Origin: an uncultured virus (IMG/VR IMGVR_UViG_3300031851_000010)
Taxonomy: Duplodnaviria > Heunggongvirae > Uroviricota > Caudoviricetes
DNA length: 64,000 nt
Reading direction: 5' to 3' (one strand)
Virus record (IMG/VR): IMGVR_UViG_3300031851_000010
The notes beneath the pieces were generated by a model. The model worked only from the letters and a program-made list of their open reading frames with translations, ran no database searches and was not told where the DNA came from. Each line of letters begins with the position of its first letter. Position 1 is the stretch's first letter. Of the stretch, positions 1 to 64,000 are shown piece after piece. The position numbers were made by a program, and so were the translations under genes.

Positions 1-2
1 AA

Positions 3-3000
3 GATTATATAACCATTAATGAACTATCTTTAAGGGATAAGGAAATACTTGTATATAATACTTTAAATAAAACTTTTGAATTTAAAAATGTTAATAATTT
101 ATACTTAGGTGATGACCACAAATTAGTGAGAATCACGGAAGACAGTATATTGTTAGAGAACATTTATAGTTATGAAAAATCTATCAATAAGGAGGATTTA
201 ATTTCAATTAGTTTACACGGACCATTTCATTATTTATTAGACGGATATGTTGTGCATAATGTTGGTACGATATGTATTCAAAACTGTAATAATCCATTTA
301 CTATTGCATGTATTAATAATACTGCGAACCTTGCAGTTGGATTTAATGGTTTTGAAGACAGTCATGGGTCGTGTTGGATACCTATAAGTGATTGTCCGAG
401 CTGCTCGCCAACAGTATCTTTTATCGGTACAATAGCACAAGTGTGGATAGGTACTGATTGTGGGAATTGTCCTGGTGATTCAGGTACGACACCTATTGAG
501 GATGGTGACACTCAACCAGTTAGTGCGGTTTGTAAAATAAAATTAAGACGTTGTGATGAGATAACAGGACTATGTCCCCCACCTGATATAGGTGGGTGTA
601 CATATCCTTTAGATGGGGTATGGGTTACTCTTCAGTCACCTGCAATAATTCCTTGTCCATATCTCGGTCAGGTGGTTACAGTAGATGTACCAGCATTAGG
701 TCCGGGACCAGATGATGATTGTTGTTATCAGGTTACAGATATTAGTGATAAGGCGGTATCTAATACCACAGTAATTATCACAAGTGTTTCTGAAGACTGT
801 ACGGATTGTTGTACGGGAGCGTCCCCATCCAATACACCAACAGCAACACCAACTCCTACGCCAACGACACCTGTGATATCATACGCTAGGTATCGTGCTG
901 TAAAATGTTGTGACGAAACTCAATTTTTGGATGTACAGGCACCTGTTTTTAGTCCCGCTGGTTCCACCTTTGTAATAGCTAACGAATGTTACGAAATAGT
1001 TTCTACTGGAGGTGCTGGCGGACCACAAGTAAATCCTAATCCCGAACAAGATTGTAAAGAATGTAAGTTGTTATTTCCATGTTCGGAACCATCTCCATCA
1101 CAAAGTCCGACACCGACACCAACACCGACTCCAACAATTACTACAACACCAACACCAACAATAACTCCAACAAGAAGTATTGATTATAGAGAAATAACAC
1201 TGTATGACTGTTGTACAAGTATTCTAAAGAAAAGTATATTAGTTCCCGCAGTTGATGCGGCAAATATAGTATCAAATAACAATGTTTTTTTTATTGATAA
1301 TTGTTGTTATTACGCTAATAATCTTGGAGGTGATGGTACTGATGGATTATTTAACTTTCCCGATTTTCCTGATTGTGAAGAATGTTATGAAAAAGAGATT
1401 GGTTGTCAATTTTGGATAATAGAATTAGAAGACTGTTGTACTGAAGAAAGAATAGTTGTAAAATTAACGGTACCATGTGGTAAAGGGAGTCTAAAACCGA
1501 GCGTACAATATGGTGGAACCCATTTAAAATGGTTAGGTGATTGTTATGAGATTACGGGTGAATCGCAAGGTGGAGCAGGTGAGGATGGTAAGTTAATTCC
1601 TGATGATTTATTTAATTCTTGTGAATCATGTGGTACTTGTCCGTCAGATACACCAACACCAACCCCGACAAATACCCCGACACTAACACCTACTTTAACA
1701 CCTACAAATACACCAACGGTTACACCAACTAATACTCCGACAAATACTCCAACATTAACCCCTACCTTAACTCCAACAAATACTGCAACATTAACTCCTA
1801 CTTTAACTCCTACAAATACACCAACAAATACTGCAACGGTTACTCCGACAAATACTCCAACAAATACGCCAACATTAACTCCTACTTTAACTCCTACTTT
1901 AACTCCTACAAATACACCAACAAATACTGCAACGGTTACTCCGACAAATACTCCAACATTAACCCCTACCTTAACTCCAACATTAACCCCTACCTTAACT
2001 CCAACAAATACGCCAACAAATACGCCAACAAATACTGCAACGGTTACTCCGACAAATACTCCTACCTTAACCCCTACCTTAACCCCTACCTTAACTCCAA
2101 CAAATACTCCTACCTTAACTCCGACTAATACTGCAACGGTTACACCTACTAATACTCCTACCTTAACTCCGACTAATACCCCATCGTTAAGTCCAACTTT
2201 AACGCCTACAAATACTGCTACAGTTACTCCAACAAATACGCCAACCTTAACACCTACTAACACACCAACATTAACTCCTACTAACACCGCAACAGTTACA
2301 CCGACATTAACTCCTACAAACACGCCCACCTTAACTCCAACATTAACTCCAACATTAACTCCAACATTAACTCCAACAAATACACCCACATTAACTCCAA
2401 CAAATACAGCAACGGTAACACCTACTAATACTCCTACATTAACACCTACTAATACTCCTACATTAACACCTACTAATACTCCTACATTAACACCTACTAA
2501 CACCCCGACTCTGACCCCAACAAATACGCCAACCTTAACTCCTACCTTAACACCAACAAACACACCTACATTAACTCCTACTAATACTCCTACATTAACG
2601 CCAACAAACACGGTTACCCTTACACCTACAAATACATCTACACCGACACCTACTTTAACTCCAACTAATACGCCTACCTTAACTCCAACTAACACTCCGA
2701 CAATAACTCCAAGTGTGACTTCTACACCTGATGCGACCATAACTCCTACTCCAACTAATACCCCTACTTTAACTCCAACTAATACGCCTACCTTAACTCC
2801 TACCTTAACACCTACATTAACGCCAACAAACACACCTACATTAACTCCTACTAATACCTCAACGGTTACGCCTACTAATACATCTACACCAACACCTACT
2901 AATACACCGACTAATACGCCTACTTTAACGCCAACTAATACGGCTACGGTAACACCTACTAATACTCCGACTTTAACTCCTACAAATACACCAACGGTTA

Positions 3001-6000
3001 CACCAACTCTAACTCCTACCTTAACACCTACATTAACGCCAACAAACACACCTACATTAACTCCAACTAATACCCCGACTAATACGTCTACACCGACACC
3101 TACCTTAACACCAACAAACACATCTACGGTAACACCAACATTAACGCCTACTAATACTCCGACAATAACTCCAAGTGTAACGTCAACACCCGACGCAACC
3201 ATAACACCAACACCTACATTGACACCGACTAATACACCTACATTGACACCGACTAATACGCCTACATTAACTCCTACTAATACTGCGACGGTTACTCCAA
3301 CGAACACACCTACATTAACACCAACGAATACCCCGACTAATACTCCATCGTTAAGTCCTACTTTAACACCTACAAATACTGCGACAGTTACTCCGACTAA
3401 TACACCTACTTTAACTCCAACTAACACACCTACCTTAACGCCTACAAATACTCCAACAGTAACTTCAACACCAGCCGCAACACTAACACCTACTCCGTCT
3501 AATACACCTACTAATACACCTACATTAACACCAACTAATACTCCTACATTAACACCAACAAATACTGCAACTGTTACTCCAACAAATACTCCAACATTAA
3601 CGCCTACTCCGACAAATACCACTACTGTTACGCCGACTAACACACCGACAAATACTCCAACTAATACACCAACTCAAACTCCGACAAATACCCCTACCTT
3701 AACTCCAACTAATACTCCGACTAACACACCTACATTAACGCCAACGAATACCCCGACTAATACTCCTACCTTAACTCCAACTAATACCCCAACTAATACA
3801 CCGACTAATACTCCATCGTTAAGTCCAACTTTAACTCCTACGAATACTGTAACTGTTACGCCGACTAACACACCTACATTGACACCGACTAATACTCCAT
3901 CGTTAAGTCCTACTAATACACCATCTAACACTCCGACTAATACTCCTACTAATACTCCGACAATAACTCCAAGTGTAACTTCTACACCTGATGCGACCAT
4001 AACTCCTACCCCGTCTAACACGCCGACAAATACTCCTACCGTTACACCAACTTTAACCCCCACATTAACTCCTACAAATACTGCAACGGTTACACCGACT
4101 AATACTCCAACAAATACCCCATCGTTAAGTCCAACTTTAACTCCTACAAATACACCGACTAATACTCCTACATTAACACCAACTAATACGCCTACAAATA
4201 CACCTACAATAACTCCAACAGCTACGACTACAATAACTCCAACTCCAACTGACCCTACATTAACTCCGACAGCAACACCAACTGCCACTCCAACGATTAC
4301 ACCTACAAATTCAAGTTGTGATTGTTTAGAAATAGACACAAATATTCCGTTCGCCGCCACAGGTAATACTGTAAATCCTAATGATGTTGTTGAAATTGAT
4401 TATTATGATTGTGATAATAATTTTATAACATTTAGTGCTACTACGGCATTAGTAAGTGGAGGTCTTTTCTATCTATGTGTTAAAGATGGTCAAGTAACTG
4501 GAGCAAGGACTTGGCGAGATGATGTATTATACAGTGGAGATTCAACTAATTTCCCACCAATAGATTTTTCTGGATGGAGTCCTTTTCCAAGTGAACCTTC
4601 CTATAATATGAATTATGCTGATTCCTTTTATTCATGCGTTGGAGGTGTATGTGGACCGGTAACTCCTACTCCTACCCCTACTCCAACAGTAACACCAGGA
4701 CTTAGTCCAAGCCCAACACCAACCAATACTCCGACTAACACTATAACTCCAACTAATACACCAACTAATACAGTTACACCAACATTAACGCCTACACCGA
4801 CAAGTACGTTAATTAATGATTGTGATGCGGTTATAATAATAAATGATGATGTTAAAGATATTACTCCAACACCGACACCTACACCCACTTCTACACCGCA
4901 AGCGTGTATAACGCCTGTTGGTGGAGCAGTAACATTTATAATAGATGATGGGTATTTTGATTGTGGTGAGGTAGCGAGGTTAACTAATTGTGACCCTAAT
5001 GATAAAGAACAAGAATTTTATGTAACTGCACCAATACCTTATACTGGTGGTACTGTAACATCAGGTACGACATTTAATGGTACTATAGGTGGTGTGGATT
5101 ATTGTTTAACGTATGAGGAAGAAGTTGAAGGGTCTTCAACACATATATTAACTTCTGTTAATAGTATAGATGCTGATTGTTTAGAATGTACTACACCTGA
5201 CCCAACTCCAACACCGGAAATATTTAGTGTATATGAAAGATGTGGTGGTGTGGCCTGTGTTGAAAATGACATTACATATGGTGAGCAAACCAACCCTAAT
5301 GATATTGTAAATAATTGGACACGATTCTCATATTTTGCACGTAACGTATTCCCTGGTACAAATGTTGAAACGGGATTACAACCAGATGGTACTATTATAA
5401 CTAATGACAATAATTATTGGTTCTATACGGGTGGTACGATTAATAATAGTTCAAGGTATTTAGGTGTTCATAATCTACCTATGACTGAAGGGGAAAATGT
5501 TGGACCATCCACCCCACCTTTATCCGGAGCGTATCCTTGTGTTGGTTGTAATGCGGGAACCGATAATGGTAGATTTTATTTTAATAGTTATATAAATAAA
5601 TTTGTTGTTTGGTACAATGTTGGTCAACCTGGATGGGCTTGGACAACGTTTAATCCGACTGTAAATGAAGGTCAAGCTTTAGGTAACCCAACAGGGTCTC
5701 AAATATTAACAACTACTACTAATTGGAATGTAACGAGTTTATCTAATAGTTTACAGACTAAATACACCGTTGAAGGTCCTTCAAATACTGTAGTCAACGC
5801 GATATCTAAAATAACTAACGCCGGAGGTGTACCCGACATGATTCAATGTTCACAAAATAGTGGGTTAGTTAATGGGTTCTATTCTACATGTGGATTTAGT
5901 GATTACACACATGAAGTTACAGTTGGAAGTACCGCTCAGGATAATGACAATATTGGTCTCGTATTATCGACAATTAAAGATGATGAAGGTATTTATGGTC

Positions 6001-7127
6001 CTTCAGGTTCAACACAGTCTTTATTATTGACATTTAATTCACAATATGATAAGGCCGACATAAGGTATAACTTAAATAATCCTACGCTAGCGTTCACTAA
6101 TGGGTCCAATTCTTTCGATACGTATGTATGGGAAGGTACTAGTCCTTTTTCAGGAAATGGTAGTAGTAATGGTTCAACTTATAATTTTTATTCTAACCAG
6201 GGTGATGTAAGAGTTAAGGTAATAAAAACAGGGACGACTATAGATGTATATACTACTAAAATGATGGGTGATTCTATAGTATTACCACAGTGTACGGATT
6301 GTGTACAAACAGGTAACCCCAACCCATATACCTTATTAGTGAGTATAGACTTGAATGATATTAATACGTGGACCTCGGCACCATCATACGCGACGGGTAA
6401 TGAATTAATTAAATTTGCAGACCAAGGTAAAATAGGTTATCATACGTCATCACAACGACAAACTCAGTTCTACGATATAGTATTCTCAGGTTCACAATTA
6501 ACAAATACCGATACATTATATGGGTTAAATGTTGTTAATCCTGGAGCTAATAATGTTTCAACATTTAATGAAGTACCAGGATGTTGGGAATATATTGAAG
6601 ATATAACAGGTTACTCAGGGCCATCATACTCGTTAAGTTTAGATACGGGATACCCTAACTGTACTCAATGTCCAACTGACAATTCACCTCTACCATCACA
6701 AAGTCCGACTCCAACACCGACACCAACACCGACAAGTACGCCAATTGATTCACCAACACCGACACCTACTAATACAACTACACCAACACCAACACCTAGT
6801 TCACAACCAAGTGGTGAATTTACGATTTATATTTCAGCTGGAGTTACAATATGTAATGCTTTTTGTAATAATAACTTCAATGTTACTTCAGAAAAAACTT
6901 GTGATAATGACCCATTACAACCTACATTTATTTATGGGATAACAAATGGTATTGAAGGTGGATTTTACGCTTATTGGGTTAATCCAACAGATACGGGCAC
7001 GGGTCAATTTAGAATAGCAAAAATTGTAACTGAAACTGTGGGTCCAAACGCGGGTTTATATGGTAAAGTTGTGGACCTTTTTGGTGGAGAATGTAGTCCA
7101 ACCACTTTTGAATGTTTACCATTATAA
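3..7127 (+). CDS. Giant putative virion/fibre protein, 5'-truncated: Hint-like domain, Cys-rich modules, long Thr/Pro mucin-like repeat, thrombospondin-C-like lectin domain
   Basis: Frame of the 126 ORF is open back to position 3 ([19 protein letters not shown]...), so the true start is upstream of the window; contains [12 protein letters not shown], repeated C..C/CY/DC..C modules and TPTN/TPTL repeats. Confidence 0.8.
1650..4310 (+). repeat. Coding tandem repeat with 12-nt/4-aa period ([12 protein letters not shown]), mucin-like
   Basis: Directly visible; synonymous codons vary between units. Confidence 0.95.
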
Positions 7128-7233
7128 TATTATGGATAAAAAAAATAAAATTGAAAGAGAGATAAATACTTATAGTAAAATAACATATTCACTTAATAAT
7201 GTGAGTTACTATAATAATATAATAGATAAATAA

Positions 7234-9150
7234 ATGAGTACAACAGTAGGTATAGATAGTGCGACAGGAGTATCACCATTTCAAATATGGGTGGCTGATA
7301 GTTGTGATGCGTTATCCCAACAAACATATCTTGGTCAGGTGGCGACTAATGCTGATTTTCCTGCGACATTTAATTTACCGACAATTTATGAAAATATACC
7401 GTTTTGTATTAAAGTTATAGATGCCGATTTATGTGTGGTTTGTGAATGTTTCGGGTTCGGACCATCACCTACACCGACAGCGACACCTACTGTTACCCCT
7501 ACTATTACTCTCACGCCAACACCAACACTTACACCTAGTGCTACAGGACCATGTCTAAATGTCACTTATTATGATGGTGTGTTTGAAGGTAATGGATTTA
7601 CGGAGACGGTTAGATATACATTATCGACAACACTATTTAATGGACAAAATCAATGGATTTCACCAAATAATGGTTCAATACAGTGGTCAGGTACAAGATG
7701 GGAAATTTCAGGTTGGAATTTAGCTGGTGTAACATTTTATAATCCGGCTCCGATATTTCCTTCACCTAATACAACAAATTGGCTATACCAAGGTTGTGTA
7801 AATGGTGCGACATGTAGTGTATCTTTTACAACTGAGGATTGTGGTTTTCCAACACCAACACCTACTCCAACAAATACCGCTACGCCAACAAACACTATAG
7901 ACGTAAGTCAAACACCAACGGCTACATTAACACCAACTAATACGCCGACAGTTACATCTACACCTGATGCGACTTTAACTCCAACTCCAACTAATACTCC
8001 AACTAACACACCAACTAATACTCCAACCAATACATCTACTATCACACCTACACCAAGTGTTACATCTACACCTGATGCGACTTTAACGCCAACACCTACC
8101 TTAACACCTACCTTAACACCTACCTTAACACCTACACCAAGTGTTACATCTACACCTGATGCGACTTTAACGCCAACACCTACCTTAACACCTACCTTAA
8201 CACCTACCTTAACACCTACTTTAACACCTACCTTAACACCTACTTTAACACCTACTTTAACTCCGACAAATACGCCAACAAATACACCTACTTTAACTCC
8301 GACAAATACACCTACTAATACACCTACTTTAACTCCTACAAATACTCCTACACCAACAAGTAGTTCCCCATCATTACCAACTACATATAGATTGTGTAAC
8401 GCCGGTTTAACACCTAGTATGTCTGATTTAATGGTTGCTCCAACAACCTTTAATACCACATTAAATGATGATGATTTTGCAAGTTTCGTATTTACGATAA
8501 CCAATCAATTGAGTCAACAATTTACTATTGACGAATGTTATGAAAAAGTCCCGTATGATGCTAGCGCACCATTATTAAATCCAACTCTAAATACAATTAA
8601 TAGTGATTGTAGTAATAGTGGTAAATGTGAAGCAATACATATATTAGCTGAAGGATGTGTGAATAATAAAACAATGATTATACAAATGGATACGGGAACA
8701 GCGTCATCATTAAGTAGTGGTGATACTATAAGTGCTGCCAGATTAGCTGGAATAGGTGCACTTGTTCAGGAAATTGTACCATCGCAAGGGGTTAATACTT
8801 GTTATACTTTAGGTGGTAAAACTTTTACTATAACGTCAAGTCAGAATAATACTACAATTGGTACTAATTGGCCGAGTGCGGCATATAGATATTCAATAGT
8901 GACTGACTGTTCAGACACTTATTGTGGTTGTAAAACAGGGTTTGGTGTGAATAATACTTCATCATCACAAATAACCTTAAGTAATGTAAAAACTTGTAAT
9001 GGTGATGTTGTTACTATAATACTAGGTGGTGAATCTACTACTACGGTCACGGCTTGTATAAATATGAATAGTTTCTGGCAAACTGTATATAGTGGGGGTT
9101 ACTCGACTCAAATACAGATAGCTTTAGGGACATATAATGATTGTACTTAA
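7234..9150 (+). CDS. Thr/Pro-repeat, Cys-rich putative virion protein
   Basis: 638 aa; central TPTL/TPTN repeat, SVTSTPDAT units shared with the upstream gene, Cys modules. Confidence 0.8.
7849..8360 (+). repeat. Coding Thr/Pro tandem repeat
   Basis: ttaacacctacc-type 12-nt units visible. Confidence 0.9.
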
Positions 9151-9161
9151 AAAATAATAAA

Positions 9162-10793
9162 ATGGCAGGATTAACAGGAAATCAATGTACGATAATAACC
9201 ATAATACCTATGGAGGTGGAGTGTAATGTTACTAACGCATCTTCCCCAACAGCATCTGATGGTAGTGCCGTAGTTCAAGTATTTGGCGGTACCCCTCCTT
9301 ATTCTATAACGTGGACTAATGGTCAACAAGGTAATACTTTAACTAATTTATCTCCAGGTACATATATAGCTAATGTTGTTGATTATTTTGGAGATTATAT
9401 TAAAAAAACAACATGTGTTGTGGGTAGTAGTACCGAAACAGTTTACAAGTTTATTACATGTCCAGGATTTTCATCTCGAACAGTTTATGTTTCAGGGGCA
9501 ACTTATGAACCACCATTCCCAAATTTCAAACCTACAATTATTTTTAATGAAATACCGGGATGTTATGAGTTTATTGGACCTGTTAGTTCGGCGGGACTTG
9601 AAGTGTCTGGATTAACAATTAATAGTTCTTATACTACTTGTACTGTTTGTAACCCACCTACACCTACGCCTCCTGCTCAAGACCCGTTATGTTTGAGTCA
9701 TAGTGAATTAAATCAACAATATAATTTCACACCTAACGGTACTGATAATAATGGTAATTTCCAATGGTTAGATACTGTAAATGGTCTTACCTTAACATAC
9801 AATATTAATAATGGTTGGTGGGAAGTATTAGTATGGACCTCTATTAGCGGTAACCAAGGTGCAATGAGACTAATTCAGAGTCCTCCACAATTACAACCAA
9901 CAGGAACGTGGCAAAATCAAGGTGTACCACCGACAAAGGCAAATTGGGTGATGACAGTAGGGACATGTCCAACTAATTTAACCAACTTATCCTTAAGTGT
10001 TACACCAATATCACCACAATGTGAAGGTCAATTGGGTACTGTAATAATGAATGCTAATGGAGGTTCATCACCTTATAGTTATGTTATTCAAGGTATAACG
10101 TCTTCTCAATTGACAGGTCTATTTAATAATGTTCAACCAGGTAGTTATGTTGGTCAAGTAACAGATGACTCAGGTAATGTTGCGACTACTAACTTTACGA
10201 TTAGTGAAGGAGTGGGTGCACCGTCATATACAATACAACTTAATAAGTTTAACCAAGTAGTGACTAATAGCTTAAGAGAACAAGTTGTTAGTTATCAATA
10301 TGATGTGGTCGTCACTCCTCAGTTACCATCAGGTGTGCAGGTATCGTTTGATTTAGCTTTCGCTCATACTAGAATTAGTACGTACCCTGATAATGGTAAT
10401 TCTGACCCTGTAACATATGAAAATACGTTTACGGGTAGTTTAGATGGTAATGCGGTAAGTATCAGTTCAACATCACCTGTTGGATTAGGTTCACCACCCC
10501 CAGAAAATTGCTCTAACTCTCAAATTACTATTTATACATTTAGTAGTAGTGGAGATACAACTATTACTATAGACGGTAGTTCAACTTTTAACGGTACTGT
10601 AAGTACAACGGTTACATTACCTAGATTCGTTAGTAGTGGTTCATGTAATTGTCCTATTACGGGATTAAACAGAACTAATGTACAATTAAAGAATGTACAA
10701 ATAATTGGAACAACAACCTGTGGAACCATAAACGATATATCAACACCAATAACTGGTGAGTCTACTCAATCGGGTTGTCTTCCACTAACGTAG
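9162..10793 (+). CDS. SprB-repeat-containing putative virion adhesin
   Basis: Two SprB-like units (DGSAVVQVFGGTPPYSITWTNG...LSPGTY and GTVIMNANGGSSPYSY...VQPGSYVGQVTDDSG); ATG 9162 preferred to TTG 9141. Confidence 0.7.
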   Translation: MAGLTGNQCTIITIIPMEVECNVTNASSPTASDGSAVVQVFGGTPPYSITWTNGQQGNTLTNLSPGTYIANVVDYFGDYIKKTTCVVGSSTETVYKFITCPGFSSRTVYVSGATYEPPFPNFKPTIIFNEIPGCYEFIGPVSSAGLEVSGLTINSSYTTCTVCNPPTPTPPAQDPLCLSHSELNQQYNFTPNGTDNNGNFQWLDTVNGLTLTYNINNGWWEVLVWTSISGNQGAMRLIQSPPQLQPTGTWQNQGVPPTKANWVMTVGTCPTNLTNLSLSVTPISPQCEGQLGTVIMNANGGSSPYSYVIQGITSSQLTGLFNNVQPGSYVGQVTDDSGNVATTNFTISEGVGAPSYTIQLNKFNQVVTNSLREQVVSYQYDVVVTPQLPSGVQVSFDLAFAHTRISTYPDNGNSDPVTYENTFTGSLDGNAVSISSTSPVGLGSPPPENCSNSQITIYTFSSSGDTTITIDGSSTFNGTVSTTVTLPRFVSSGSCNCPITGLNRTNVQLKNVQIIGTTTCGTINDISTPITGESTQSGCLPLT

Positions 10794-10824
10794 ATAAAAA
10801 AAATAAAAAATTAGATAATAAAAC

Positions 10825-10832
10825 TATTTATA
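10825..10832 (+). promoter_or_regulatory. Putative late promoter motif TATTTATA
   Basis: Just upstream of ATG 10837; recurs before several structural-type genes. Confidence 0.45.
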
Positions 10833-10836
10833 AAAC

Positions 10837-13083
10837 ATGGGATACATAATAAAAGATACCGCAGCATTAGTTAACAGTAAATTAACTGACGCAGGAAGAA
10901 AAAGAATTTCAGAGGGAACATTCAATGTTTCATATTTTCAAGTAGGTGATAGTGAGGTTTGTTATGACTGTATACCAAATGCCGATTTATCGACTGGACG
11001 AGTATTAGATGCTGAGTATAACGCACAAAACTTATCTCCATTACCTGAAAAAAATAAAGCAAATGTTAAATATCCTTTATTAGTTTCAACTCAATCAACA
11101 AACACTTATGGTATACCAATTCCTGAACCGATAATAGATAATATATATAATACGGCTGCTACGTTAGGTTTTTTTACTGGACAAACTTCATATGACTTTA
11201 GTAATGTTGTAGATAGTAATTTTACTGCATTTACATCGAGCGCTTATACTATTAATCCTAATTATGTTATACCTATGAATACTGTAAATTCAGGAAACAC
11301 AATTAATTTAAACGCCTCAATTATCGACGCTAGTGTAACGGGTAATGTTATATCTAACCATATAATGACAGTTTATTATTCTGATTTTAGTACACAACCA
11401 ATAAGTAATAACTACCCTGTTTTAACTTATAAAGTTATTGATATTACGGGAAACACTTCAGGAAATACGGGAACTGTAACTATTAAACTTGATAGACAAT
11501 TACCTGACTTACAGAGTATGGGTTATGTTGGTGACGCAAGAGTAATATTTTATCCTTCAGGTATGACTGAATTATATGATACGTATACGCCTGAATTTTA
11601 TTGGAATCAAGATGCTATTAATTTTGAAAGTAATTGTGATATCTCTAACTATTTTGTGAAAGTTTGGAACATGAATATTCCGTGGACTGAAAGTCCTGCT
11701 GGATTATTTACTAATGTATATCAAGGGTACGACCAATTTGGTTCTACAGGGTACACAGGCACTAAAGAATATTTAGGGTATAATTCCAATACTGGTCAAA
11801 CCGATACTGATTCGACATATTATTACAATTCATTTTCTGAAAAAATTAACTTATCTCCAAGAGACCAAAAAGCTATATCAATAGTTCACTATACTAATCA
11901 ATCTATTGATAATTTTTATGGTGAGAAATTTGCATTAACAACCACGGATAATCAGTTTCCACTTTCAGGTCAAACGGGACCTGGACGTAGGTTTAGAGTA
12001 AATGTTCCAACACTTATGTGGCACAAGTCCTCAGGTGGTACTATGGGACAAACATTTTATGTTGACCCTGATGGGTTTGAAAAAGAAAATTTATTTAAAC
12101 CTCATTATATTGAATCAAATGTAAATAATGATATGAACAATCCGGGGATAAGGTATTACCATTTATGGGATAATAATCCTAATATAAATGGATTCCCAAA
12201 TAGAGTAGGTAAAGTTTGGCCGGACTTAAAAATGATAACTTTTGATGATGATGAAATTATTGCGTCATTAAGTTATAAATCAAATAGAAATTGGACGTTA
12301 CCCGCACCAAAATTAGGTCTAATTGTACCTAATACGTTTAATGGTACGACTGGTAGTGATACGGGTCTTCTATCGGGTACGACTGAATGTTTATGGTTAA
12401 CTTATAGGTTTAACCACTCCGCATTTACTGAGTCGTTACATTGTAATTACTATACACAAATATGTGGTACAGACCCAGATTGTCCACCTGACACTGCTGA
12501 TGTAACAGTTAGATTTGGAAATGAGTTTCCATTTTTATTCAGTGATGGTTCACAATCAGGATTTTCAGCTAATGATATAGTCTTACTGGCCCAAAAAGTG
12601 ACGGCAGGGGAGAAACCCGACCCAACTGAGTGGTATGAGGTAGATGTCACTAGTCAAATAAGTGGAACATCGGTTAATGGTAATATAACAGTATCAGGTT
12701 TAACAGGTAGTACTTTAATTTTAAATAAGACTATGTACGATGATGCTGTATCTAACGGAGATGTGTATGATTTATCAAATTATATTGAGTTACCTAAAAA
12801 TAATGACCCAGAACCTACTTTAACATTTGGAGATGAATATTATTTTTATGGTAATATTGCTTCAGACATTCAAGCTACGATTTATGTTATGAATTATAAA
12901 TGTAATTTAGGTCCCACTCAATTTTTAACTTCTCAAAACCCAACATGGTCAACTGCAGATTCGGCTTACATAACTGAAGTTGGTCTTTACGATTTGAATA
13001 AAGAACTTATGATTATATCTAAGATACAGTCTCCTGAAAAGAGACAAGGTATACAACAGTATACTATAAAATTAGATTTTTAA
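10837..13083 (+). CDS. Putative tail/baseplate structural protein
   Basis: N-terminal LTDAGRKRI and C-terminal ITEVGLYD...IISK motifs resemble tail-fibre/baseplate attachment modules; follows fibre genes. Confidence 0.5.
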   Translation: MGYIIKDTAALVNSKLTDAGRKRISEGTFNVSYFQVGDSEVCYDCIPNADLSTGRVLDAEYNAQNLSPLPEKNKANVKYPLLVSTQSTNTYGIPIPEPIIDNIYNTAATLGFFTGQTSYDFSNVVDSNFTAFTSSAYTINPNYVIPMNTVNSGNTINLNASIIDASVTGNVISNHIMTVYYSDFSTQPISNNYPVLTYKVIDITGNTSGNTGTVTIKLDRQLPDLQSMGYVGDARVIFYPSGMTELYDTYTPEFYWNQDAINFESNCDISNYFVKVWNMNIPWTESPAGLFTNVYQGYDQFGSTGYTGTKEYLGYNSNTGQTDTDSTYYYNSFSEKINLSPRDQKAISIVHYTNQSIDNFYGEKFALTTTDNQFPLSGQTGPGRRFRVNVPTLMWHKSSGGTMGQTFYVDPDGFEKENLFKPHYIESNVNNDMNNPGIRYYHLWDNNPNINGFPNRVGKVWPDLKMITFDDDEIIASLSYKSNRNWTLPAPKLGLIVPNTFNGTTGSDTGLLSGTTECLWLTYRFNHSAFTESLHCNYYTQICGTDPDCPPDTADVTVRFGNEFPFLFSDGSQSGFSANDIVLLAQKVTAGEKPDPTEWYEVDVTSQISGTSVNGNITVSGLTGSTLILNKTMYDDAVSNGDVYDLSNYIELPKNNDPEPTLTFGDEYYFYGNIASDIQATIYVMNYKCNLGPTQFLTSQNPTWSTADSAYITEVGLYDLNKELMIISKIQSPEKRQGIQQYTIKLDF

Positions 13084-13092
13084 TATAATCAC

Positions 13093-13695
13093 ATGTCAAA
13101 ACAAGAATTAAATAATACCCCTAAAGTCTTAGGGTTGGATATATCTACAAAAACTATTGGATGGGCACTATTTGATGAGGGTAGTCAAAAATTGTTAGAA
13201 TTAACACACTTTTCACCAGTCATAAAACCTAAACCTGAAGAAAAGATTGAAGAACTATTACTTAAGGTAGATGGTTTTAAAGAGAAAATAGAAGGATACA
13301 AAGATTTAAATATTGTTAAGGTGGTTATCGAAGAGCCACTTCTTAATTCTAATAATATATGGACCGTGGGAACACTATTAAGATATAATTCTATGATTTC
13401 AAGGGTAATCTACGAAGTTTTAGGTTTAGTACCTCGTTACATATCAACATATAATTCACGTAAGTTTGCATGGCCAGAATTAGTTAATGATAATGGAAAA
13501 GGTAAAAGAGTTTTATTTGGAGGTCTTCCCAAAACAATTGATAAGAAAGAAATTGTTTGGAAAAAAGTTGCGGAATCTGAACCGCAAATAGTGTGGTTAT
13601 ATACACGTAACAATACTTTAAAGAAAGAATGTTTTGACCAAGCAGATGCGTACACATGTGTCCAAGGTTATATGAAACAACAAGGTCTTTGGTAG
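13093..13695 (+). CDS. ruvC: RuvC-like Holliday junction resolvase
   Basis: VLGLDISTKTIGWA, VVIEEP and DQADAY acidic catalytic motifs. Confidence 0.7.
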   Translation: MSKQELNNTPKVLGLDISTKTIGWALFDEGSQKLLELTHFSPVIKPKPEEKIEELLLKVDGFKEKIEGYKDLNIVKVVIEEPLLNSNNIWTVGTLLRYNSMISRVIYEVLGLVPRYISTYNSRKFAWPELVNDNGKGKRVLFGGLPKTIDKKEIVWKKVAESEPQIVWLYTRNNTLKKECFDQADAYTCVQGYMKQQGLW

Positions 13696-13733
13696 TTGAT
13701 TTTGTAAATACTTTATTTTATATTTAGTCCTAT

Positions 13734-14663
13734 ATGGACAATCAAGATGAATTATTGGTAGTTGACTTATTAGTTAACATTTTTGGTGAGTCTCATTTAC
13801 ATAATGAAATGAGGGCTCAGATATCTTTTGACTGCCCTGTTTGTTCACACGACATTAAAGGTTCAGATAAAGGAGACGGTAAAGGTAATTTAGAAATAAA
13901 TTATGGTCAACACGTTTATAAATGTTGGGCCTGTTCTGAGACACATGGGACTCACGGTCATTTAGGTCGATTGATTGATAAATACGGTTCAAAGAAGGAT
14001 AAACAATTTTATACTTTAGTCAGGCCTGATGAGTTTATTAGGGACCAAAGAAAATATAAAACACTTAGATTACCTAAAGAATATCAAAAATTTAGTGATG
14101 TTAATCCTATATTTCCACCAAGAGCGCAAGCTTATAACTATTTAAAAAGAAGGGGTATAACTGATGAAATCATTAAAAAATACGATATTGGGTTTGCTAA
14201 CAGTGGTGATTATGCGGGACGTATAATAGTACCATCATTTAATGATGAAGGTTTATTAAATTACTTTGTTGCTCGTAGTTGGAATAAGTATTCTAAACTA
14301 AAGTATAAGAATCCTGAAGCACCCAAAGAGCTATTAATATTTAATGAAAGTAGAATAAATTGGGATGAAGATATATGGATAGTAGAAGGAGTATTTGATA
14401 GTTTTTTTGTTCCTAATTCTATACCACTACTTGGTAAATTTCTATCTGAAAAACTTTGGGAAACACTATACGATAAATCTAAAGGTAGAATTAAGATTTG
14501 TTTAGATGCGGACGCTTGGGAAGATGCTAAAGGACTTTACTATAAATTAAGTGGTGGAAAACTATATGGTAAAATAGATATAATAAAACTACCTGATAAT
14601 AAAGATTTAGGTGACTTACGGGGAGTTATTCCTGAAGGGAGTTATGTAAAATTAGAAAAATAA
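13734..14663 (+). CDS. dnaG: DnaG-like DNA primase (Zn finger + TOPRIM)
   Basis: CPVC...CWAC zinc site, YLKRRGI, IVEGVFD, LDAD, KDLGD. Confidence 0.8.
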   Translation: MDNQDELLVVDLLVNIFGESHLHNEMRAQISFDCPVCSHDIKGSDKGDGKGNLEINYGQHVYKCWACSETHGTHGHLGRLIDKYGSKKDKQFYTLVRPDEFIRDQRKYKTLRLPKEYQKFSDVNPIFPPRAQAYNYLKRRGITDEIIKKYDIGFANSGDYAGRIIVPSFNDEGLLNYFVARSWNKYSKLKYKNPEAPKELLIFNESRINWDEDIWIVEGVFDSFFVPNSIPLLGKFLSEKLWETLYDKSKGRIKICLDADAWEDAKGLYYKLSGGKLYGKIDIIKLPDNKDLGDLRGVIPEGSYVKLEK

Positions 14664-15520
14664 TGGAAAACTTAAAAACAATATCTCAAGAGATAAGAGA
14701 TATAATAGATAAAAAACAAAAAGAATTAGAATTATCATTTACTGAAGCCGAACATATATATTTTATGAAGGATAGGGATGGTATAGTAAGAAATAACTTT
14801 CCTTCAGTCTCTAAAATATTAAAACATTTCTATGAACCTTTTCCAGCTGAAGACATTGCTTATAAAAAGGCTAAGGGGGATAGAGTGGAGATGGAACGAT
14901 TATTAGATGAGTGGTCAGCCGCGGGTTCATATGCAACAAATATGGGGTCTCGAGCTCACTTCATACTAGAGAAGAAAACAATTGAACTATATGGTGATTA
15001 TAAAGAGGTACGTAAACCTATATTTGAATGTGATATTGAACAAGAACTAAGAAGTAACTCAATGATAAGTGCGGGTGAAAAATTCTTAAAATTAATGGAC
15101 GAAAGAGGGGCATACCTTTTAGATACTGAGATGGTTTTAGGTCACCCTGAATTAGGGTATACGGGTCAACCTGATAAAGTTTGGTTAATAATGAATAAGG
15201 AGAAAAACGGTTTTGGGTTAGTAATCACAGATTGGAAAACTAACAAAGAAAAGAATTTTAAAAAAACTCATTGGACAAAACCAATGAAATCACCATTTCA
15301 AGATTTACCTGACAACGCTTTAGGTCACTATCAACTACAATTACCATTCTACGGAAGGTTAATTTTAAAAATGTTGGAAGGAACAAAATATGAAAACATT
15401 TCACTTTTAGGGTGTGTTATCGTATTATTAAAAGGTGATAGTGAATTTGAAGAATTTAAAATACCTTCAAAAACAATAAATAAAGTTATGAATTTAAAAT
15501 TATCTGATTATGGTATATAA
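14663..15520 (+). CDS. PD-(D/E)XK exonuclease (RecB/Cas4-like fold)
   Basis: PSVSKIL, GSRAH, GQPD, DWKT and QLPFY motifs. Confidence 0.75.
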   Translation: MENLKTISQEIRDIIDKKQKELELSFTEAEHIYFMKDRDGIVRNNFPSVSKILKHFYEPFPAEDIAYKKAKGDRVEMERLLDEWSAAGSYATNMGSRAHFILEKKTIELYGDYKEVRKPIFECDIEQELRSNSMISAGEKFLKLMDERGAYLLDTEMVLGHPELGYTGQPDKVWLIMNKEKNGFGLVITDWKTNKEKNFKKTHWTKPMKSPFQDLPDNALGHYQLQLPFYGRLILKMLEGTKYENISLLGCVIVLLKGDSEFEEFKIPSKTINKVMNLKLSDYGI

Positions 15521-16121
15521 AGACCTATATCCTGACATGTTCGATGACAGTGACTTTGACTTATGGAAAAGTAGAAACATAAGAAAAGAATTTTTATCAT
15601 ATGAGTGGAATATGATGGTTCAGGAAGTCGCTCCTGATGTGTTTGAGTTTCCATTTTTTAATACGAAATTCTGTGATAATTTAGTGGATATTTTAAAAAC
15701 GATTAATTGGGACCAAGTAAATCGATGGGGTACGCCTGTTTTTTCAACAAACCTTAAAAAGTTTAATTTAGAAAAAATAATGACTCATTTAGTTCACGAT
15801 TACATTTTTAGTATAGTACAAAAAGAGTGGCATTTAGAGGGTAAAAAATGGAAACTATTACAACCCGATAATAATGTCTTGAAGTTACAAGAGGGTCAGG
15901 AAATTAGAATGCACCATGATGATGTACACATTTCAATGTACTGTAAATTAGATGATGAAAGTAAAGGTGGTGATTTAGTTTTTGAGAAATATGGAAAAAC
16001 TATAGTACCAAAACAGGGTTATATTTATATGTATCCTGGACAAATAACGCATAGATACGGTATGAAAAGAGTTGATAAAAATGATAGGTATTTTTTAATG
16101 ACATATTGTACAAGTGATTAG
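15510..16121 (+). CDS. 2OG-Fe(II) dioxygenase, PLOD lysyl-hydroxylase-like (diverged paralogue)
   Basis: APDVFEFPFF..KFCDNLV, HHD, GG, YPGQITH, RY; metal and 2OG ligands intact. Confidence 0.75.
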   Translation: MVYKDLYPDMFDDSDFDLWKSRNIRKEFLSYEWNMMVQEVAPDVFEFPFFNTKFCDNLVDILKTINWDQVNRWGTPVFSTNLKKFNLEKIMTHLVHDYIFSIVQKEWHLEGKKWKLLQPDNNVLKLQEGQEIRMHHDDVHISMYCKLDDESKGGDLVFEKYGKTIVPKQGYIYMYPGQITHRYGMKRVDKNDRYFLMTYCTSD

Positions 16122-16275
16122 AATATCTAATAATTTTTTAATGGTTCTTGGAATCATATTTTTTCTAATTGGTAGAGAAACGGGTGGGCAACTCCCATCA
16201 TTTATGTTTGGGTTATGTTTTGGTATGATATATCTAAATTATAAAAGAGATAAAAAAGAAAATAATGGAAGTTAA
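16114..16275 (+). CDS. Small putative membrane protein (53 aa, not in ORF track)
   Basis: GTG-start ORF MIRISNNFLMVLGIIFFLIGRETGGQLPSFMFGLCFGMIYLNYKR... fills the gap between the two oxygenases. Confidence 0.4.
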   Translation: MIRISNNFLMVLGIIFFLIGRETGGQLPSFMFGLCFGMIYLNYKRDKKENNGS

Positions 16276-16900
16276 ACATAGTAATTATATTCATCCTGAG
16301 TTGTATACATATGATGATAATCCAGCGGAGTGGGAACGTAGATTCTTAAAACCAGAACTAATGTCTGATAATTGGGAGTTATATGTTCATGAAGAATTAT
16401 TAAATATATATACTATTCCTGCATTTACGGATGAGTTTTGTGATTTTATTATGGAAGAGGCTGAGGCTTGTAATTGCTGGACTGTTGATAGACACGAAAG
16501 TTATCCAACAACCGATATGGTTTTAGGTACTATTGGTTTAGGTGATACATATCAAAAGGTATTAAAAAAATATATATGGCCATTAAGTTATAAGTTATTT
16601 AAATTAGAGGGTAATTCATGGTTAAATATGAGTAGTGAAAATTTCATAGCAAGATATCACCCATATGCTCAGTATCATTTATCACTACATCATGATGCGA
16701 GTCAGATAACAACCGTAGTGACATTAAACGAAGATTTTGAAGGTGGGGGAACGTACTTCCCAAATCAAAATTCTAAATTAAAAGGAAAGAAAGGTGACAT
16801 ATCAATTCATCCTGGTCAAATAACTCATTGGCATGGGGGATTACCTGTGGAAACAGGACAAAGGTATATTATCGTTTCATTTTGTTCAGTAAAAAGATAA
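16265..16900 (+). CDS. Stand-alone procollagen lysyl hydroxylase (PLOD LH-domain) homologue
   Basis: YPTTDM, FIARYHP, LHHDASQIT, DFEGGG, HPGQITHWHGGLPVETGQRYIIVSF track the PLOD C-terminal domain (VPTIDI, FVVRYKP, PHHDASTFT, YEGGG, HPGRLTHYHEGLP..GTRYI.VSF). Confidence 0.85.
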   Translation: MEVKHSNYIHPELYTYDDNPAEWERRFLKPELMSDNWELYVHEELLNIYTIPAFTDEFCDFIMEEAEACNCWTVDRHESYPTTDMVLGTIGLGDTYQKVLKKYIWPLSYKLFKLEGNSWLNMSSENFIARYHPYAQYHLSLHHDASQITTVVTLNEDFEGGGTYFPNQNSKLKGKKGDISIHPGQITHWHGGLPVETGQRYIIVSFCSVKR

Positions 16901-16903
16901 GAT

Positions 16904-17131
16904 ATGGATATAGGAAATAATAACCAAATGAGAGTAAATCCATTAGATTTACCTAATGTAGAATGTGAAAAATGTGAAAATATTTTTTATGATAAAGTTA
17001 CTATCATTAAAAAAGTTAGTAAATTACTAACGGGTTCAGCAACTGATGAATTAGTTCCGATGGAAACTTATGTTTGCACTGAATGTGCACATATAAATAA
17101 AGAATTTAATATATTAGGAAATGAAAAGTAG
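16904..17131 (+). CDS. Small zinc-ribbon protein
   Basis: CEKC...CTEC. Confidence 0.65.
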   Translation: MDIGNNNQMRVNPLDLPNVECEKCENIFYDKVTIIKKVSKLLTGSATDELVPMETYVCTECAHINKEFNILGNEK

Positions 17132-17354
17132 AGATTTTGTAATATGGATTGATGGATTCATACAGGGTAAAGTTAATTTAAGTGTTGATGATATTAGACA
17201 TATTAAAAATAAAGTTGAGGAAGTTGATTTAACTGAAAATACTGAGGTAATTATACGAAGGGAGGGTCCACCGACTCAACCAATAATCATACGGGAACCT
17301 AATCAAGATGATGATATGGATTTTCCCGGTAAACCACCTAATGTGTATATGTGA
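17121..17354 (+). CDS. Hypothetical protein
   Basis: 77 aa ORF in operon-like packing. Confidence 0.6.
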   Translation: MKSRDFVIWIDGFIQGKVNLSVDDIRHIKNKVEEVDLTENTEVIIRREGPPTQPIIIREPNQDDDMDFPGKPPNVYM

Positions 17355-17422
17355 TATGACAGATGAAAACGAATTTTATTTTTGGGATGAAATGTGGAAT
17401 GAAGAAAAAAATAATAAAAAAA

Positions 17423-17761
17423 ATGAGAAAAAAACTACAAAAAATAGCTTGGAAGACAAATCGATGGACAACAAAGATTAGTTTGCTTAATCTCTACTTA
17501 GGTGGTGATAATCATAAATTTGGGTTTCAAATACTTAATATTGATAAAGGGTTTGTATGGTCAGGGTCATTGTTTGAAGTTACATGGTATTTTCCAACAG
17601 TAACACATTCAGGTGAATTAACAGTTGATATTTTATTTTTATTCGAAAAGTGGGATAATTGGTGTATCGATATGACCGACAGAGTTATGTGGGGTTCAGG
17701 ACTTAGTCGATGGGAAAAAATAAATAGATTCATACATTCCAAATTTAAAAGTATAAGATGA
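17423..17761 (+). CDS. Hypothetical protein
   Basis: ORF 17363-17761; ATG 17423 after an A-rich leader is the likelier start; ATGA overlap with cysK. Confidence 0.5.
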   Translation: MRKKLQKIAWKTNRWTTKISLLNLYLGGDNHKFGFQILNIDKGFVWSGSLFEVTWYFPTVTHSGELTVDILFLFEKWDNWCIDMTDRVMWGSGLSRWEKINRFIHSKFKSIR

Positions 17762-18633
17762 AATTATCAGACAATGTAGGTGTTACGCCATTACTTAAGA
17801 TTAGTGATAAAATATATGCTAAGGTTGAGTTATTAAATCCAACGGGTTCTATCAAAGATAGACCTGCATCACACATTATTAATACAGCAGAAAAAAATGG
17901 AACCCTATTACCTGGTGGGACTATATGTGAAGCCACTTCTGGAAATATGGGTGTTAGCTTTGCTTGGTTAGCTGCGGAACGAGGGTATAAGTGTGTTATC
18001 ATTATGCCTAACAACATGTCAATGGAACGTAAGAAAACCCTAAAACTTTATGGTGCAGAACTTATTGAGGTGGATGCTGGTGCGTTTGATGACGCTATTG
18101 CACTTAGAGATGAAATGTGTGAAGTGAATGGTTGGTTTAATTGTGACCAATTTAATAACCCTTTAAATGTTGAATCACATAAAGAGGGAACTGCGGTTGA
18201 AATATTACATCAGTGTAGAAATATTTGTATAGAACCTAGTGCAATAATCAGTGGTACAGGTACAGGTGGTACACTAATGGGTGTCGGTCCAATGTTAAAA
18301 ATGTATTATCTTAATATGGATATAGTTGCTGTGGAACCTGAAGAGTCTCCTGTGATGAGTGGTGGTGAACCAGGTTTACACGGTATACAAGGGATAGGAG
18401 ATGGTTCAAAATTTTTAGTTGATTTGACTGTTGTTGATAAAATCATTACTATTAGTACTGAGGACGCAAAATTAAGGGCACGTAAGTTAGCTAAAGAACA
18501 CGGTATGTTTGTAGGTATTTCAGCGGGTTCCAATATATTAGCCGCAGAAAGATATGTTGAAAAATATAATCCTGATGGTCCTGTAATAACCTTCCTTTGT
18601 GATAGGGGAGATAGATATTTTAGTTGTTTATGA
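17758..18633 (+). CDS. cysK: Cysteine synthase (O-acetylserine sulfhydrylase)
   Basis: NPTGSIKDR PLP lysine, ATSGNMG, GTGTGGT, HGIQGIG, DRGDRY. Confidence 0.92.
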   Translation: MKLSDNVGVTPLLKISDKIYAKVELLNPTGSIKDRPASHIINTAEKNGTLLPGGTICEATSGNMGVSFAWLAAERGYKCVIIMPNNMSMERKKTLKLYGAELIEVDAGAFDDAIALRDEMCEVNGWFNCDQFNNPLNVESHKEGTAVEILHQCRNICIEPSAIISGTGTGGTLMGVGPMLKMYYLNMDIVAVEPEESPVMSGGEPGLHGIQGIGDGSKFLVDLTVVDKIITISTEDAKLRARKLAKEHGMFVGISAGSNILAAERYVEKYNPDGPVITFLCDRGDRYFSCL

Positions 18634-19412
18634 TAAAAAATATAGTACATTTTTCAGACCTACATTTGAGGTTATTTAAAGACCACGATTTATATAAGCG
18701 TATTATAACTGATATGTTAAATAAATTTAAAGATATAAAGCCTGACCGAATTGTTTTTACGGGTGATTTGGTTCATAGTAAAAATCAAATGACACCTGAA
18801 CTTATTGAAGTTGTAGCTTGGATACTTACAGAATGTAGTAAAATATCTAAAACAGTACTTATTCCTGGTAATCATGACTTTTTAAATAATAATCTTAATA
18901 GATTAGACGCATTAACACCTATTATAGATTCACTTAAAAACCCTGAAATTGTGTACTATAGAGACCGAGGGATTTATGAGGACGATAATATAAGTTGGTG
19001 TGTATATTCTCAATTTCAAGGTAATATACCACCTGAAATATCGAATGCTAAAGGATATAAAGTGGGATTGTTTCATGACCCAATACAGGGATTAGTTACT
19101 GATACTGGTTACGGTTTTGGGGACCATGCTTACGATATAAAAAAATTTAAAGGTTTAGATGTGTTATTATGTGGAGATATTCATAAAAGACAAGTAATTG
19201 ATATACCTAATAATAAAAAAGCATATATGGTCGGTTCGACTATTCAACAGAACTTTGGAGAGAGTATAACTAAACATGGGTTTGGTATTTATAGTGTAGA
19301 TGAAGATACTTATGAGTTTGTTGATTTAACTAATCCTCGACCATTTTTATCTTTTAAAATAACAAATATTGAAGATTTAGAGAAAGGACATGAGCAACTC
19401 ACCAATTATTAG
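18630..19412 (+). CDS. sbcD: SbcD/Mre11/gp47-like metallophosphoesterase nuclease
   Basis: SDLH, TGD, GNHD and GDIHK motifs; SbcC partner downstream. Confidence 0.8.
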   Translation: MIKNIVHFSDLHLRLFKDHDLYKRIITDMLNKFKDIKPDRIVFTGDLVHSKNQMTPELIEVVAWILTECSKISKTVLIPGNHDFLNNNLNRLDALTPIIDSLKNPEIVYYRDRGIYEDDNISWCVYSQFQGNIPPEISNAKGYKVGLFHDPIQGLVTDTGYGFGDHAYDIKKFKGLDVLLCGDIHKRQVIDIPNNKKAYMVGSTIQQNFGESITKHGFGIYSVDEDTYEFVDLTNPRPFLSFKITNIEDLEKGHEQLTNY

Positions 19413-20223
19413 TCTTACCACAAAAGAGATAAAGGATATTAAAAGTTTCTGTAAACTAAACGAATTAGATTTTGAGAAGTTTATTAAGATATGTTTTAGT
19501 AAAGGATATCAGATTGAAAAATATGGTTTACTAACAACTGATGATGGTGAACAAATTGTATTTGAAGAGAAAATAATTGAAAAAGAGGTTATAAAGGAAG
19601 TACCTATCGAGGTTGAAAAAATTATTGAAAAAGTAGTAATTAAAGAAATACCTGTAGAAAAAATAGTTGAAAAACAAATAACTGTAGAAGTTATAAAAGA
19701 AGTACCTTTTGAAGTTATTAAAGAGGTAGAAAAGGAAGTAATTGTTGAGGTTGAGAAAATTGTAGAAGTTGAAAAACCTAAAGAAGTAATAGTTGAAAAA
19801 GAGGTATACATTACCGATGATGAACAAGTTAAAGAACTTGGTAGTAAAATTACTAAGTTGGAGGGGGTGAATAAAGAGTTATCTCAAGAGATTTCTAAGA
19901 AAGATGAAAGTTTAGATGAACTTAGACAAACTTTAGATATTGAATTAAACAAACCACCTACAGAAGTTGAGAAGGTTATTGAAGTTATTAAAGAGGTAAT
20001 AGTTGAAAAACCTATTGAAGTCATCAAAGAGGTTAAAGTAGTTAATAAAGATAAATTGTTATTACTACAGGAAACCATATCAAAGATGAAAGATGAGATA
20101 AGAAAAAAAGATGAAAAGATTTTACAAATTGAGAATAATGTTGTAGAATTAGAAAAAATAAAAGGACCAATAAAGGGTAAATTTATGGGTTCTACAAATT
20201 TAAACGATAATATATATAAGTAA
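19390..20223 (+). CDS. Val/Glu/Lys/Ile repeat protein (EVIKEVPVEK), coiled-coil C-terminus
   Basis: Repeats visible in translation. Confidence 0.7.
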   Translation: MSNSPIISLTTKEIKDIKSFCKLNELDFEKFIKICFSKGYQIEKYGLLTTDDGEQIVFEEKIIEKEVIKEVPIEVEKIIEKVVIKEIPVEKIVEKQITVEVIKEVPFEVIKEVEKEVIVEVEKIVEVEKPKEVIVEKEVYITDDEQVKELGSKITKLEGVNKELSQEISKKDESLDELRQTLDIELNKPPTEVEKVIEVIKEVIVEKPIEVIKEVKVVNKDKLLLLQETISKMKDEIRKKDEKILQIENNVVELEKIKGPIKGKFMGSTNLNDNIYK

Positions 20224-20564
20224 TGGAATTAGTAATTTGGTTAATAGCAGCGTACGGAATGAGTCAGATATTAGTGTATGGTTCAATTTTTAAAGGATTA
20301 AGAGACGGTTTACATAGATGGGCGGAAAATAGACTATCAATATTTAACTTCATGGGAGTATTTCTATCAGGATTAATATCTTGTATGATGTGTACCTCAA
20401 CATGGGTTGGGTTTTTAATGAGTTTTATTTGGTCACCATTTGTTGAGGTTTTAGGAGTTAATATGGCGTTTGGGGTATTTTTTGATGGTATGTTAGCTTC
20501 AGGTGGTGTTTGGATGATTAACACGATTGTGGAATGGTTCGAGGAAACAAAAGGTAATGGATAA
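20223..20564 (+). CDS. Membrane protein, DUF1360-like
   Basis: Hydrophobic helices and CMMCTSTW motif. Confidence 0.55.
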   Translation: MELVIWLIAAYGMSQILVYGSIFKGLRDGLHRWAENRLSIFNFMGVFLSGLISCMMCTSTWVGFLMSFIWSPFVEVLGVNMAFGVFFDGMLASGGVWMINTIVEWFEETKGNG

Positions 20565-20778
20565 TGAAATAAAAGAAGTTAGGTATTATTTAGTACCTGG
20601 TGATTGGAGAATGGTTTATAAAGTCATCGCTTTATTAGTAAGTTGGTACTTTAATAAATCATTACTTTGGTTAGTTATTCATTATTTATTTGGTTGGATG
20701 TACTTAGTATACGTACTCTTAATGGGTGGATTTTCTAATGGAAATGTAGATAATATGATTAATTACTATTTCAATTAA
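20557..20778 (+). CDS. Small hypothetical membrane protein
   Basis: Hydrophobic; ATG 20557 preferred. Confidence 0.55.
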   Translation: MDNEIKEVRYYLVPGDWRMVYKVIALLVSWYFNKSLLWLVIHYLFGWMYLVYVLLMGGFSNGNVDNMINYYFN

Positions 20779-21200
20779 AACCACTTATTTTTCTTAAAAT
20801 AATAGAACATCCCAACAATAGTTAATATTGTTAAACCTAAAAATACCCAAAATCCGTGGTCACCAGTTAGTAAAGGTACATCATCAAAATTCATTCCCCA
20901 CATACCGGTGTAGAAAGATAACGGTAAGAAAATAGTAGACCATATCGTAAGTAAGTTTAACTTACGGTTCATTTTTTCAGTTTGGTCTTTATCGAAAGCG
21001 GTATCAAGATTATCCATTAGGGATAATAGGGTGTCAATCTTAGTATCATTAGGGTTATCTAATTTATAAAGTAACATTTCTTTTTTAAGTTGATAAAGGT
21101 CCATCTCATCAAAGTTAGGGTGGTTACTTTCTAACCCTTTTTCTAATTCAATAACTTTTTTGTTAAATGATTCTATTTTTTCCATATGTCCATAATCCAT
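20775..21200 (-). CDS. Truncated CorA-family Mg2+ transporter (C-terminal stalk + 2 TM)
   Basis: LTIWSTIFLPLSFYTGMWGMNF signature; only about 140 aa; start may be 21185. Confidence 0.75.
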   Translation of the reverse strand: MDYGHMEKIESFNKKVIELEKGLESNHPNFDEMDLYQLKKEMLLYKLDNPNDTKIDTLLSLMDNLDTAFDKDQTEKMNRKLNLLTIWSTIFLPLSFYTGMWGMNFDDVPLLTGDHGFWVFLGLTILTIVGMFYYFKKNKWF

Positions 21201-21379
21201 AATAAACTTTCCATTCCGTACATAATACCTACAAACATTAATCCATAATGTGTATAACCATTGTTGACTACTCCATTAAAATCTTGTATAATTGATGGTA
21301 TAGTTGAAACAATAATTGAGACTGAAAATAAAAGTTTTACCAGTTTATTGGAAAGTATTTTTGTTATTAGTTCTCTCAT
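21173..21379 (-). CDS. Small two-TM membrane protein
   Basis: 68 aa, two hydrophobic segments; preceded by TATTTATTAATATG. Confidence 0.6.
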   Translation of the reverse strand: MRELITKILSNKLVKLLFSVSIIVSTIPSIIQDFNGVVNNGYTHYGLMFVGIMYGMESLLWIMDIWKK

Positions 21380-21407
21380 ATTAATAAATAGATAAATAAT
21401 TAAAATT

Positions 21408-21620
21408 ATGCCAAAAAGTAAAACAAGAGGTGGAGCTACGGCTCACCGTAAAAGAGTTCAAGCGAGAAACGCTAAAATTAAGGGGATGCAAAGAAAAATG
21501 CAAGAACAGTATACTGCTGAGATGACTAAACAGTTAGAGGAGTATAGAAAAACATTATCAGCGGAAACTGAAAATAATGAGGTTGTTGAGAATGAACAAC
21601 CACTTAACATAAAGTTATAG
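21408..21620 (+). CDS. Small protein with basic N-terminus
   Basis: MPKSKTRGGATAHRKRVQARN. Confidence 0.6.
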   Translation: MPKSKTRGGATAHRKRVQARNAKIKGMQRKMQEQYTAEMTKQLEEYRKTLSAETENNEVVENEQPLNIKL

Positions 21621-21627
21621 AGTTAAA

Positions 21628-24003
21628 ATGGATTTGTTTAATCCGCCAAAAGAATTAAATTACAGTTATATGAGTCATAAACTAGATGTTGATACTTTAG
21701 AAAATCCTTATATTCAAGTTGTTTGGGAAGATACTCCAGATAATTTTACTCAGGAAAGACTAAAGAGAGTTAGGTCTTATTTTGAAAAAAAATATAAATC
21801 TAAGAATGTAAACGTAATAACGAAAGTTAAGACGGAAGATATGGATGTGCAATCCGTAGACGTTTCTATGAATATATTAGATGAAAATTTTCAAAAAGAG
21901 TTAATAAAAAAATATCTAATTGCTAATGGGTATGAAAAAAGTTTAGATGAAGTATTAAACATTGATTTATTAGTGGAGGATAAAATTGCTTCCGAAAAGG
22001 CGGATATAACACCATTTAAAAAGTGGTACATAAAAAATATTGAATTCTCTAACTTTCTATCATTTGGTGACAAACAAGTTTTAGATTTTGAAAAAGTAGA
22101 AGGTATTACTGCGGTAGAATCTAATCCACCTAACTTTGGTGGTAAAACGGTTTTGACTGTGGACCTTTTACTATTTTTATTCTTTAACACGACAACTAAG
22201 ACTAATAAAGCTGAAGAAATTTTTAATCGATTTAGAAATAAAGATAAAGTAGTAGTTAAAGGTGAAATTCAAATTGATGGTGAGGATTACATCATAGTTA
22301 GGGAAGTCAATCGTAAACTAAAAAGAAATAAAACAGATTACACTGTTAGTACTAGTTTAGAATTTTTCAAAAAATTGTCTGACGGTAGTTTACAAAATTT
22401 TACAGGTGAACAAAGAAGGGAAACCGAAGAGTTTATAAAGAAATCTATAGGAACTATGGATGATTTCTTAATGACTATACTAACTACTTCGACTAATTTA
22501 GAGGAATTAATTGATTCTAAACCCACCGCTAGAGGACAAGTTTTATCAAGATTTTTAGGGTTAGATTCTCTTAAGTTAAAAGAAGACGTAGCTAAAGAAA
22601 TTACTTCAAACTATAGTAAGGGAATGATTTCAAATATATATAATATTGAATCATTAAAGGAAGAGAATGAAATTGCGAAAATCGATATTGAACAAGAGAA
22701 TTTAAACATACTGAAATATGTTGATGAACTTAGTGATGTTAATAGTCGTATTGAGAAAGGTCAGGGTTATAGAGACGATTTGATTAGAAAAAAACACATA
22801 GGGTTAGATGATGAGTTACTTAGAATTAACCCTGAATCAATGAAAGATGAGATTAAAGAATATGGGTCAAAAATAGGTGTAGCACTTAAAGAACTTACTT
22901 CAATCAATGTAGTTGAACCTTCAAAATATTACCATGAAGATGAACACGACCAAATAAAAGAAAAGTTATCAACTGAAAAGGTTAATGAGGGTACAATGTC
23001 TTCGAAAAAAGAAGATATCATTGAAGAATTAAAAACGTTTGAAGATGGATTAGAGTGTCAATACTGTGGTATCGTTTTGGCTCAGTCAACTTACACAGAA
23101 AAGAGAAAAAAAGAATTAGAGGATATTAATATAGGTATAAGTCGTTCTACTCTTAAATTAAAGGAGTTGTCACTTCAAGAACAATCTTTCGTAAATCTTA
23201 AAAAAGATTTTGATACCTATGAAAGAAACAAACTTATAAAGGAAAAATTTGAAATTCAACTTGAAACTTTGGAACTTAAAAAAGGTAGTTTGGAAGATAA
23301 ACTTAAAAGATTCAAAGAGGTTCAAATAAAATTAGAGGAAAATAAAAAAATTGATGAGACCATTCTCAAAGCAGATATGAGGTTGGATGTTTTAACAGTT
23401 GAAAGAGACGGTGTTAATACTAAAATAAGTGATTCAAAAAATAATATTAAAAACCGTAATTCTAAGATTGATGAGAATAATAGTTTTATTATTAGAATAA
23501 AAGATGAAGAAAAGAAATTAAGGTTATATAAAATTTACTTAGAATTATTTGGTAAAAAAGGTATAACCAAAATGATTATGAGAAGTATGACACCGGTAAT
23601 TAATTCAGAATTACAAAGGTTATTGATTGATTCTGCAGAGTTTAAATTGGAGGTTAGGATATCTGAAAAAGATGAGGTTGAATTTTGGATGATAGATAAT
23701 AATACTGGTATTGAAAAATTAATGAGTTCAGGTTCAGGATATGAAAGGTCTATAGCTTCATTGGCGTTAAGGGCGGTTTTAAGTAAGGTATGTTCTTTAC
23801 CGAAACCAAACATAGTTGTGTTTGATGAGGTATTTGGTAAAATATCTAATGAGAATTTAGAAATGGTGTCTCAATTCTTCCAAAAGATTAAAGAGTATTT
23901 CGAGAAAATATTTGTGATAACTCATAATCCTTTAGTTAGTCAATGGGCCGATAGTGTGGTAAAAATAAATAAAGATAATAACGTTTCAAAAGTAGAACAA
24001 TGA
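21628..24003 (+). CDS. sbcC: SbcC/Rad50/gp46-like ABC ATPase
   Basis: NFLSFG, NFGGKT Walker A, coiled coil with CQYC hook, VVFDEVFG Walker B, ITHN. Confidence 0.88.
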   Translation: MDLFNPPKELNYSYMSHKLDVDTLENPYIQVVWEDTPDNFTQERLKRVRSYFEKKYKSKNVNVITKVKTEDMDVQSVDVSMNILDENFQKELIKKYLIANGYEKSLDEVLNIDLLVEDKIASEKADITPFKKWYIKNIEFSNFLSFGDKQVLDFEKVEGITAVESNPPNFGGKTVLTVDLLLFLFFNTTTKTNKAEEIFNRFRNKDKVVVKGEIQIDGEDYIIVREVNRKLKRNKTDYTVSTSLEFFKKLSDGSLQNFTGEQRRETEEFIKKSIGTMDDFLMTILTTSTNLEELIDSKPTARGQVLSRFLGLDSLKLKEDVAKEITSNYSKGMISNIYNIESLKEENEIAKIDIEQENLNILKYVDELSDVNSRIEKGQGYRDDLIRKKHIGLDDELLRINPESMKDEIKEYGSKIGVALKELTSINVVEPSKYYHEDEHDQIKEKLSTEKVNEGTMSSKKEDIIEELKTFEDGLECQYCGIVLAQSTYTEKRKKELEDINIGISRSTLKLKELSLQEQSFVNLKKDFDTYERNKLIKEKFEIQLETLELKKGSLEDKLKRFKEVQIKLEENKKIDETILKADMRLDVLTVERDGVNTKISDSKNNIKNRNSKIDENNSFIIRIKDEEKKLRLYKIYLELFGKKGITKMIMRSMTPVINSELQRLLIDSAEFKLEVRISEKDEVEFWMIDNNTGIEKLMSSGSGYERSIASLALRAVLSKVCSLPKPNIVVFDEVFGKISNENLEMVSQFFQKIKEYFEKIFVITHNPLVSQWADSVVKINKDNNVSKVEQ

Positions 24004-24905
24004 TAAAAATAGTAGTTACAGGTGGAATGGGGTTCATAGGGTCACATTTCGTAAACAAATTAAATAGTGAGATAAATGATTGTGAAATAACAGTTATAGA
24101 TAAACTCACATATGCATCTAACCCTAACAATATCAATACTCAGGTTAAATTTATTAAAGAAGATATATGTAATTTGACTGAATTACCTGACTGTGATTAC
24201 GTAGTTCATTTTGCGGCTGAATCACATGTAGATAACTCAATCAAAGATGGTAGACCATTTGTAAGGACTAACGTTGAGGGTACGTTTAATATGGTTGAAT
24301 TAGCACTAAAGGTTAAAGGTCTAAAGAAATTTATACATATTTCTACAGATGAAGTATATGGGGATATGAATGATTATGGTTTAGAGGTGTCCGCTGATGA
24401 AGAATTTTCGTTGGTTGGGTCATCATACTATTCTGCAACTAAAGCCTCCTCAGACTTAATAGTGCAGTCAGCTGGTAGGACATTTGGGTTACCTTACGTG
24501 ATTACTAGAACCTGTAATAATTTTGGGGAAAATCAACACTCCGAAAAGATGGTACCTAAGATAATTAAAATGATTAAAAACGATGAGTCTATTCCAGTCT
24601 ACGGTGATGGTGAACAAATTAGAGAATGGATACATGCCGATGATAATGCGAAATCAATAATTAATATAATGTTATCGGATGAAGTTAATCAAGTTTTTAA
24701 TATTGGTAGTGGTTATCGTATAACTAATAATGAATTAATTAAAATTGTATCTGAGATAGTTGGTAAAGATGTTAAGTTTGAATACGTAAAAGATAGATTA
24801 GGTCATGATAGAAAATATGCGTTAGACATATCTAAATATAATGATAAATTTGGGACTTTGAACTACATTGACCTTAAAGAGTGGTTGACAAAAATTATAG
24901 GGTAA
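24000..24905 (+). CDS. rfbB: dTDP-glucose 4,6-dehydratase
   Basis: TGGMGFIG, DKLTYA, AAESHVD, STDEVYG, YSATK, DRLGHDRKY. Confidence 0.9.
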   Translation: MIKIVVTGGMGFIGSHFVNKLNSEINDCEITVIDKLTYASNPNNINTQVKFIKEDICNLTELPDCDYVVHFAAESHVDNSIKDGRPFVRTNVEGTFNMVELALKVKGLKKFIHISTDEVYGDMNDYGLEVSADEEFSLVGSSYYSATKASSDLIVQSAGRTFGLPYVITRTCNNFGENQHSEKMVPKIIKMIKNDESIPVYGDGEQIREWIHADDNAKSIINIMLSDEVNQVFNIGSGYRITNNELIKIVSEIVGKDVKFEYVKDRLGHDRKYALDISKYNDKFGTLNYIDLKEWLTKIIG

Positions 24906-24906
24906 A

Positions 24907-25359
24907 ATGGAATGGGATAGATATTTTTTAAATATTGCGGAACAGGTAAAAGAAAAGAGTAAGGATAAGAGGACACATATTGGTGCAGTAATTGTCGGAA
25001 AAGATAATGAAATTGTATCAACAGGTTATAACTCTTTTCCTCGTGGTATTAATGATAATATTGAAGAAAGACAGGAACGACCTGAAAAGTATTATTGGAT
25101 TGAACACGCAGAGAGAAACGCTATATATAACGCGGCACGTATAGGTGTTAGTTTAAGAGAAAGTACAATGTACTTAACCTGTGGTATACCATGTAGTGAT
25201 TGTGCTAAAGGTATAATAAGTTCGGGGATTAAAAGAATACACTGTAAGATAAAAGACACCACTAGAAATAGAGAATATTGGGACGAACACGCAAAAAGAA
25301 GTTTACAAATGTTTAAAGAAAGCGGTGTTGAGGTAATTTTTTACAATGATAACGTTTAA
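24907..25359 (+). CDS. dCMP deaminase family
   Basis: STGYN, HAERNAI, PCSDC. Confidence 0.85.
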   Translation: MEWDRYFLNIAEQVKEKSKDKRTHIGAVIVGKDNEIVSTGYNSFPRGINDNIEERQERPEKYYWIEHAERNAIYNAARIGVSLRESTMYLTCGIPCSDCAKGIISSGIKRIHCKIKDTTRNREYWDEHAKRSLQMFKESGVEVIFYNDNV

Positions 25360-25374
25360 TTGAAATTTTTTTAT

Positions 25375-25382
25375 TATCTTTG
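25375..25382 (+). promoter_or_regulatory. Bacteroidota-type -7 promoter element TATCTTTG
   Basis: Matches TAnnTTTG, upstream of ATG 25401. Confidence 0.5.
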
Positions 25383-25400
25383 TAGTCTAAACTTATAGAT

Positions 25401-25640
25401 ATGGAAAATATAGATTTAAATAAAGAAATGGCTTGGGTTACTTTCCTTCATGATGGATGGGAGACTAAATGGCATCCAGTTACAGATGCTTCAGGGAAAC
25501 AATTAGAATGGGGACTTGATGGAGAAGGTATAATGAATCATTGCCGAGCTCAGTTTAACAATAGTGATAATTGGGTGAGCTTTGGTATTGCTCAAACTAG
25601 TCAAATGTTACATAAAAATTCAGTAAGAGATAACCTTTAA
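25401..25640 (+). CDS. Hypothetical protein
   Basis: 79 aa ORF downstream of promoter element. Confidence 0.6.
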   Translation: MENIDLNKEMAWVTFLHDGWETKWHPVTDASGKQLEWGLDGEGIMNHCRAQFNNSDNWVSFGIAQTSQMLHKNSVRDNL

Positions 25641-25651
25641 CACCAAAGACA

Positions 25652-25801
25652 ATGGGTAAATACTTAAAGCAAGGATTTGTAAGAGAGTTGGAATGGAAAC
25701 TTAATAGAGAAGAAATCTCTTACTCTAAAATGGTAGAGTTGATGGAAGAAGAATGCATCAAGAACTACAAAGCAGAAACCTTTAAAACCAAAGAGAGATG
25801 A
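25652..25801 (+). CDS. Small hypothetical protein (49 aa, not in ORF track)
   Basis: MGKYLKQGFVRELEWKLNREEISYSKMVELMEEECIK...; ATGA overlap with next small ORF. Confidence 0.45.
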   Translation: MGKYLKQGFVRELEWKLNREEISYSKMVELMEEECIKNYKAETFKTKER

Positions 25802-25911
25802 AAAATATAAAAACAATAATTAAGAAAATTGAAAGTGTTGATGTGGTATTAATTTTAGCCGCCCTATTATATGTAACTTTCTTATGTTTTCAAATACCTA
25901 AAATGTTTTAA
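25798..25911 (+). CDS. Tiny putative membrane peptide (37 aa)
   Basis: MKNIKTIIKKIESVDVVLILAALLYVTFLCFQIPKMF; fills gap. Confidence 0.35.
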   Translation: MKNIKTIIKKIESVDVVLILAALLYVTFLCFQIPKMF

Positions 25912-25914
25912 AGT

Positions 25915-26373
25915 ATGAAAAGTATTATATTTGATTTAGACGGGACATTAGCACTTATAGATGATAGACGAACACTATCAACTAAGGATAATGGTAAAAT
26001 TGATTGGGATATATTTTTTGACCCTAATAATATAAATTTAGATAAACCGAATCAACCAGTTATAAAAGTTGCTCAAATGTTTAAAGATAGTGGGTTCAGA
26101 ATTGTTATCCTTAGTGGTAGATTAAAAACTACTAAAGATGTGACTAAAAAATGGTTAGAAAATTTTAATGTACCATTTGATGTTTTAAAGATGAGACCAG
26201 ATAATAAACAATTTAAGTTTATGTCTGATGATGATTTGAAACAAGGTTGGTTAGATACTTTATTCACAAATAAAGAAGATGTATTTGCGGTCTTTGACGA
26301 TAGGAATAAAGTGGTTGACATGTGGAGAAGTAATGGGTTAAACGTATTTCAAGTTGCGGAGGGAGATTTTTAA
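25915..26373 (+). CDS. HAD phosphatase, polynucleotide kinase 3'-phosphatase (PseT-like) domain
   Basis: FDLDGTLA, SGR, MRP, FDDR..VVDMWR..GL. Confidence 0.8.
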   Translation: MKSIIFDLDGTLALIDDRRTLSTKDNGKIDWDIFFDPNNINLDKPNQPVIKVAQMFKDSGFRIVILSGRLKTTKDVTKKWLENFNVPFDVLKMRPDNKQFKFMSDDDLKQGWLDTLFTNKEDVFAVFDDRNKVVDMWRSNGLNVFQVAEGDF

Positions 26374-26398
26374 AAAATATTAATTTAAAATAAATAAA

Positions 26399-26935
26399 AT
26401 GGTAAAAGAGTTAACATACAAGAAAAGAGGGACAGACGAGTACTATCCACCACTAAAATATTATAAAATGAGAGATGGTACACATATTGCCACCTATCAA
26501 GGATTTAGAGGGGATAACCCTGATTTAGACTTTATTGTAAAATATAGGGAACCTGGAAAACGATTAAGAACCCCAAGTCATACTCATTGGATTGTTGATT
26601 TACTTGTTAAGTGTGAATACAATAAAGGTTTGGTTAGAGGTTTCGTATATAATATGTTAGACAAGTATGACCAAATGGAACCATTTAAGACTACTGATGA
26701 AAGAGATAATTACGAATTAAAAGTTAAAGATGAGTTGGATGAAGTATACAATGAACTAAACGGTCACGGATACTATCAAATGGATACCTTAACAACATTT
26801 ATTGAACTATTTATTAGATGTGAAAAACAAAGTGAAGGTGCGTTTATGTTTAAAGCCTTATTGCAGTTAATCTTAGATTACTGTGATGGAATAAAAGATT
26901 TTTACCAAATAGTTGGTTATTCAAAAAGAGTGTAG
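26399..26935 (+). CDS. Hypothetical protein
   Basis: 178 aa ORF, no family recognised. Confidence 0.65.
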   Translation: MVKELTYKKRGTDEYYPPLKYYKMRDGTHIATYQGFRGDNPDLDFIVKYREPGKRLRTPSHTHWIVDLLVKCEYNKGLVRGFVYNMLDKYDQMEPFKTTDERDNYELKVKDELDEVYNELNGHGYYQMDTLTTFIELFIRCEKQSEGAFMFKALLQLILDYCDGIKDFYQIVGYSKRV

Positions 26936-26936
26936 T

Positions 26937-27794
26937 ATGAACATATTAGTTACAGGGGGTGCAGGTTTTGTAGGTTCTAACCTAATAAAAAGTATAGTTA
27001 ATAAATATCCTAGTTATAAAGTAATCTCTGTTGACAACTATTTTACAGGTAAAAAAGAAAATCATATTGATTCGCCAAATGTGACTTACGTAGACATATC
27101 AGTTAATGATTACATCGATAGTGGTGGGGGTATTATTCCCGATGTCGTATATCACTTTGGTGAATATTCAAGAATAGTTAAATCTTTTGATGATGTTGAT
27201 TACCTTATTGAGACTAATTTATATTCAACATCTAAGTTAATTGAAAAGTGTAAACAATGGGGTAGTAAGTTAATTTATTCGGCATCATCATCAAAGTTTG
27301 GAAATGATGGTGAAGATGAAAACTTATCCCCTTATTCTTGGGTTAAAGCTAAGATGGTTGAATTAATCAAAAATTATGGTAAGTGGTACGATTTAAATTA
27401 TGAAATTGTTTATTTTTATAATGTTTATGGTCCTTGTCAAATAACTGATGGTGATTACGCGACTGTTATAGGTATATTTGAAAGACAATATAATAATGGG
27501 GAAAATTTAACGGTTGTTGAACCAGGTAACCAACAGAGAGATTTTACACATGTTGGTGATATTGTGGACGGGTTAATACTGATAAGTGAACAGAGTAAAA
27601 ACCATGAGTGGCATCTTAGAAGTGGTGTTAATCATACTATAATACAGATAGCCGAGATGTTTGGTGATTGGGAGTTTATACCTGAAAGACGAGGAGAAAG
27701 ATTTACTAGTGAGGAGTTTAAAACTGATACTGAGGAGATTTTAAATTGGAAACCAAAACATTTAATAGAGAATTATATTAATTCAGTAAAATAA
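26937..27794 (+). CDS. NAD-dependent NDP-sugar epimerase/dehydratase
   Basis: TGGAGFVGS, YSWVK (YxxxK), NVYGP, RDFTHV; ATG 26937. Confidence 0.85.
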   Translation: MNILVTGGAGFVGSNLIKSIVNKYPSYKVISVDNYFTGKKENHIDSPNVTYVDISVNDYIDSGGGIIPDVVYHFGEYSRIVKSFDDVDYLIETNLYSTSKLIEKCKQWGSKLIYSASSSKFGNDGEDENLSPYSWVKAKMVELIKNYGKWYDLNYEIVYFYNVYGPCQITDGDYATVIGIFERQYNNGENLTVVEPGNQQRDFTHVGDIVDGLILISEQSKNHEWHLRSGVNHTIIQIAEMFGDWEFIPERRGERFTSEEFKTDTEEILNWKPKHLIENYINSVK

Positions 27795-27805
27795 CTTTCT
27801 TACGT

Positions 27806-27836
27806 TTTGTAGATTAGAATTAATGTCGTATATTTG
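27806..27836 (+). promoter_or_regulatory. Bacteroidota housekeeping-sigma promoter TTTG-N19-TATATTTG
   Basis: TTTG 27806-27809, TATATTTG 27829-27836, upstream of ATG 27855. Confidence 0.7.
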
Positions 27837-27854
27837 TAAAACAAACAAGGAAAT

Positions 27855-28406
27855 ATGGCAAAAAAATACGACATAATTGAAACAACTACAGTTGAGACTC
27901 GTTGGGGTGGGGAAGTGACTAGAAAAAAAATCAAAGACACGTATTTCAGGGACTCAAACGTTATCGCTCAATCACAAAGTAAAGTTGCGAAGTCTGAACG
28001 TAACGATTGTGTGGTTAGAGCATTTATGATGTCATTAGACTTACCTTACGATAAGGCTCACAAATTTGTCTCTGATAAATTTAATCGAACAAATTGTAAA
28101 GGGACTTACACTTCAGTTTATCTTAAAAATATTTTAGGTAAACAAAAAAATGGTAAGAAAATGAGACTTATGGGTTACCATCCAACAAAGTCTTTCGGAG
28201 GTAGAAAAAAACTTACCAACCCTAAATATAAAAAAGAAACGGGGTATACAGTTAAGTCTTTTATGGAACAACACCCAAAAGGCAATTACTTTATGATTGT
28301 TAAGGGACACGCATTAGCTTTGGTAGATGGTATTCTTTACGGTAATTCAGATGAACAGTACAATGGTTTTCGTAGACAAGTACATTACGTAATTAAGTGT
28401 CAGTGA
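27855..28406 (+). CDS. Hypothetical phage protein (NDCVVRA...GHALALVDG family)
   Basis: Cys/His motif pattern; function unknown. Confidence 0.65.
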   Translation: MAKKYDIIETTTVETRWGGEVTRKKIKDTYFRDSNVIAQSQSKVAKSERNDCVVRAFMMSLDLPYDKAHKFVSDKFNRTNCKGTYTSVYLKNILGKQKNGKKMRLMGYHPTKSFGGRKKLTNPKYKKETGYTVKSFMEQHPKGNYFMIVKGHALALVDGILYGNSDEQYNGFRRQVHYVIKCQ

Positions 28407-28410
28407 TTAT

Positions 28411-28572
28411 ATGAGTGTTGACATGTTTGTAATTGGTGAGACGGTTAGTTGGTTAGATTCGACATACATTATTCAGGAAGTTAGAGAAGATGGTTTAATT
28501 TTAAAACAAAATTTTAGTATAGGTACGGTATTGACAAAACCAGTAAAATTTAGCGAAGTTGTGAAGATATAG
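28411..28572 (+). CDS. Small hypothetical protein (53 aa, not in ORF track)
   Basis: MSVDMFVIGETVSWLDSTYIIQEVREDGLILKQ... Confidence 0.45.
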   Translation: MSVDMFVIGETVSWLDSTYIIQEVREDGLILKQNFSIGTVLTKPVKFSEVVKI

Positions 28573-28605
28573 TGTTAAATATTTTTTTTATAGATAAATC
28601 TGCCG

Positions 28606-28613
28606 TATATTTG
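28606..28613 (+). promoter_or_regulatory. Bacteroidota-type -7 element TATATTTG
   Basis: CGTATATTTGTA identical to the 27827 site; upstream of ATG 28654. Confidence 0.6.
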
Positions 28614-28653
28614 TAGAACAATAAGGGTTTAACAATATAAAAAAAGGAAAGAT

Positions 28654-29118
28654 ATGTATATTAAAGAGTATAACAACGTAATGGGTAAAGGGTTTTCAGT
28701 AGAGCAATCAGTTAATGGTAAAATGTGTAAATTCATGGTAAATGATAACGGCTTTGATTCTGAAACTGAGTATGAGTACAGAGCAATCACTAAGTGTGTT
28801 GCAGGGTTTCTAACGATTTCAGAGGGTAAAGGTAAACTTTCACAGATTGCCACTCGATGGGAAAAGAATCGACTACATACCCTTGAAGTAAAAAACCAAT
28901 ACGGTAACTATCAAACGGTCTTAGCTATGAAAGCTAGTAAATTCTACATAATTGATAAAGTTATTATCGAGAATTTAACGGTTGGAGATATCCACTCTGG
29001 TTTTCCTAAGATGGCTGACTATAATCACTGGAAATCCATCGGTTCTAAAACATGGGCCGACCCCGCTTACGGAGTGTTAGTAGATAGTTTTAAAAACATA
29101 ACTCTTCAAATGGTTTAA
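28654..29118 (+). CDS. Hypothetical protein
   Basis: 154 aa ORF between promoter and terminator. Confidence 0.65.
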   Translation: MYIKEYNNVMGKGFSVEQSVNGKMCKFMVNDNGFDSETEYEYRAITKCVAGFLTISEGKGKLSQIATRWEKNRLHTLEVKNQYGNYQTVLAMKASKFYIIDKVIIENLTVGDIHSGFPKMADYNHWKSIGSKTWADPAYGVLVDSFKNITLQMV

Positions 29119-29123
29119 ACCAT

Positions 29124-29151
29124 AAAAAAACCCACCGATTGGTGGGTTTTT
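29124..29151. terminator. Bidirectional intrinsic terminator
   Basis: aaaaaaacccacc-gatt-ggtgggttttt between convergent genes. Confidence 0.85.
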
Positions 29152-29170
29152 AGTTTTATTATGTTAAGAG

Positions 29171-30034
29171 TTAGAAGTCCATATTATCATACGGGTCTAA
29201 TAAACTTCTTTGTTTAAATCCTACACCTCCAACATAAGTTTCTCTATTTTTAATTTGACTTCTGTAAAATTCTAACATTTTTTTAGCCACTGCTCTATCA
29301 TATTCTTTATCATCTGTCTCAGGTACCATATCGTCAATATAAATTGACCCTCTAAACCTTCTTAAAGGTCCTTTGTGGTCGTAAATGTCATTAATGTCAG
29401 ATTCATCCATCTCAAAGTCAAAATCATCTACAGGGTATTTAATAAACTCTTCTTCTTCGTCTTCGTCTTCATCAAATTGTTCTGAAACTACATTATTATG
29501 AAAATCTACACCCTCTAACGAGTTAAAAAAATCGACAAAGTCATCACGTTCATCATCCATCTTACTTATGTATTCTTCAGTTTCTCTGTAAGGTTGAAGT
29601 AAATCTGGATTTTCACAATGAAAATCTACATGAGCTGCGTAGTCTTCCATTGTTACCACACCATCTTTATCTAAATCAAAATGTCTATAAAGTTCATTAG
29701 GACTTATGACACCATCTTTATTTTCATCTGCGGAATCTTCATTAATTGGTTCTGTTTCATCATCAATAACCATATCGGTCATATATTCTAACATCTTAGG
29801 TCCATAGATATCTAGTAAACGGTTTATAACAATCTTAGGATTTTTTCTCATGTATCTAACAATATCAGCAGGTATCTCACCACTGTATTTACCAAACACA
29901 TTTTCTAATTCAGTTTCTCTTGGTGTTTTACTTATTTGAGGTTCGATAGTAAAATCTTGTTCAATAAGTTTTTTTTCTACGGCTTTTTGTATTATATTTG
30001 TAAGCTCAGATTCAGGAATGACAAGTTTTTTCAT
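29171..30034 (-). CDS. Acidic protein with paired EF-hand loops
   Basis: DENKDGVISPNE and DLDKDGVVTMED; ATG 30034 follows a TATTTATA motif. Confidence 0.7.
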   Translation of the reverse strand: MKKLVIPESELTNIIQKAVEKKLIEQDFTIEPQISKTPRETELENVFGKYSGEIPADIVRYMRKNPKIVINRLLDIYGPKMLEYMTDMVIDDETEPINEDSADENKDGVISPNELYRHFDLDKDGVVTMEDYAAHVDFHCENPDLLQPYRETEEYISKMDDERDDFVDFFNSLEGVDFHNNVVSEQFDEDEDEEEEFIKYPVDDFDFEMDESDINDIYDHKGPLRRFRGSIYIDDMVPETDDKEYDRAVAKKMLEFYRSQIKNRETYVGGVGFKQRSLLDPYDNMDF

Positions 30035-30051
30035 AATAATTTGTTTTTTCT

Positions 30052-30059
30052 TATAAATA
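30052..30059 (-). promoter_or_regulatory. Putative late promoter motif TATTTATA
   Basis: Leader ATATTTATAAGAAAAAACAAAT nearly identical to that at 41951. Confidence 0.5.
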
Positions 30060-30085
30060 TAATTAGAATTAAAAAAAAGTGTAAT

Positions 30086-30676
30086 ATGCAAGAAAAGTCT
30101 AAACCTTATATGTTGTTTATTTTTTCGGAGTTCGAAAAGGGTTCAACAATCCTAAAAGATATACCGTTACAATTATCACCAGTAAGTTCCTCAAAGTATC
30201 TCAAATACAACCATACCGATACGCATGTGGTCTGTAATTTTGAATCAAATCTAAAATTTGAGGATTTAAGAGAATTTATTGACAGTACTATAGGATTAAT
30301 TGTCGACCAGTGGTATTTATTTGAACATCCTAATAAGATGGCGGTACATATTGATGATACGTTAAAATTGAATTTATTTGATTTAGAAACGGAAAATATG
30401 CAGTATGAAAAAATGCCTAATAAACAGGATGATGATGAAATGTTAAAGATTATGGATTACTTCTTACAGAATAGTATGAAGAATTTTGATAAAGATGAAA
30501 TTGATAATATGTTTTACAATGAAGAAGATTCTTTAATAAATGAGCTTAAATTGAAAAAAAATGTTACCTTTGTAAAACCAACATTAGATGAACTACTTGA
30601 AAAGGTTAAAGAAAGTGGTGTGGATAAATTAACTAAATACGAAAAACAAATATTAGACGAATATGCGAGAAATTAG
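30086..30676 (+). CDS. Hypothetical protein with C-terminal DUF6576-like helical motif
   Basis: LDELLEKVKESGVDKLTKYEKQIL; ATG 30086. Confidence 0.6.
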   Translation: MQEKSKPYMLFIFSEFEKGSTILKDIPLQLSPVSSSKYLKYNHTDTHVVCNFESNLKFEDLREFIDSTIGLIVDQWYLFEHPNKMAVHIDDTLKLNLFDLETENMQYEKMPNKQDDDEMLKIMDYFLQNSMKNFDKDEIDNMFYNEEDSLINELKLKKNVTFVKPTLDELLEKVKESGVDKLTKYEKQILDEYARN

Positions 30677-31472
30677 AGACAACAACAGTATGTATACATT
30701 AAATCAAGATGACATTCAAATGTACTTAAAAGACTTAAGACAAATCGATGTCATGACTCCCGAAAGAGAAAAAGAGTTATCGAATATAATGTGTTCGAAT
30801 GACTGTACACAAGAACAACGAGACTCAATTCACAAAGAATTGTTAGAAGGTAATCTCAGGTTTGTTATTACGGTCGCAAAACAATATCAGAATCAAGGGT
30901 TAGATATGTCAGATTTAATTGCTGAGGGTAACTATGGTTTAATGAAAGCAATCAAAAATTTTGATTGGACAAAAAAACTCAGGTTTATATCATACGCGGT
31001 TTGGTGGATTAAACAATCTATTTTACAATCTCTTAATGAAAACTCAAGGACGATTAGGCTACCTGTTAATGTTGTTCAAGATTTATATAAAGCCAAAAAA
31101 GTCGCTCAAAAGACAAATACTGAGTTAGATTCTAAATTTACAAGTCTACCAAAAACAACGTCAGTAGATAACTTTATTAATGACGAGGGAGACACTCTAA
31201 TTGATTTACTTGAGAATGTAGACTCAGTACAACCAGATGAAGGTTTTAACACTGCGGATGAGTTAAAACATAGGTTATTTGGTATTATGTCAGTACTTGA
31301 CGACCGAGAACGAAATATTGTTGAAGAGTATTATGGGTTAACGGGCACACCAAGAACGCTTGAAGATATTGGGGGTGATTTTAGCCTAACTAAAGAAAGG
31401 GTTAGACAAATTAAAGAAAAGGCTTTACGTAAATTACGTAACGAAAGCTCTACTTTATTTGATTACTTATAA
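30663..31472 (+). CDS. rpoD: RNA polymerase sigma-70 factor, Bacteroidota RpoD-like (no region 1.1)
   Basis: NLRFVITVAKQYQNQG, FISYAVWWIKQSILQ, TIRLPVN, TLEDIG..LTKERVRQIKEKALRKLR. Confidence 0.9.
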   Translation: MREIRDNNSMYTLNQDDIQMYLKDLRQIDVMTPEREKELSNIMCSNDCTQEQRDSIHKELLEGNLRFVITVAKQYQNQGLDMSDLIAEGNYGLMKAIKNFDWTKKLRFISYAVWWIKQSILQSLNENSRTIRLPVNVVQDLYKAKKVAQKTNTELDSKFTSLPKTTSVDNFINDEGDTLIDLLENVDSVQPDEGFNTADELKHRLFGIMSVLDDRERNIVEEYYGLTGTPRTLEDIGGDFSLTKERVRQIKEKALRKLRNESSTLFDYL

Positions 31473-31482
31473 GACTTTTAAC

Positions 31483-31490
31483 TATTTATA
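31483..31490 (+). promoter_or_regulatory. Putative late promoter motif TATTTATA
   Basis: Upstream of ATG 31509. Confidence 0.45.
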
Positions 31491-31508
31491 GATAACTAAA
31501 ATCACTTT

Positions 31509-32714
31509 ATGGGTATTTTAAAAGAAATTAAAAAACGTATTTTCCCTACTGTAGTAGCACTCTCGGCTTTGTCTGTGAGTGTTTCTGCTGCGTTTTATTC
31601 AGTATCAGGACTTAGTAAGTTATTTGCGGGAGCGACCTTTGAGGTTATAGTAATGGCGTCATCATTAGAAGTTTCTAAATTAGTTATTGCATCACTATTA
31701 TATCAATATTGGGGTAAGATTAATAAATTGTTAAGGTTCTACTTAACTTTGGCTACAATAATATTAGTACTTATTACTTCTGCAGGTATCTATGGATTCT
31801 TATCTGCGGCATATCAAGAGACGGCGACTAAGTCGGGTATTGTTGATAAGAGAGTTGAAGTTTTAGAACTTAGAAAAAATAGATTTATAGATAGTAGAGA
31901 TTACTTAATGACTGAAAAGGGGGTCTTAGATAAAAGTATTTCAAGTCTTAGAGATGGTCTATCTAACAATATTATCCAGTATAAAGATAAAGAAACGGGT
32001 CAAATAATTACCACAACTTCTTCAAGTACAAGAAAGGCATTACAAAATGAGTTAAATACTGCGGTGGCACAAAGAGATAAAATATCTATTAGGTTGGAGA
32101 CCGCTACCGATTCAATTAACGGTATCGATATTAAAATTTTAGATACTGAGAGTAGTGCTGAAATAGCAAGTGAATTAGGTCCTTTAAAATATTTAAGTGA
32201 ATTAACAGGTAAACCTATGAATATTATAATTAACGTACTTTTGTTAATTATTATCTTTGTATTTGACCCATTAGCAATTTCATTAGTAATTGCATCTAAT
32301 TTCATGTTTAATCAATTAAAACGTAAAAATGAAAATGAGGATACAGAAAAAGATAATTTAGTAGGTAATCCCATAGAAATATCAAAAGAGGCGGGTAAAA
32401 TTGAAAAAGAGTTACTTAATGATGAACCCAAACCTTTAGAGGTTTCTGACGAATTACTAAGTAGATTAGAAAAAGAATTAGGTAAAATAGACACCAAAGA
32501 GACTGAAAATGAAAAAAGTATGGTGATAACTGATGATTTATTGAAAAAAATTGATAAATTATCACAAGTGATTGATTTGGAAAGTGACGTAGAAGAACAA
32601 TCAGAGAATATAGAAAAAAAAGAGAATAATAAAGTCACTCCACAACCAAATAAACGTATTCTAACATATAGAAGGAGAGATGGCGGTGAAAATTCAAAAA
32701 CTGATAGGACTTAA
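31509..32714 (+). CDS. Multi-pass membrane protein with coiled coil
   Basis: N-terminal hydrophobic helices, coiled coil, further TM (IIFVFDPLAI), acidic tail. Confidence 0.7.
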   Translation: MGILKEIKKRIFPTVVALSALSVSVSAAFYSVSGLSKLFAGATFEVIVMASSLEVSKLVIASLLYQYWGKINKLLRFYLTLATIILVLITSAGIYGFLSAAYQETATKSGIVDKRVEVLELRKNRFIDSRDYLMTEKGVLDKSISSLRDGLSNNIIQYKDKETGQIITTTSSSTRKALQNELNTAVAQRDKISIRLETATDSINGIDIKILDTESSAEIASELGPLKYLSELTGKPMNIIINVLLLIIIFVFDPLAISLVIASNFMFNQLKRKNENEDTEKDNLVGNPIEISKEAGKIEKELLNDEPKPLEVSDELLSRLEKELGKIDTKETENEKSMVITDDLLKKIDKLSQVIDLESDVEEQSENIEKKENNKVTPQPNKRILTYRRRDGGENSKTDRT

Positions 32715-33279
32715 ACCTATTGGTAATTATAAAAAAAAGAAACAAATACTATTAACACATACGGGTCGTAACGCTAAAGATTATTTAAATAGTCTTAGAT
32801 ATCGAATGAGTGGTAAATATAATAAATTACCTCATTATGTGATTTCAAGAGAGGGTGAGGTACATGAAATTATACCACCTGAAACCTATAGTAATTATAT
32901 GGATGTAAAGTCCCATAATAAATCTACAATAGTTATATCATTAGAAAATTTAGGGTGGTTACGTAAAAACCCATTAGTTGGTGGTTACATTAACTGGATT
33001 GGTAATATTTATAAAGATAGGATATATGAGAGGAAGTGGAGAGGTTACTTTTTTTGGCAACCTTACACTGATAAACAAATTGAAACTTTATCTGTATTAG
33101 TTAATCAGTTATGTGCTGACTTCAATATACCTACGACCTTTATTGGTCATAATGTTAAAGTGGATAAGATTGAGAAATTTCATGGTATAGCGTCTTACAG
33201 TAATTACTATAGAGAACGAACCGATTTAAATCCATCTTTTAACTTTGAAGAGTTTATAAAAAAAATAGAAAATGAGTAA
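32680..33279 (+). CDS. N-acetylmuramoyl-L-alanine amidase (Amidase_2)-like protein, Zn ligands apparently degenerate
   Basis: HYVISREGEV, ISLEN, YTDKQIETL..LV..LC..FNIP, DLNPSF. Confidence 0.65.
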   Translation: MAVKIQKLIGLKPIGNYKKKKQILLTHTGRNAKDYLNSLRYRMSGKYNKLPHYVISREGEVHEIIPPETYSNYMDVKSHNKSTIVISLENLGWLRKNPLVGGYINWIGNIYKDRIYERKWRGYFFWQPYTDKQIETLSVLVNQLCADFNIPTTFIGHNVKVDKIEKFHGIASYSNYYRERTDLNPSFNFEEFIKKIENE

Positions 33280-33862
33280 TCAATACGATGAATTAAAGAA
33301 TTTACTGAATGTATCTAGAAATATGTTAGGTAAAAATGACCTTACAGAGTCAAGAAAAGTTTTAACAAAAAACGGCCTTATTAGTGAACAAGAAATAGAA
33401 GATGATGGTGCAACAAATATCGAGGTAGATTCTGAACAAGAAATTGAGGTACAAACTACCCCTGATGAAGATAAAAGTAAATCATATAGAGTGTCTGGTG
33501 GATTAATTACTTTACACGGTAATACCAAACAAGAACTAGAACTCTCAACAGATGAGAAAATATCTTTTCAAGAAACTATGGACGAATTTGTAAATGAAGT
33601 ATCTGATTTATCTGATTTCGGCACATTAAATTTATATCCAAATAATGTGGATTGGTCAGGTAAAGTAATAGACTACGATGTTGAATTTTACTTTTCAATA
33701 GGCGAAGACAACGGAGTATATATCAATGGAGATATGATTAAATTAGATGATGGTTTAGTGGAGTTAATTAATAAACTTACCTCTTTCTATGACAAATTTA
33801 AAGCTAAGTGGGCTAAAGTACTTTCACAAAGAAAGAAAACAAAAAATATAGATGCGGTATGA
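33272..33862 (+). CDS. Hypothetical acidic protein
   Basis: 196 aa ORF. Confidence 0.65.
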   Translation: MSNQYDELKNLLNVSRNMLGKNDLTESRKVLTKNGLISEQEIEDDGATNIEVDSEQEIEVQTTPDEDKSKSYRVSGGLITLHGNTKQELELSTDEKISFQETMDEFVNEVSDLSDFGTLNLYPNNVDWSGKVIDYDVEFYFSIGEDNGVYINGDMIKLDDGLVELINKLTSFYDKFKAKWAKVLSQRKKTKNIDAV

Positions 33863-34755
33863 TTGCATTAACTGGTATCATAAACGTTTTTAATAGTATT
33901 TTTGATTTTATCAAGAAGAACCCTAAGTTTTTTTTAGGGGTTATTTTTGCATTATTAATTGTTTTATTGTTTAAACAATGTGATAACATTAAAGGATTAA
34001 AAAATGAAATAGAAATTAAAGAAGTTGAATATGAAAATGAAAAAAACCGTTTCTTTAATAATATCGAAAATTTAAAAGATTCAGTAGAGTTTGTTGAAGA
34101 GGATAACGTTTATGTTAAATCACTTTTAAGGGTTAGAGAAGGTGAATTACAGTTATTAGATAGAAAATTAAATGACGCTAAAATAAACATTCAAGAGTTA
34201 GCCGATAAACTCGATGAAAACGTAGAGGTTAAAAATATATACGTTACTGATGTGAGTTCAGAGATAGTCACTAATGACGTTATGACAAACATTGAACGTG
34301 ATAGTGTTGGTAATATCGGTTTAGGTATAAAAGATTCCAACCAAATATATACACTTGAGACCCAGAGTTGGTTTAAGTTAAGACCATTTAAAGACTCATT
34401 GAAGTTAGAGTTAGTGGATAGATTTGGAATCGGAAAATCATCTCAACTAAAACACAATTTAAATTTTTCACTTACACTATCTCAACTGGAGATGGAAAAT
34501 GGGTTAACAAGAGTTGTTGTACAACCAACAGATAATAATGGGAACCCAATACCTCCAAGTATTTTACAGATACCATTCGTTAATGGTGTAGAATTTATGG
34601 ATATAAAACCTAATATAATACAGTCACCTCCAAAACGTAAAAGTAGAAGGGGTTTTGGTATGTTAATTGGTCCATCATACGGTTTATACAGTATAGATGG
34701 TTCGTTTCAACCTACATGGGGCATAGGAATAAGTGTAGGTTATAAGATTTTTTAA
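33859..34755 (+). CDS. Membrane-anchored coiled-coil protein with C-terminal beta-strands (spanin-like candidate)
   Basis: N-terminal TM, coiled coil, C-terminus WGIGISVGYKIF. Confidence 0.55.
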   Translation: MIALTGIINVFNSIFDFIKKNPKFFLGVIFALLIVLLFKQCDNIKGLKNEIEIKEVEYENEKNRFFNNIENLKDSVEFVEEDNVYVKSLLRVREGELQLLDRKLNDAKINIQELADKLDENVEVKNIYVTDVSSEIVTNDVMTNIERDSVGNIGLGIKDSNQIYTLETQSWFKLRPFKDSLKLELVDRFGIGKSSQLKHNLNFSLTLSQLEMENGLTRVVVQPTDNNGNPIPPSILQIPFVNGVEFMDIKPNIIQSPPKRKSRRGFGMLIGPSYGLYSIDGSFQPTWGIGISVGYKIF

Positions 34756-34766
34756 TATTTATTAAT

Positions 34767-35015
34767 ATGGCACTAACACAGGCAGACAAAAACGACATCG
34801 AGATAATGATAAGGAAAGAAATAAAAGACTTCCTTGGGTCAACGACTATTAATCAGTTTGAGAAAAAAATTATCGAGAAAATACAAGATGAGATACGTAG
34901 AGGTAAAATAACCAAAGATGTTAGTGAAATAGTTGCTAAGGTTATGAAAGAATTTTATAAAATAATGTGGACTCAAAGAAGTTTTTGGGAACCAAGACTA
35001 AAAAATGTTAAATAA
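34767..35015 (+). CDS. Hypothetical protein
   Basis: 82 aa; preceded by TATTTATTAATATG. Confidence 0.65.
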   Translation: MALTQADKNDIEIMIRKEIKDFLGSTTINQFEKKIIEKIQDEIRRGKITKDVSEIVAKVMKEFYKIMWTQRSFWEPRLKNVK

Positions 35016-35920
35016 TGGAAAATGTTTCACAACAACTTAAAAAGGAGATAGGTAAATCAATGACTGCGTCTATGGGTAAAAATTACACCGTTCATGGTGA
35101 TAGTGATTCAGTTACTGATTTTATGAATGCGTCTAGTAAACTTAAAAAAGAGGTGCAAGAAGATGGTAATGAAGGATGGTCACCTCAAATAGGTAAGACT
35201 GAAGGATTAACTAGTGATACTTTAACTAAAATATTAACTAAAATAGCTAAAGACTTAGATGATGAGATGGAGACATCTAAAGAAGAACCGAATGAAGCAA
35301 CTAGTGCAGGTTCAGCCGGTGGTTATGTCGGACCTTTATTTAGTGAGCCTCAAAAAAGAAAAATTAAGGAAGAAAAATTAGAAGGTGGTTTATCTGATGG
35401 TATGAGTATTGAAGATATGGCATCTCATCACAAAGTTGATGTCGATAGTATTATAGACGCTTTAGAGAAGGGTGTTAATGTTGAATTAGAACATACTACT
35501 GAAATGATGGTAGCTTTTGAAATCGCGATGGACCACATTTACGAGGATTTAAACTACTATAATAACTTAGAGAAGATTGAATCCAAAGAGGCTACAACCT
35601 CATCTTCTGTTGGAGCCTATGATGCACCATTTGGAGGACCAAAAAAGGACCCATTACAAATAGATACGCCTAAGAATGTTTATTCAAAACTTAGGTCAGT
35701 TAAAGATAAGAACTTTCCAAAGTTAGGTGGACCTGGAGGTAAATACGTAAAAATAAAAGATAAGTGTAAGAAGTTCCCTTACTGTAATCAGGGTGACATC
35801 AATGCTTTAGAGTTCTTTGAAAACAATATAGTTAAAGAAGCCATAAAACAAGTATCAAAAAAATATAACTTGGATAGTTCCTTTATTAAAGGAGTTATAA
35901 TGGAAAAGTTAAATAAATAA
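35015..35920 (+). CDS. Putative head-associated protein with DUF5661-like segment
   Basis: KGVNVELEHT...EIAMDHIYEDLNYY; repeated EAT.S.S.G.Y..P.F motif. Confidence 0.6.
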   Translation: MENVSQQLKKEIGKSMTASMGKNYTVHGDSDSVTDFMNASSKLKKEVQEDGNEGWSPQIGKTEGLTSDTLTKILTKIAKDLDDEMETSKEEPNEATSAGSAGGYVGPLFSEPQKRKIKEEKLEGGLSDGMSIEDMASHHKVDVDSIIDALEKGVNVELEHTTEMMVAFEIAMDHIYEDLNYYNNLEKIESKEATTSSSVGAYDAPFGGPKKDPLQIDTPKNVYSKLRSVKDKNFPKLGGPGGKYVKIKDKCKKFPYCNQGDINALEFFENNIVKEAIKQVSKKYNLDSSFIKGVIMEKLNK

Positions 35921-35935
35921 TTGATACTTACCATA

Positions 35936-35943
35936 TATTTATA
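35936..35943 (+). promoter_or_regulatory. Putative late promoter motif TATTTATA
   Basis: Upstream of ATG 35958. Confidence 0.45.
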
Positions 35944-35957
35944 ATAAAAATACTGAT

Positions 35958-37034
35958 ATGAAAGATATTGAAAATATGATTGAAAACCTCGTAGAGAGAG
36001 TTCTAAGTGAGGAAGTCAACAAAAAAGTAAAAGATATAACTGAGTCTGTTTCAACTGAAATTGATGAGATGGAAGAGTACTATGAAGTAGCCAAAAACCG
36101 TAAAGAGGAAAGAAAGGCGACTAAAAAAGATGAACCAAAAGAAGGTATGGGTAAGATGCCTGAGTTAAGAGATAAGTTTGATGGACGTGACTCTAAAGTT
36201 GTTGGTGTCTATTCTGATATAGATAAACAACGTAAAGAGATGGGTGAGGACGAAGTAGAAGAAGGTAACGAATTTAGTGGAGCGAGAGCTAAAGCAATCG
36301 AAGACGGTAAAGACGAATTCGAAGTTGATGGTAAGACTTATCCTGTAGAGGGTGAAAAAAACGAGTCTAAAAAACAAAGTTTAAAATTGACCGAAGATGA
36401 GATGATTGAGTTAATCCAACGAATAGTTAAGGAACAAAAAATTTCAGGGATTACAGGTCAAAAAAAGGCTATGAAGACATCTAAGAAAGATAATGAAGAT
36501 TACATTAAATCAGTTACTAAAAAAATGAAAGACTATCTTAAAAATGCTGATGAAGGAGAATATGTGGCTAACCCTGAAAAATTTCCAACAGGTAACGGAG
36601 ATAGAAAAGATGATAAGATGATGTATACTGCATCTGATGGTGTTGAGGAGTACATCGACCAAATTGCACGTTCAGGTGGTATGGAAAATTTAGATTATGA
36701 CCAAATTAAACCTGATGAAGAGTGGTTAGATATGAATATTCTTGGTTCCTCAGAAACTGGTAATAATCCCGAATGGGCAAATGCTGTTAAGACAGATACA
36801 GGAGAAAAGGTAAAAGATAGAATGGATAAAAACATTTTAGCTAAACTTAAGAAACAATCATATAACAAAGCACCTCAACCCGTGACTGATTATTCAGGTA
36901 AGAAAAAAACAACTGATAGTATGGCGGGTATCGAGGTTTCAGAGTCTGTTAAAACAGATAAGAAAAAAGAGAGAGTAAATGAAGATATTCATAAGATGAA
37001 AAAACTATTTTCACACAATTACAAAACTCAATAA
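35958..37034 (+). CDS. Highly charged putative head/scaffold-type protein
   Basis: Glu/Lys-rich; LKLTEDEMIELIQRIVKEQ motif. Confidence 0.6.
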   Translation: MKDIENMIENLVERVLSEEVNKKVKDITESVSTEIDEMEEYYEVAKNRKEERKATKKDEPKEGMGKMPELRDKFDGRDSKVVGVYSDIDKQRKEMGEDEVEEGNEFSGARAKAIEDGKDEFEVDGKTYPVEGEKNESKKQSLKLTEDEMIELIQRIVKEQKISGITGQKKAMKTSKKDNEDYIKSVTKKMKDYLKNADEGEYVANPEKFPTGNGDRKDDKMMYTASDGVEEYIDQIARSGGMENLDYDQIKPDEEWLDMNILGSSETGNNPEWANAVKTDTGEKVKDRMDKNILAKLKKQSYNKAPQPVTDYSGKKKTTDSMAGIEVSESVKTDKKKERVNEDIHKMKKLFSHNYKTQ

Positions 37035-37078
37035 CAAACAAAACTTTATATTTTTTTGGTCCGTTCTATATTTTTACT

Positions 37079-37564
37079 ATGAAAAGATATAGAATGGACC
37101 AATTTTTTAAATGGCTATCTACACCTATGGATAAGGAAGATATCGACACATGGAATCGTGCTAATAATATTATACCTGAATACTGTGACTTATTTGAGGA
37201 CTTTAGTTTTTCACTTTATTACTTAATTAGTGAAACTTACTTAGGGTTTAGTCATGGTGATAGTAATGCGACAAAAATTGGTATAATGAATGATGATAAG
37301 TTAGAACACTTTAGATGGTGTTTTGATAAAGTTATATTAGATTTCAAAAAGGAAAATATAACATTTAACTTCAGTAGTAATGATTACGACTTTTTTGAAT
37401 CATTTTATATGGAAGTGTATTATGAACAGTTAGATGGGGTCGTTAGAGACTCAATAGAGAGCTTCTTACGAGAGTTATTTAATAGGAGAAGAACGATTAC
37501 CAAACCTGACCTTGAGATGTTTACTGACCTTTATAAGTCGTTGGAACGTTCAGTACAATTATAA
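37079..37564 (+). CDS. Hypothetical protein
   Basis: 161 aa ORF. Confidence 0.65.
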   Translation: MKRYRMDQFFKWLSTPMDKEDIDTWNRANNIIPEYCDLFEDFSFSLYYLISETYLGFSHGDSNATKIGIMNDDKLEHFRWCFDKVILDFKKENITFNFSSNDYDFFESFYMEVYYEQLDGVVRDSIESFLRELFNRRRTITKPDLEMFTDLYKSLERSVQL

Positions 37565-37642
37565 TTTTTCCCATTTCTATTTACAATGAGCAATATAAAA
37601 TTAAGTTTTTTAAAAACATAAACTATAATAAGATTATTAAAA

Positions 37643-37816
37643 ATGACAAAAACATTAGAAACAATTAAAGAGTTGACGGAAACACTTTCAGTAGATACTA
37701 ACAAGTTTTACGAAGGTAATAAATCCGCAGGTGTAAGAGCAAGAAAAGGAGCTCAACAACTAAAAGCTTTACTACAGGATTTGAGAAAAGAAATTTTGGA
37801 AGAAAAAAATAAGTAA
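37643..37816 (+). CDS. Hc1-like (histone H1-like) small protein, not in ORF track
   Basis: 57 aa MTKTLETIKELTETLSVDTNKFYEGNKSAGVRARKGAQQLKALLQDLRKEILEEKNK; GNK.AG.RARK motif. Confidence 0.75.
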   Translation: MTKTLETIKELTETLSVDTNKFYEGNKSAGVRARKGAQQLKALLQDLRKEILEEKNK

Positions 37817-37820
37817 TAAA

Positions 37821-38018
37821 GTGATAGAAACAATAATGACATACATAGCGATTTTTATTGCAGTATTTACATCATTATCAATCATACGATTGTCAGTAAA
37901 TTTCATAAAGGCCCTATTATCAACTCCACCTAAAAAGTTCGAGATTGGTGTAGGGTCCTTAATTTACTACGGTCTATGTTTATCCTATTTAATAACATTA
38001 ATAATTACCGCAATATGA
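37821..38018 (+). CDS. Small two-TM membrane protein
   Basis: 65 aa, hydrophobic. Confidence 0.55.
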   Translation: MIETIMTYIAIFIAVFTSLSIIRLSVNFIKALLSTPPKKFEIGVGSLIYYGLCLSYLITLIITAI

Positions 38019-38497
38019 ATACGTACTATAATTTTTTAAATAAAATACAAAAAAATCTAAAGATGGTTAGAATACTGGATACTCATGTTAGTTACGATTT
38101 ATTATTTTCAAATAAATGGGTATTACCACGTAATATGGGTAAGGGTATTGAAGTTGTTAAAAATGGTATAGATGGAGACAAGATATCCCTTTCATTTGTT
38201 TGTCCAATAAATGAGACTTCAGTTAATCAACTTGAAGATTTGATTGATAACATAATTAAATCTAACTTAGAGAGAGAAGCTAAAGACAAATTATTTAGAA
38301 ACAAAGTTCAGGAGTTAAAGGGTATTTTTGAAAAAGAAAATTTAGAGGACTTACAGAACCTTAAATTTGATGTGGATGAGATAACAAGTATTATAAATTC
38401 AAAAGAAATTATAGATGGAGAAGATAACAAATCAGGAGATAGAGAAAGAGTTGACTCTACTGAAGTTAGAGAAAAAGAAGTCGATAAGGCAAATTGA
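38015..38497 (+). CDS. Hypothetical protein
   Basis: ATG 38015 in ATGA overlap. Confidence 0.6.
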   Translation: MNTYYNFLNKIQKNLKMVRILDTHVSYDLLFSNKWVLPRNMGKGIEVVKNGIDGDKISLSFVCPINETSVNQLEDLIDNIIKSNLEREAKDKLFRNKVQELKGIFEKENLEDLQNLKFDVDEITSIINSKEIIDGEDNKSGDRERVDSTEVREKEVDKAN

Positions 38498-38624
38498 ATC
38501 ATCTAAAAATACACTTATTAAAGACATTCAAGGGTTCGATAAAGAAATGGTGTCAAACACTATCTTCATTGAAAAGAAATATACGTTATGGGAGAGGATA
38601 AAAGTAATTTTAGGGATGAGTTAA
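38415..38624 (+). CDS. Hypothetical protein
   Basis: 69 aa ORF. Confidence 0.5.
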   Translation: MEKITNQEIEKELTLLKLEKKKSIRQIESSKNTLIKDIQGFDKEMVSNTIFIEKKYTLWERIKVILGMS

Positions 38625-38815
38625 GTCTTTTAGCTAAGATATCTAATGATATTGAATCTTCTATACTTTCTAAAGGTGATGTAAAAATTATTATTGAGTT
38701 GGAGTCATTTGAATATAATGAAATAATAAAAAACTTTGCCGCGGTTTATCATAGTAATGATAAATTTAATATTGAAATTTCAGGTATTAACTTTACGTTC
38801 GTTTTGAAAAAGTAG
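38588..38815 (+). CDS. Hypothetical protein
   Basis: 75 aa ORF. Confidence 0.5.
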   Translation: MGEDKSNFRDELSLLAKISNDIESSILSKGDVKIIIELESFEYNEIIKNFAAVYHSNDKFNIEISGINFTFVLKK

Positions 38816-39437
38816 TGGTCTGACGATACAGTTTTTTCTTATCAAAACCATTTTTTACTAAAAGATTGTACATCCACTTTCTCTGAGTGGTTGATGTATC
38901 TCTTACAAATATGGCATCATTTCTCCCATTATTTCTAAAATGATTCTCTAAGGTACTAAGTAAACGATGTGAATCGTCTATATTTTTTAAACTAAATACA
39001 AAAAACTTATCATTAATTTGTATAATTAATTTATTATGAAGAGTAGAGATACTCTTCATTTCTTTTTTTATACAGTATTTTTTAAGTACATCATTAAATG
39101 TAATACGATTATTAGTTGACCAATCGTAAATTTTTTCTTCAATAGAATAAGGAACCATACGTTTTATCATATAATCGGTATCTGAATCCATAAATAATTC
39201 AGTGTTCCTACCAAATTCATCTTCTTTAAATAACGGTACTTGATATGAATCTTGATTGGTTAATAATCCTAATTCATATGTGACGTACTCGGCATTTTCA
39301 TAAGTTACTCCAAAGTCGATATTGTTTTCTTTAATTAATGATTTAAATTTAGTAATTGCGCGTTTCTCTGACTGATAACCTTTGATTATCTTTTTCTTTT
39401 TCTTATTCTTAAACAATACAATTATATAATTTTGCAT
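38793..39437 (-). CDS. Hypothetical protein
   Basis: 214 aa ORF divergent from dnaJ. Confidence 0.65.
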
Positions 39438-40386
39438 GAAGGACTATTATCGAATTTTAAATATTAATAAAAACGCATCTCAAGACGAGATTAAAAAAGC
39501 GTATAGAAAATTAAGTAAACAATATCATCCAGATGTAAACCCTCAGGGAGAAGAAAAATTTAAAGACATAGCTGAGGCTTACGATACGTTAAGTGACGAA
39601 AAAAAACGAAGTCAGTACGATAACCCTAATCCTTTCGGTGGTCAATTCGGTGGTAATCCTTTTGATATGTTTAACCAACAAAGAAGACCAACTAAACCTA
39701 AAATTAAAGATAAAGTAATAAGAGTAACTTTAACACCTGAAGAATCATTTGTCGGTATTGAAAAGGAGATAACTTATAAATCTAAGATTTCATGTGAATT
39801 ATGTGTCGGTACTGGAGGTAAAAAAAATACATGCACAACTTGTGCGGGTAGAGGATTTATAAGACAAAAAATGGGTACAGGTTTTTTCACACAGACAGTG
39901 GATACTCCGTGTCATACTTGTAGAGGAAGTGGACAAATGGTTGTTGACCCTTGTTTAAATTGTAATGGTTCGGGGTCTATCGATAAATTTAAAAATTTAA
40001 AGGTATCAATACCTAAAGGAGTTGATAGTGGTGATTTCTTAAGGGCGGCAGGTAAAGGAGATTATCTAAATAACATTCAAGGTGACTTATTAGTTCAAAT
40101 TAATATGATTAAAAGTAAGTACGAGAAGGTGGGTAAAGATTTAGTTTTTAATTTAAATATAACCCCTATAGATATGTTAATAAATAAAACGTTTAGAGTG
40201 TCTCATCCTGATGGGGATTTAGATATAAATTTACCTAAAAATTTAAGTACAGAAAAACCACTAAGAGTAAAATCTAAAGGATTTGTTACTCAAAGTGGAA
40301 TTGGGGATTTCTATATAAAAGTGGGTGTGACTAACAAGTCTATTAGTGATGAGGATAAGGTAAAATTAAAGGACTTACTAAAATGA
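39436..40386 (+). CDS. dnaJ: DnaJ co-chaperone
   Basis: J domain with HPD, four CxxCxGxG repeats, C-terminal domain. Confidence 0.92.
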
Positions 40387-40554
40387 ATTAATTAAAAGTT
40401 GTATTAACTTAACAGTTCCATATATACTCGTCGCTAACATATAAAAAGAAAATAATACTACAAACTTTTGACCAACATTTAACCCTCTGGCACATGTTTT
40501 ACAGTCTTCTTTTTCATTTAATTCTATTGACTTAACATTGTATTCTTTTGACAT
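40378..40554 (-). CDS. Small CxxC + TM protein (58 aa, not in ORF track)
   Basis: [58 protein letters not shown]. Confidence 0.5.
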
Positions 40555-40636
40555 AATAATAATTTTATATAGGTAGTTTAAGATAAAAATGTGTGATTGT
40601 AAATTGCAAAATAGATAAGAATACGTAATAATGTTA

Positions 40637-40644
40637 TATTTATA
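40637..40644 (+). promoter_or_regulatory. Putative late promoter motif TATTTATA
   Basis: Upstream of ATG 40658. Confidence 0.45.
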
Positions 40645-40657
40645 ATAAAAAAATATT

Positions 40658-40912
40658 ATGAAAAAGATTTTAGATTTTATTAAAAAAGTTTACAACATTA
40701 TTAAAACATGGATAATGTTAAACGGTATTGAAGGTGTTGTTGGATTACTCGCAGGATTAGTACTGTGGGCGTTTGGTTTTAAAATTTACGCAGGTTTCGC
40801 TTTTGGTGTGTTTGCTACAGTAAATTGGAATTTATTTAAAACTAAAGTAATCAAACTTAAAAACCGATTAGAACGGATAGAAACTAAACTAGTTAAGTTC
40901 TTTAAAAAATAA
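40658..40912 (+). CDS. Small membrane protein (holin-like size and topology)
   Basis: Two hydrophobic segments, basic C-terminus; own promoter motif and terminator. Confidence 0.55.
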   Translation: MKKILDFIKKVYNIIKTWIMLNGIEGVVGLLAGLVLWAFGFKIYAGFAFGVFATVNWNLFKTKVIKLKNRLERIETKLVKFFKK

Positions 40913-40916
40913 ATTT

Positions 40917-40945
40917 AAAACCTCACTTATGTGGGGTTTTTTTTT
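40917..40945 (+). terminator. Intrinsic terminator
   Basis: aaaacctcac-ttat-gtggggtttt plus T-run. Confidence 0.8.
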
Positions 40946-40953
40946 GATTTACA

Positions 40954-40984
40954 TTTGCCTTTTACTTATTTTTTCCTATATTTG
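40954..40984 (+). promoter_or_regulatory. Bacteroidota promoter TTTG-N19-TATATTTG
   Basis: TTTG 40954-40957, TATATTTG 40977-40984, upstream of ATG 40999. Confidence 0.7.
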
Positions 40985-40998
40985 TAAAAAAGAAAATT

Positions 40999-41916
40999 AT
41001 GTTATCATATATAGGAGGTAAAAGTAGAATAGGTAAATGGATAGTAGAGTACTATCCAAAAGATATGGAAGTCTATGTTGAGACATTCGGAGGGATGTTT
41101 TGGTGTTTTTATAACATGGACTTAGATTTGTATCCAAATTTAAAGAAAGTCGTTTACAATGACTTTAATCCACTCAACTACAATTTGTTTTTATGTATCC
41201 AAAACCCAACAGAATTACTTAAGGCTGTTGACAACATACCCTGTCAACAAAGAGGTGTTTTTCCAACACCACCTCAGTATAGAGAGTTATTTAATGAGAT
41301 ACAAAAGGAGATATTTGTAGATACGTATACCGTGAGTACTAAACCAAACTATGAATTAGCTGCTAAATACGCGTACATCCTTACTCAAGTTTTTAGTGGA
41401 AGTAAACCTGAAACTTCAAGTTATATTGACTTAAAAGGTAAATACAAATCAAAGTACCTTACTTTTAGGGATAAATTAAAGAATGAAAAATGGGTTAAAA
41501 AATTCTTAGCGGTAAGTCATATTGAAAATATGGACTTTGATGATGTTATTAAGAAATATGACTCCCCAACGACATATATTTACTTAGACCCACCTTATTG
41601 GAAGACTGAAAATTATTATTCTAATCATGATTTTGATAGAGATGACCATGAAAGGTTGGCTAACTCACTTAAAAATGTAAAAAGTAAATTTTCTTTATCT
41701 TACTATGATTTTGAATTATTACATACATGGTTTCCTAAGAATCAATATGTATGGGTTGAAAAAGACTTCGCTAAAGCAGCTGCAGCATCTAAAGGTAAAA
41801 AACAAAATAAAGGTACAGAACTTTTAATAATGAATTATGAAATACCTAACTTTACTAAATTTGAAGTATCTATAGATAATGAACACGAGAATAGTCAACT
41901 TAGTTTAGACATATAA
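40999..41916 (+). CDS. DNA adenine methyltransferase (Dam/D12 class)
   Basis: YIGGKS, ETFGG, YNDFN, YLDPPY. Confidence 0.85.
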   Translation: MLSYIGGKSRIGKWIVEYYPKDMEVYVETFGGMFWCFYNMDLDLYPNLKKVVYNDFNPLNYNLFLCIQNPTELLKAVDNIPCQQRGVFPTPPQYRELFNEIQKEIFVDTYTVSTKPNYELAAKYAYILTQVFSGSKPETSSYIDLKGKYKSKYLTFRDKLKNEKWVKKFLAVSHIENMDFDDVIKKYDSPTTYIYLDPPYWKTENYYSNHDFDRDDHERLANSLKNVKSKFSLSYYDFELLHTWFPKNQYVWVEKDFAKAAAASKGKKQNKGTELLIMNYEIPNFTKFEVSIDNEHENSQLSLDI

Positions 41917-41951
41917 CCCATATAAAAATAGAATATTTTTAATTTCTGATA

Positions 41952-41959
41952 TATTTATA
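41952..41959 (+). promoter_or_regulatory. Putative late promoter motif TATTTATA
   Basis: Upstream of ATG 41977. Confidence 0.5.
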
Positions 41960-41976
41960 AGAAAACAAATAGACTT

Positions 41977-43308
41977 ATGAAGTTTAATAACATTATAAAA
42001 AGTATTATAGTCGAGCAGGGTCGTTACGAGATTCTTAAGAAGACTTATACTCAACCTAAAAAGAAAGGTGAGAAAGTTAAGCCAGCAAAGATGTCACTTG
42101 AACAACTTAATAAAATGGTGATGACTGACCCAACCACTCGTAGAGATGGTGATAATATCAAAAAGGCGGGTAAATATGTAAATTGGATTATTAAACAATT
42201 TTTACAAATTGAACCGAACATTGAGGCGTCATATGGAACTCCACAATTTAAAAAAGAATTTAAAGAAAAAACAGATTTATTTTTTGAAGATTTATACAAA
42301 ACAACTGATGACCTTATTAAGTTTGATAGGTTCAAATCTCAAATTGATGATGAATTAAGAGATATTAATAAATTAACTATTGATAGTTTATTTAATACTG
42401 TTAAAGATTTTAGTTTAGAGAAAGCGAGTACCACTAAGGCTGAACGAAAAGAAATGAAAGTTCATCCGGGTGCTGAATTGGTATACTCAGGTAGTAAATA
42501 TGACGTTTACATGATTGAAGACCAAGGGGATTTAGGTAAAGAAGCGGCATGTTTTTATGGTGGTCAAAATAAAGAGACAAGATGGTGTACATCAGCACCT
42601 GGATTATCATACTTTAATACATACATTAAACAAGGACCACTTTATGTTTTAGTTGATAAGACCGATACGGAAGTGGGTGATATATCAGGGTTACCTAAAC
42701 ACAGGTACCAATTTCACTTCCCTAGTAACCAATTTATGGATGTTAATGATAGACAAATCAATTTAGTTGATTTTTTATTAGGTGAGGAAGAAGGTTTGAA
42801 ACAATTCTTTAAACCTGAGTTTATGAAAGGACTATCTAATGCTGATGGTACAGAAATTTCGGTAGAGTACCCTAGAGATGCTGCATCTAAATTTATTGCT
42901 TTATATGGTTTTGATAAGTTCTTTGACGATTTACCAAACAACTTAGGTAGATTAGACTTTATTAAAACAAGTGGTAGCAGTAGATACGGGCAGGAATCCG
43001 CAAAAGATTTAAATATAAAGATACCAAGTAGTATTGGTAGGTTTAAAAACATGTATGCTTTACACCTTGATGGAATATTAGATGAATTACCATCAGAAAT
43101 CTCAAATTTAGAGGACTTGATGTTCTTATCTTTACCTAATAATAAAAACTTAAAGTCATTACCAAAAGAGATGGCTGAAAAAAATGGTAATGATTATAAG
43201 ATGAAAAATTTAGCGGTTATTACATTGGCAGGGTCTAATCCTAATATTGAAATACCTGAAGAGGTTCAAAAAATGATTGAAGACAAAAATATTAAAGTTT
43301 TCAAATAA
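41977..43308 (+). CDS. Phage protein (TRWCT motif) with C-terminal leucine-rich repeats
   Basis: ETRWCTSA...GPLYV...RYQFHF; IPSSIGRFKNM, LPSEISNLEDLMFLSL, LKSLPKEM. Confidence 0.65.
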   Translation: MKFNNIIKSIIVEQGRYEILKKTYTQPKKKGEKVKPAKMSLEQLNKMVMTDPTTRRDGDNIKKAGKYVNWIIKQFLQIEPNIEASYGTPQFKKEFKEKTDLFFEDLYKTTDDLIKFDRFKSQIDDELRDINKLTIDSLFNTVKDFSLEKASTTKAERKEMKVHPGAELVYSGSKYDVYMIEDQGDLGKEAACFYGGQNKETRWCTSAPGLSYFNTYIKQGPLYVLVDKTDTEVGDISGLPKHRYQFHFPSNQFMDVNDRQINLVDFLLGEEEGLKQFFKPEFMKGLSNADGTEISVEYPRDAASKFIALYGFDKFFDDLPNNLGRLDFIKTSGSSRYGQESAKDLNIKIPSSIGRFKNMYALHLDGILDELPSEISNLEDLMFLSLPNNKNLKSLPKEMAEKNGNDYKMKNLAVITLAGSNPNIEIPEEVQKMIEDKNIKVFK

Positions 43309-43357
43309 GACTTGAAAACTCTTAAAATTTCGTGTAATTTTTATTTAAATCATTATT

Positions 43358-43645
43358 ATGTCAAACGTAGATATTGAAATATATTTTTCACAGTTTAAAA
43401 CCTTCTTTTTAGAAAATCCAACTGAACTTATAAAGTTAATTGGTAATGCATCTGAACGTGATTTTTTTAATGAGGTGTATAATACTATTCATGATAACCA
43501 CGATAGTGGTGATGAATTACAACTCACACACAAACAAATAATGGACATCGTTATCAAACTAAATAAAATTAAAGAAGTTGATAATTCATATTCTGATAGT
43601 CAAATATTTCAAAAAACTAAATTTGGAATGTTTTGTTTAAACTAA
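43358..43645 (+). CDS. Hypothetical protein
   Basis: 95 aa ORF. Confidence 0.6.
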   Translation: MSNVDIEIYFSQFKTFFLENPTELIKLIGNASERDFFNEVYNTIHDNHDSGDELQLTHKQIMDIVIKLNKIKEVDNSYSDSQIFQKTKFGMFCLN

Positions 43646-43722
43646 TAACCCCTATTTATCCCTTTATTTATTTGTTTAATGATTTATTTTCTAAATGAAA
43701 TAAACAACTAATTAATTAATCA

Positions 43723-45153
43723 GTGTATTTTAGAGATAATAATTATAGTGATGGTATTGACAAATTTATGGTCATTACTGTTGCTACAGAAGAAAACGAA
43801 GAATTAGTCCGTTTTAGGGAGTCTTGTCATCATCATGATATACCATATAAAATTTTAGGGTTAGGTCAAGAATGGACAGGTGGTGAAGCCAAAAATGGGG
43901 TCCTACTTAAACCAGGTGGTTCACAAAAAATAAATTTACTTAAAGAGGAGTTATCGGATTATCCTGATTTAGGTAATCATATTATACTTTTTACTGACTC
44001 ATATGATGTTATTATTAATGGTTCATCAGAAGAGATAGTTAGTAGGTTTAGAAAGATGGAATCACCTATAGTATTCTCAGCTGAAAAAACATGTTGGCCA
44101 GATGAAAGTTTAAAAGAGAGATACCCAAAATCTCCTACCAACTATAGGTATTTAAATTCAGGTGGTTTTATTGGTTACGGTGACCACATATCAAAATTAG
44201 TTAATAAAGTTTCGGTTAATAATGAATACGATGACCAGTTATATTATACTGAAAGGTTTTTTGAGGACCTAAAAGGTAATAAAGACACTATATTAGATTA
44301 TAACCAATTCTTATTTCAAACGATGAATGAATCTTTAGAAGATATTATTGTTGAGGGAGGTAATCTTAAAAATACTGTAACTAATGAGTCACCACTTATA
44401 ATTCATGCGAATGGTGGTAGTGTAGTAAAGAATACTTTAAATGATTACTATGAAAAAATATTTGATAAAAGGGTTATAAAATCTTTCACTCCTAATAATG
44501 ATAAAATCAAAAAATATACGAATGAATCTGATATATTAATTGGTTTATTTTTAGATGAGAAAGTGTCAGATATTAATCAAACTTTTGACCACATCAGGTT
44601 TTTGAATTACCCAAAAGATAAGACTTCATTTCACATAATTTATGGGGATAGTAAACATGATTACAAAGTTAATATGTTCAAAGAAAAGTATTCTGATATA
44701 TTTAAAAGTTTTAAAATAACACGTACCAATAGTAATAAAATTATATCAAGAAAGAATTTTCTTATTGAATCCTATGACGAGGCTGACTATGTCATTATGA
44801 TGGAGTCTAACCATATATTTAGAAATATTAAATCTATTCAACTACTAATTAATGAATGTAAGGGAATTATCGGACCAATGATTAATAAGGAGGGTAGTGA
44901 ATGGGTTAATTTTGAATCTAAAAATAAAAAAGATTATCAAAAATATATTAAGAAGGGTATTTGGGATGTTGATACAATATATGGTATTCATATAATAAAA
45001 AATGATTTAATACCATTTAGTGTTAGTTCGCTTTACATGGATAGTAAAAATTATAGTTACGATGATTGGGATATATTAATGTGTGATAACCTAAATAAAC
45101 AAGGTTATCAAATACAAATATCGAATACTAATTACTACGGAGGAATAATTTAA
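43723..45153 (+). CDS. PLOD/LH3-type collagen hydroxylysine glycosyltransferase (GT + accessory domain)
   Basis: VITVAT, LGLGQEWTGG, GGSQKI, FTDSYDV, FSAEKTCWPD, YLNSGGFIG, DDQLYYT, IHANG, then LNYPKDK accessory domain; colinear with the PLOD N-terminus. Confidence 0.85.
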   Translation: MYFRDNNYSDGIDKFMVITVATEENEELVRFRESCHHHDIPYKILGLGQEWTGGEAKNGVLLKPGGSQKINLLKEELSDYPDLGNHIILFTDSYDVIINGSSEEIVSRFRKMESPIVFSAEKTCWPDESLKERYPKSPTNYRYLNSGGFIGYGDHISKLVNKVSVNNEYDDQLYYTERFFEDLKGNKDTILDYNQFLFQTMNESLEDIIVEGGNLKNTVTNESPLIIHANGGSVVKNTLNDYYEKIFDKRVIKSFTPNNDKIKKYTNESDILIGLFLDEKVSDINQTFDHIRFLNYPKDKTSFHIIYGDSKHDYKVNMFKEKYSDIFKSFKITRTNSNKIISRKNFLIESYDEADYVIMMESNHIFRNIKSIQLLINECKGIIGPMINKEGSEWVNFESKNKKDYQKYIKKGIWDVDTIYGIHIIKNDLIPFSVSSLYMDSKNYSYDDWDILMCDNLNKQGYQIQISNTNYYGGII

Positions 45154-45166
45154 TTCCTCTTTTTTT
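45140..45166 (+). terminator. Intrinsic terminator overlapping the glycosyltransferase stop
   Basis: gaggaat-aattta-attcctc plus T-run. Confidence 0.6.
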
Positions 45167-45182
45167 ATTCCTTTATTTTAAC

Positions 45183-45190
45183 TACATTTG
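45183..45190 (+). promoter_or_regulatory. Bacteroidota-type -7 element TACATTTG
   Basis: Immediately upstream of GTG 45195. Confidence 0.45.
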
Positions 45191-45194
45191 TGTT

Positions 45195-46883
45195 GTGGAT
45201 AAAAAGACATTACATTATAAAAAAGTTATCGACACGTATTTGGTTACTAAATACCATACGTGTAATGAGATAGGTGATAATACTGTCATAGAATACGTTA
45301 AAAGATTAAATGAAAATAAATACGGGTATTGGAAAGAATTCGAAACTGATAAAGTTTCTGAGGAAGAATTCAAATCCAATTATGGTAATACGTCATCTAA
45401 GGTTAGTTCAGAAAAAGTAACAATAGTTGTTGAAGAGTATCCTAATAAAATTTCATGTAAGGTATATCAAACGGAAAGAATTAGACGAGTTGGGTCATCT
45501 TACTTCAGGGTTCGAAAATACCTTACCTACATAACATATAATTTTAAATATAATAATTTTTATTCGGGTACTATAAGTAAAAAAAATAAAAAAATATTAA
45601 GTAAAAAAGTTAGAGTTAACGACTTCACCGGTCATGTTTTCAGTTCTTTAAATTTAGAAATAAGGAGACATTTAAGAGATAACGAATTACGTAACAATAA
45701 CTTTTCTAAAAGAGTCCCTAAAGAAAACTCAAAACTTTCATGGCAGGTTACAAAGAAATATAGCGATAGGTGTGAGCACTCTAACGATATTATGGATATT
45801 TTTTTAAGTAGAATTAAAGAAAGATGTGGCGTCAATAAAGATATAAGAGGTAAAGATTATGAGGTTAAATTTTTCCAACTATATTTGGAGACCAATAAAT
45901 TTAAATACCCTAATAACTATAGAGAATATGTTCAGTTATCGATACCTAAAAAATTATTAAGAAAACAAACCAATTTAGTTTCTTTATATATGAATGTTAA
46001 TGAATTAAATGGTAGAAAAATTCGTAAGATTTTAAATGTCGGTCATGATTTAGATTTTGAAGTCTTAAATAAAGTGTATACTTTACTTGGTGTGGATTAC
46101 TTTAACAAAGTTAATAGTAGTGTATTTGTTAAAAGTAATCTTCATTTTTCCTCAAACTTTAAAGTTGAAAAAGTCAATTTAGAGACGAGTAATTTTCATA
46201 AACAAAATATTGTTAATGTTTTAAATGACGGATTAAACCTACATTCACTTATCGAACACTTTAACATGGTTAAAGAATTAGAAGATAAACACGGACATAA
46301 GTTTAAAGTTAAATTTAAAGATATTGAACAATTTAATAATGAACACTATGATGTGTCTGAACTACTACAATCGTATAGAAAAGGTGTGGTCACTAGATAT
46401 TATGGGGACGGAGTTGTAAGTTTAATTGAAGGTAGCGTTACCGATTTAGTTGGTGTTGAATATTACCCTAAAGTATTAATGACTACCAACGATTACAATG
46501 AAGAATCGCAAACTCAAAATAATTGCGTTAGAACTTATGTTGAAAACCCAAATAATATTATTATTTCATTGAGGGTTGGTAGTGAAGATAGTAAAGTACG
46601 GGCTACGATAGAATATCGATTTATCGGTAACACATTAAAAAGGGTACAATCACTTGGCGGTAAAAATAGTAAATTAACTACTATGTGGGACACAACGTTA
46701 GAGATTTTAGATGATAAGATAAATTCACTATATCGAAGTGATATATTAAAAACACCTGAACTTTCTAAAGTTTATAGAAGTGGTAGGGTTATAACCAGAA
46801 AGTCTAAATACGATGGAGTTATTCTTAGGTGGGATAATGAAGATGAAATTAATGACACAGTTAATATCGATTTACCATTTTAA
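45195..46883 (+). CDS. PcfJ-like domain protein
   Basis: C-terminal EESQTQNNCVRTY...IISLR...RATIEY...VQSLG..N. Confidence 0.65.
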   Translation: MDKKTLHYKKVIDTYLVTKYHTCNEIGDNTVIEYVKRLNENKYGYWKEFETDKVSEEEFKSNYGNTSSKVSSEKVTIVVEEYPNKISCKVYQTERIRRVGSSYFRVRKYLTYITYNFKYNNFYSGTISKKNKKILSKKVRVNDFTGHVFSSLNLEIRRHLRDNELRNNNFSKRVPKENSKLSWQVTKKYSDRCEHSNDIMDIFLSRIKERCGVNKDIRGKDYEVKFFQLYLETNKFKYPNNYREYVQLSIPKKLLRKQTNLVSLYMNVNELNGRKIRKILNVGHDLDFEVLNKVYTLLGVDYFNKVNSSVFVKSNLHFSSNFKVEKVNLETSNFHKQNIVNVLNDGLNLHSLIEHFNMVKELEDKHGHKFKVKFKDIEQFNNEHYDVSELLQSYRKGVVTRYYGDGVVSLIEGSVTDLVGVEYYPKVLMTTNDYNEESQTQNNCVRTYVENPNNIIISLRVGSEDSKVRATIEYRFIGNTLKRVQSLGGKNSKLTTMWDTTLEILDDKINSLYRSDILKTPELSKVYRSGRVITRKSKYDGVILRWDNEDEINDTVNIDLPF

Positions 46884-46896
46884 GGTAAAAAAAATT

Positions 46897-46924
46897 AAGA
46901 GGTAGGTTGACTACCTCTTTTTTT
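46897..46924 (+). terminator. Intrinsic terminator
   Basis: aagaggtag-gttga-ctacctctt plus T-run. Confidence 0.8.
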
Positions 46925-46935
46925 ATGATTATAAT
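46907..46935 (+). promoter_or_regulatory. Sigma70-like promoter TTGACT-N17-TATAAT overlapping the terminator
   Basis: TTGACT 46907-46912, TATAAT 46930-46935. Confidence 0.4.
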
Positions 46936-46969
46936 TTAGTGAGTTAAATTAAATCTAATAAATAAAAAT

Positions 46970-47344
46970 ATGTCAGAAAAAATTTATGTCCGTAAAATTG
47001 AGACTTGGACAATCTCATCAGCAAGTAAACCTATTGAGGTTAACGTAGATGCATTAAGAAAGTGTGTACCACCATATGAAGGTGATTCAGAACAAGAATT
47101 GGTAAACTATCTACAAAACGAAGTGTGGAATGAATACGAATTCTATGAGAATGAAACTAATAAAGAAGTTTATGGTGAGGATGCCGTATATGATTTATGT
47201 ATGGAAGAAGCTTATGTTGAAAATGAGTTCTTCGATTCTCGTACTAAGGGATGTGATGAATCTATTCAAGTAGGTGTACCAAATGAAGAGTGGACAAAGA
47301 CCGGTGGATTTCAAGCATTGGCATACGGAGAAAACGAATATTAA
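46970..47344 (+). CDS. Hypothetical acidic protein
   Basis: 124 aa ORF. Confidence 0.65.
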   Translation: MSEKIYVRKIETWTISSASKPIEVNVDALRKCVPPYEGDSEQELVNYLQNEVWNEYEFYENETNKEVYGEDAVYDLCMEEAYVENEFFDSRTKGCDESIQVGVPNEEWTKTGGFQALAYGENEY

Positions 47345-47348
47345 AAAA

Positions 47349-47537
47349 ATGATAAAAATGAAAAAGATAAGTAAATTTTTTCAGAGCTGGTACCCAGTAA
47401 TCTTTGCATTTATGTGTCTACTATATTCGGTAGGTTTAGGATTGGCTGGTTACACAGAAGAGGCCCAATACTCAGCGCATTGGCCAGGAACTATCCTCCT
47501 ATTTGCGATAGTAATCAGACAAAGACGTACAACATGA
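47349..47537 (+). CDS. Small membrane protein
   Basis: Two hydrophobic segments; start 47349 or 47358. Confidence 0.55.
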   Translation: MIKMKKISKFFQSWYPVIFAFMCLLYSVGLGLAGYTEEAQYSAHWPGTILLFAIVIRQRRTT

Positions 47538-47812
47538 ATTTAGCATTCTTTATAGTTGGTGGAGTTATTTTTGGGGCTTATATCTACTTTACAATTTGGA
47601 ATATATTCTACGGGGCTAGAAAACAAAGAGAAGAAAACTACCCTAATTATTACGATAGACATGGTCAAATGGTAGAACCTAAGGGGGATGAAATGGACAT
47701 GGACGGAATGGGTAACTTTAGTCGGTTTCCTAATACTAAGTCAACTAATAAACATAGGGTAAATAAAATGGATAGAGATTGGAAAAGTCGCCGAAAAGAA
47801 AAGGTGAGCTAA
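47534..47812 (+). CDS. Small membrane-anchored protein
   Basis: ATGA overlap; N-terminal TM. Confidence 0.55.
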   Translation: MNLAFFIVGGVIFGAYIYFTIWNIFYGARKQREENYPNYYDRHGQMVEPKGDEMDMDGMGNFSRFPNTKSTNKHRVNKMDRDWKSRRKEKVS

Positions 47813-47857
47813 AATGTCTAAACAAGAATAAACGAATAATAATAAATAAAAAAGAAA

Positions 47858-48061
47858 ATGGCAAAACTAAGAAGAAAAGTGATTATCACAACAGTTCGTT
47901 GGGAAGACACAGAAGAATTAACAGAGGACCAAGTTAAGAGATGGAAAAGTGGAGATGATGACCTCCAAGATGAAGTTCATGATGAAGTAGTGGATGATTT
48001 TGATTTGGTAAGAGATAAAGTATTAGAGGACACCGAGTGGCCTGAATTAATAGAAGAATAA
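47858..48061 (+). CDS. Hypothetical acidic protein
   Basis: 67 aa ORF. Confidence 0.6.
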   Translation: MAKLRRKVIITTVRWEDTEELTEDQVKRWKSGDDDLQDEVHDEVVDDFDLVRDKVLEDTEWPELIEE

Positions 48062-48065
48062 AGAT

Positions 48066-48665
48066 ATGGCAAATAATTTAAAAAGTTTTGTTACCATTAA
48101 AGGTAACGATGAGTCAATTAAACTAATTGATTCAATGGTAGATAATGTTAATAATAATGATAGTGACAGTCCTATTACCGCATTCGCAACAGCATTTTAT
48201 AATGATGTTGAATTAACTGAAGACCGTAGTGTCTTAAACACATGGTCTAATGAAAATTTAGGTTCTAAATGGACCACATTGTATGATGTTCAAAACGATG
48301 GGGAGTTTTCTATTGAATCTGCTTGGTATCCACCAAAACAATTTTTCATCCATCTATATAACCTGTGTGTTACATTAGATGAGAATGTAGAAATTGAAGT
48401 GACATACGAAGATGAAACTTACAGTCCGATTGGTGCAATTGTGATTAAAAAAGATAGAGATGGTACACCATGTATTTGGGAAGAAGAAGACAATGATATT
48501 GAAAATCCGCTTGAGGATATGGATTGGGATGATGAAAAGTACGATGATGTATCTCAAGAATTCTATGAGAGTCTATATGAAAATCAACAATCTCTATTGG
48601 GGTTATGTCACGAGTTAGTAATAACTGATGGTGAACCAATTGAAGAATTAACAGAAACAGAATAA
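48066..48665 (+). CDS. YubB/DUF1281 ferredoxin-like domain protein
   Basis: WSNENLGSKW and IESAWYPP resemble W...NWGTKW / F.TAW.PP. Confidence 0.5.
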   Translation: MANNLKSFVTIKGNDESIKLIDSMVDNVNNNDSDSPITAFATAFYNDVELTEDRSVLNTWSNENLGSKWTTLYDVQNDGEFSIESAWYPPKQFFIHLYNLCVTLDENVEIEVTYEDETYSPIGAIVIKKDRDGTPCIWEEEDNDIENPLEDMDWDDEKYDDVSQEFYESLYENQQSLLGLCHELVITDGEPIEELTETE

Positions 48666-48666
48666 T

Positions 48667-49803
48667 ATGAAGATAAAGTTAGAATATATATGGTTGGACG
48701 GGTATAGTCCTGAACCAAACCTAAGAAGTAAGGTAAAAGTAGTAGACGCTAAATTACATGAAGTAAAAGGTAAGAAATTACATGGAGTTTCATTAAATGA
48801 TTGCCCTCAATGGGGATTTGATGGTTCTTCCACTAAACAAGCTGAAGGTAATTTTTCGGACTGTACTTTAAATCCTGTTAGGTTATATCCTAACCCACTT
48901 AATAAAGGTGTGTTGGATTCTTATCTTGTTTTTTGTGAGGTACTCAATCCTGACGGCTCACCACACGACTCAAACACGAGAGCACTAATAGGTGATGAAA
49001 ACGAAACTAATTTATGGTTTGGATTTGAACAAGAATATACTATTATGAAAGATGGAAAACCGATTGGTTTCCCTAAAGATGGTTTTCCTGAACCACAAGG
49101 TAAATACTATTGTGGTGTGGGTAATGGTCAAGTTAATGGTAGACTTTTTGTTGAGCAACATATGGAAAATTGTATCATGGCGGGAATTGAGGTTACAGGT
49201 ACAAATGCTGAGGTAATGTTAGGTCAATGGGAATATCAAGTACTAGGTAAAGGTAAATTAAAGTCAGGTGATGACTTGTGGATATCAAGATACATATTAA
49301 ATCAAATGTCTGAGGACTATGGATTTAATATTGAATATCACCCTAAACCTGTTACTGGTGATTGGAATGGTTCTGGATTACATTGTAATTTCTCAAATAC
49401 AAAAATGAGAGAAGAAGGTGGAAAGCAATATTTTGATGCTATATTTAAGACGTTTGAATCGAGACATATGGAACATATTAAGTGTTATGGTTCGTCTAAT
49501 GATATGAGATTAACCGGTGACCACGAAACACAATCAATTCATAAATTTAGTTGGGGTGTTTCTGACCGAGGAGCGTCAATTAGAGTCCCAATATCGACTG
49601 AAAAAGAATGGAAAGGATATGTTGAAGATAGAAGACCAGCATCAAATGCTGACCCTTACCGAATAATTAATATTATTGATGAATCTATTAACCACGCGGA
49701 AGAGTTGTATAAAACTCTACACAATATGTATAGTGATGTAAAAGTAAGTGATGAAGTTAAAGAAATGGTTTTGACTGAACCGTTAGATAGGGATGTTGAG
49801 TAA
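48667..49803 (+). CDS. glnA: Glutamine synthetase type II
   Basis: LEYIWLDG, FDGSST, GFEQEY, NAEVMLGQWEYQ, GDWNGSGLH, RLTGDHET, EDRRPASNADPY. Confidence 0.92.
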   Translation: MKIKLEYIWLDGYSPEPNLRSKVKVVDAKLHEVKGKKLHGVSLNDCPQWGFDGSSTKQAEGNFSDCTLNPVRLYPNPLNKGVLDSYLVFCEVLNPDGSPHDSNTRALIGDENETNLWFGFEQEYTIMKDGKPIGFPKDGFPEPQGKYYCGVGNGQVNGRLFVEQHMENCIMAGIEVTGTNAEVMLGQWEYQVLGKGKLKSGDDLWISRYILNQMSEDYGFNIEYHPKPVTGDWNGSGLHCNFSNTKMREEGGKQYFDAIFKTFESRHMEHIKCYGSSNDMRLTGDHETQSIHKFSWGVSDRGASIRVPISTEKEWKGYVEDRRPASNADPYRIINIIDESINHAEELYKTLHNMYSDVKVSDEVKEMVLTEPLDRDVE

Positions 49804-50171
49804 TGGAAAATAATAACCAAAATAATAAAGAAGAGTATCTTTTACCTAAAGAAGTATTAACTCACGTTAATAATCTAATTGGTAAAGGTGCTCATACTTT
49901 ATCAACAGTTATTGAAACTGAGTTTTACACTCATGAGGCTTTAAACCGAATGTTAGAAAAAAATGAGATTATTTGGTCACACAAATTATTTAATGGTGGT
50001 CAAGTAATATTAAAGGAAGGACTTATAAGGTTTTCGGAAACTTTTAATTACTTATATTTCATTAAAAGGAAGGACGAAAATACTTATAAGTTCTATACGA
50101 TTTGTAAAGAAGAATCATCAGACGGTATGATTTTCTTTTTAAGAAGTTATAAAAATTTAAAAACAATATAA
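49803..50171 (+). CDS. Hypothetical protein
   Basis: 122 aa ORF. Confidence 0.6.
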   Translation: MENNNQNNKEEYLLPKEVLTHVNNLIGKGAHTLSTVIETEFYTHEALNRMLEKNEIIWSHKLFNGGQVILKEGLIRFSETFNYLYFIKRKDENTYKFYTICKEESSDGMIFFLRSYKNLKTI

Positions 50172-50172
50172 G

Positions 50173-50493
50173 ATGAGAATATTAAACTCGGAAGAATTAC
50201 AGGAAAAAATTAATAGTGGTGAAAAATTTATAGTAGATATGTATGCTGATTGGTGTGGACCATGTAGAATGTTATCAAGAATAATTGAAAGTGTAGATAA
50301 GAAAATGACAAGTGAAGGTCATCAAGTTAATCTATATAAATTTAACATTGAGTCTGATAATCAAATGTCTGCAAAATTAGGTGTTCGTTCAATACCTGCA
50401 TTGTTGGCTTTCAACGAAGGTAAAAATGTTGAAACAAAAATAGGTTTAGTTCAAGAGAATCAAATAATTGAAATGGCAAACAATATATTGTAG
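50173..50493 (+). CDS. trxA: Thioredoxin
   Basis: WCGPC, VRSIP. Confidence 0.9.
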   Translation: MRILNSEELQEKINSGEKFIVDMYADWCGPCRMLSRIIESVDKKMTSEGHQVNLYKFNIESDNQMSAKLGVRSIPALLAFNEGKNVETKIGLVQENQIIEMANNIL

Positions 50494-52251
50494 ATGATTA
50501 TATTAGGGTTAAATTTAGGTCATGATGCTTCAGTTTCACTTTTAAAAGATGGTAAAGTTATTTCATCTATATCATGTGAAAGAATTTATAGACTTAAAAA
50601 AACTTCTTACATTGATTGGGTAGCAATAGATTATGTTTTAAGTGATTCTAATATTTCATTTGATGAAGTTGACTATATAAGTGTTGGGGGGTACGATAAA
50701 TGGAACTCAAACGGATTTATAGAAATTTATTTAGATAAAGATGAAGATAGTCCATTTAAAGGTGAACTCCCACCTCTAACCAAACATGGGTATGATATAT
50801 TTAATGATAATTGGTTAGTGACACCAACTACAGATAGGGAGTCATTCCCTTTCATAAATATTAATGTGGTTTTAGAGGGTCACTATGTAAAAAAAGGTTA
50901 CTTAGTAAATCATCAAACTGCACATGCTGCATCATCTTTTTACACATCACCATTTAAAAAATCTGTCATAATGACATTAGACGCTTCGGGTGAATATCCT
51001 GAAAAAAGTGGGTCTTACCATTACGGTAGTAATGATAGATTAGAAATTTTAGGGGCACCTAATACTTTAGTTGGTGTTTTTTATGACAAAATGACTGATT
51101 GGTTATCGATAGGTCCTGGATTAACTAAAGCTGGAACGTTGATGGGATTATCATCATTTGGTAAACCCAATGAAATAGCTATTAATCAATGGAAGGATTT
51201 TATAATTAATAATAACGGTAAATTAAGTTCAGGTGATTTAGAGTTTTATTATATAATGGGTTCTAAATTATCGGGATTACCCCCACATACCTATAGGGGT
51301 TGGATAGAAAAAGATAATGTATTATACAAAGAAAAACCTAAGTTTAGTGGTAATAGAACAATACTAACTAATTCAGAAGTTGATACGGTAAAGGGTATGG
51401 ACTTAGCATCTTCAGTACAATATATTTTTGAAAAAATAGTTCTGATGTTTGTTGATGAATTATACGAATTAACAAAAGGTTATAATGGTGGTAATTTATG
51501 TTTGGCGGGTGGTTCATTTTTAAACTGTAATGTTAATTATAAAATACTTAAAGAAAGTAAATTTAAAAACATTTACATATATCCCGCTTCAGGTGATGAT
51601 GGGTTATCTGTTGGTTCTACACTTTATTCTTATCATCATATTTTAGGTAATGATAATAAAGAGTATAGTAATTCAGAAATTGTTTATACGGGTAAAAAAT
51701 ATACTAATGAAACTATTGGTGAGAAATATGATGTGAAGGTAATCTCTAAAATGATTAGTGAATCTAAAATTATTGCGTGGTTTCAAGGAGGTTCAGAATT
51801 TGGACCAAGAGCGTTAGGTAATCGTTCATTTATAGCTAATCCTGTTGACCCTAATATGAAAGATATCTTAAACGCTAGAATTAAATTTAGAGAATGGTTT
51901 AGACCATTTGCACCATCGGTTACTGAAGAAAACTGTCAGGAGTATTTTGATATTGATGTTCCATCACCTTTTATGTTATATACATGTCCTGTTAAAAAAC
52001 CTGACTTAGTACCATCCATTACTCATGTTGACGGTACTGCTAGAGTTCAAACAGTTAATCAAAAAGATAATCCAACTTATTATGAGTTGATAAGAGAAGT
52101 TGAAAAACATACCAATATTCCTATGGTACTTAACACTTCTTTAAATATAAACGGTCAACCAATAGTTGAAACAATAGAGGACGCTATTGATTTATTTAAT
52201 AATAGTGATGTTGACGCAATAGTTATTAATAATAGAATGATATTAAAATGA
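50494..52251 (+). CDS. Carbamoyltransferase (NodU/CmcH/TobZ family)
   Basis: GHDAS, HQTAHAASSFY, LAGGSFLN, DDG, EFGPRALGNRS, REWFRPFAP, HVDGTARVQ, LNTSLN. Confidence 0.9.
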   Translation: MIILGLNLGHDASVSLLKDGKVISSISCERIYRLKKTSYIDWVAIDYVLSDSNISFDEVDYISVGGYDKWNSNGFIEIYLDKDEDSPFKGELPPLTKHGYDIFNDNWLVTPTTDRESFPFININVVLEGHYVKKGYLVNHQTAHAASSFYTSPFKKSVIMTLDASGEYPEKSGSYHYGSNDRLEILGAPNTLVGVFYDKMTDWLSIGPGLTKAGTLMGLSSFGKPNEIAINQWKDFIINNNGKLSSGDLEFYYIMGSKLSGLPPHTYRGWIEKDNVLYKEKPKFSGNRTILTNSEVDTVKGMDLASSVQYIFEKIVLMFVDELYELTKGYNGGNLCLAGGSFLNCNVNYKILKESKFKNIYIYPASGDDGLSVGSTLYSYHHILGNDNKEYSNSEIVYTGKKYTNETIGEKYDVKVISKMISESKIIAWFQGGSEFGPRALGNRSFIANPVDPNMKDILNARIKFREWFRPFAPSVTEENCQEYFDIDVPSPFMLYTCPVKKPDLVPSITHVDGTARVQTVNQKDNPTYYELIREVEKHTNIPMVLNTSLNINGQPIVETIEDAIDLFNNSDVDAIVINNRMILK

Positions 52252-52532
52252 AAAAAGTTATAGTTTACACCATGAAAGGTTGTCGTCACTGTGATGATAT
52301 GAAAAAAATGTTAAAGGACTCTAAAATTGAGTTTACACCAAGAGATATAGATGTCTTTAAAAATGAATACGACTTATTTGTTCAGGCTACGGATAGTGAG
52401 TTTATTCCTGCGTTTATGTTATTGACTGTTGAAAAAGGTGACAAAACATCTAACATAAAATTACTGGTACCTGATGATGACTTTGAAGATTTAGACGAAG
52501 CTTTGGTTAAGGTGAAACGATATTTAAAATAA
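52248..52532 (+). CDS. Glutaredoxin-like protein
   Basis: VIVYTMKGCRHC. Confidence 0.75.
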   Translation: MKKVIVYTMKGCRHCDDMKKMLKDSKIEFTPRDIDVFKNEYDLFVQATDSEFIPAFMLLTVEKGDKTSNIKLLVPDDDFEDLDEALVKVKRYLK

Positions 52533-53390
52533 TATCATTTCACCTACTTTATCTTTTACTTTCCATATATTAAAATGACTTATGATTTCTTCTGAGAAAT
52601 CATACTCATTCAAATCCCACCTCTTAATTATTTCATCAGGTTTAAATGTAAATAAATCTAAAATTAAAGATTCTAACCACTCATTACTTGTCATTAAACT
52701 GTCTGAGGTAACTTTAAGTGATATATTCTCCCAATTAATTGTGTCAAACTTAGCGTCTGTAAAAAATTCAACGGTTAAGTCACGACATAATCCTCTCTCA
52801 AATATATTATAAACAATGTAGTTAAAGTACGACTCAAAAAGTTTAGATGTTTTTAAGTTTTTACCGTAATGTTGTGATGATTTAAAAGTTTCAACAGAAG
52901 AATTATTTTTTAAAATTTTATAATCCTCAAAATTATTTAACACATCACTTATGATATCTTCATTAAAATCATTTGTAGTAAATACAATGTTTAAATCAGT
53001 ACAAGCGGTAAACCTGTAGTGTTTATTATTTAACGTATCTAAATAGGTTTGTTTTTTTATTGAATCGGATAACTCATCTTTAGTATATGTTTTTTTAAAA
53101 TAAATCGATTCTTCCTCAACAGGTGTGTCATATTCGATAAGGTCAACAACATTTAAATTTATATCACTACTAAAGAGTGTTTTATAATATGATATAAATA
53201 ATTTAGATAAGTTAATTGGTGTTTTATGTGTGGTATTTCCTCTCACCACTATAAAGTTACTGTTGTTTATTACTTGTATGTTTGTTTTATGATTTTTAGT
53301 TTCTTTTTCTATCTCAAGAATTACCTTATTAACTAATAGATTAGTTAAGTCTTCACCTCTTGAATAAGTTTGTACTATGTAGTTCGGCAT
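52524..53390 (-). CDS. Hypothetical protein, possible highly diverged MetK-fold protein
   Basis: IVVRGNTT, YGKNLK...YIVYNIFERGLC and ILDLFTFKPDEIIKRWDL echo MetK segments; catalytic motifs absent. Confidence 0.45.
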   Translation of the reverse strand: MPNYIVQTYSRGEDLTNLLVNKVILEIEKETKNHKTNIQVINNSNFIVVRGNTTHKTPINLSKLFISYYKTLFSSDINLNVVDLIEYDTPVEEESIYFKKTYTKDELSDSIKKQTYLDTLNNKHYRFTACTDLNIVFTTNDFNEDIISDVLNNFEDYKILKNNSSVETFKSSQHYGKNLKTSKLFESYFNYIVYNIFERGLCRDLTVEFFTDAKFDTINWENISLKVTSDSLMTSNEWLESLILDLFTFKPDEIIKRWDLNEYDFSEEIISHFNIWKVKDKVGEMILF

Positions 53391-53492
53391 ATTAAATGAC
53401 TTTTAAATATTTATTAAATGTATTATATAAAAAAAAACTTGAATGATAAATACAAATCGGTATTTAAAATGAATAATAAACTTTTTTGTGAG

Positions 53493-53500
53493 TATTTATA
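53493..53500 (+). promoter_or_regulatory. Putative late promoter motif TATTTATA
   Basis: Upstream of the collagen gene cluster (ATG 53530). Confidence 0.45.
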
Positions 53501-53529
53501 AAATAAGATAAACCCTTTGAATTGCACCA

Positions 53530-56500
53530 ATGGCTAAAAACATTATAATAGTACCACAACCAACAGGTACGACACTTCCTTATATTATTTTTGAGAACAC
53601 TAATGGTGATACTATTTCATTAAATGTTCACAATGACGGTCGTCTAACTTTTTCAGGTGCAACACATGGTGATGCTTTAGTTGTTATTGATGAAGATAGG
53701 TTAAATGTTAAAGGTTCTATTATCTTAGGTAATGACGTAGCATTTAATAGTGTTGGTTCTATTACGGACACTGGTGGTTGGAAAGGTAGTACTCAAGGAC
53801 TAAAAGGTAATCATGGTGTTGACGGTGATAAAGGTTTAAAAGGTGTACAGGGACCTGTAGGGCCAACAGCTAATAGAGGTACAAGTGTTGATGGACCACA
53901 AGGTGATAAAGGTAGAAAAGGGTTAAAAGGTCTCAAAGGTAGATTTGGTACTATAGGTACTAGTTGGGCGTTCCAAAATGATGGTGATAAAGGTTTAAAA
54001 GGACCACAAGGTCCAACATCCACTGAAGTGGGTCCGAAAGGTGAAAAAGGTAATCGTGGAGTTCAGGGTGAAGAGGGTATTAAAGGTGCTATTGGAGATA
54101 AAGCCAGTCAAGGACCTGTAGGTTTACAAGGTTCAAATTCAGATAAAGGTATTGTTGGTGATAAAGGTAATAAGGGTTTAAAAGGACCACAAGGACCTAA
54201 AGGTGTCAAAGGTATTGAAGGTGAAAAAGGTAAAAAAGGTTCTTTAGGACCACAAGGACCAGTTTCACAATCGGGTTCATCTGCGGATAAAGGACTTAAA
54301 GGACTTAAAGGTCTTCAAGGAACAAAAGGTCCGAAAGGTATTCAAGGTACTCAGGGATTACAAGGACCAATAGCAAGTGTTGGTTCACAAGGACCCATAG
54401 GACCTAAAGGTCCAACAGGAGAAAAAGGTATAAAAGGGCTGATAGGTGTTAAAGGTCTTAAGGGTGTGAAAGGTCTTAAGGGTGTGAAGGGACATAAAGG
54501 ACTTATTGCTGTAAGTGGTGATAATGGTCAACAAGGTCCAACGGGGGCTCAAGGACCAATAGGTTATAAAGGGGACAAGGGACTTAAAGGTCTTCAAGGA
54601 ACAAAAGGTCCGAAAGGTATTAAAGGACCACAAGCCAGTACAACTACACAAGGACCACAAGGACCACAAGGATTACAAGGAATCACTTCAACAGATAAGG
54701 GTATTAAGGGTCAAAAAGGGTTAAAAGGTGTAAAGGGTTTAAAAGGTTTAAAACCTAATAGAGGTACTCAAGGAGGTATCGGTACACAAGCATCACAAGG
54801 ACCTACTGGACCAACAGGACCTAAAGGTGATGATAAAGGTCAGAAAGGTCTAAAAGGTATTAAAGGTCTAAAAGGTAATAGAGGACCACAAGGACCTCAA
54901 GGTGCGATTGGTAATCAAGGTAGTATAGCCTCGACAGGTGACAAAGGTATAAAGGGTGTAGTTGGACCAACACCATTCAAAGGACTTAAAGGTCTTAAGG
55001 GTAATAAAGGTTTAAAAGGACCTAAAAATTCACAAGGTCCACAAGGTCCAACAGGTAATCAGGCGTCTATAGGTGATAAAGGTAATCGAGGTGCTACTTC
55101 AACCGATAAGGGTCTTAAGGGACCTAAAGGTTTAAAGGGTATTGAAGGACCTAAAGGACCTATTGGGTTACAAGGTCCACAATCAAGTACAGGAACTGTA
55201 GGGGAACAGGGACCACAGGGTGACCAAGGACCACAAGGTCCAACTTCAACTGATAAAGGTATAAAAGGACAAAAAGGTTTAAAGGGTTTAACTGGTGGAC
55301 GTGGACCACAAGGAAGTGATGGTGTAAGAGGAGGTAAAGGACCGCAAGGGCCAACAGGTAACAGAGGTAATATTGGTGTATCATCCGACAAAGGTAATAG
55401 AGGTCCACAGTCTGAGGAAAAAGGACTTAAGGGTCCTCAAGGCGATAGAGGTTCACAATCTACTGATAAGGGTCAAAAAGGTCCACAAGGAAGTAGAGGG
55501 AGTCAAGCCGCACAAGGACCAACAGGACCGGCAAGTACCGATAGAGGTCCGGTTGGTAATAGAGGACAACAAGGAAAACAATCTACTGATAAAGGTCAAA
55601 AAGGTCCACAGGGACCACAGGGGGACCAAGCCGCTGCAGGACCAACGGGTCCACAAGGTCCAACCAATGACACTAAAGGTCATAAAGGGTTAAAGGGTTT
55701 AAAAGGAGTTAAAGGTAATAGAGGTAGTCAAGGTCCAAGAGGACCACAAGGAGCAACATCAACCGTAAAGGGGTATAAAGGTATAACCAGTACTACTAAA
55801 GGTATTAAAGGACAGAAAGGTTATAAAGGACCTAAAGGGCCAAGAGGTTCTGTTGGTAATAGAGGGGCACAAGGTGCGACATCAATAGTAAAAGGGGCGA
55901 AAGGACCAAATAATTCTGAAAAAGGGCTAAAAGGACTAAAAGGTTTAAAAGGGCCAAAGGGTAATAGAGGTAACCAAGGACCACAAGGTGTTAGAGGAGC
56001 CAATTCAACGGTTAAAGGGTTTAAAGGGATAGATAATACAACTAAAGGTCCAAAAGGTTTAAAAGGAGTTAAAGGTAATCGAGGAAATCAGGGGTCGCAA
56101 GGACCGCAAGGACCAAGAGGTTCAGCTTCAACTACACAAGGACCAAAAGGTCCAACTAATAATACTAAAGGTCAAAAAGGTGCAGTTGGTGATTCAGGAA
56201 TAAAAGGTGATAAAGGTATACGAGGACCGCAAGGACCAAGAGGAAATGATTCAACAGTAAAAGGATTAAAAGGACAGCCAAGTACTGAAAAAGGTTTAAA
56301 GGGACTTAAAGGGCCAAAAGGGCCGAAGGGTAATAGAGGTAATCAAGGACCTCAAGGGTCAAGAGGAAATGATTCAACAGTAAAAGGACCAATAGGACCG
56401 TCAAGTTCAGAAAGGGGTCTACAGGGTGTTAAAGGATTAAAAGGGCGAAAAGGGCCAAAGGGACGTAAAGGTATTAAGGGACCACAAGGTTCTCAATCTA

Positions 56501-57507
56501 CAGATAAAGGTCAAAAAGGTTTTATAGGTACAGATAAAGGTCTTAAAGGTCTACAAGGTAGTAAAGGACCTAAAGGAAATAGAGGACCACAAGGCTCACA
56601 AGGACCAAGAGGTCTACAATCTACAGATAAAGGTATAAAAGGTTATAAAGGACCAAGAGGTTCAAATGGACCAACAGGTCCAGGTGGGTCAAATGGGTCA
56701 GGTGGTCCAACAGGGCCAACAGGTGGTGGAGGTTCAAATGGACCAACGGGACCACAAGGACCAGCAGGTACTGAAAAAGGGTTAAAGGGTCTTAAAGGAC
56801 TAAAAGGCCCTATTGAAAAACAAGGTAGTCAAGGACCAATAGGTCCGCAAGGTAATACTTCAACAGTAAAAGGACCAACAGGGCCAATTGGTAATGACCT
56901 TGGACCAACAGGTCCAACAGGACCACAAGGTCCGGCAAGTACGGATAAAGGTCCGATAGGACCAAAAGGACCAACATCAACAGTAAAGGGGGTAAAAGGA
57001 CTAAGAGGGCCAATTGGTAGTACGGGACCAAGAGGAGGACAAGGAACAAGTGGACCACAGGGACCGACAGGACCACAAGGACCGGCTGGTAGTGGTGGTG
57101 CGACAGGGCCAACTGGTGGACAAGGACCTAAAGGTCCAAAAGGACCAAGAGGTTTACAAGGACCACAGGGACTACAAGGTCCAGCATCAGATAAAAGATT
57201 AAAAAATAATATTAAATCTTTAAAAGGTAATCTAAGTAAGTTAAAATTAATTGACGGTGTAAAGTTTACATGGAAAGGTGGGTCAACTAAATTTGAAAAT
57301 AATTATGGTGAAGATTTTGGATTTATCGCTCAAGATATTGAAAAAGTTATACCTGAAGTTGTATTTAATAGTGAGAGTGGTTATCTAAAACTTGAGTACG
57401 GTAAATTAGTTGCGATTGGTATAGGTTCTATACAAGAACAAAACACACGTATTGAAAATATAACAGATAGAATTAACATATTAAAATCAAAAATTTTAAA
57501 TGGGTAG
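53530..57507 (+). CDS. Collagen-like fibre protein with C-terminal peptidase S74 chaperone
   Basis: Long interrupted Gly-X-Y (GLK, GPQ, GDK); SDKRLKNNI...GFIAQDIE...YGKLV. Confidence 0.9.
55759..56619 (+). repeat. Seven tandem 41-aa (123-nt) collagen super-repeats
   Basis: Units begin STVK/SIVK/STVK/STTQ/STVK/STVK/STDK; 41 aa each by manual count. Confidence 0.85.
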
Positions 57508-60500
57508 AGACATTAAAATAAATCCAACGGGTGGGACAATCAGTTTTTCAGGTACTAATAGTACTATGATTAATATTGACTATAATAGTGGTGAATTAAA
57601 TTTCAACACCCACTTAGGTAATGATTTTAAAATTACTTCAAACTTAGAGTTAGATAATATAAAGTTTATGCCGTCTGTTTCAGTAAAGAAAGAGAATAGT
57701 AACGAACTAATTGATGACTTAGGTAAGTGGAAGGGTTACCCTATGAATATGATTGGACCGACTGGTACACAAGGTCCAAATGGACCTACAGGTCTTAAGG
57801 GTAGTAGAGCGGTTGATGGAGAAAAAGGTTTAAAAGGTAAAAAAGGTTTAAAAGGTATAACTTCTACTGAACAAGGTCCACAGGGTGACCAAGGTACTAA
57901 GGGGTTAAAAGGTATCAAAGGAGAAAAGGCTAACCAAGGACCTATAGGGCCAACAGGTGTCAAAGGTCAAATAGGTCCTCAGGGTAATACAGGACCAATA
58001 GGTCCGACATCTTTAAAAGGTCCAGTAGGACCACAAGGGTTTAAAGGTTTCAAAGGTAATAAAGGTATAAAGGGATTAATTGGTGACTCACTGAAAGGTC
58101 CTACAGGATTATCGGCGAGTAAAGGTAACCAAGGACCCACAGGTACTAATAAAGGACCAATTGGTCCAAAAGGTGAGGTAGGTGTAAAAGGACCTCAAGG
58201 ACCAATTGGGATTACTGCAAATGTAGATGTTTATGTTTTCTATGACGCGACATCAATGCCAAGTGATAAAGCTAAAGAAGCTTCGCAGAGTGTTAGAGAT
58301 TGGTTCCAAACGGTAAATGGTGATGGTGATATTAATAAACTATACGAGGGGGTAATTGGTAAAAATTCTCATAATGGTGAAAACTGGTTATGGTGGGCAT
58401 CTTACCCATATCTTGGTTCACTATCCGGAGGTACCTTATCTGATAACACACAAATTAATGAATTTAATAGTGCTGTACCTAATGCAACTTATCAATCTGA
58501 TTATTGTAAGTCTAACTCAGGTGGTAATTGTGTACCAAGAAACTCACAATTTAATGATGGTGAAACGATATATAGAAGAATTAACAGAGGTGTTAATTTA
58601 GATACAGGTGCCGCTGAAACAATATCTCAGGGTGTACCTTTTGACCATAGTGATTTAAATAATACGGAAACATCGGGACAAGGTTCATTTGGTGGTGATA
58701 ATACTAACTATTTGGTAATTATTGTTGCTGATGAGTCAGATGGTCTTGTTGGTTTATATCATGGACAGGTAGGTGGGACTAATAGTAATCCAACTAAGAG
58801 TGATTTGTATAATAAACCATTTGAATTAAATGGTAATTATTGGAATAATAATGCGGGTGATGAATATACGAATAGGTATTTACACGATTACTGTTCTTAT
58901 GTTCAAGTATATGAAGATATTATATCCAATAGAGGGGGTAATGCTCAAGGTTTAGTTTATCCAGTTGTAAACCCACTTAGAGGTACTTCAACTTATGCGT
59001 TTGTTCAACATGCAGTAGCAGCAATTGAGGGTAGTACCATCACTAGTAATGAGTTTTTAAACAGATATGGTGATAACATAACTTCAGTTGGTCCTGAAAA
59101 CTTAAATTTAAGTGCATTAACAAGAACAAATGTATATTCAGGTTTAACGTCTGAAACTTGTTATACAAATTTAGAAAGTAGTTTTAAAAATGGTTCAGGA
59201 CTAAAACATTTTGGATTTGATGTTGACCCTACTGTTAGTAATTTTACGGAATCCGTTGTTACAAACGCTTTAACGTCTTTTCTAAGACAACAAGGTGAAA
59301 CTGGTGACGAAGGTAATAAAGGAATCGCTGGTGACGATAAAGGAACTAAAGGATTAAAAGGATTAAAAGGATTAAAAGGTTTAAAAGGGGCTAAAGGACC
59401 TGATACCGATAGTGGAACAAAAGGTGTGGTAGGTGAAAAGGGACCTATCGGTGTTGATGGACCTGTTGGTGATTTAAAAGGTCCAAAAGGTGAAGTTGGA
59501 GTTGTTGGACCAAAAGGTATTAAAGGACCTGATGGTTCCATAGGTGTTTCACCCAAAGGTCAAATAGGTCCTGATGGTGACCAAGGACCTACAGGTGGTA
59601 GAGGTGAAACTTCTACCGATAAAGGTGAAAAAGGTATTAAAGGTAGAAGAGGTAATAAAGGTCTTAAAGGTATTAAAGGTGTCAAAGGTCTAATAGCTAG
59701 CCAAGGAGATACGGGACCAACAGGTCCTCAATCCGATAAAGGTCTGACCGGTAATAAAGGTGATAAAGGTCTCAAAGGTTTAAAAGGTCGAAAAGGATTA
59801 CTTGGTCCACAAGGACCACAAGGAGCAATTGCTGACCAAGGAGCTCAAGGTCCAGTTTCACAAGATGGTGAGGGAGCGGATAAAGGTCTTAAAGGACTTA
59901 AAGGATTAAAAGGGTTAAAAGGTAAAAAGGGTATTGATGGGACAAAAGGACCTCAAGGGCCAACAAGCCAAGGTAATGAGTTAGGACCTACAGGGGAAAA
60001 GGGTCAAAGAGGACCACAGGGAGATAAAGGTAATAAAGGTTATAAAGGATTAAAAGGTAAGAAAGGTGTTAAGGGACCTAAAGGACCTAAAGGTTTAATC
60101 GCGAGTCAAGGTGATGGAGGACCACAAGGACCAACGGGACCAGTGGCGGACCAAGGTAATAAAGGACTTAAAGGATTAAAAGGTAATAAAGGTTTTAAAG
60201 GGTTAAAAGGTTTAATAGGGCCTCAAGGAAATAAAGGACTTAAAGCCAGTCAAGGTGATGCGGGCCCACAAGGTCCTGAAAGTATCAAAGGGCAAAAGGG
60301 TTATAAAGGTATCAAAGGTCAAAAAGGTTATAAAGGACCACAAGGTAATAAAGGACCTAAAGGTTTAAAAGGGTTAAAAGGTGTTACTGGTGATAAAGGT
60401 TTAATAAGTGTATCTGCAGGTGACAAAGGAATTAAAGGTCAAAAAGGTTTTAGAGCCACTGATGGTGATAAAGGTATAAAAGGTCAAAAAGGTTATAAAG

Positions 60501-62821
60501 GTCCAGATGGTAGTAGAGGTACTACTTCAACAGTTAAAGGTCTTAAGGGTCAAAAAGGTCTCAAAGGATTAAGAGCAACTGATGGAGTAAAAGGTAGTAA
60601 AGGATTAATAGGTATTAAGGGACCAAGAGGACCACAGGGTGGAAGAGGAACAACAACAGGTACTGGTGGAGAACAAGGACCACAAGGTCCAACAGGTCCG
60701 GCAGCATTTAAAGGACTAAAAGGAATAAAAGGTTATAAAGGACCTAAAGGACCTAAAGGGCCGAAAGGAACACAAAGTACATCTCAAGGACCTACAGGAC
60801 CTGGAGGAGATAATGGACCAACAGCCTATAAAGGACTTAAAGGTCAAAAAGGTATTAAAGGGGCTTATGGACCAAAAGGTCCAATAGGTTCAGCGACAGG
60901 AGATGGTGGACCTCAAGGTCCAACAGGGGATAATGGACCGACAGCATTCAAAGGGTTAAAAGGGTTAAAAGGACATAAAGGGTATAAAGGACCTAAGGGA
61001 CCACAAGGACCATCAACTGCCGATGGAGGACCACAAGGTCCAACAGGTCCGGCAGCATTTAAAGGTATTAAAGGTAAAAAAGGGACTAAAGGACCTAAAG
61101 GATATAAGGGACCTTTAGGACCACAAGGAGCGACAACAGGTGTTGCTGGTGATAAAGGACCACGAGGTCCTCAAGGACAGACAGGACCGACAGCATTCAA
61201 AGGATTAAAAGGTACAAAAGGTTTAATAGGACCTAAAGGACCGACAGGAAATCAAGGAACACAAAGTGGTCCAACAGGTCCAACAGGTGCAGGTGGACCC
61301 GCAGCATTCAAAGGGTTAAAAGGGTTAAAAGGACATAAAGGGTATAAAGGACCTTTAGGACCACAAGGAACTGGTAGTTCAGTTAAAGGTTATAAAGGAG
61401 AAAGAGGGCCAAATGGACCGACCGCTCAAAATGGTGATACAGGTCCAACAGGACTAAAAGGACCAAAAGGTCCACAAGGACCGACAGGTCCTCAAAGTAC
61501 TTCAAAAGGACCAAAAGGTGCTGTAGGTATTGGAGGTCCAGCCGCTTTCAAAGGACTAAAAGGTATTACAGGTGAGAAAGGTTTAAAGGGTCAGTTAGGA
61601 CCTACAGGGCCAGCAAATAGTGATAAAGGTACTCGTGGTCCACAAGGAACAACTAATACAACTAAAGGACCAAAAGGACCAAAAGGTCCACAAGGTGGTA
61701 GAGGTCCACAAGGTGGTAGAGGACTAATAGGTACCCAAAGCACATCTCAAGGACCGACAGGACCAATAGGACCATTAGGACCAAAAGGTTTAAAAGGACA
61801 TAAAGGAATTAAAGGTTACAAGGGCCCAAGAGGACCTCAAGGGTCGAAAGGGTCACAATCATCTAAAACAGGACCAAGAGGACCACAAGGTCCGAGAGGT
61901 AATGCTTCTACAGATAAGGGTCAAACAGGTATCGCTGGAAATCCCGGACCACAAGGACCAACAGGACCAAAAGGTTATAAAGGTTATAAAGGACCTAAAG
62001 GGTATAAAGGTCGACAAGGTGGTAGTGGTCCACAAGGTCTTCAAGGTCCACAAGGACCAAGAGGCCCACAAGGGTCAGATGGACCAGCAGCGTTATCTGG
62101 ACCAACAGGACCAAAAGGTTTAAAAGGTAATAAAGGTATAAAAGGACCCACAGGTGGTGCGTTTTGTTTCGCTCATGACATTGCGGTAAGAGCAGGTGAA
62201 GATTGTGCGTATTGTAATGGTAGAAGTAGCCCATGTGGAGATAAGGTAAATTTGACTGTATATAAAGGTGATATACAACCATTAGCTCAGGGTGATATCC
62301 TCTATACTGACCCAGATTGTAAAGATTGTAGAGAATTTGAGGGATTACCATGTATGAGAAATCTATCTACAGATTTTATAACTATATGGGACGCGGTCAA
62401 CTTAGGTGGAGTTTTATTTTCATGGGTAATTACACCACCACCTAAATCAGTAGTAAATGCTTGTGAAATATATGCTTGTGCCGATTGTAGGGCTTCTGAT
62501 AGTAGACTTAAACATGGTACTAAAACATTAAGTGACTCTTTGAATAAGTTACTAAAAATTAATGTTACGGAATATGATTGGAATGAAAATTATACAGGAT
62601 ATGACTTCTTAAAGGAAAGACAAAAATTACATTCAATTGGTATGATAGCACAAGAAATAAACTTATTATATCCTGAAGTAGTTTATAGAAGGGATGATGG
62701 TTATTTAGCTATTAAGTATTATAAATTAAATGCATTAATTATTGAAGCGATTAAAAGTCAACAAGTATTTATTGAAGACATAGAGGAACAAATAAACTGG
62801 TTAAGAACACAAATAGATTAA
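57500..62821 (+). CDS. Collagen-like fibre protein with internal vWA-like domain, Cys-rich tip and S74 chaperone
   Basis: Gly-X-Y tracts flanking a 361-aa globular insert; SDSRLK...GMIAQEI...YYKLN. Confidence 0.9.
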
Positions 62822-64000
62822 TGGCTAATATTATAATATATCCTACGGGAAGTACATTAAACACCAATCCACATATAATTTTTAGTGGTACAGGTGTTGA
62901 TTATACTATTGAAATAGATACTACAGGTGATTTAGTATTTAAGTCTTCTACAAATATTTTTAAAATATCTGATAGTGCTACTCCATTATCATTACCAGGT
63001 GAGGTTAATGTTATTAATAGTGAACTTTATGTTGGTAGTATGATGGTAGTTGACTCTGGAGGTCATTGGGTTGGGCAGACAGAAGGTCTTAAAGGTCAAA
63101 AAGGTCTCAAAGGACTACAAGGTGTTGACGGTGATAAAGGTTTAAAAGGTAATAAAGGTATTCAGGGAATCGTTGGACCTACAGGTGATAAAGGTGACTT
63201 CGGTATCAAAGGTGGTATTGGTTCTGACGGAGAAAAAGGAATCAAAGGTGAGCTTTCAGTCAAAGGGGATAAAGGTAACCGAGGACCACAAGGTGAGAAA
63301 GGTATTGTTGGACCTAAAGGGTTAAAAGGGTTAAAGCCGTCAGACTCAACAAAAGGTCTTAAAGGACCAACAGGTCTAAAAGGGTTAACATCTTCAGATA
63401 AAGGAACTAAAGGTCCGACAGGTCTTAAAGGTGTTAAAGGAAATAAGGGTCTAAAACCTGAACAAGGACCAAAAGGTAGTATAGGTGGTGATTCACCTCA
63501 AGGGCCAACAGGTTTAAAAGGGCCGACATCATCAGATAAAGGTCAAAAAGGACCAAAAGGTATAAAAGGTGTAAAGGGACAAAAAGGTATTCTTGGAAAT
63601 CAAGGTCCACAAGGTGATAAAGGTGTTAGGTCGACAGATGGGGATAATGGACCACAAGGACCAACAGGACCTACCGCTGATAAAGGACCTATTGGTAACA
63701 AAGGTATAAAAGGTCTTACAGGACCACAAGGTCCGCAAGGTCCTGATGGTATTGTAGGTGTACAAGGACCTGATGGTGATTTAGGACCAAGAGGTCCACA
63801 ATCTACAGACAAAGGTGATAAAGGTATCAAGGGTATTAAAGGTATCAAGGGTATTAAAGGACCTAAACAAGGTAGAGGTGTAATAGGTACACAAGGTGAA
63901 AAAGGATTTATCGGACCACAAGGTCCAACAGGTCCAGGTGGACCAGCAGCCGTTAAAGGACCAATAGGTCCACAAGGACCGACAGGACCAAAAGGATTTG
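62821..64000 (+). CDS. Third collagen-like fibre protein, 3'-truncated (not in ORF track)
   Basis: ATG in TAATG overlap; [23 protein letters not shown]...[19 protein letters not shown]; open to window end. Confidence 0.88.
   Translation, partial: MANIIIYPTGSTLNTNPHIIFSGTGVDYTIEIDTTGDLVFKSSTNIFKISDSATPLSLPGEVNVINSELYVGSMMVVDSGGHWVGQTEGLKGQKGLKGLQGVDGDKGLKGNKGIQGIVGPTGDKGDFGIKGGIGSDGEKGIKGELSVKGDKGNRGPQGEKGIVGPKGLKGLKPSDSTKGLKGPTGLKGLTSSDKGTKGPTGLKGVKGNKGLKPEQGPKGSIGGDSPQGPTGLKGPTSSDKGQKGPKGIKGVKGQKGILGNQGPQGDKGVRSTDGDNGPQGPTGPTADKGPIGNKGIKGLTGPQGPQGPDGIVGVQGPDGDLGPRGPQSTDKGDKGIKGIKGIKGIKGPKQGRGVIGTQGEKGFIGPQGPTGPGGPAAVKGPIGPQGPTGPKGF

Follow-up and report, generated by a model that had tools for sequence, protein, structure and literature searches.

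Lysine residues of animal collagens are modified by the PLOD1-3 proteins, which carry a glycosyltransferase (GT) domain, an accessory (AC) domain, and a lysyl hydroxylase (LH) domain on one chain and act in the endoplasmic reticulum on X-Lys-Gly motifs of secreted, hydroxyproline-rich collagens (LH3, PDB 6fxk), together with the GT25-family enzyme COLGALT1 (PDB 8zgc and 9evj). A viral, non-animal counterpart is found in mimivirus, whose genome codes for Lys-containing collagen-like proteins of its own as well as for the LH-plus-glycosyltransferase protein L230 and the GT-AC protein R699 (PDB 6ax6 and 9dyt). L230 and R699 are reported to be active when produced in E. coli (PMC9546862), and activity of the mimivirus collagen enzymes in the bacterial cytoplasm is also described in PMC12279948. 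A bacterial cytoplasm can thus support such chemistry.

The sugars of BclA, from the glycosylated collagen-like filaments of the Bacillus exosporium, sit on threonine, not hydroxylysine, and the BclA system has neither an LH nor a PLOD-type GT. BclA-type fibers and a bacterial prolyl 4-hydroxylase show that collagens of prokaryotes can undergo modification (review PMC8968730). In 2010, Iyer et al. (PMC2938197) predicted that 2-oxoglutarate (2OG) dioxygenases modify co-encoded collagen-like and tail-collar proteins in prokaryotes; the hydroxylation/sulfation operons, as far as the account in that paper goes, are without PLOD-type LH, GT_PLOD, or GT25 genes, and the prediction is not known to extend to phage fibers. 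A full-text literature search found no paper describing collagen lysine hydroxylation-glycosylation in a bacteriophage.

Like the work of Iyer et al., ours is a comparative-genomic prediction of 2OG-dependent collagen modification. It concerns a 64-kb stretch of DNA from an uncultured virus (referred to here as the window), and with a probability of about 0.64 we read it as part of a phage that encodes its own collagen lysine modification pathway acting on its own collagen-like fibers, the chemistry and the substrate being what we infer from the genes. Phages of this kind probably decorate their fibers as animals and mimivirus decorate collagen.

As in mimivirus, a viral LH is accompanied by a separate protein with the two-domain GT-AC build of R699 and by Lys-containing collagen-like proteins. 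Unlike mimivirus, the virus is a tailed phage of a bacterial host, its presumed substrates terminate in phage-type S74 chaperones, a second LH paralog has an altered metal site, and the main LH is a free 211-aa domain, not the C terminus of a longer protein such as the 895-aa L230. The phage shares with animals the LH, GT_PLOD-plus-AC, and GT25 families, the same catalytic motifs, and the X-Lys-Gly motif. In contrast to the animal system, its parts are separate genes that would operate in the bacterial cytoplasm, its fibers have almost no Pro in the Y position (1 of 705 triplets), and identity is approximately 31%. The likeness to BclA-type fibers lies in glycosylation, which in the phage is predicted from its genes.

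Origin of the window and genome context

The source of the window is a contractile-tailed marine bacteriophage of approximately 300 kb, as the preliminary description had supposed in assigning it to a bacteriophage. A second record (G002) overlaps window positions 31507 to 64000 at 99.88% and contains genes for a tail sheath, a baseplate hub, an HK97-type head protein, a portal, a large terminase, and endolysins. It is highly improbable that the window comes instead from a giant virus or a protist polinton-like virus, in which collagen modification is already known. Giant-virus MAGs also contain PLOD-type GTs, and AT-rich DNA with collagen/S74 fibers resembles that of polinton-like viruses as described in PMC12220804, but the structural genes just named, the gp17-like terminase among them, a sigma-70 factor, DnaG primase, SbcCD, and peptidoglycan amidases are phage markers. 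Among cultured viruses, the head protein and terminase place the phage closest to Flavobacterium and Microcystis phages.

The LH, GT, and fiber genes are dispersed and form no operon, which argues against a modification pathway. The LH pair lies within a replication-gene neighborhood, separated from the GT by 27 kb and from the fibers by 37 kb, and the GT25 gene is found approximately 90 kb past the end of the window. All six genes (P0001 to P0006) are open frames at their stated positions.

Lysyl hydroxylases

P0002 (positions 16265 to 16900, plus strand; 211 aa) is a stand-alone LH domain that matches human LH3 (E value, 2.7e-29) and mimivirus L230 (E value, 5.6e-23) over its whole length in a PDB search and scores above both Pfam cutoffs (OGFOD2-like and 2OG-FeII_Oxy_3). 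The HHD...H...R set is intact, with H142, D144, H190, and R200 invariant across 17 rows, and on this evidence P0002 is a canonical collagen lysyl hydroxylase domain with intact catalytic residues. The adjacent paralog, P0001 (15510 to 16121, plus strand; 203 aa), is 25% identical to P0002, matches LH3 more weakly (E value, 3.6e-7), and scores under the Pfam cutoffs. Its predicted model (pLDDT 88) nevertheless has an LH fold; the best matches in a fold search are the LH domains of LH3 and L230 (TM scores, 0.74 to 0.80; E value, 4e-13), and the next family follows at 1e-7 or worse. P0001 keeps the HHD motif and the 2OG-binding Arg, but a Tyr replaces the canonical distal iron-binding His (ITHRYG). 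This motif does not vary among 11 family members of 41 to 100% identity, whereas the distal His is present in 15 of 15 other LH rows. Because this ligand is missing, P0001 may be a noncatalytic or altered partner subunit. The view of the two genes as a pair of LH-domain 2OG-Fe(II) oxygenases therefore holds by sequence and fold and needs qualifying at the metal site of the gene at 15510.

The tandem pair is kept in six related records (G001, G003, G004, G008, G009, and G011). A predicted P0001-P0002 pairing has an ipSAE of 0.74, whereas the best of three controls scores 0.00; runs share at least 85% of contacts, and partner pLDDT values are at least 86. Among solved complexes, 116 of 157 attain this ipSAE mark, compared with 2 of 215 mismatched pairs. 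Since LH homodimers have already been solved, the score may reflect likeness only.

Glycosyltransferases

P0003 (43723 to 45153, plus strand; 476 aa, GTG start) is a stand-alone PLOD-type GT with its AC domain (Pfam GT_PLOD E value, 1.7e-73). It aligns with LH3 residues 14 to 492, which comprise GT and AC (E value, 6.2e-58), and with mimivirus R699 (E value, 5.8e-43). W51, the D92-S-Y-D95 motif, D170-D171, and H228/N230 do not vary among 17 homologs, and P0003 is predicted to be a galactosylhydroxylysine glucosyltransferase. A GT with an accessory domain had been described at 43723, as found here, but the proposed three-way division of PLOD does not stand: GT and AC share one gene, which leaves PLOD split into two parts.

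R699-type enzymes are reported to attach glucose to galactosyl-hydroxylysine (PMC9546862), so a hydroxylysine galactosyltransferase would also be needed. The same phage carries, beyond the window, a 249-aa GT25 open reading frame (in G002) whose only PDB relatives at E values of <1e-6 are human COLGALT1 chains, making it a candidate COLGALT1-like transferase of the first sugar.

Collagen-like fibers

Three fiber genes lie at the end of the window, all on the plus strand. P0004 (53530 to 57507; 1325 aa) consists of a short N-terminal domain, approximately 1130 aa of interrupted G-X-Y repeats, and a C-terminal Peptidase_S74 chaperone (Pfam Collagen E value, 1.5e-97; S74 E value, 4.4e-14 at residues 1220 to 1278). 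P0005 (57500 to 62821; 1773 aa) has two collagen stretches flanking a globular insert of approximately 375 aa, a Cys-rich region, and a C-terminal S74 domain (E values, 7.4e-105 and 1.9e-9). P0006 (62821 to 64000; Collagen E value, 2.6e-35) is represented by its first 393 aa and continues past the window edge; its full-length form in G002 (L025:3553-7521, minus strand) has 1323 aa and an S74 end (E values, 6.1e-96 and 6.3e-17).

The concentration of Lys in the Y position, already remarked on in the preliminary description, amounts to 287 Lys in Y and 6 in X over 705 triplets, or 37 to 45% of Y positions. Lys counts in Y and X are 110 and 2 in P0004 (300 triplets), 137 and 4 in P0005 (317 triplets), and 40 and 0 in P0006 (88 triplets), and Pro counts in X and Y are 100 and 0, 115 and 1, and 29 and 0, respectively. 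This bias is well beyond chance and beyond that of ordinary viral collagens, whose median Lys-in-Y fraction is 0.01 (56 control contigs; Mann-Whitney P value, 8.7e-7). Fractions of at least 0.18 occur in 7 of the 56 controls, so Lys-rich Y positions are also found outside LH phages; an LH match was found in 0 of 5 searchable records of these controls, one of which is 85% complete. Lys in Y also stabilizes triple helices on its own, which counts against reading the pattern as a sign of modification.

Co-occurrence and gene fusions across phages

Enzyme genes and Lys-in-Y collagens are inherited together across distant phages, in line with the earlier expectation that LH, GT, and Lys-rich collagens should co-occur. 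Giant collagen open reading frames are present in 5 of 5 close relatives carrying the GT. Another 18 viral records with a GT_PLOD-like hit were compared: 13 contain an LH, and collagen (E value, ≤1e-9) is found in 12 of these 13 and in 0 of the 5 without LH (Fisher P value, 7e-4). Lys makes up 18 to 74% of Y and approximately none of X in the collagens of the LH-bearing records. An LH match occurs in 2 of 40 records of arbitrary viral collagens, in both cases confined to the DSBH half.

The LH, GT_PLOD, and GT25 activities are further tied together by fusions, including GT25+GT_PLOD-AC proteins of 718 to 723 aa, GT4/GT25+LH, GT25+LH, and GT25+GT_PLOD+AC+LH. In a complete 61-kb phage (G016), the virion module holds a 1256-aa collagen gene followed, 1.1 kb downstream, by the gene for a 614-aa GT25+GT_PLOD+LH protein. 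Unlike animals, small phages fuse GT25, GT, and LH without AC, an order that to our knowledge is not known in animals. The cultured Roseobacter phage CRP-6 encodes a GT-LH fusion (gp58) and a tail fiber (gp60) with 26 Lys-in-Y among 99 triplets, and in the cultured Synechococcus phage S-PRM1 the fused enzyme lies beside a collagen fiber with 23 among 59. S-CAM9 is a further cultured carrier.

Proposed pathway and alternative readings

Late in infection, Y-position Lys (X-Lys-Gly) on the unfolded chains of at least three giant G-X-Y fibers would be hydroxylated by a dimeric Fe(II)/2OG lysyl hydroxylase formed from P0002, possibly with the divergent P0001. The COLGALT1-family GT25 enzyme encoded elsewhere in the genome would add the first sugar to hydroxylysine, and the R699/LH3-like P0003 would add the second. 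The C-terminal S74 chaperone would then drive trimerization and cleave itself, giving very long, sugar-coated triple-helical fibers without hydroxyproline. The modification could serve to stabilize and hydrate the helix, to protect the fibers, or to aid adhesion.

The same enzymes may act on the same fibers with another chemistry, which we regard as somewhat unlikely: hydroxylation only, for hydration or cross-links, or addition of just one sugar or of another kind of sugar, for example glucose attached directly or a deoxy or modified sugar that the phage produces through its own sugar-nucleotide genes, in which case P0003 would not be a galactosyl-hydroxylysine glucosyltransferase. The L230 product is reported as glucosyl-hydroxylysine (PMC9546862). 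The phage has sugar genes superfluous for Glc-Gal, namely, 4,6-dehydratase-like SDRs (that at 24000 to 24905 resembles dTDP-glucose 4,6-dehydratase), an aminotransferase, an acetyltransferase, a UDP-sugar dehydrogenase, a GT11-like enzyme, and a NodU-like carbamoyltransferase (50494 to 52251), and no GalE was found in it, which counts against the proposed pathway. In addition, in G001, a strain sharing 99.6% identity across 37.7 kb, the GT gene is disrupted by approximately nine 1-bp indels and both LH genes are 100% intact, so the GT is dispensable there or the assembly is faulty. Against this, P0003 retains the DxxD, Trp, and poly-Asp residues found in LH3 and R699, the GT25, GT_PLOD, and LH genes are repeatedly fused, and GT25 with GT_PLOD is the animal enzyme pair that adds Gal and then Glc.

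A rather improbable reading is that the enzymes, like the many auxiliary 2OG oxygenases of marine phages, act on host proteins, on virion proteins other than the fibers, or on small molecules, the link to collagen being incidental. The LH genes do lie amid replication and metabolic genes, distant from the fibers; cyanophages commonly carry 2OG-Fe(II) oxygenases, 72 phage records match P0002, and G015, an LH-bearing record that is 96% complete, lacks collagen at an E value of ≤1e-9. The association of LH with collagen, its rarity among arbitrary collagen-bearing records, the position of the fused enzyme, which in G016, CRP-6, and S-PRM1 sits beside collagen genes within the virion module, and the fact that the best PDB relatives are exclusively collagen enzymes argue for the fibers as substrate. 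A reading in which the genes were acquired horizontally from a eukaryote or giant virus and survive as relics with no function in the phage is very unlikely. The frameshifted GT of G001 and the metal ligand missing from P0001 would fit decay, but the families remain open at 41 to 100% (P0001) and 33 to 99% (P0003) identity with invariant catalytic residues. Contigs from four marine metatranscriptome libraries, as presence in RNA libraries rather than proof of transcription, span the GT and all fiber genes without indels. In the GT tree, the clade of the window (14 rows; SH-aLRT, 95) stands apart from the animal clade (99) and is also distinct from the giant-virus clades.

Collagen-like fibers as the probable substrate

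The window ends in three consecutive collagen-like fiber genes whose products are probably hydroxylated and glycosylated on lysine, a reading to which we give a probability of about 0.64. The analysis upholds the observation made in the preliminary description and supports its interpretation, with the corrections given below. Fiber 1 (53530-57507), fiber 2 (57500-62821), and the partial fiber 3 (62821 to the end) match the Pfam Collagen family with E values of 1.5e-97, 7.4e-105, and 2.6e-35, respectively, and end in a C-terminal Peptidase_S74 intramolecular chaperone, seen for fiber 3 in the full-length copy on G002, an IMG/VR record of the same phage. The concentration of lysine in the Y position, described from the first inspection, was borne out by counting: lysine occupies Y 110 times and X 2 times in the 300 triplets of fiber 1, 137 and 4 times in the 317 triplets of fiber 2, and 40 and 0 times in the 88 triplets of fiber 3. 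Proline is found in X 100, 115, and 29 times and in Y 0, 1, and 0 times in the same order. X-Lys-Gly, which is the lysyl hydroxylase motif, abounds in the fibers, and they present no site to a prolyl 4-hydroxylase. Prolyl hydroxylation of the fibers was rejected because proline in Y, at 1 of 705 triplets, leaves no X-Pro-Gly substrate.

Runs of G-X-Y reach 22 triplets, and these long repeats together with the S74 trimerization device predict a triple helix. The repeats of fiber 1 extend right to the chaperone; at the usual rise of the collagen helix, mature fiber 1 would be mostly a triple-helical rod on the order of 300 nm in length. In fiber 2 (P0005), two collagen stretches flank a globular insert (residues ~245 to 620; about 375 aa), and a region rich in Cys (~1560 to 1660) precedes the chaperone; neither insert nor Cys-rich region matched a Pfam family, and both may be receptor-binding parts. 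Contigs from four RNA-library runs cover the glycosyltransferase (GT) gene and all of the fiber genes without indels, which attests presence but says nothing on transcription, its strand, or its level; the numerous "joints" of these contigs within the collagen genes are repeat artifacts.

The predicted lysyl hydroxylase domain pair

Two oxygenases with lysyl hydroxylase (LH) domains had been recognized at 15510 and 16265, and both assignments held, at different strengths. P0002 (16265-16900; 211 aa) is a free-standing domain that matched human LH3 (E = 2.7e-29) and mimivirus L230 (E = 5.6e-23) at full length, with P4H as the next family (E = 1.8e-3), and it scored above both Pfam cutoffs. Its Fe(II)/2OG residues align with the HHD...HYH...R of LH3, and an alignment of 17 rows shows no variation at H142 and D144 (His-x-Asp), H190 (the distal His), or R200 (the 2OG-binding Arg). 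P0002 is accordingly annotated here as a predicted collagen lysyl hydroxylase domain of the PLOD LH type.

A paralog with 25% identity to P0002, P0001 (15510-16121; 203 aa), is encoded 144 bases upstream. Its sequence gives it a weak LH assignment (LH3, E = 3.6e-7; below the Pfam cutoffs); its AlphaFold model (pLDDT 88) has its best fold matches in LH3 and L230 (TM 0.74 to 0.80, E = 4e-13), with other families at an E value of 1e-7 or worse. Tyr183 replaces the canonical distal iron-binding His in 11/11 members of the P0001 family (41 to 100% identity), whereas the distal His is kept in 15/15 other LH rows, and P0001 thus lacks this mark of a collagen lysyl hydroxylase. The tyrosine falls within the family motif PGQITHRYG, which is invariant, as is His181, two residues before Tyr183. 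Because the tyrosine stands at the distal His position family-wide, P0001 is classed as LH-like, a conserved protein with a predicted altered metal site and not a proven hydroxylase.

The tandem pair is kept in the compared records G001, G003, G004, G008, G009, and G011. A model of the P0001-P0002 complex reached an ipSAE of 0.74, compared with 0.00 for the best of three controls; in a benchmark this value was attained by 116/157 solved complexes and 2/215 mismatches. Runs agreed in at least 85% of contacts, partner pLDDT was at least 86, and the interface contains the PGQITH stretch of both chains. We hypothesize from the model that the two proteins form a heterodimer, and hold it at that level because LH homodimers have been solved and the pass may reflect likeness to them only. 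The phage encodes a third 2OG oxygenase (L013:1321-1950, equivalent to G002:134316-134945; 209 aa), which adjoins an RmlD-like gene and has weak matches to L230 (E = 6e-5) and P4H (E = 4e-4); it is given no assignment.

The PLOD-type glycosyltransferase

P0003 (43723-45153; 476 aa) matched GT_PLOD with an E value of 1.7e-73 and a score of 247.3 bits, against a curated cutoff of 27, and consists of a GT domain and an accessory Rossmann-like domain. It aligns with residues 14 to 492 of LH3, which span the GT and accessory (AC) domains (E = 6.2e-58), and with mimivirus R699 (E = 5.8e-43; aligned 11 to 456). W51 and D92-S-Y-D95 align with the EEW and DSYD of LH3, and the Mn-binding DSYD, the UDP-binding Trp, the Asp-Asp, and the active-site His/Asn are invariant in 17 homologs; the roles of the DSYD motif and the Trp in PLOD-type GTs are described in passages of PMC9546862. 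R699, as presented in parts of PMC9546862 and PMC12279948, is a two-domain GT-AC enzyme that glucosylates galactosyl-hydroxylysine, and P0003 shares its two-domain build. The preliminary description had placed all three PLOD domains in separate genes. The separation of LH from GT stands, but GT and AC proved to be joined in a single gene; because P0003 holds both, like R699, PLOD is split in this phage into two parts (GT-AC and LH) rather than three.

A point against the reading comes from G001, a strain with 99.6% identity to the window phage across 37.7 kb. There the two LH genes are intact and 100% identical, and the P0003 counterpart (G001:C1:41022-42455) carries some nine 1-bp indels that break it across three frames, and mismatches are locally in excess. 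Either the gene is dispensable and broken (a pseudogene) or the assembly is locally at fault; simple decay does not account for the extra mismatches. A variant of GT_PLOD-AC whose GT domain is interrupted by a SAM-methyltransferase domain was seen in P0056, P0096, and about 40 other proteins (685 to 699 aa). One record that carries it (G010, L118) has Lys-poor collagens (Lys-in-Y of 0.01 to 0.11), and no clear LH was found in the 22% of that genome represented; the variant may modify something else.

A candidate first sugar transferase and sugar supply

R699-type enzymes need galactosyl-hydroxylysine, and a hydroxylysine galactosyltransferase would therefore also be needed. Among window open reading frames (ORFs) of at least 80 aa at 7234-53390, none matched GT25 at an E value of ≤0.001. 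Outside the window, the same phage carries a GT25 ORF of 249 aa (G002:76327-77076), whose domain (G002:76534-77064) scored 47.5 bits with Glyco_transf_25 against a cutoff of 24. Chains of human COLGALT1 were its only PDB relatives at an E value of <1e-6 (E = 1.6e-8), and the GT25 portion of a GT25+GT_PLOD fusion shares 27% identity with it. It is a candidate COLGALT1-type hydroxylysine galactosyltransferase, with the acceptor inferred, since GT25 also includes LPS enzymes. Separate GT25 ORFs were present in G008 and G011 (99% complete), and none was found in G009 (60% complete).

A phage GalE as a source of UDP-galactose was rejected, as GalE scored lower than other SDR types at 24000-24905 and 26913-27794. 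The best matches of these two SDRs were of the dTDP-glucose 4,6-dehydratase and heptose epimerase types, all below curated cutoffs, and the enzymes are not counted in the putative collagen-modification system. Elsewhere in the phage are a GT11-like gene (fucosyltransferase family; L024:17023-17982, minus strand), about 8 kb past the fiber genes, and a cluster of aminotransferase, acetyltransferase, sugar dehydrogenase, and epimerase genes. Between the GT and fiber genes lies a NodU/NolO-like carbamoyltransferase gene (50494-52251); such enzymes carbamoylate sugars.

Co-occurrence of enzymes and Lys-rich collagens across phages

The scatter of the genes within the phage counts against the reading: the LH pair lies beside primase and exonuclease genes, 27 kb from the GT gene. 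Homologs of P0003 include GT25+GT_PLOD-AC proteins of 718 to 723 aa (49 to 58% identity), and the nearest representatives of P0002 (44 to 54% identity) have the architectures GT4/GT1+GT25+LH, GT25+LH, GT_PLOD+LH, and GT25+GT_PLOD+AC+LH. All five close relatives with the GT contain several collagen ORFs (1,247 to 1,773 aa). Another 21 GT-bearing viral records were named, 18 of which were searched with a collagen threshold of E ≤ 1e-9. LH was matched in 13 of the 18, and the co-occurrence that had been put forward as a check was found: collagen was present in 12 of the 13 records with LH, G015 having LH and no strong collagen, a point against, and in 0/5 of those without LH (Fisher P = 7e-4), where the GT matches were weak (25 to 32% identity).

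The collagens of LH-bearing records carry lysine in 18 to 74% of Y positions and in almost none of the X positions. In an arbitrary control sample of 80 collagen-like loci from IMG/VR, 56 contigs had at least 20 triplets, and their median Lys-in-Y was 0.01, compared with 0.395 in 10 LH-bearing records (P = 8.7e-7). The LH profile matched 2 of the 40 control records searched, in both cases over the C-terminal half only. Seven control contigs had a Lys-in-Y of at least 0.18, which counts against a strict rule, and LH was found in none of the five high-Lys control records searched (completeness, 5 to 85%).

A compact arrangement is seen in G016. This complete 61-kb phage has terminal repeats and encodes a terminase, a portal, a head protein, an internal virion protein, and a tail fiber. 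Its virion module includes a cassette (L264:7869-14589) of a collagen gene (1,256 aa; Lys in Y in 69/353 triplets), a small oxygenase gene, and a gene for a 614-aa GT25+GT_PLOD+LH protein without the accessory domain, the parts of which matched COLGALT1 (E = 2e-17), the GT domain of LH3 (E = 7e-41), and the LH domain of L230 (E = 1.8e-9). The 188-aa 2OG oxygenase beside the collagen gene was rejected as a P0001 counterpart, as it aligns poorly and is of another type. Among cultured phages, Roseobacter phage CRP-6 has gp60, annotated as a putative tail fiber, with lysine in Y in 26/99 triplets, followed by gp59 and gp58, the GT-LH fusion; Synechococcus phage S-PRM1 encodes a protein of 1,824 aa (Lys in Y in 23/59 triplets) upstream of its fusion enzyme. 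The enzymes of both are annotated as hypothetical proteins.

Relationship to known systems and significance

Collagen lysine hydroxylation and Glc-Gal glycosylation are regarded as hallmarks of the extracellular matrix of animals, and their occurrence in mimivirus as a curiosity. By analogy, the phage system would be of the same working kind as the animal PLOD/COLGALT pathway and as mimivirus L230/R699/R655. A quick maximum-likelihood tree built from 53 GT domains gave the window family its own clade (14 rows; SH-aLRT, 95), with animal PLODs in another (99) and the fusion enzymes of small phages in a third (99). Because the window family and the animal PLODs fall in separate supported clades, the phage GT is not a recent capture from an animal. 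The tree is unrooted and its backbone is open, so that neither the direction of transfer nor the donor can be read from it, and the naming of a donor among phages, giant viruses, and animals was rejected.

Hydroxylation of bacterial collagen-like proteins was predicted by Iyer et al. in 2010 (PMC2938197); the prediction, in the passages concerned, uses other dioxygenase families. A 2022 review (PMC8968730) describes, in its relevant passages, phage collagens as short or tiny and prokaryotic collagens as mostly unmodified. A full-text literature search turned up no paper on PLOD-type enzymes in phages. If the reading of lysine-modified fibers is correct, a complete and conserved phage pathway beside collagens of 1,300 to 1,800 residues would alter the textbook picture and bear on the origin of the animal pathway. 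It would also add a new posttranslational decoration of phage fibers, which could affect how phages recognize hosts, how stable they are in seawater, and how they stick to particles.

A broader reading is tentative, and we consider it rather unlikely as a whole. Hydroxylysine-linked collagen glycosylation would be a widespread and old bacteriophage trait, found in marine jumbo myoviruses, podovirus-like phages of about 60 kb, cyanophages, and roseophages, and not a speciality of animals and giant viruses. Phages would have their own modular toolkit, including the single-chain GT25+GT+LH enzyme; the jumbo-phage hydroxylase would pair one active subunit with one whose metal site is altered; and animal PLOD/COLGALT would share roots with the gene pool of prokaryotic viruses.

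The enzymes are small, soluble, and native to the bacterial cytoplasm, including the 614-aa three-in-one protein, and could yield hydroxylated and glycosylated recombinant collagen in Escherichia coli, which PMC9546862, in the part concerned, describes as still not possible. Because cultured carriers exist (CRP-6, S-PRM1, and S-CAM9), the claim is directly testable.

The phage carrying the window

The window is AT-rich (~30% G+C), with nearly all genes on the plus strand, and contains phage marks that include a sigma-70 factor, DnaG-type primase, SbcCD, dCMP deaminase, Dam methylase, peptidoglycan amidase, and DnaJ. G002 (198,834 bases; 66% complete by CheckV) matches window positions 31507-64000 at 99.88% identity in reverse orientation and extends 166 kb past the window. 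Its PHROG matches include tail sheath, baseplate hub, HK97-type major head protein, prohead protease, portal, large terminase, and endolysins, giving the head, portal, terminase, and tail genes of Caudoviricetes. Relatives of the head protein and terminase, at 26 to 45% identity, occur in Flavobacterium phage immuto, Microcystis phage Mel-JY01, and huge uncultured phages. Because of these G002 genes, near-identical copies of P0001 on contigs of 291 to 300 kb, and the CheckV estimate, the element is identified as a jumbo bacteriophage with a contractile tail and a genome of about 300 kb, and not as a giant virus of eukaryotes. The phage is common in the sea: positions 43700-53600 were found in 20 studies of marine or seawater samples, 6 of which included RNA libraries.

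A 550-aa protein (9141-10793, plus strand) has a SprB repeat (E = 1.9e-6, just below the cutoff), a feature of gliding adhesins in Bacteroidota. This repeat and the nearest cultured relatives, which are Flavobacterium phages, hint weakly at a Bacteroidota host. An open frame at 3-7127 (plus strand) encodes at least 2,374 aa and continues beyond the window start. Its product resembles a mucin in having hundreds of Thr-Pro repeats between globular parts rich in Cys, matched no Pfam family, and could be another glycosylated surface protein; within this frame, C-over-G skew is strong at 2001-4000. Auxiliary genes of the window encode a GlnII-type glutamine synthetase (48667-49803), a cysteine synthase (17758-18633), and a full DnaJ (39436-40386).

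Follow-up and report, generated by a model that had tools for sequence, protein, structure and literature searches.

The window, by which we mean the whole stretch of 64,000 nucleotides analysed here, comes from an uncultured marine jumbo phage of ~300 kb and carries phage-type genes for sigma-70, DnaJ, an amidase, a Dam methylase, a DnaG primase, and SbcCD; a related record, 297 kb long, has an estimated completeness of 99%. Within it lies a translationally coupled run of genes in the order exonuclease, LHa, small membrane ORF, and LHb (Table 1), of which LHa and LHb encode proteins like the lysyl hydroxylase (LH) domain of PLOD. The run is preceded by genes for a RuvC-like protein and a DnaG-type primase and followed by those for SbcD and SbcC. 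A PLOD-type glycosyltransferase with an accessory region (GT/AC) and three collagen-like fibre proteins are encoded further downstream.

Table 1. Features of the window that bear on the lysyl hydroxylase pair.
Feature	Coordinates	Strand	Basis or remarks
Exonuclease gene	14663..15520	+	phrog_298 exonuclease, E 2.2e-21
LHa, LH-fold paralogue with degenerate active site	15510..16121	+	203 aa; LH3 match, AF2/Foldseek fold
53-aa ORF, two hydrophobic segments	16114..16275	+	Between LHa and LHb
LHb, stand-alone PLOD-type lysyl hydroxylase domain	16265..16900	+	211 aa; LH3/L230 and Pfam matches
75-aa ORF, two CxxC pairs, zinc-ribbon-like	16904..17131	+	Conserved neighbour 3' of LHb
PLOD-type glycosyltransferase and accessory (GT/AC)	43723..45153	+	Separate gene; PF25342 E 1.7e-73
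Collagen-like fibre protein	53530..57507	+	1325 aa; PF01391 E 1.5e-97; C-terminal Peptidase_S74 chaperone domain, PF13884 E 4.4e-14
Collagen-like fibre protein	57500..62821	+	1773 aa; PF01391 E 7.4e-105; PF13884 E 1.9e-9
Third collagen-like fibre gene	62821..63999	+	PF01391 E 2.6e-35; continues past window end

The end of the exonuclease gene overlaps the start of LHa by 11 nt, and this gene is the conserved 5' neighbour of LHa in all six IMG/VR loci as well as in the metagenome loci that were blasted. On the other side of the pair, the 75-aa ORF is 65–100% conserved in the same six IMG/VR loci (dN/dS 0.02–0.13). The 53-aa ORF overlaps the end of LHa by 8 nt and the start of LHb by 11 nt and has 74–100% identity in four close relatives (dN/dS about 0.2). 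We regard it as a variable, non-obligatory insert and leave it out of the mechanism proposed below, because it is missing from 20 of 67 LHa–LHb pairs, in which the two LH genes overlap directly. It has no detectable similarity (E 2.3) to the ORF in the same position at another locus (L008), and on sequence the two appear to be positional analogues at best.

A megablast of positions 13000–24000 against the phage collection gave zero matches, searches of phage records found no cultured relative, and SbcC has matches only at 21–25% identity, the top three being from uncultured huge phages. The only hint on the host is a weak SprB-repeat match at 9141–10793, just under the cut-off. A giant protein encoded at 3–7127 carries Thr-Pro-Thr (TPT) repeats. 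Contigs from RNA libraries cover the LH pair at at least 99% identity in four runs from four studies, which is not proof of transcription, and single contigs span LHa, the small ORF, and LHb; short parts of the exonuclease gene are uncovered in three of the four runs.

Active-site residues of LHb and LHa

LHb matches the full LH domain of human LH3 (E 2.7e-29, LHb residues 7–207) and the LH domain of mimivirus L230 (E 5.6e-23). It also clears the Pfam cut-offs of 31 bits for PF25238 and 27 bits for PF13640, scoring 32.9 and 29.2 bits, the PF25238-like region including the LH-specific N-terminal helices, and its AF2 model has a pLDDT of 88.4. The iron ligands of LH3 are His667, Asp669, and His719, and its 2-oxoglutarate (2OG) residues are Tyr656, Cys691, and Arg729, as given in the excerpted text of PMC6082870. 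Aligned to LH3, LHb has a complete iron triad (His142, Asp144, and His190), which together with Tyr131 and Arg200 of the 2OG pocket is found unchanged in all 50 distinct orthologues; the position of Cys691, as counted on the same alignment, is occupied by Thr163, which is nearly invariant in one sequence set (A1). The dimerisation knob, Leu715 in LH3, is Ile186. The capping loop of LHb is nine residues shorter than that of LH3, and the deletion removes the equivalents of Asp597 and Arg599. His77 and Asp84 align with LH3 His595 and Asp611, and His613 aligns with Val86, such that the second metal site of the LH3 capping loop (His595, Asp597, Asp611, and His613), together with Arg599, is incomplete. 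This second site is a regulatory feature, not a catalytic one; the replacement of Cys691 by Thr163 and the shortened capping loop suggest that LHb is regulated differently from LH3. Judged by sequence, LHb is a canonical PLOD-type LH domain, and we infer that it is an active lysyl hydroxylase, which, going by the Y-position Lys of the co-encoded collagens, would act on X-Lys-Gly.

LHa and LHb are paralogues, being 25% identical across 200 residues (BLASTP E 3e-26). LHa has weaker matches to LH3 (E 3.6e-7) and L230 (E 7e-4), and its AF2 model (pLDDT 87.8) has LH3 (TMq 0.82) and L230 (0.77) as its best Foldseek matches, the twelve top-ranked chains all being LH3 or L230 (TMq 0.75–0.82). A search with LHa of 50,697 phage records at E 1e-5 returned zero matches, and NCBIfam provides no name for LHa, LHb, or GT/AC. 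The protein lacks the R-H-E...P-T-x-D segment common to LHb and LH3 and has no capping-loop metal motif. In the window, LHa retains His135 and Asp137 of the HxD motif and Arg193, the position of the distal iron ligand (LH3 His719) is Tyr183 in LHa versus His190 in LHb, and the equivalent of the 2OG-binding Tyr656 is Leu126. Of 63 distinct LHa orthologues, 62 have Tyr at the distal position and one has His, and the Tyr656 equivalent is Leu in 33, Phe in 15, Met in 14, Ile in one, and Tyr in none. The knob residue Ile179, which lies within the motif PGQITH, is Ile in 57 orthologues and Val in six.

The original prediction had described a tandem pair of LH-like paralogues among replication genes, with a small membrane ORF between them. 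Its coordinates for the three ORFs are exact, and the paralogy, the flanking RuvC-like/primase/exonuclease and SbcD/SbcC genes, and the two hydrophobic stretches of the 53-aa ORF all bear it out. Likewise borne out are the proximity of LHb to the PLOD LH domain, the divergence of LHa in the capping-loop region (where the P-T-x-D segment is absent), and the presence of PGQITH in both proteins. The statement that both proteins keep the iron triad and the 2OG-binding Arg stands entirely for LHb and, for LHa, as far as HxD and Arg193. It does not stand for the distal His of LHa, which is Tyr183: in the alignment of both phage proteins to LH3, the His of PGQITH aligns with LH3 His717, a residue absent from the ligand list in the excerpted text of PMC6082870. 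The idea of two intact enzymes with different specificities finds no support, given the distal Tyr and the loss of the 2OG Tyr from every LHa orthologue.

The residue pattern of LHa speaks more for a non-catalytic partner than for another hydroxylase. The alternative that it is an active oxygenase with a specificity of its own and a non-canonical metal site, composed of His135/Asp137 and His181 or Tyr183, is in our estimate unlikely, although it draws on strong conservation: His136, Asp137, and His181 are invariant in 63/63 orthologues, Tyr183 is present in 62/63, HxD in 58/63, and a basic residue at the 2OG-binding position in 52/63 (Arg in 45 and Lys in seven). The gene is moreover under strong purifying selection (dN/dS 0.06–0.10), and in one near-identical relative (L076) codon TAC is changed to CAT, which puts His at position 183. 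The target of such an enzyme might be another Lys context or the TPT repeats of the huge 3–7127 protein, which is encoded in the same window. Weighing against activity, LH3 and L230 both use the distal His as a universal ligand, the loss of which abolishes activity according to the excerpted texts of PMC6082870 and PMC5802723; the 2OG-binding Tyr is lost in 63/63 orthologues, the proximal His in five (by change to Arg), and the basic 2OG residue in 11; and LHa never occurs without LHb at loci that could be checked.

Conservation of the tandem arrangement and the modelled complex

The toolkit genes were found in 80 metagenome loci, on contigs of up to 304 kb. LHa-clade genes are present in 78 of these loci, and 67 have a complete LHb-type gene directly downstream. 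LHa is therefore located 5' of an LHb-type gene at 67/67 loci with enough sequence; the remaining 11 end before LHb is complete, the start of LHb being visible in four of the six of those that were blasted. The arrangement is identical in 6/6 IMG/VR loci, and a scan of viral contigs (A3) added zero LHa-clade loci to the six known contigs. Identity to the window is higher for LHb than for LHa at 64 of the 67 loci (medians 71% versus 45%), which on sequence indicates that LHa evolves faster. In a tree built by a quick method from 56 hand-picked rows, the LHa sequences form a clade with support 100 on a stem of length 1.46, which is sister, weakly (88), to long PLOD-like proteins and not to LHb; with so weak a backbone the tree does not choose between tandem duplication and separate acquisition, and an origin of LHa as a recent tandem duplicate of LHb is not shown.

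The predicted LHa–LHb complex has a median score of 0.68, against 0.00 for the best control; 116 of 157 solved complexes attain this mark, as do two of 215 mismatched pairs. Three heterodimer runs share at least 90% of their contacts, with a pLDDT of at least 86 for the partner. LHa Ile179 is central in the modelled interface and contacts LHb Phe112, Leu114, Gln147, Ile148, and Pro183. The LH3 dimer places its Leu715 knob in a pocket formed by Phe639, Tyr642, Thr672, and Phe673 (PMC6082870), and the corresponding knob of L230 is Leu873 (PMC5802723); the modelled contacts of LHa agree with both, as described in the excerpted texts. The interface positions of LHa are more conserved than random (78 of 10000 random position sets are equally low in entropy), and those of LHb are no more conserved than the background (1622 of 10000 sets are as low). 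The model copies the homodimer mode of solved LH structures, so that its passing the controls may reflect likeness only, and it cannot separate LHa–LHb from LHb–LHb or LHa–LHa. With this reservation on homodimers, the prediction agrees with the heterodimer envisaged originally, and we regard an LHa–LHb heterodimer as plausible.

These same data bear on the suggestion, to our minds a decidedly doubtful one, that LHa acts alone as a monomer or homodimer and without forming a complex with LHb. It would then be a chaperone or ‘reader’ of collagen chains, which would keep newly made fibre chains from folding or would tag sites on them. An LH fold with a degenerate site under purifying selection would suit such a role, as would the retained self-association knob and pocket. 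The tandem linkage at 67/67 loci, where the stop codon of one gene often overlaps the start codon of the next, and the heterodimer model that passes its controls tell against it, although both are compatible with independent action.

The glycosyltransferase and collagen-like genes

The GT/AC protein scores 247 bits against the PF25342 PLOD GT domain (cut-off 27) and matches LH3 over chain positions 14–492 (E 6e-58) and mimivirus R699 over its full length (positions 11–456; E 6e-43). Its residues Asp92, Tyr94, Asp95, His228, and Trp51 align with LH3 Asp112, Tyr114, Asp115, His253, and Trp75. The protein thus has the DxxD and His of the Mn site and the UDP-stacking Trp and Tyr of a PLOD GT domain, followed by an AC domain, with the roles of the LH3 Mn/UDP residues taken from the excerpted text of PMC6082870. 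The neighbouring gene for a 562-aa protein (45195–46883) gave no PDB match and PcfJ-like leads only, and nothing pointing to a further collagen glycosyltransferase was found.

In the three collagen-like proteins, Lys fills 37–46% of the Y positions of G-X-Y triplets, which amounts to about 285 Y-position Lys in the window. Counted in runs of at least three triplets, the longest run being 42 residues, Lys occupies Y in 109 of 292 triplets of the 1325-aa protein (X in two), in 137 of 306 triplets of the 1773-aa protein (X in four), and in 39 of 84 triplets of the third product (X in none). The 1773-aa protein additionally has a central non-collagen domain ahead of its C-terminal Peptidase_S74 domain. 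The almost exclusive placement of Lys at Y fits the original guess of G-x-K peptides as the LH substrate, and the three proteins are likely the substrates; the GT/AC gene is not part of the original prediction. All five related records carry giant collagen genes and a GT/AC gene. Because the LH pair, GT/AC, and giant Lys-rich collagen-like genes occur together, it is probable that the phage, like animals and mimivirus, modifies collagen of its own.

Modification by the pair of a host protein or another phage protein in replication, such as a translation factor or DNA-associated protein, would explain the place of the pair within the exonuclease/primase/SbcCD block and its translational coupling to the exonuclease gene, and other small 2OG oxygenases do modify translation factors (an EF-Tu-bound Pseudomonas P4H is among the weaker fold matches), but we consider it very improbable given that collagen lysyl hydroxylases are best by both sequence and fold, far ahead of other 2OG oxygenases, and given the abundance of Y-position Lys, the PLOD GT/AC gene, and the joint occurrence of all three components in 5/5 relatives.

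A proposed split PLOD system and its relation to known systems

The reading that we favour, with a probability of roughly 0.55, is that the phage has a PLOD system split into separate genes, which modifies its own collagen fibres and in which LHa is a non-catalytic partner of LHb. LHb, as an Fe(II)/2-oxoglutarate enzyme, would convert the Y-position Lys of Gly-X-Lys in the phage's own fibres into hydroxylysine before the chains trimerise, and the separate GT/AC protein would then attach sugar to this hydroxylysine. LHa, having kept the LH fold and the Ile179 knob and having lost the distal ligand and the 2OG Tyr, would most likely serve as a non-catalytic subunit that pairs with LHb through the two-fold knob-into-pocket interface used by LH3 and L230 homodimers and may help to form a collagen-binding cleft beside the single active site. 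Among the points against this reading are the position of the pair, which sits within the replication genes and some 37 kb away from those for collagen, and the conserved His136, Asp137, His181, and Tyr183 of LHa, which could mark a non-canonical metal site instead of a dead one.

Compared with human LH3 (PLOD3; 6fxk and others), LHb keeps the equivalents of His667, Asp669, His719, Tyr656, and Arg729, as well as the Leu715 knob (as Ile) and, of the second metal site, His595 and Asp611. The phage LH domains differ from LH3 in standing alone (203–211 aa), unfused to GT/AC, and LHa differs further in lacking His719 (Tyr), Tyr656 (Leu), and the second metal site. The mimivirus system, in which L230 (bifunctional LH and GT) and R699 (GT/AC only) modify collagen-like proteins of the virus, resembles that of the phage in being a virus-encoded toolkit of collagen, LH, and GT; L230 LH dimerises via a Leu knob, and its activity on long collagen needs the dimer (PMC5802723, excerpted text). 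In contrast to mimivirus, the phage has a bacterial host (as indicated by sigma-70, DnaG primase, and amidase), an LH that is unfused to GT, and an extra conserved, degenerate tandem LH paralogue, of which no counterpart was found described for mimivirus in the excerpted sources.

Both LHa and LHb also match the ‘2OG-Fe(II) oxygenase’ family phrog_61 of cyanophages and roseophages (S-PRM1, S-CAM9, and CRP-6). In S-PRM1 and S-CAM9, GT-like and LH-like matches adjoin with overlapping coordinates, from which it follows that PLOD-like genes exist in cultured marine phages. These differ from the window in being single genes, annotated as hypothetical, with GT and LH adjacent or fused and about 27–32% identity; no tandem catalytic/degenerate LH pair was seen among the phrog_61 phage genes. 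The same concept of a non-catalytic relative or partner beside an active collagen hydroxylase is represented by CRTAP with P3H1, an example of which (8k0m) is among the weak fold matches of LHa. CRTAP is similar to the N-terminal, non-catalytic part of P3H1 and not to its oxygenase domain; the phage partner, in contrast, would itself be an oxygenase domain in degenerate form, for which pairing through the interface of the homodimers is predicted.

The hydroxylation of collagen lysines and their subsequent glycosylation count as a feature of animals, one that mimivirus shares. Prokaryotic collagens are mostly without hydroxylation or glycosylation, and phage collagens are tiny, according to the excerpted text of a 2022 review (PMC8968730). 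A search of the literature on phages in combination with lysyl hydroxylase, procollagen-lysine, or hydroxylysine, subscription journals being outside its scope, turned up no account of such a phage system. Here, the whole toolkit lies beside collagen-like proteins of >1000 residues in an abundant, uncultured phage lineage. As a tentative extension, widespread marine jumbo phages may build virion fibres of true modified collagen, with sugars on its hydroxylysine, by means of an obligately asymmetric LH, in which the catalytic LHb is locked to the pseudo-hydroxylase LHa by way of the ancestral homodimer interface.

Small, soluble LHb could serve to make hydroxylated recombinant collagen in bacteria. 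The conserved pair of a catalytic and a degenerate domain offers a natural experiment on why LH must dimerise for long collagen, a question that matters for the design of LH2 inhibitors (PMC5802723, excerpted text). If the proposal is true, the system would be the first pathway of collagen Lys hydroxylation and glycosylation in a virus of bacteria; the pair would be a natural LH dimer with one active site, showing what dimerisation adds to collagen recognition, and would bear on the origin of animal PLOD.

Genomic setting of the gene pair

The two lysyl-hydroxylase-like (LH) genes, here called LHa and LHb, lie in a window of ~30% G+C in which nearly all genes are on the plus strand. The element is a phage, as it encodes a sigma-70 factor, DnaJ, an N-acetylmuramoyl-L-alanine amidase, a Dam-type methylase, and many PHROG families. 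Its closest related record (G001) is 94.6 kb long and rated 32% complete, and a 297-kb relative (G002) is rated 99% complete; the lineage is therefore one of jumbo phages of ~300 kb. No close cultured relative was found among 50,697 phage records.

The original prediction had placed LHa, LHb, and the small open reading frame (ORF) between them exactly, and its view that the two LH genes are paralogous also holds (25% identity over 200 residues, E 3e-26). From the exonuclease gene to LHb, each gene overlaps the next: by 11 nt at the junction of exonuclease gene and LHa, by 8 nt at that of LHa and the small ORF, and by 11 nt at that of the small ORF and LHb. The four genes therefore form one translationally coupled block. 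RNA-library contigs from four runs in four studies cover the pair at at least 99% identity, with single contigs spanning LHa, the small ORF, and LHb (X2, 15427–17131; X1, 15710–16663; X4, 15967–17089), which is compatible with expression of the pair but not proof of it.

Elsewhere in the window, the giant open frame at its start, which accounts for the strongly negative GC skew at 2001–4000, could encode a mucin-like, possibly O-glycosylated, surface protein.

Features of the window and of related viral records
Feature	Position	Details
Giant open frame	3–7127 (+)	At least 2374 aa, extending past window start; Cys-rich modules separated by Thr-Pro-Thr-(Leu/Asn) repeats (~1000 residues); no Pfam match
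RuvC-like, DnaG-type primase, exonuclease genes		Upstream of LH pair
LHa	15510–16121	203 aa
Small ORF	16114–16275	53 aa
LHb	16265–16900	211 aa
75-aa CxxC protein, cysteine-synthase-like gene, SbcD, SbcC		Downstream of LH pair
Cysteine-synthase-like PLP enzyme	17758–18633	Auxiliary metabolic/chaperone group
Repeat protein	19390–20223 (+)	277 aa, mostly short Glu/Val/Ile/Lys-rich repeats (EVIKEV-like); no family match
CorA-like C-terminal fragment	20775–21200 (−)	141 aa; PF01544, E 2.6e-22; among the few minus-strand ORFs of at least 100 aa with family matches
ORF with weak EF-hand matches	29171–30091 (−)	306 aa; among the same few minus-strand ORFs
NAD-dependent sugar-nucleotide dehydratase/epimerase genes (two)	24000–24905; 26913–27794	Best match dTDP-glucose 4,6-dehydratase, under curated cut-off
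Full DnaJ	39436–40386	Auxiliary metabolic/chaperone group
PLOD-type glycosyltransferase plus accessory-domain gene (GT/AC)	43723–45153	PLOD GT domain match, PF25342, E 1.7e-73
GlnII-type glutamine synthetase	48667–49803	Auxiliary metabolic/chaperone group
Thioredoxin	50173–50493	Auxiliary metabolic/chaperone group
NodU-like carbamoyltransferase	50494–52251	Auxiliary metabolic/chaperone group
Giant collagen-like gene	53530–57507	Pfam Collagen E 1.5e-97; C-terminal Peptidase_S74; Lys at Y in 109/292 triplets, at X in 2
Giant collagen-like gene	57500–62821	Pfam Collagen E 7.4e-105; C-terminal Peptidase_S74; Lys at Y in 137/306 triplets, at X in 4
Giant collagen-like gene	62821 onward, at window end	Pfam Collagen E 2.6e-35; Lys at Y in 39/84 triplets, at X in 0
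GT/AC homologue, 297-kb relative	G002:C1:52734–54587 (−)	Matched in two pieces within a 629-aa open frame
Third 2OG oxygenase	L003:1354–1983 (−) = G001 ~92.3–93.0 kb, beyond window	209 aa; H-x-D, later His and Lys in P4H-like spacing; adjoins RmlD-like reductase
LHa with His183	L076:3483–4094	In a relative near-identical to the window
Adjacent/overlapping PLOD-GT-like and LH-like matches	S-PRM1 130608–131780; S-CAM9 ~35058–36233; CRP-6 33053–34270	Annotated 'hypothetical protein'

Active sites of LHb and LHa

LHb matches human LH3 (the PLOD3 lysyl hydroxylase) over its whole length (E 2.7e-29) as well as the LH domain of mimivirus L230 (E 5.6e-23), and is a canonical lysyl-hydroxylase domain. 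As the LH3 structure is described, His667, Asp669, and His719 bind iron, Tyr656, Cys691, and Arg729 bind 2OG, His595, Asp597, Asp611, and His613 form a second metal site, and the dimer knob Leu715 enters a pocket of Phe639/Tyr642/Thr672/Phe673 (PMC6082870). With LH3 chain numbering in the alignment equal to the residue number minus 23, the LHb equivalents are His142, Asp144, His190, Tyr131, and Arg200, the knob Ile186, and also His77 and Asp84. The LHb capping loop is 9 residues shorter than that of LH3, leaving no equivalent of Asp597 or Arg599, and Cys691 of LH3 is Thr163 in LHb. Tyr131, His142, Asp144, His190, Arg200, His77, and Asp84 are each present in 50 of 50 distinct LHb-type sequences; for these counts and those for LHa, ORFs of 150–300 aa were chosen by a PG..TH motif filter, which very aberrant copies would escape, and identical sequences were collapsed beforehand.

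The best Foldseek matches of the LHa AF2 model (pLDDT 87.8) are LH3 (TMq 0.82) and L230 (0.77), other 2OG oxygenases being far behind, and the predicted fold is the same as that of the LHb and LH3 domains. The LHa active site is degenerate. An intact iron triad had been attributed to LHa, and this did not stand: the His of the PGQITH motif that it shares with LHb corresponds to LH3 His717, which is no ligand, and Tyr183 occupies the true distal position. Leu126 takes the place of the 2OG-binding Tyr, and the capping-loop R-H-E...P-T-x-D motif is missing, as had been foreseen for its PT.D segment. Among 63 distinct LHa-type sequences, 62 have Tyr and 1 has His at the distal position; the residue at the Tyr656 position is Leu in 33, Phe in 15, Met in 14, and Ile in 1, the proximal His position is His in 58 and Arg in 5, and the Arg729 position is Arg in 45, Lys in 7, and another residue in 11. 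The sole exception to Tyr183, in locus L076, has the codon CAT instead of TAC (two base changes). The main rival explanation, a non-canonical metal site at work in LHa, is possible: His136, Asp137, and His181 are invariant across the 63 sequences and Tyr183 is nearly so, and the single His183 variant also speaks for it.

LHa is not decaying, since its dN/dS against three relatives is 0.06–0.10 (LHb, 0.05–0.07; primase and exonuclease, 0.01–0.07). It evolves faster than LHb: identities across six IMG/VR relatives are 100, 98, 84, 72, 35, and 36% for LHa and 100, 96, 88, 87, 73, and 73% for LHb, which is also the more conserved in 64 of 67 paired metagenome loci (median identity to the window 71% vs 45%).

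Co-occurrence of the pair and the modelled dimer

Metagenomes scanned with aligned distant relatives of LHa as the query yielded 80 loci, two of which (L106 and L107) are single LHb-type genes outside the LHa clade. A complete LHb-type gene lies directly downstream of the LHa-clade gene in 67 of the other 78, and the remaining 11 loci end before a complete LHb; when six of these 11 were searched by BLAST, four (L043, L047, L062, and L087) contained an LHb start, and in two (L040 and L102) LHa itself was truncated by the locus end. No LHa-clade gene with downstream sequence yet no LHb was found among the 78 loci. In 20 of 67 cases the paired genes overlap or abut; in 41, a gap of 6–200 bp separates them (33 of these gaps hold a hydrophobic 47–60-aa ORF); and in 6 the gap exceeds 200 bp and holds two membrane-like ORFs. 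This variation in spacing and intervening ORF marks the small membrane ORF as a lineage-specific insert. Some constraint acts on it in close relatives (dN/dS ~0.2), and no similarity was detected between the window copy and the ORF at the corresponding position in locus L008 (E 2.3). A quick maximum-likelihood tree (56 rows) recovers LHa as a monophyletic clade with a support of 100 and a long stem of 1.46; its nearest group, weakly supported (88), is formed by LH domains of long PLOD-like proteins, not by the LHb clade. LHa may have arisen by an ancient tandem duplication followed by accelerated evolution, or it may have been captured separately.

In the described L230 and LH3 dimers, a Leu from one subunit fits into an aromatic pocket on its partner; the L230 dimer, which forms a cleft beside the two active sites, is required for activity on collagen, not on a short peptide (PMC5802723; PMC6082870). 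Three runs of an LHb–LHa complex model scored 0.68, 0.73, and 0.67 (median 0.68; best of three controls, 0.00). Among solved complexes 116 of 157 reached that mark, and among mismatched pairs 2 of 215; contacts agreed by at least 90% between runs, with a partner pLDDT of at least 86. The heterodimer of the original prediction thus scored above controls, in a model run that does not distinguish hetero- from homodimers, and the pass may reflect likeness only, as a similar homodimer has already been solved. In the model, LHa Ile179 contacts LHb Phe112, Leu114, Gln147, Ile148, and Pro183, and LHb Ile186 contacts LHa Trp107 and Pro176, a predicted interface in the LH3/L230 dimer mode. With catalytic positions removed, the LHa interface is more conserved than random position sets (78 of 10,000 as low); no such excess was found for the LHb interface (1622 of 10,000).

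Collagen-like fibres and a putative split PLOD system

Lysyl hydroxylases act on Lys in the context X-Lys-Gly. Both complete collagen-like genes terminate in the Peptidase_S74 chaperone domain, typical of phage fibres. The product of the separate GT/AC gene aligns with the GT and AC domains of LH3 (E 6e-58) and with mimivirus R699 (E 6e-43), retaining the DxxD and His that bind Mn as well as the Trp and Tyr that stack on UDP, and a GT/AC gene and multiple giant collagen genes both occur in 5 of 5 related records searched. The homologue of the 297-kb relative seems to carry a ~130-aa insertion between its GT and AC parts. An unusual sugar for glycosylating the fibres might come from the two dehydratase/epimerase genes, and the third 2OG oxygenase may be a prolyl hydroxylase for Pro-rich collagen X positions; extra PF13640 matches also occur in the related records G002 and G003.

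Among known systems, that of mimivirus comes closest, with L230, R699, and viral collagens. GT-LH genes, adjacent or fused, also occur in cultured cyanophages and in a roseophage, where they are annotated as hypothetical or 2OG-Fe(II) oxygenase; those of S-PRM1, S-CAM9, and CRP-6 look like compact GT-LH fusions without the AC domain, and the LH-like match in ACG-2014f cyanophages is annotated 'ferrochelatase'. An Atlas cluster near LHa (48% of members viral) bears the automatic name 'procollagen-lysine 5-dioxygenase family protein'. From these genes and this name, the homology of phage genes to PLOD is already visible in databases. Among openly accessible papers, a literature search found no description of a split PLOD architecture for a jumbo phage that carries giant G-X-K collagens, or of a strictly conserved catalytic/degenerate LH pair; passages on the collagens of phages and on the hydroxylation of bacterial collagens deal with these in general terms, without this system (PMC2938197; PMC12220804; PMC8968730).

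From sequence, predicted structure, and genomic context, the basis of all functional statements here, we infer catalysis, substrate identity, LHa inactivity, and the heterodimer. The most economical reading is a split PLOD system that modifies the fibres of the phage itself, in which LHb would hydroxylate Y-position Lys of the collagen-like fibres, the GT/AC protein would then glycosylate the product, and LHa would serve as a dedicated non-catalytic LH-fold partner with its dimer interface kept.
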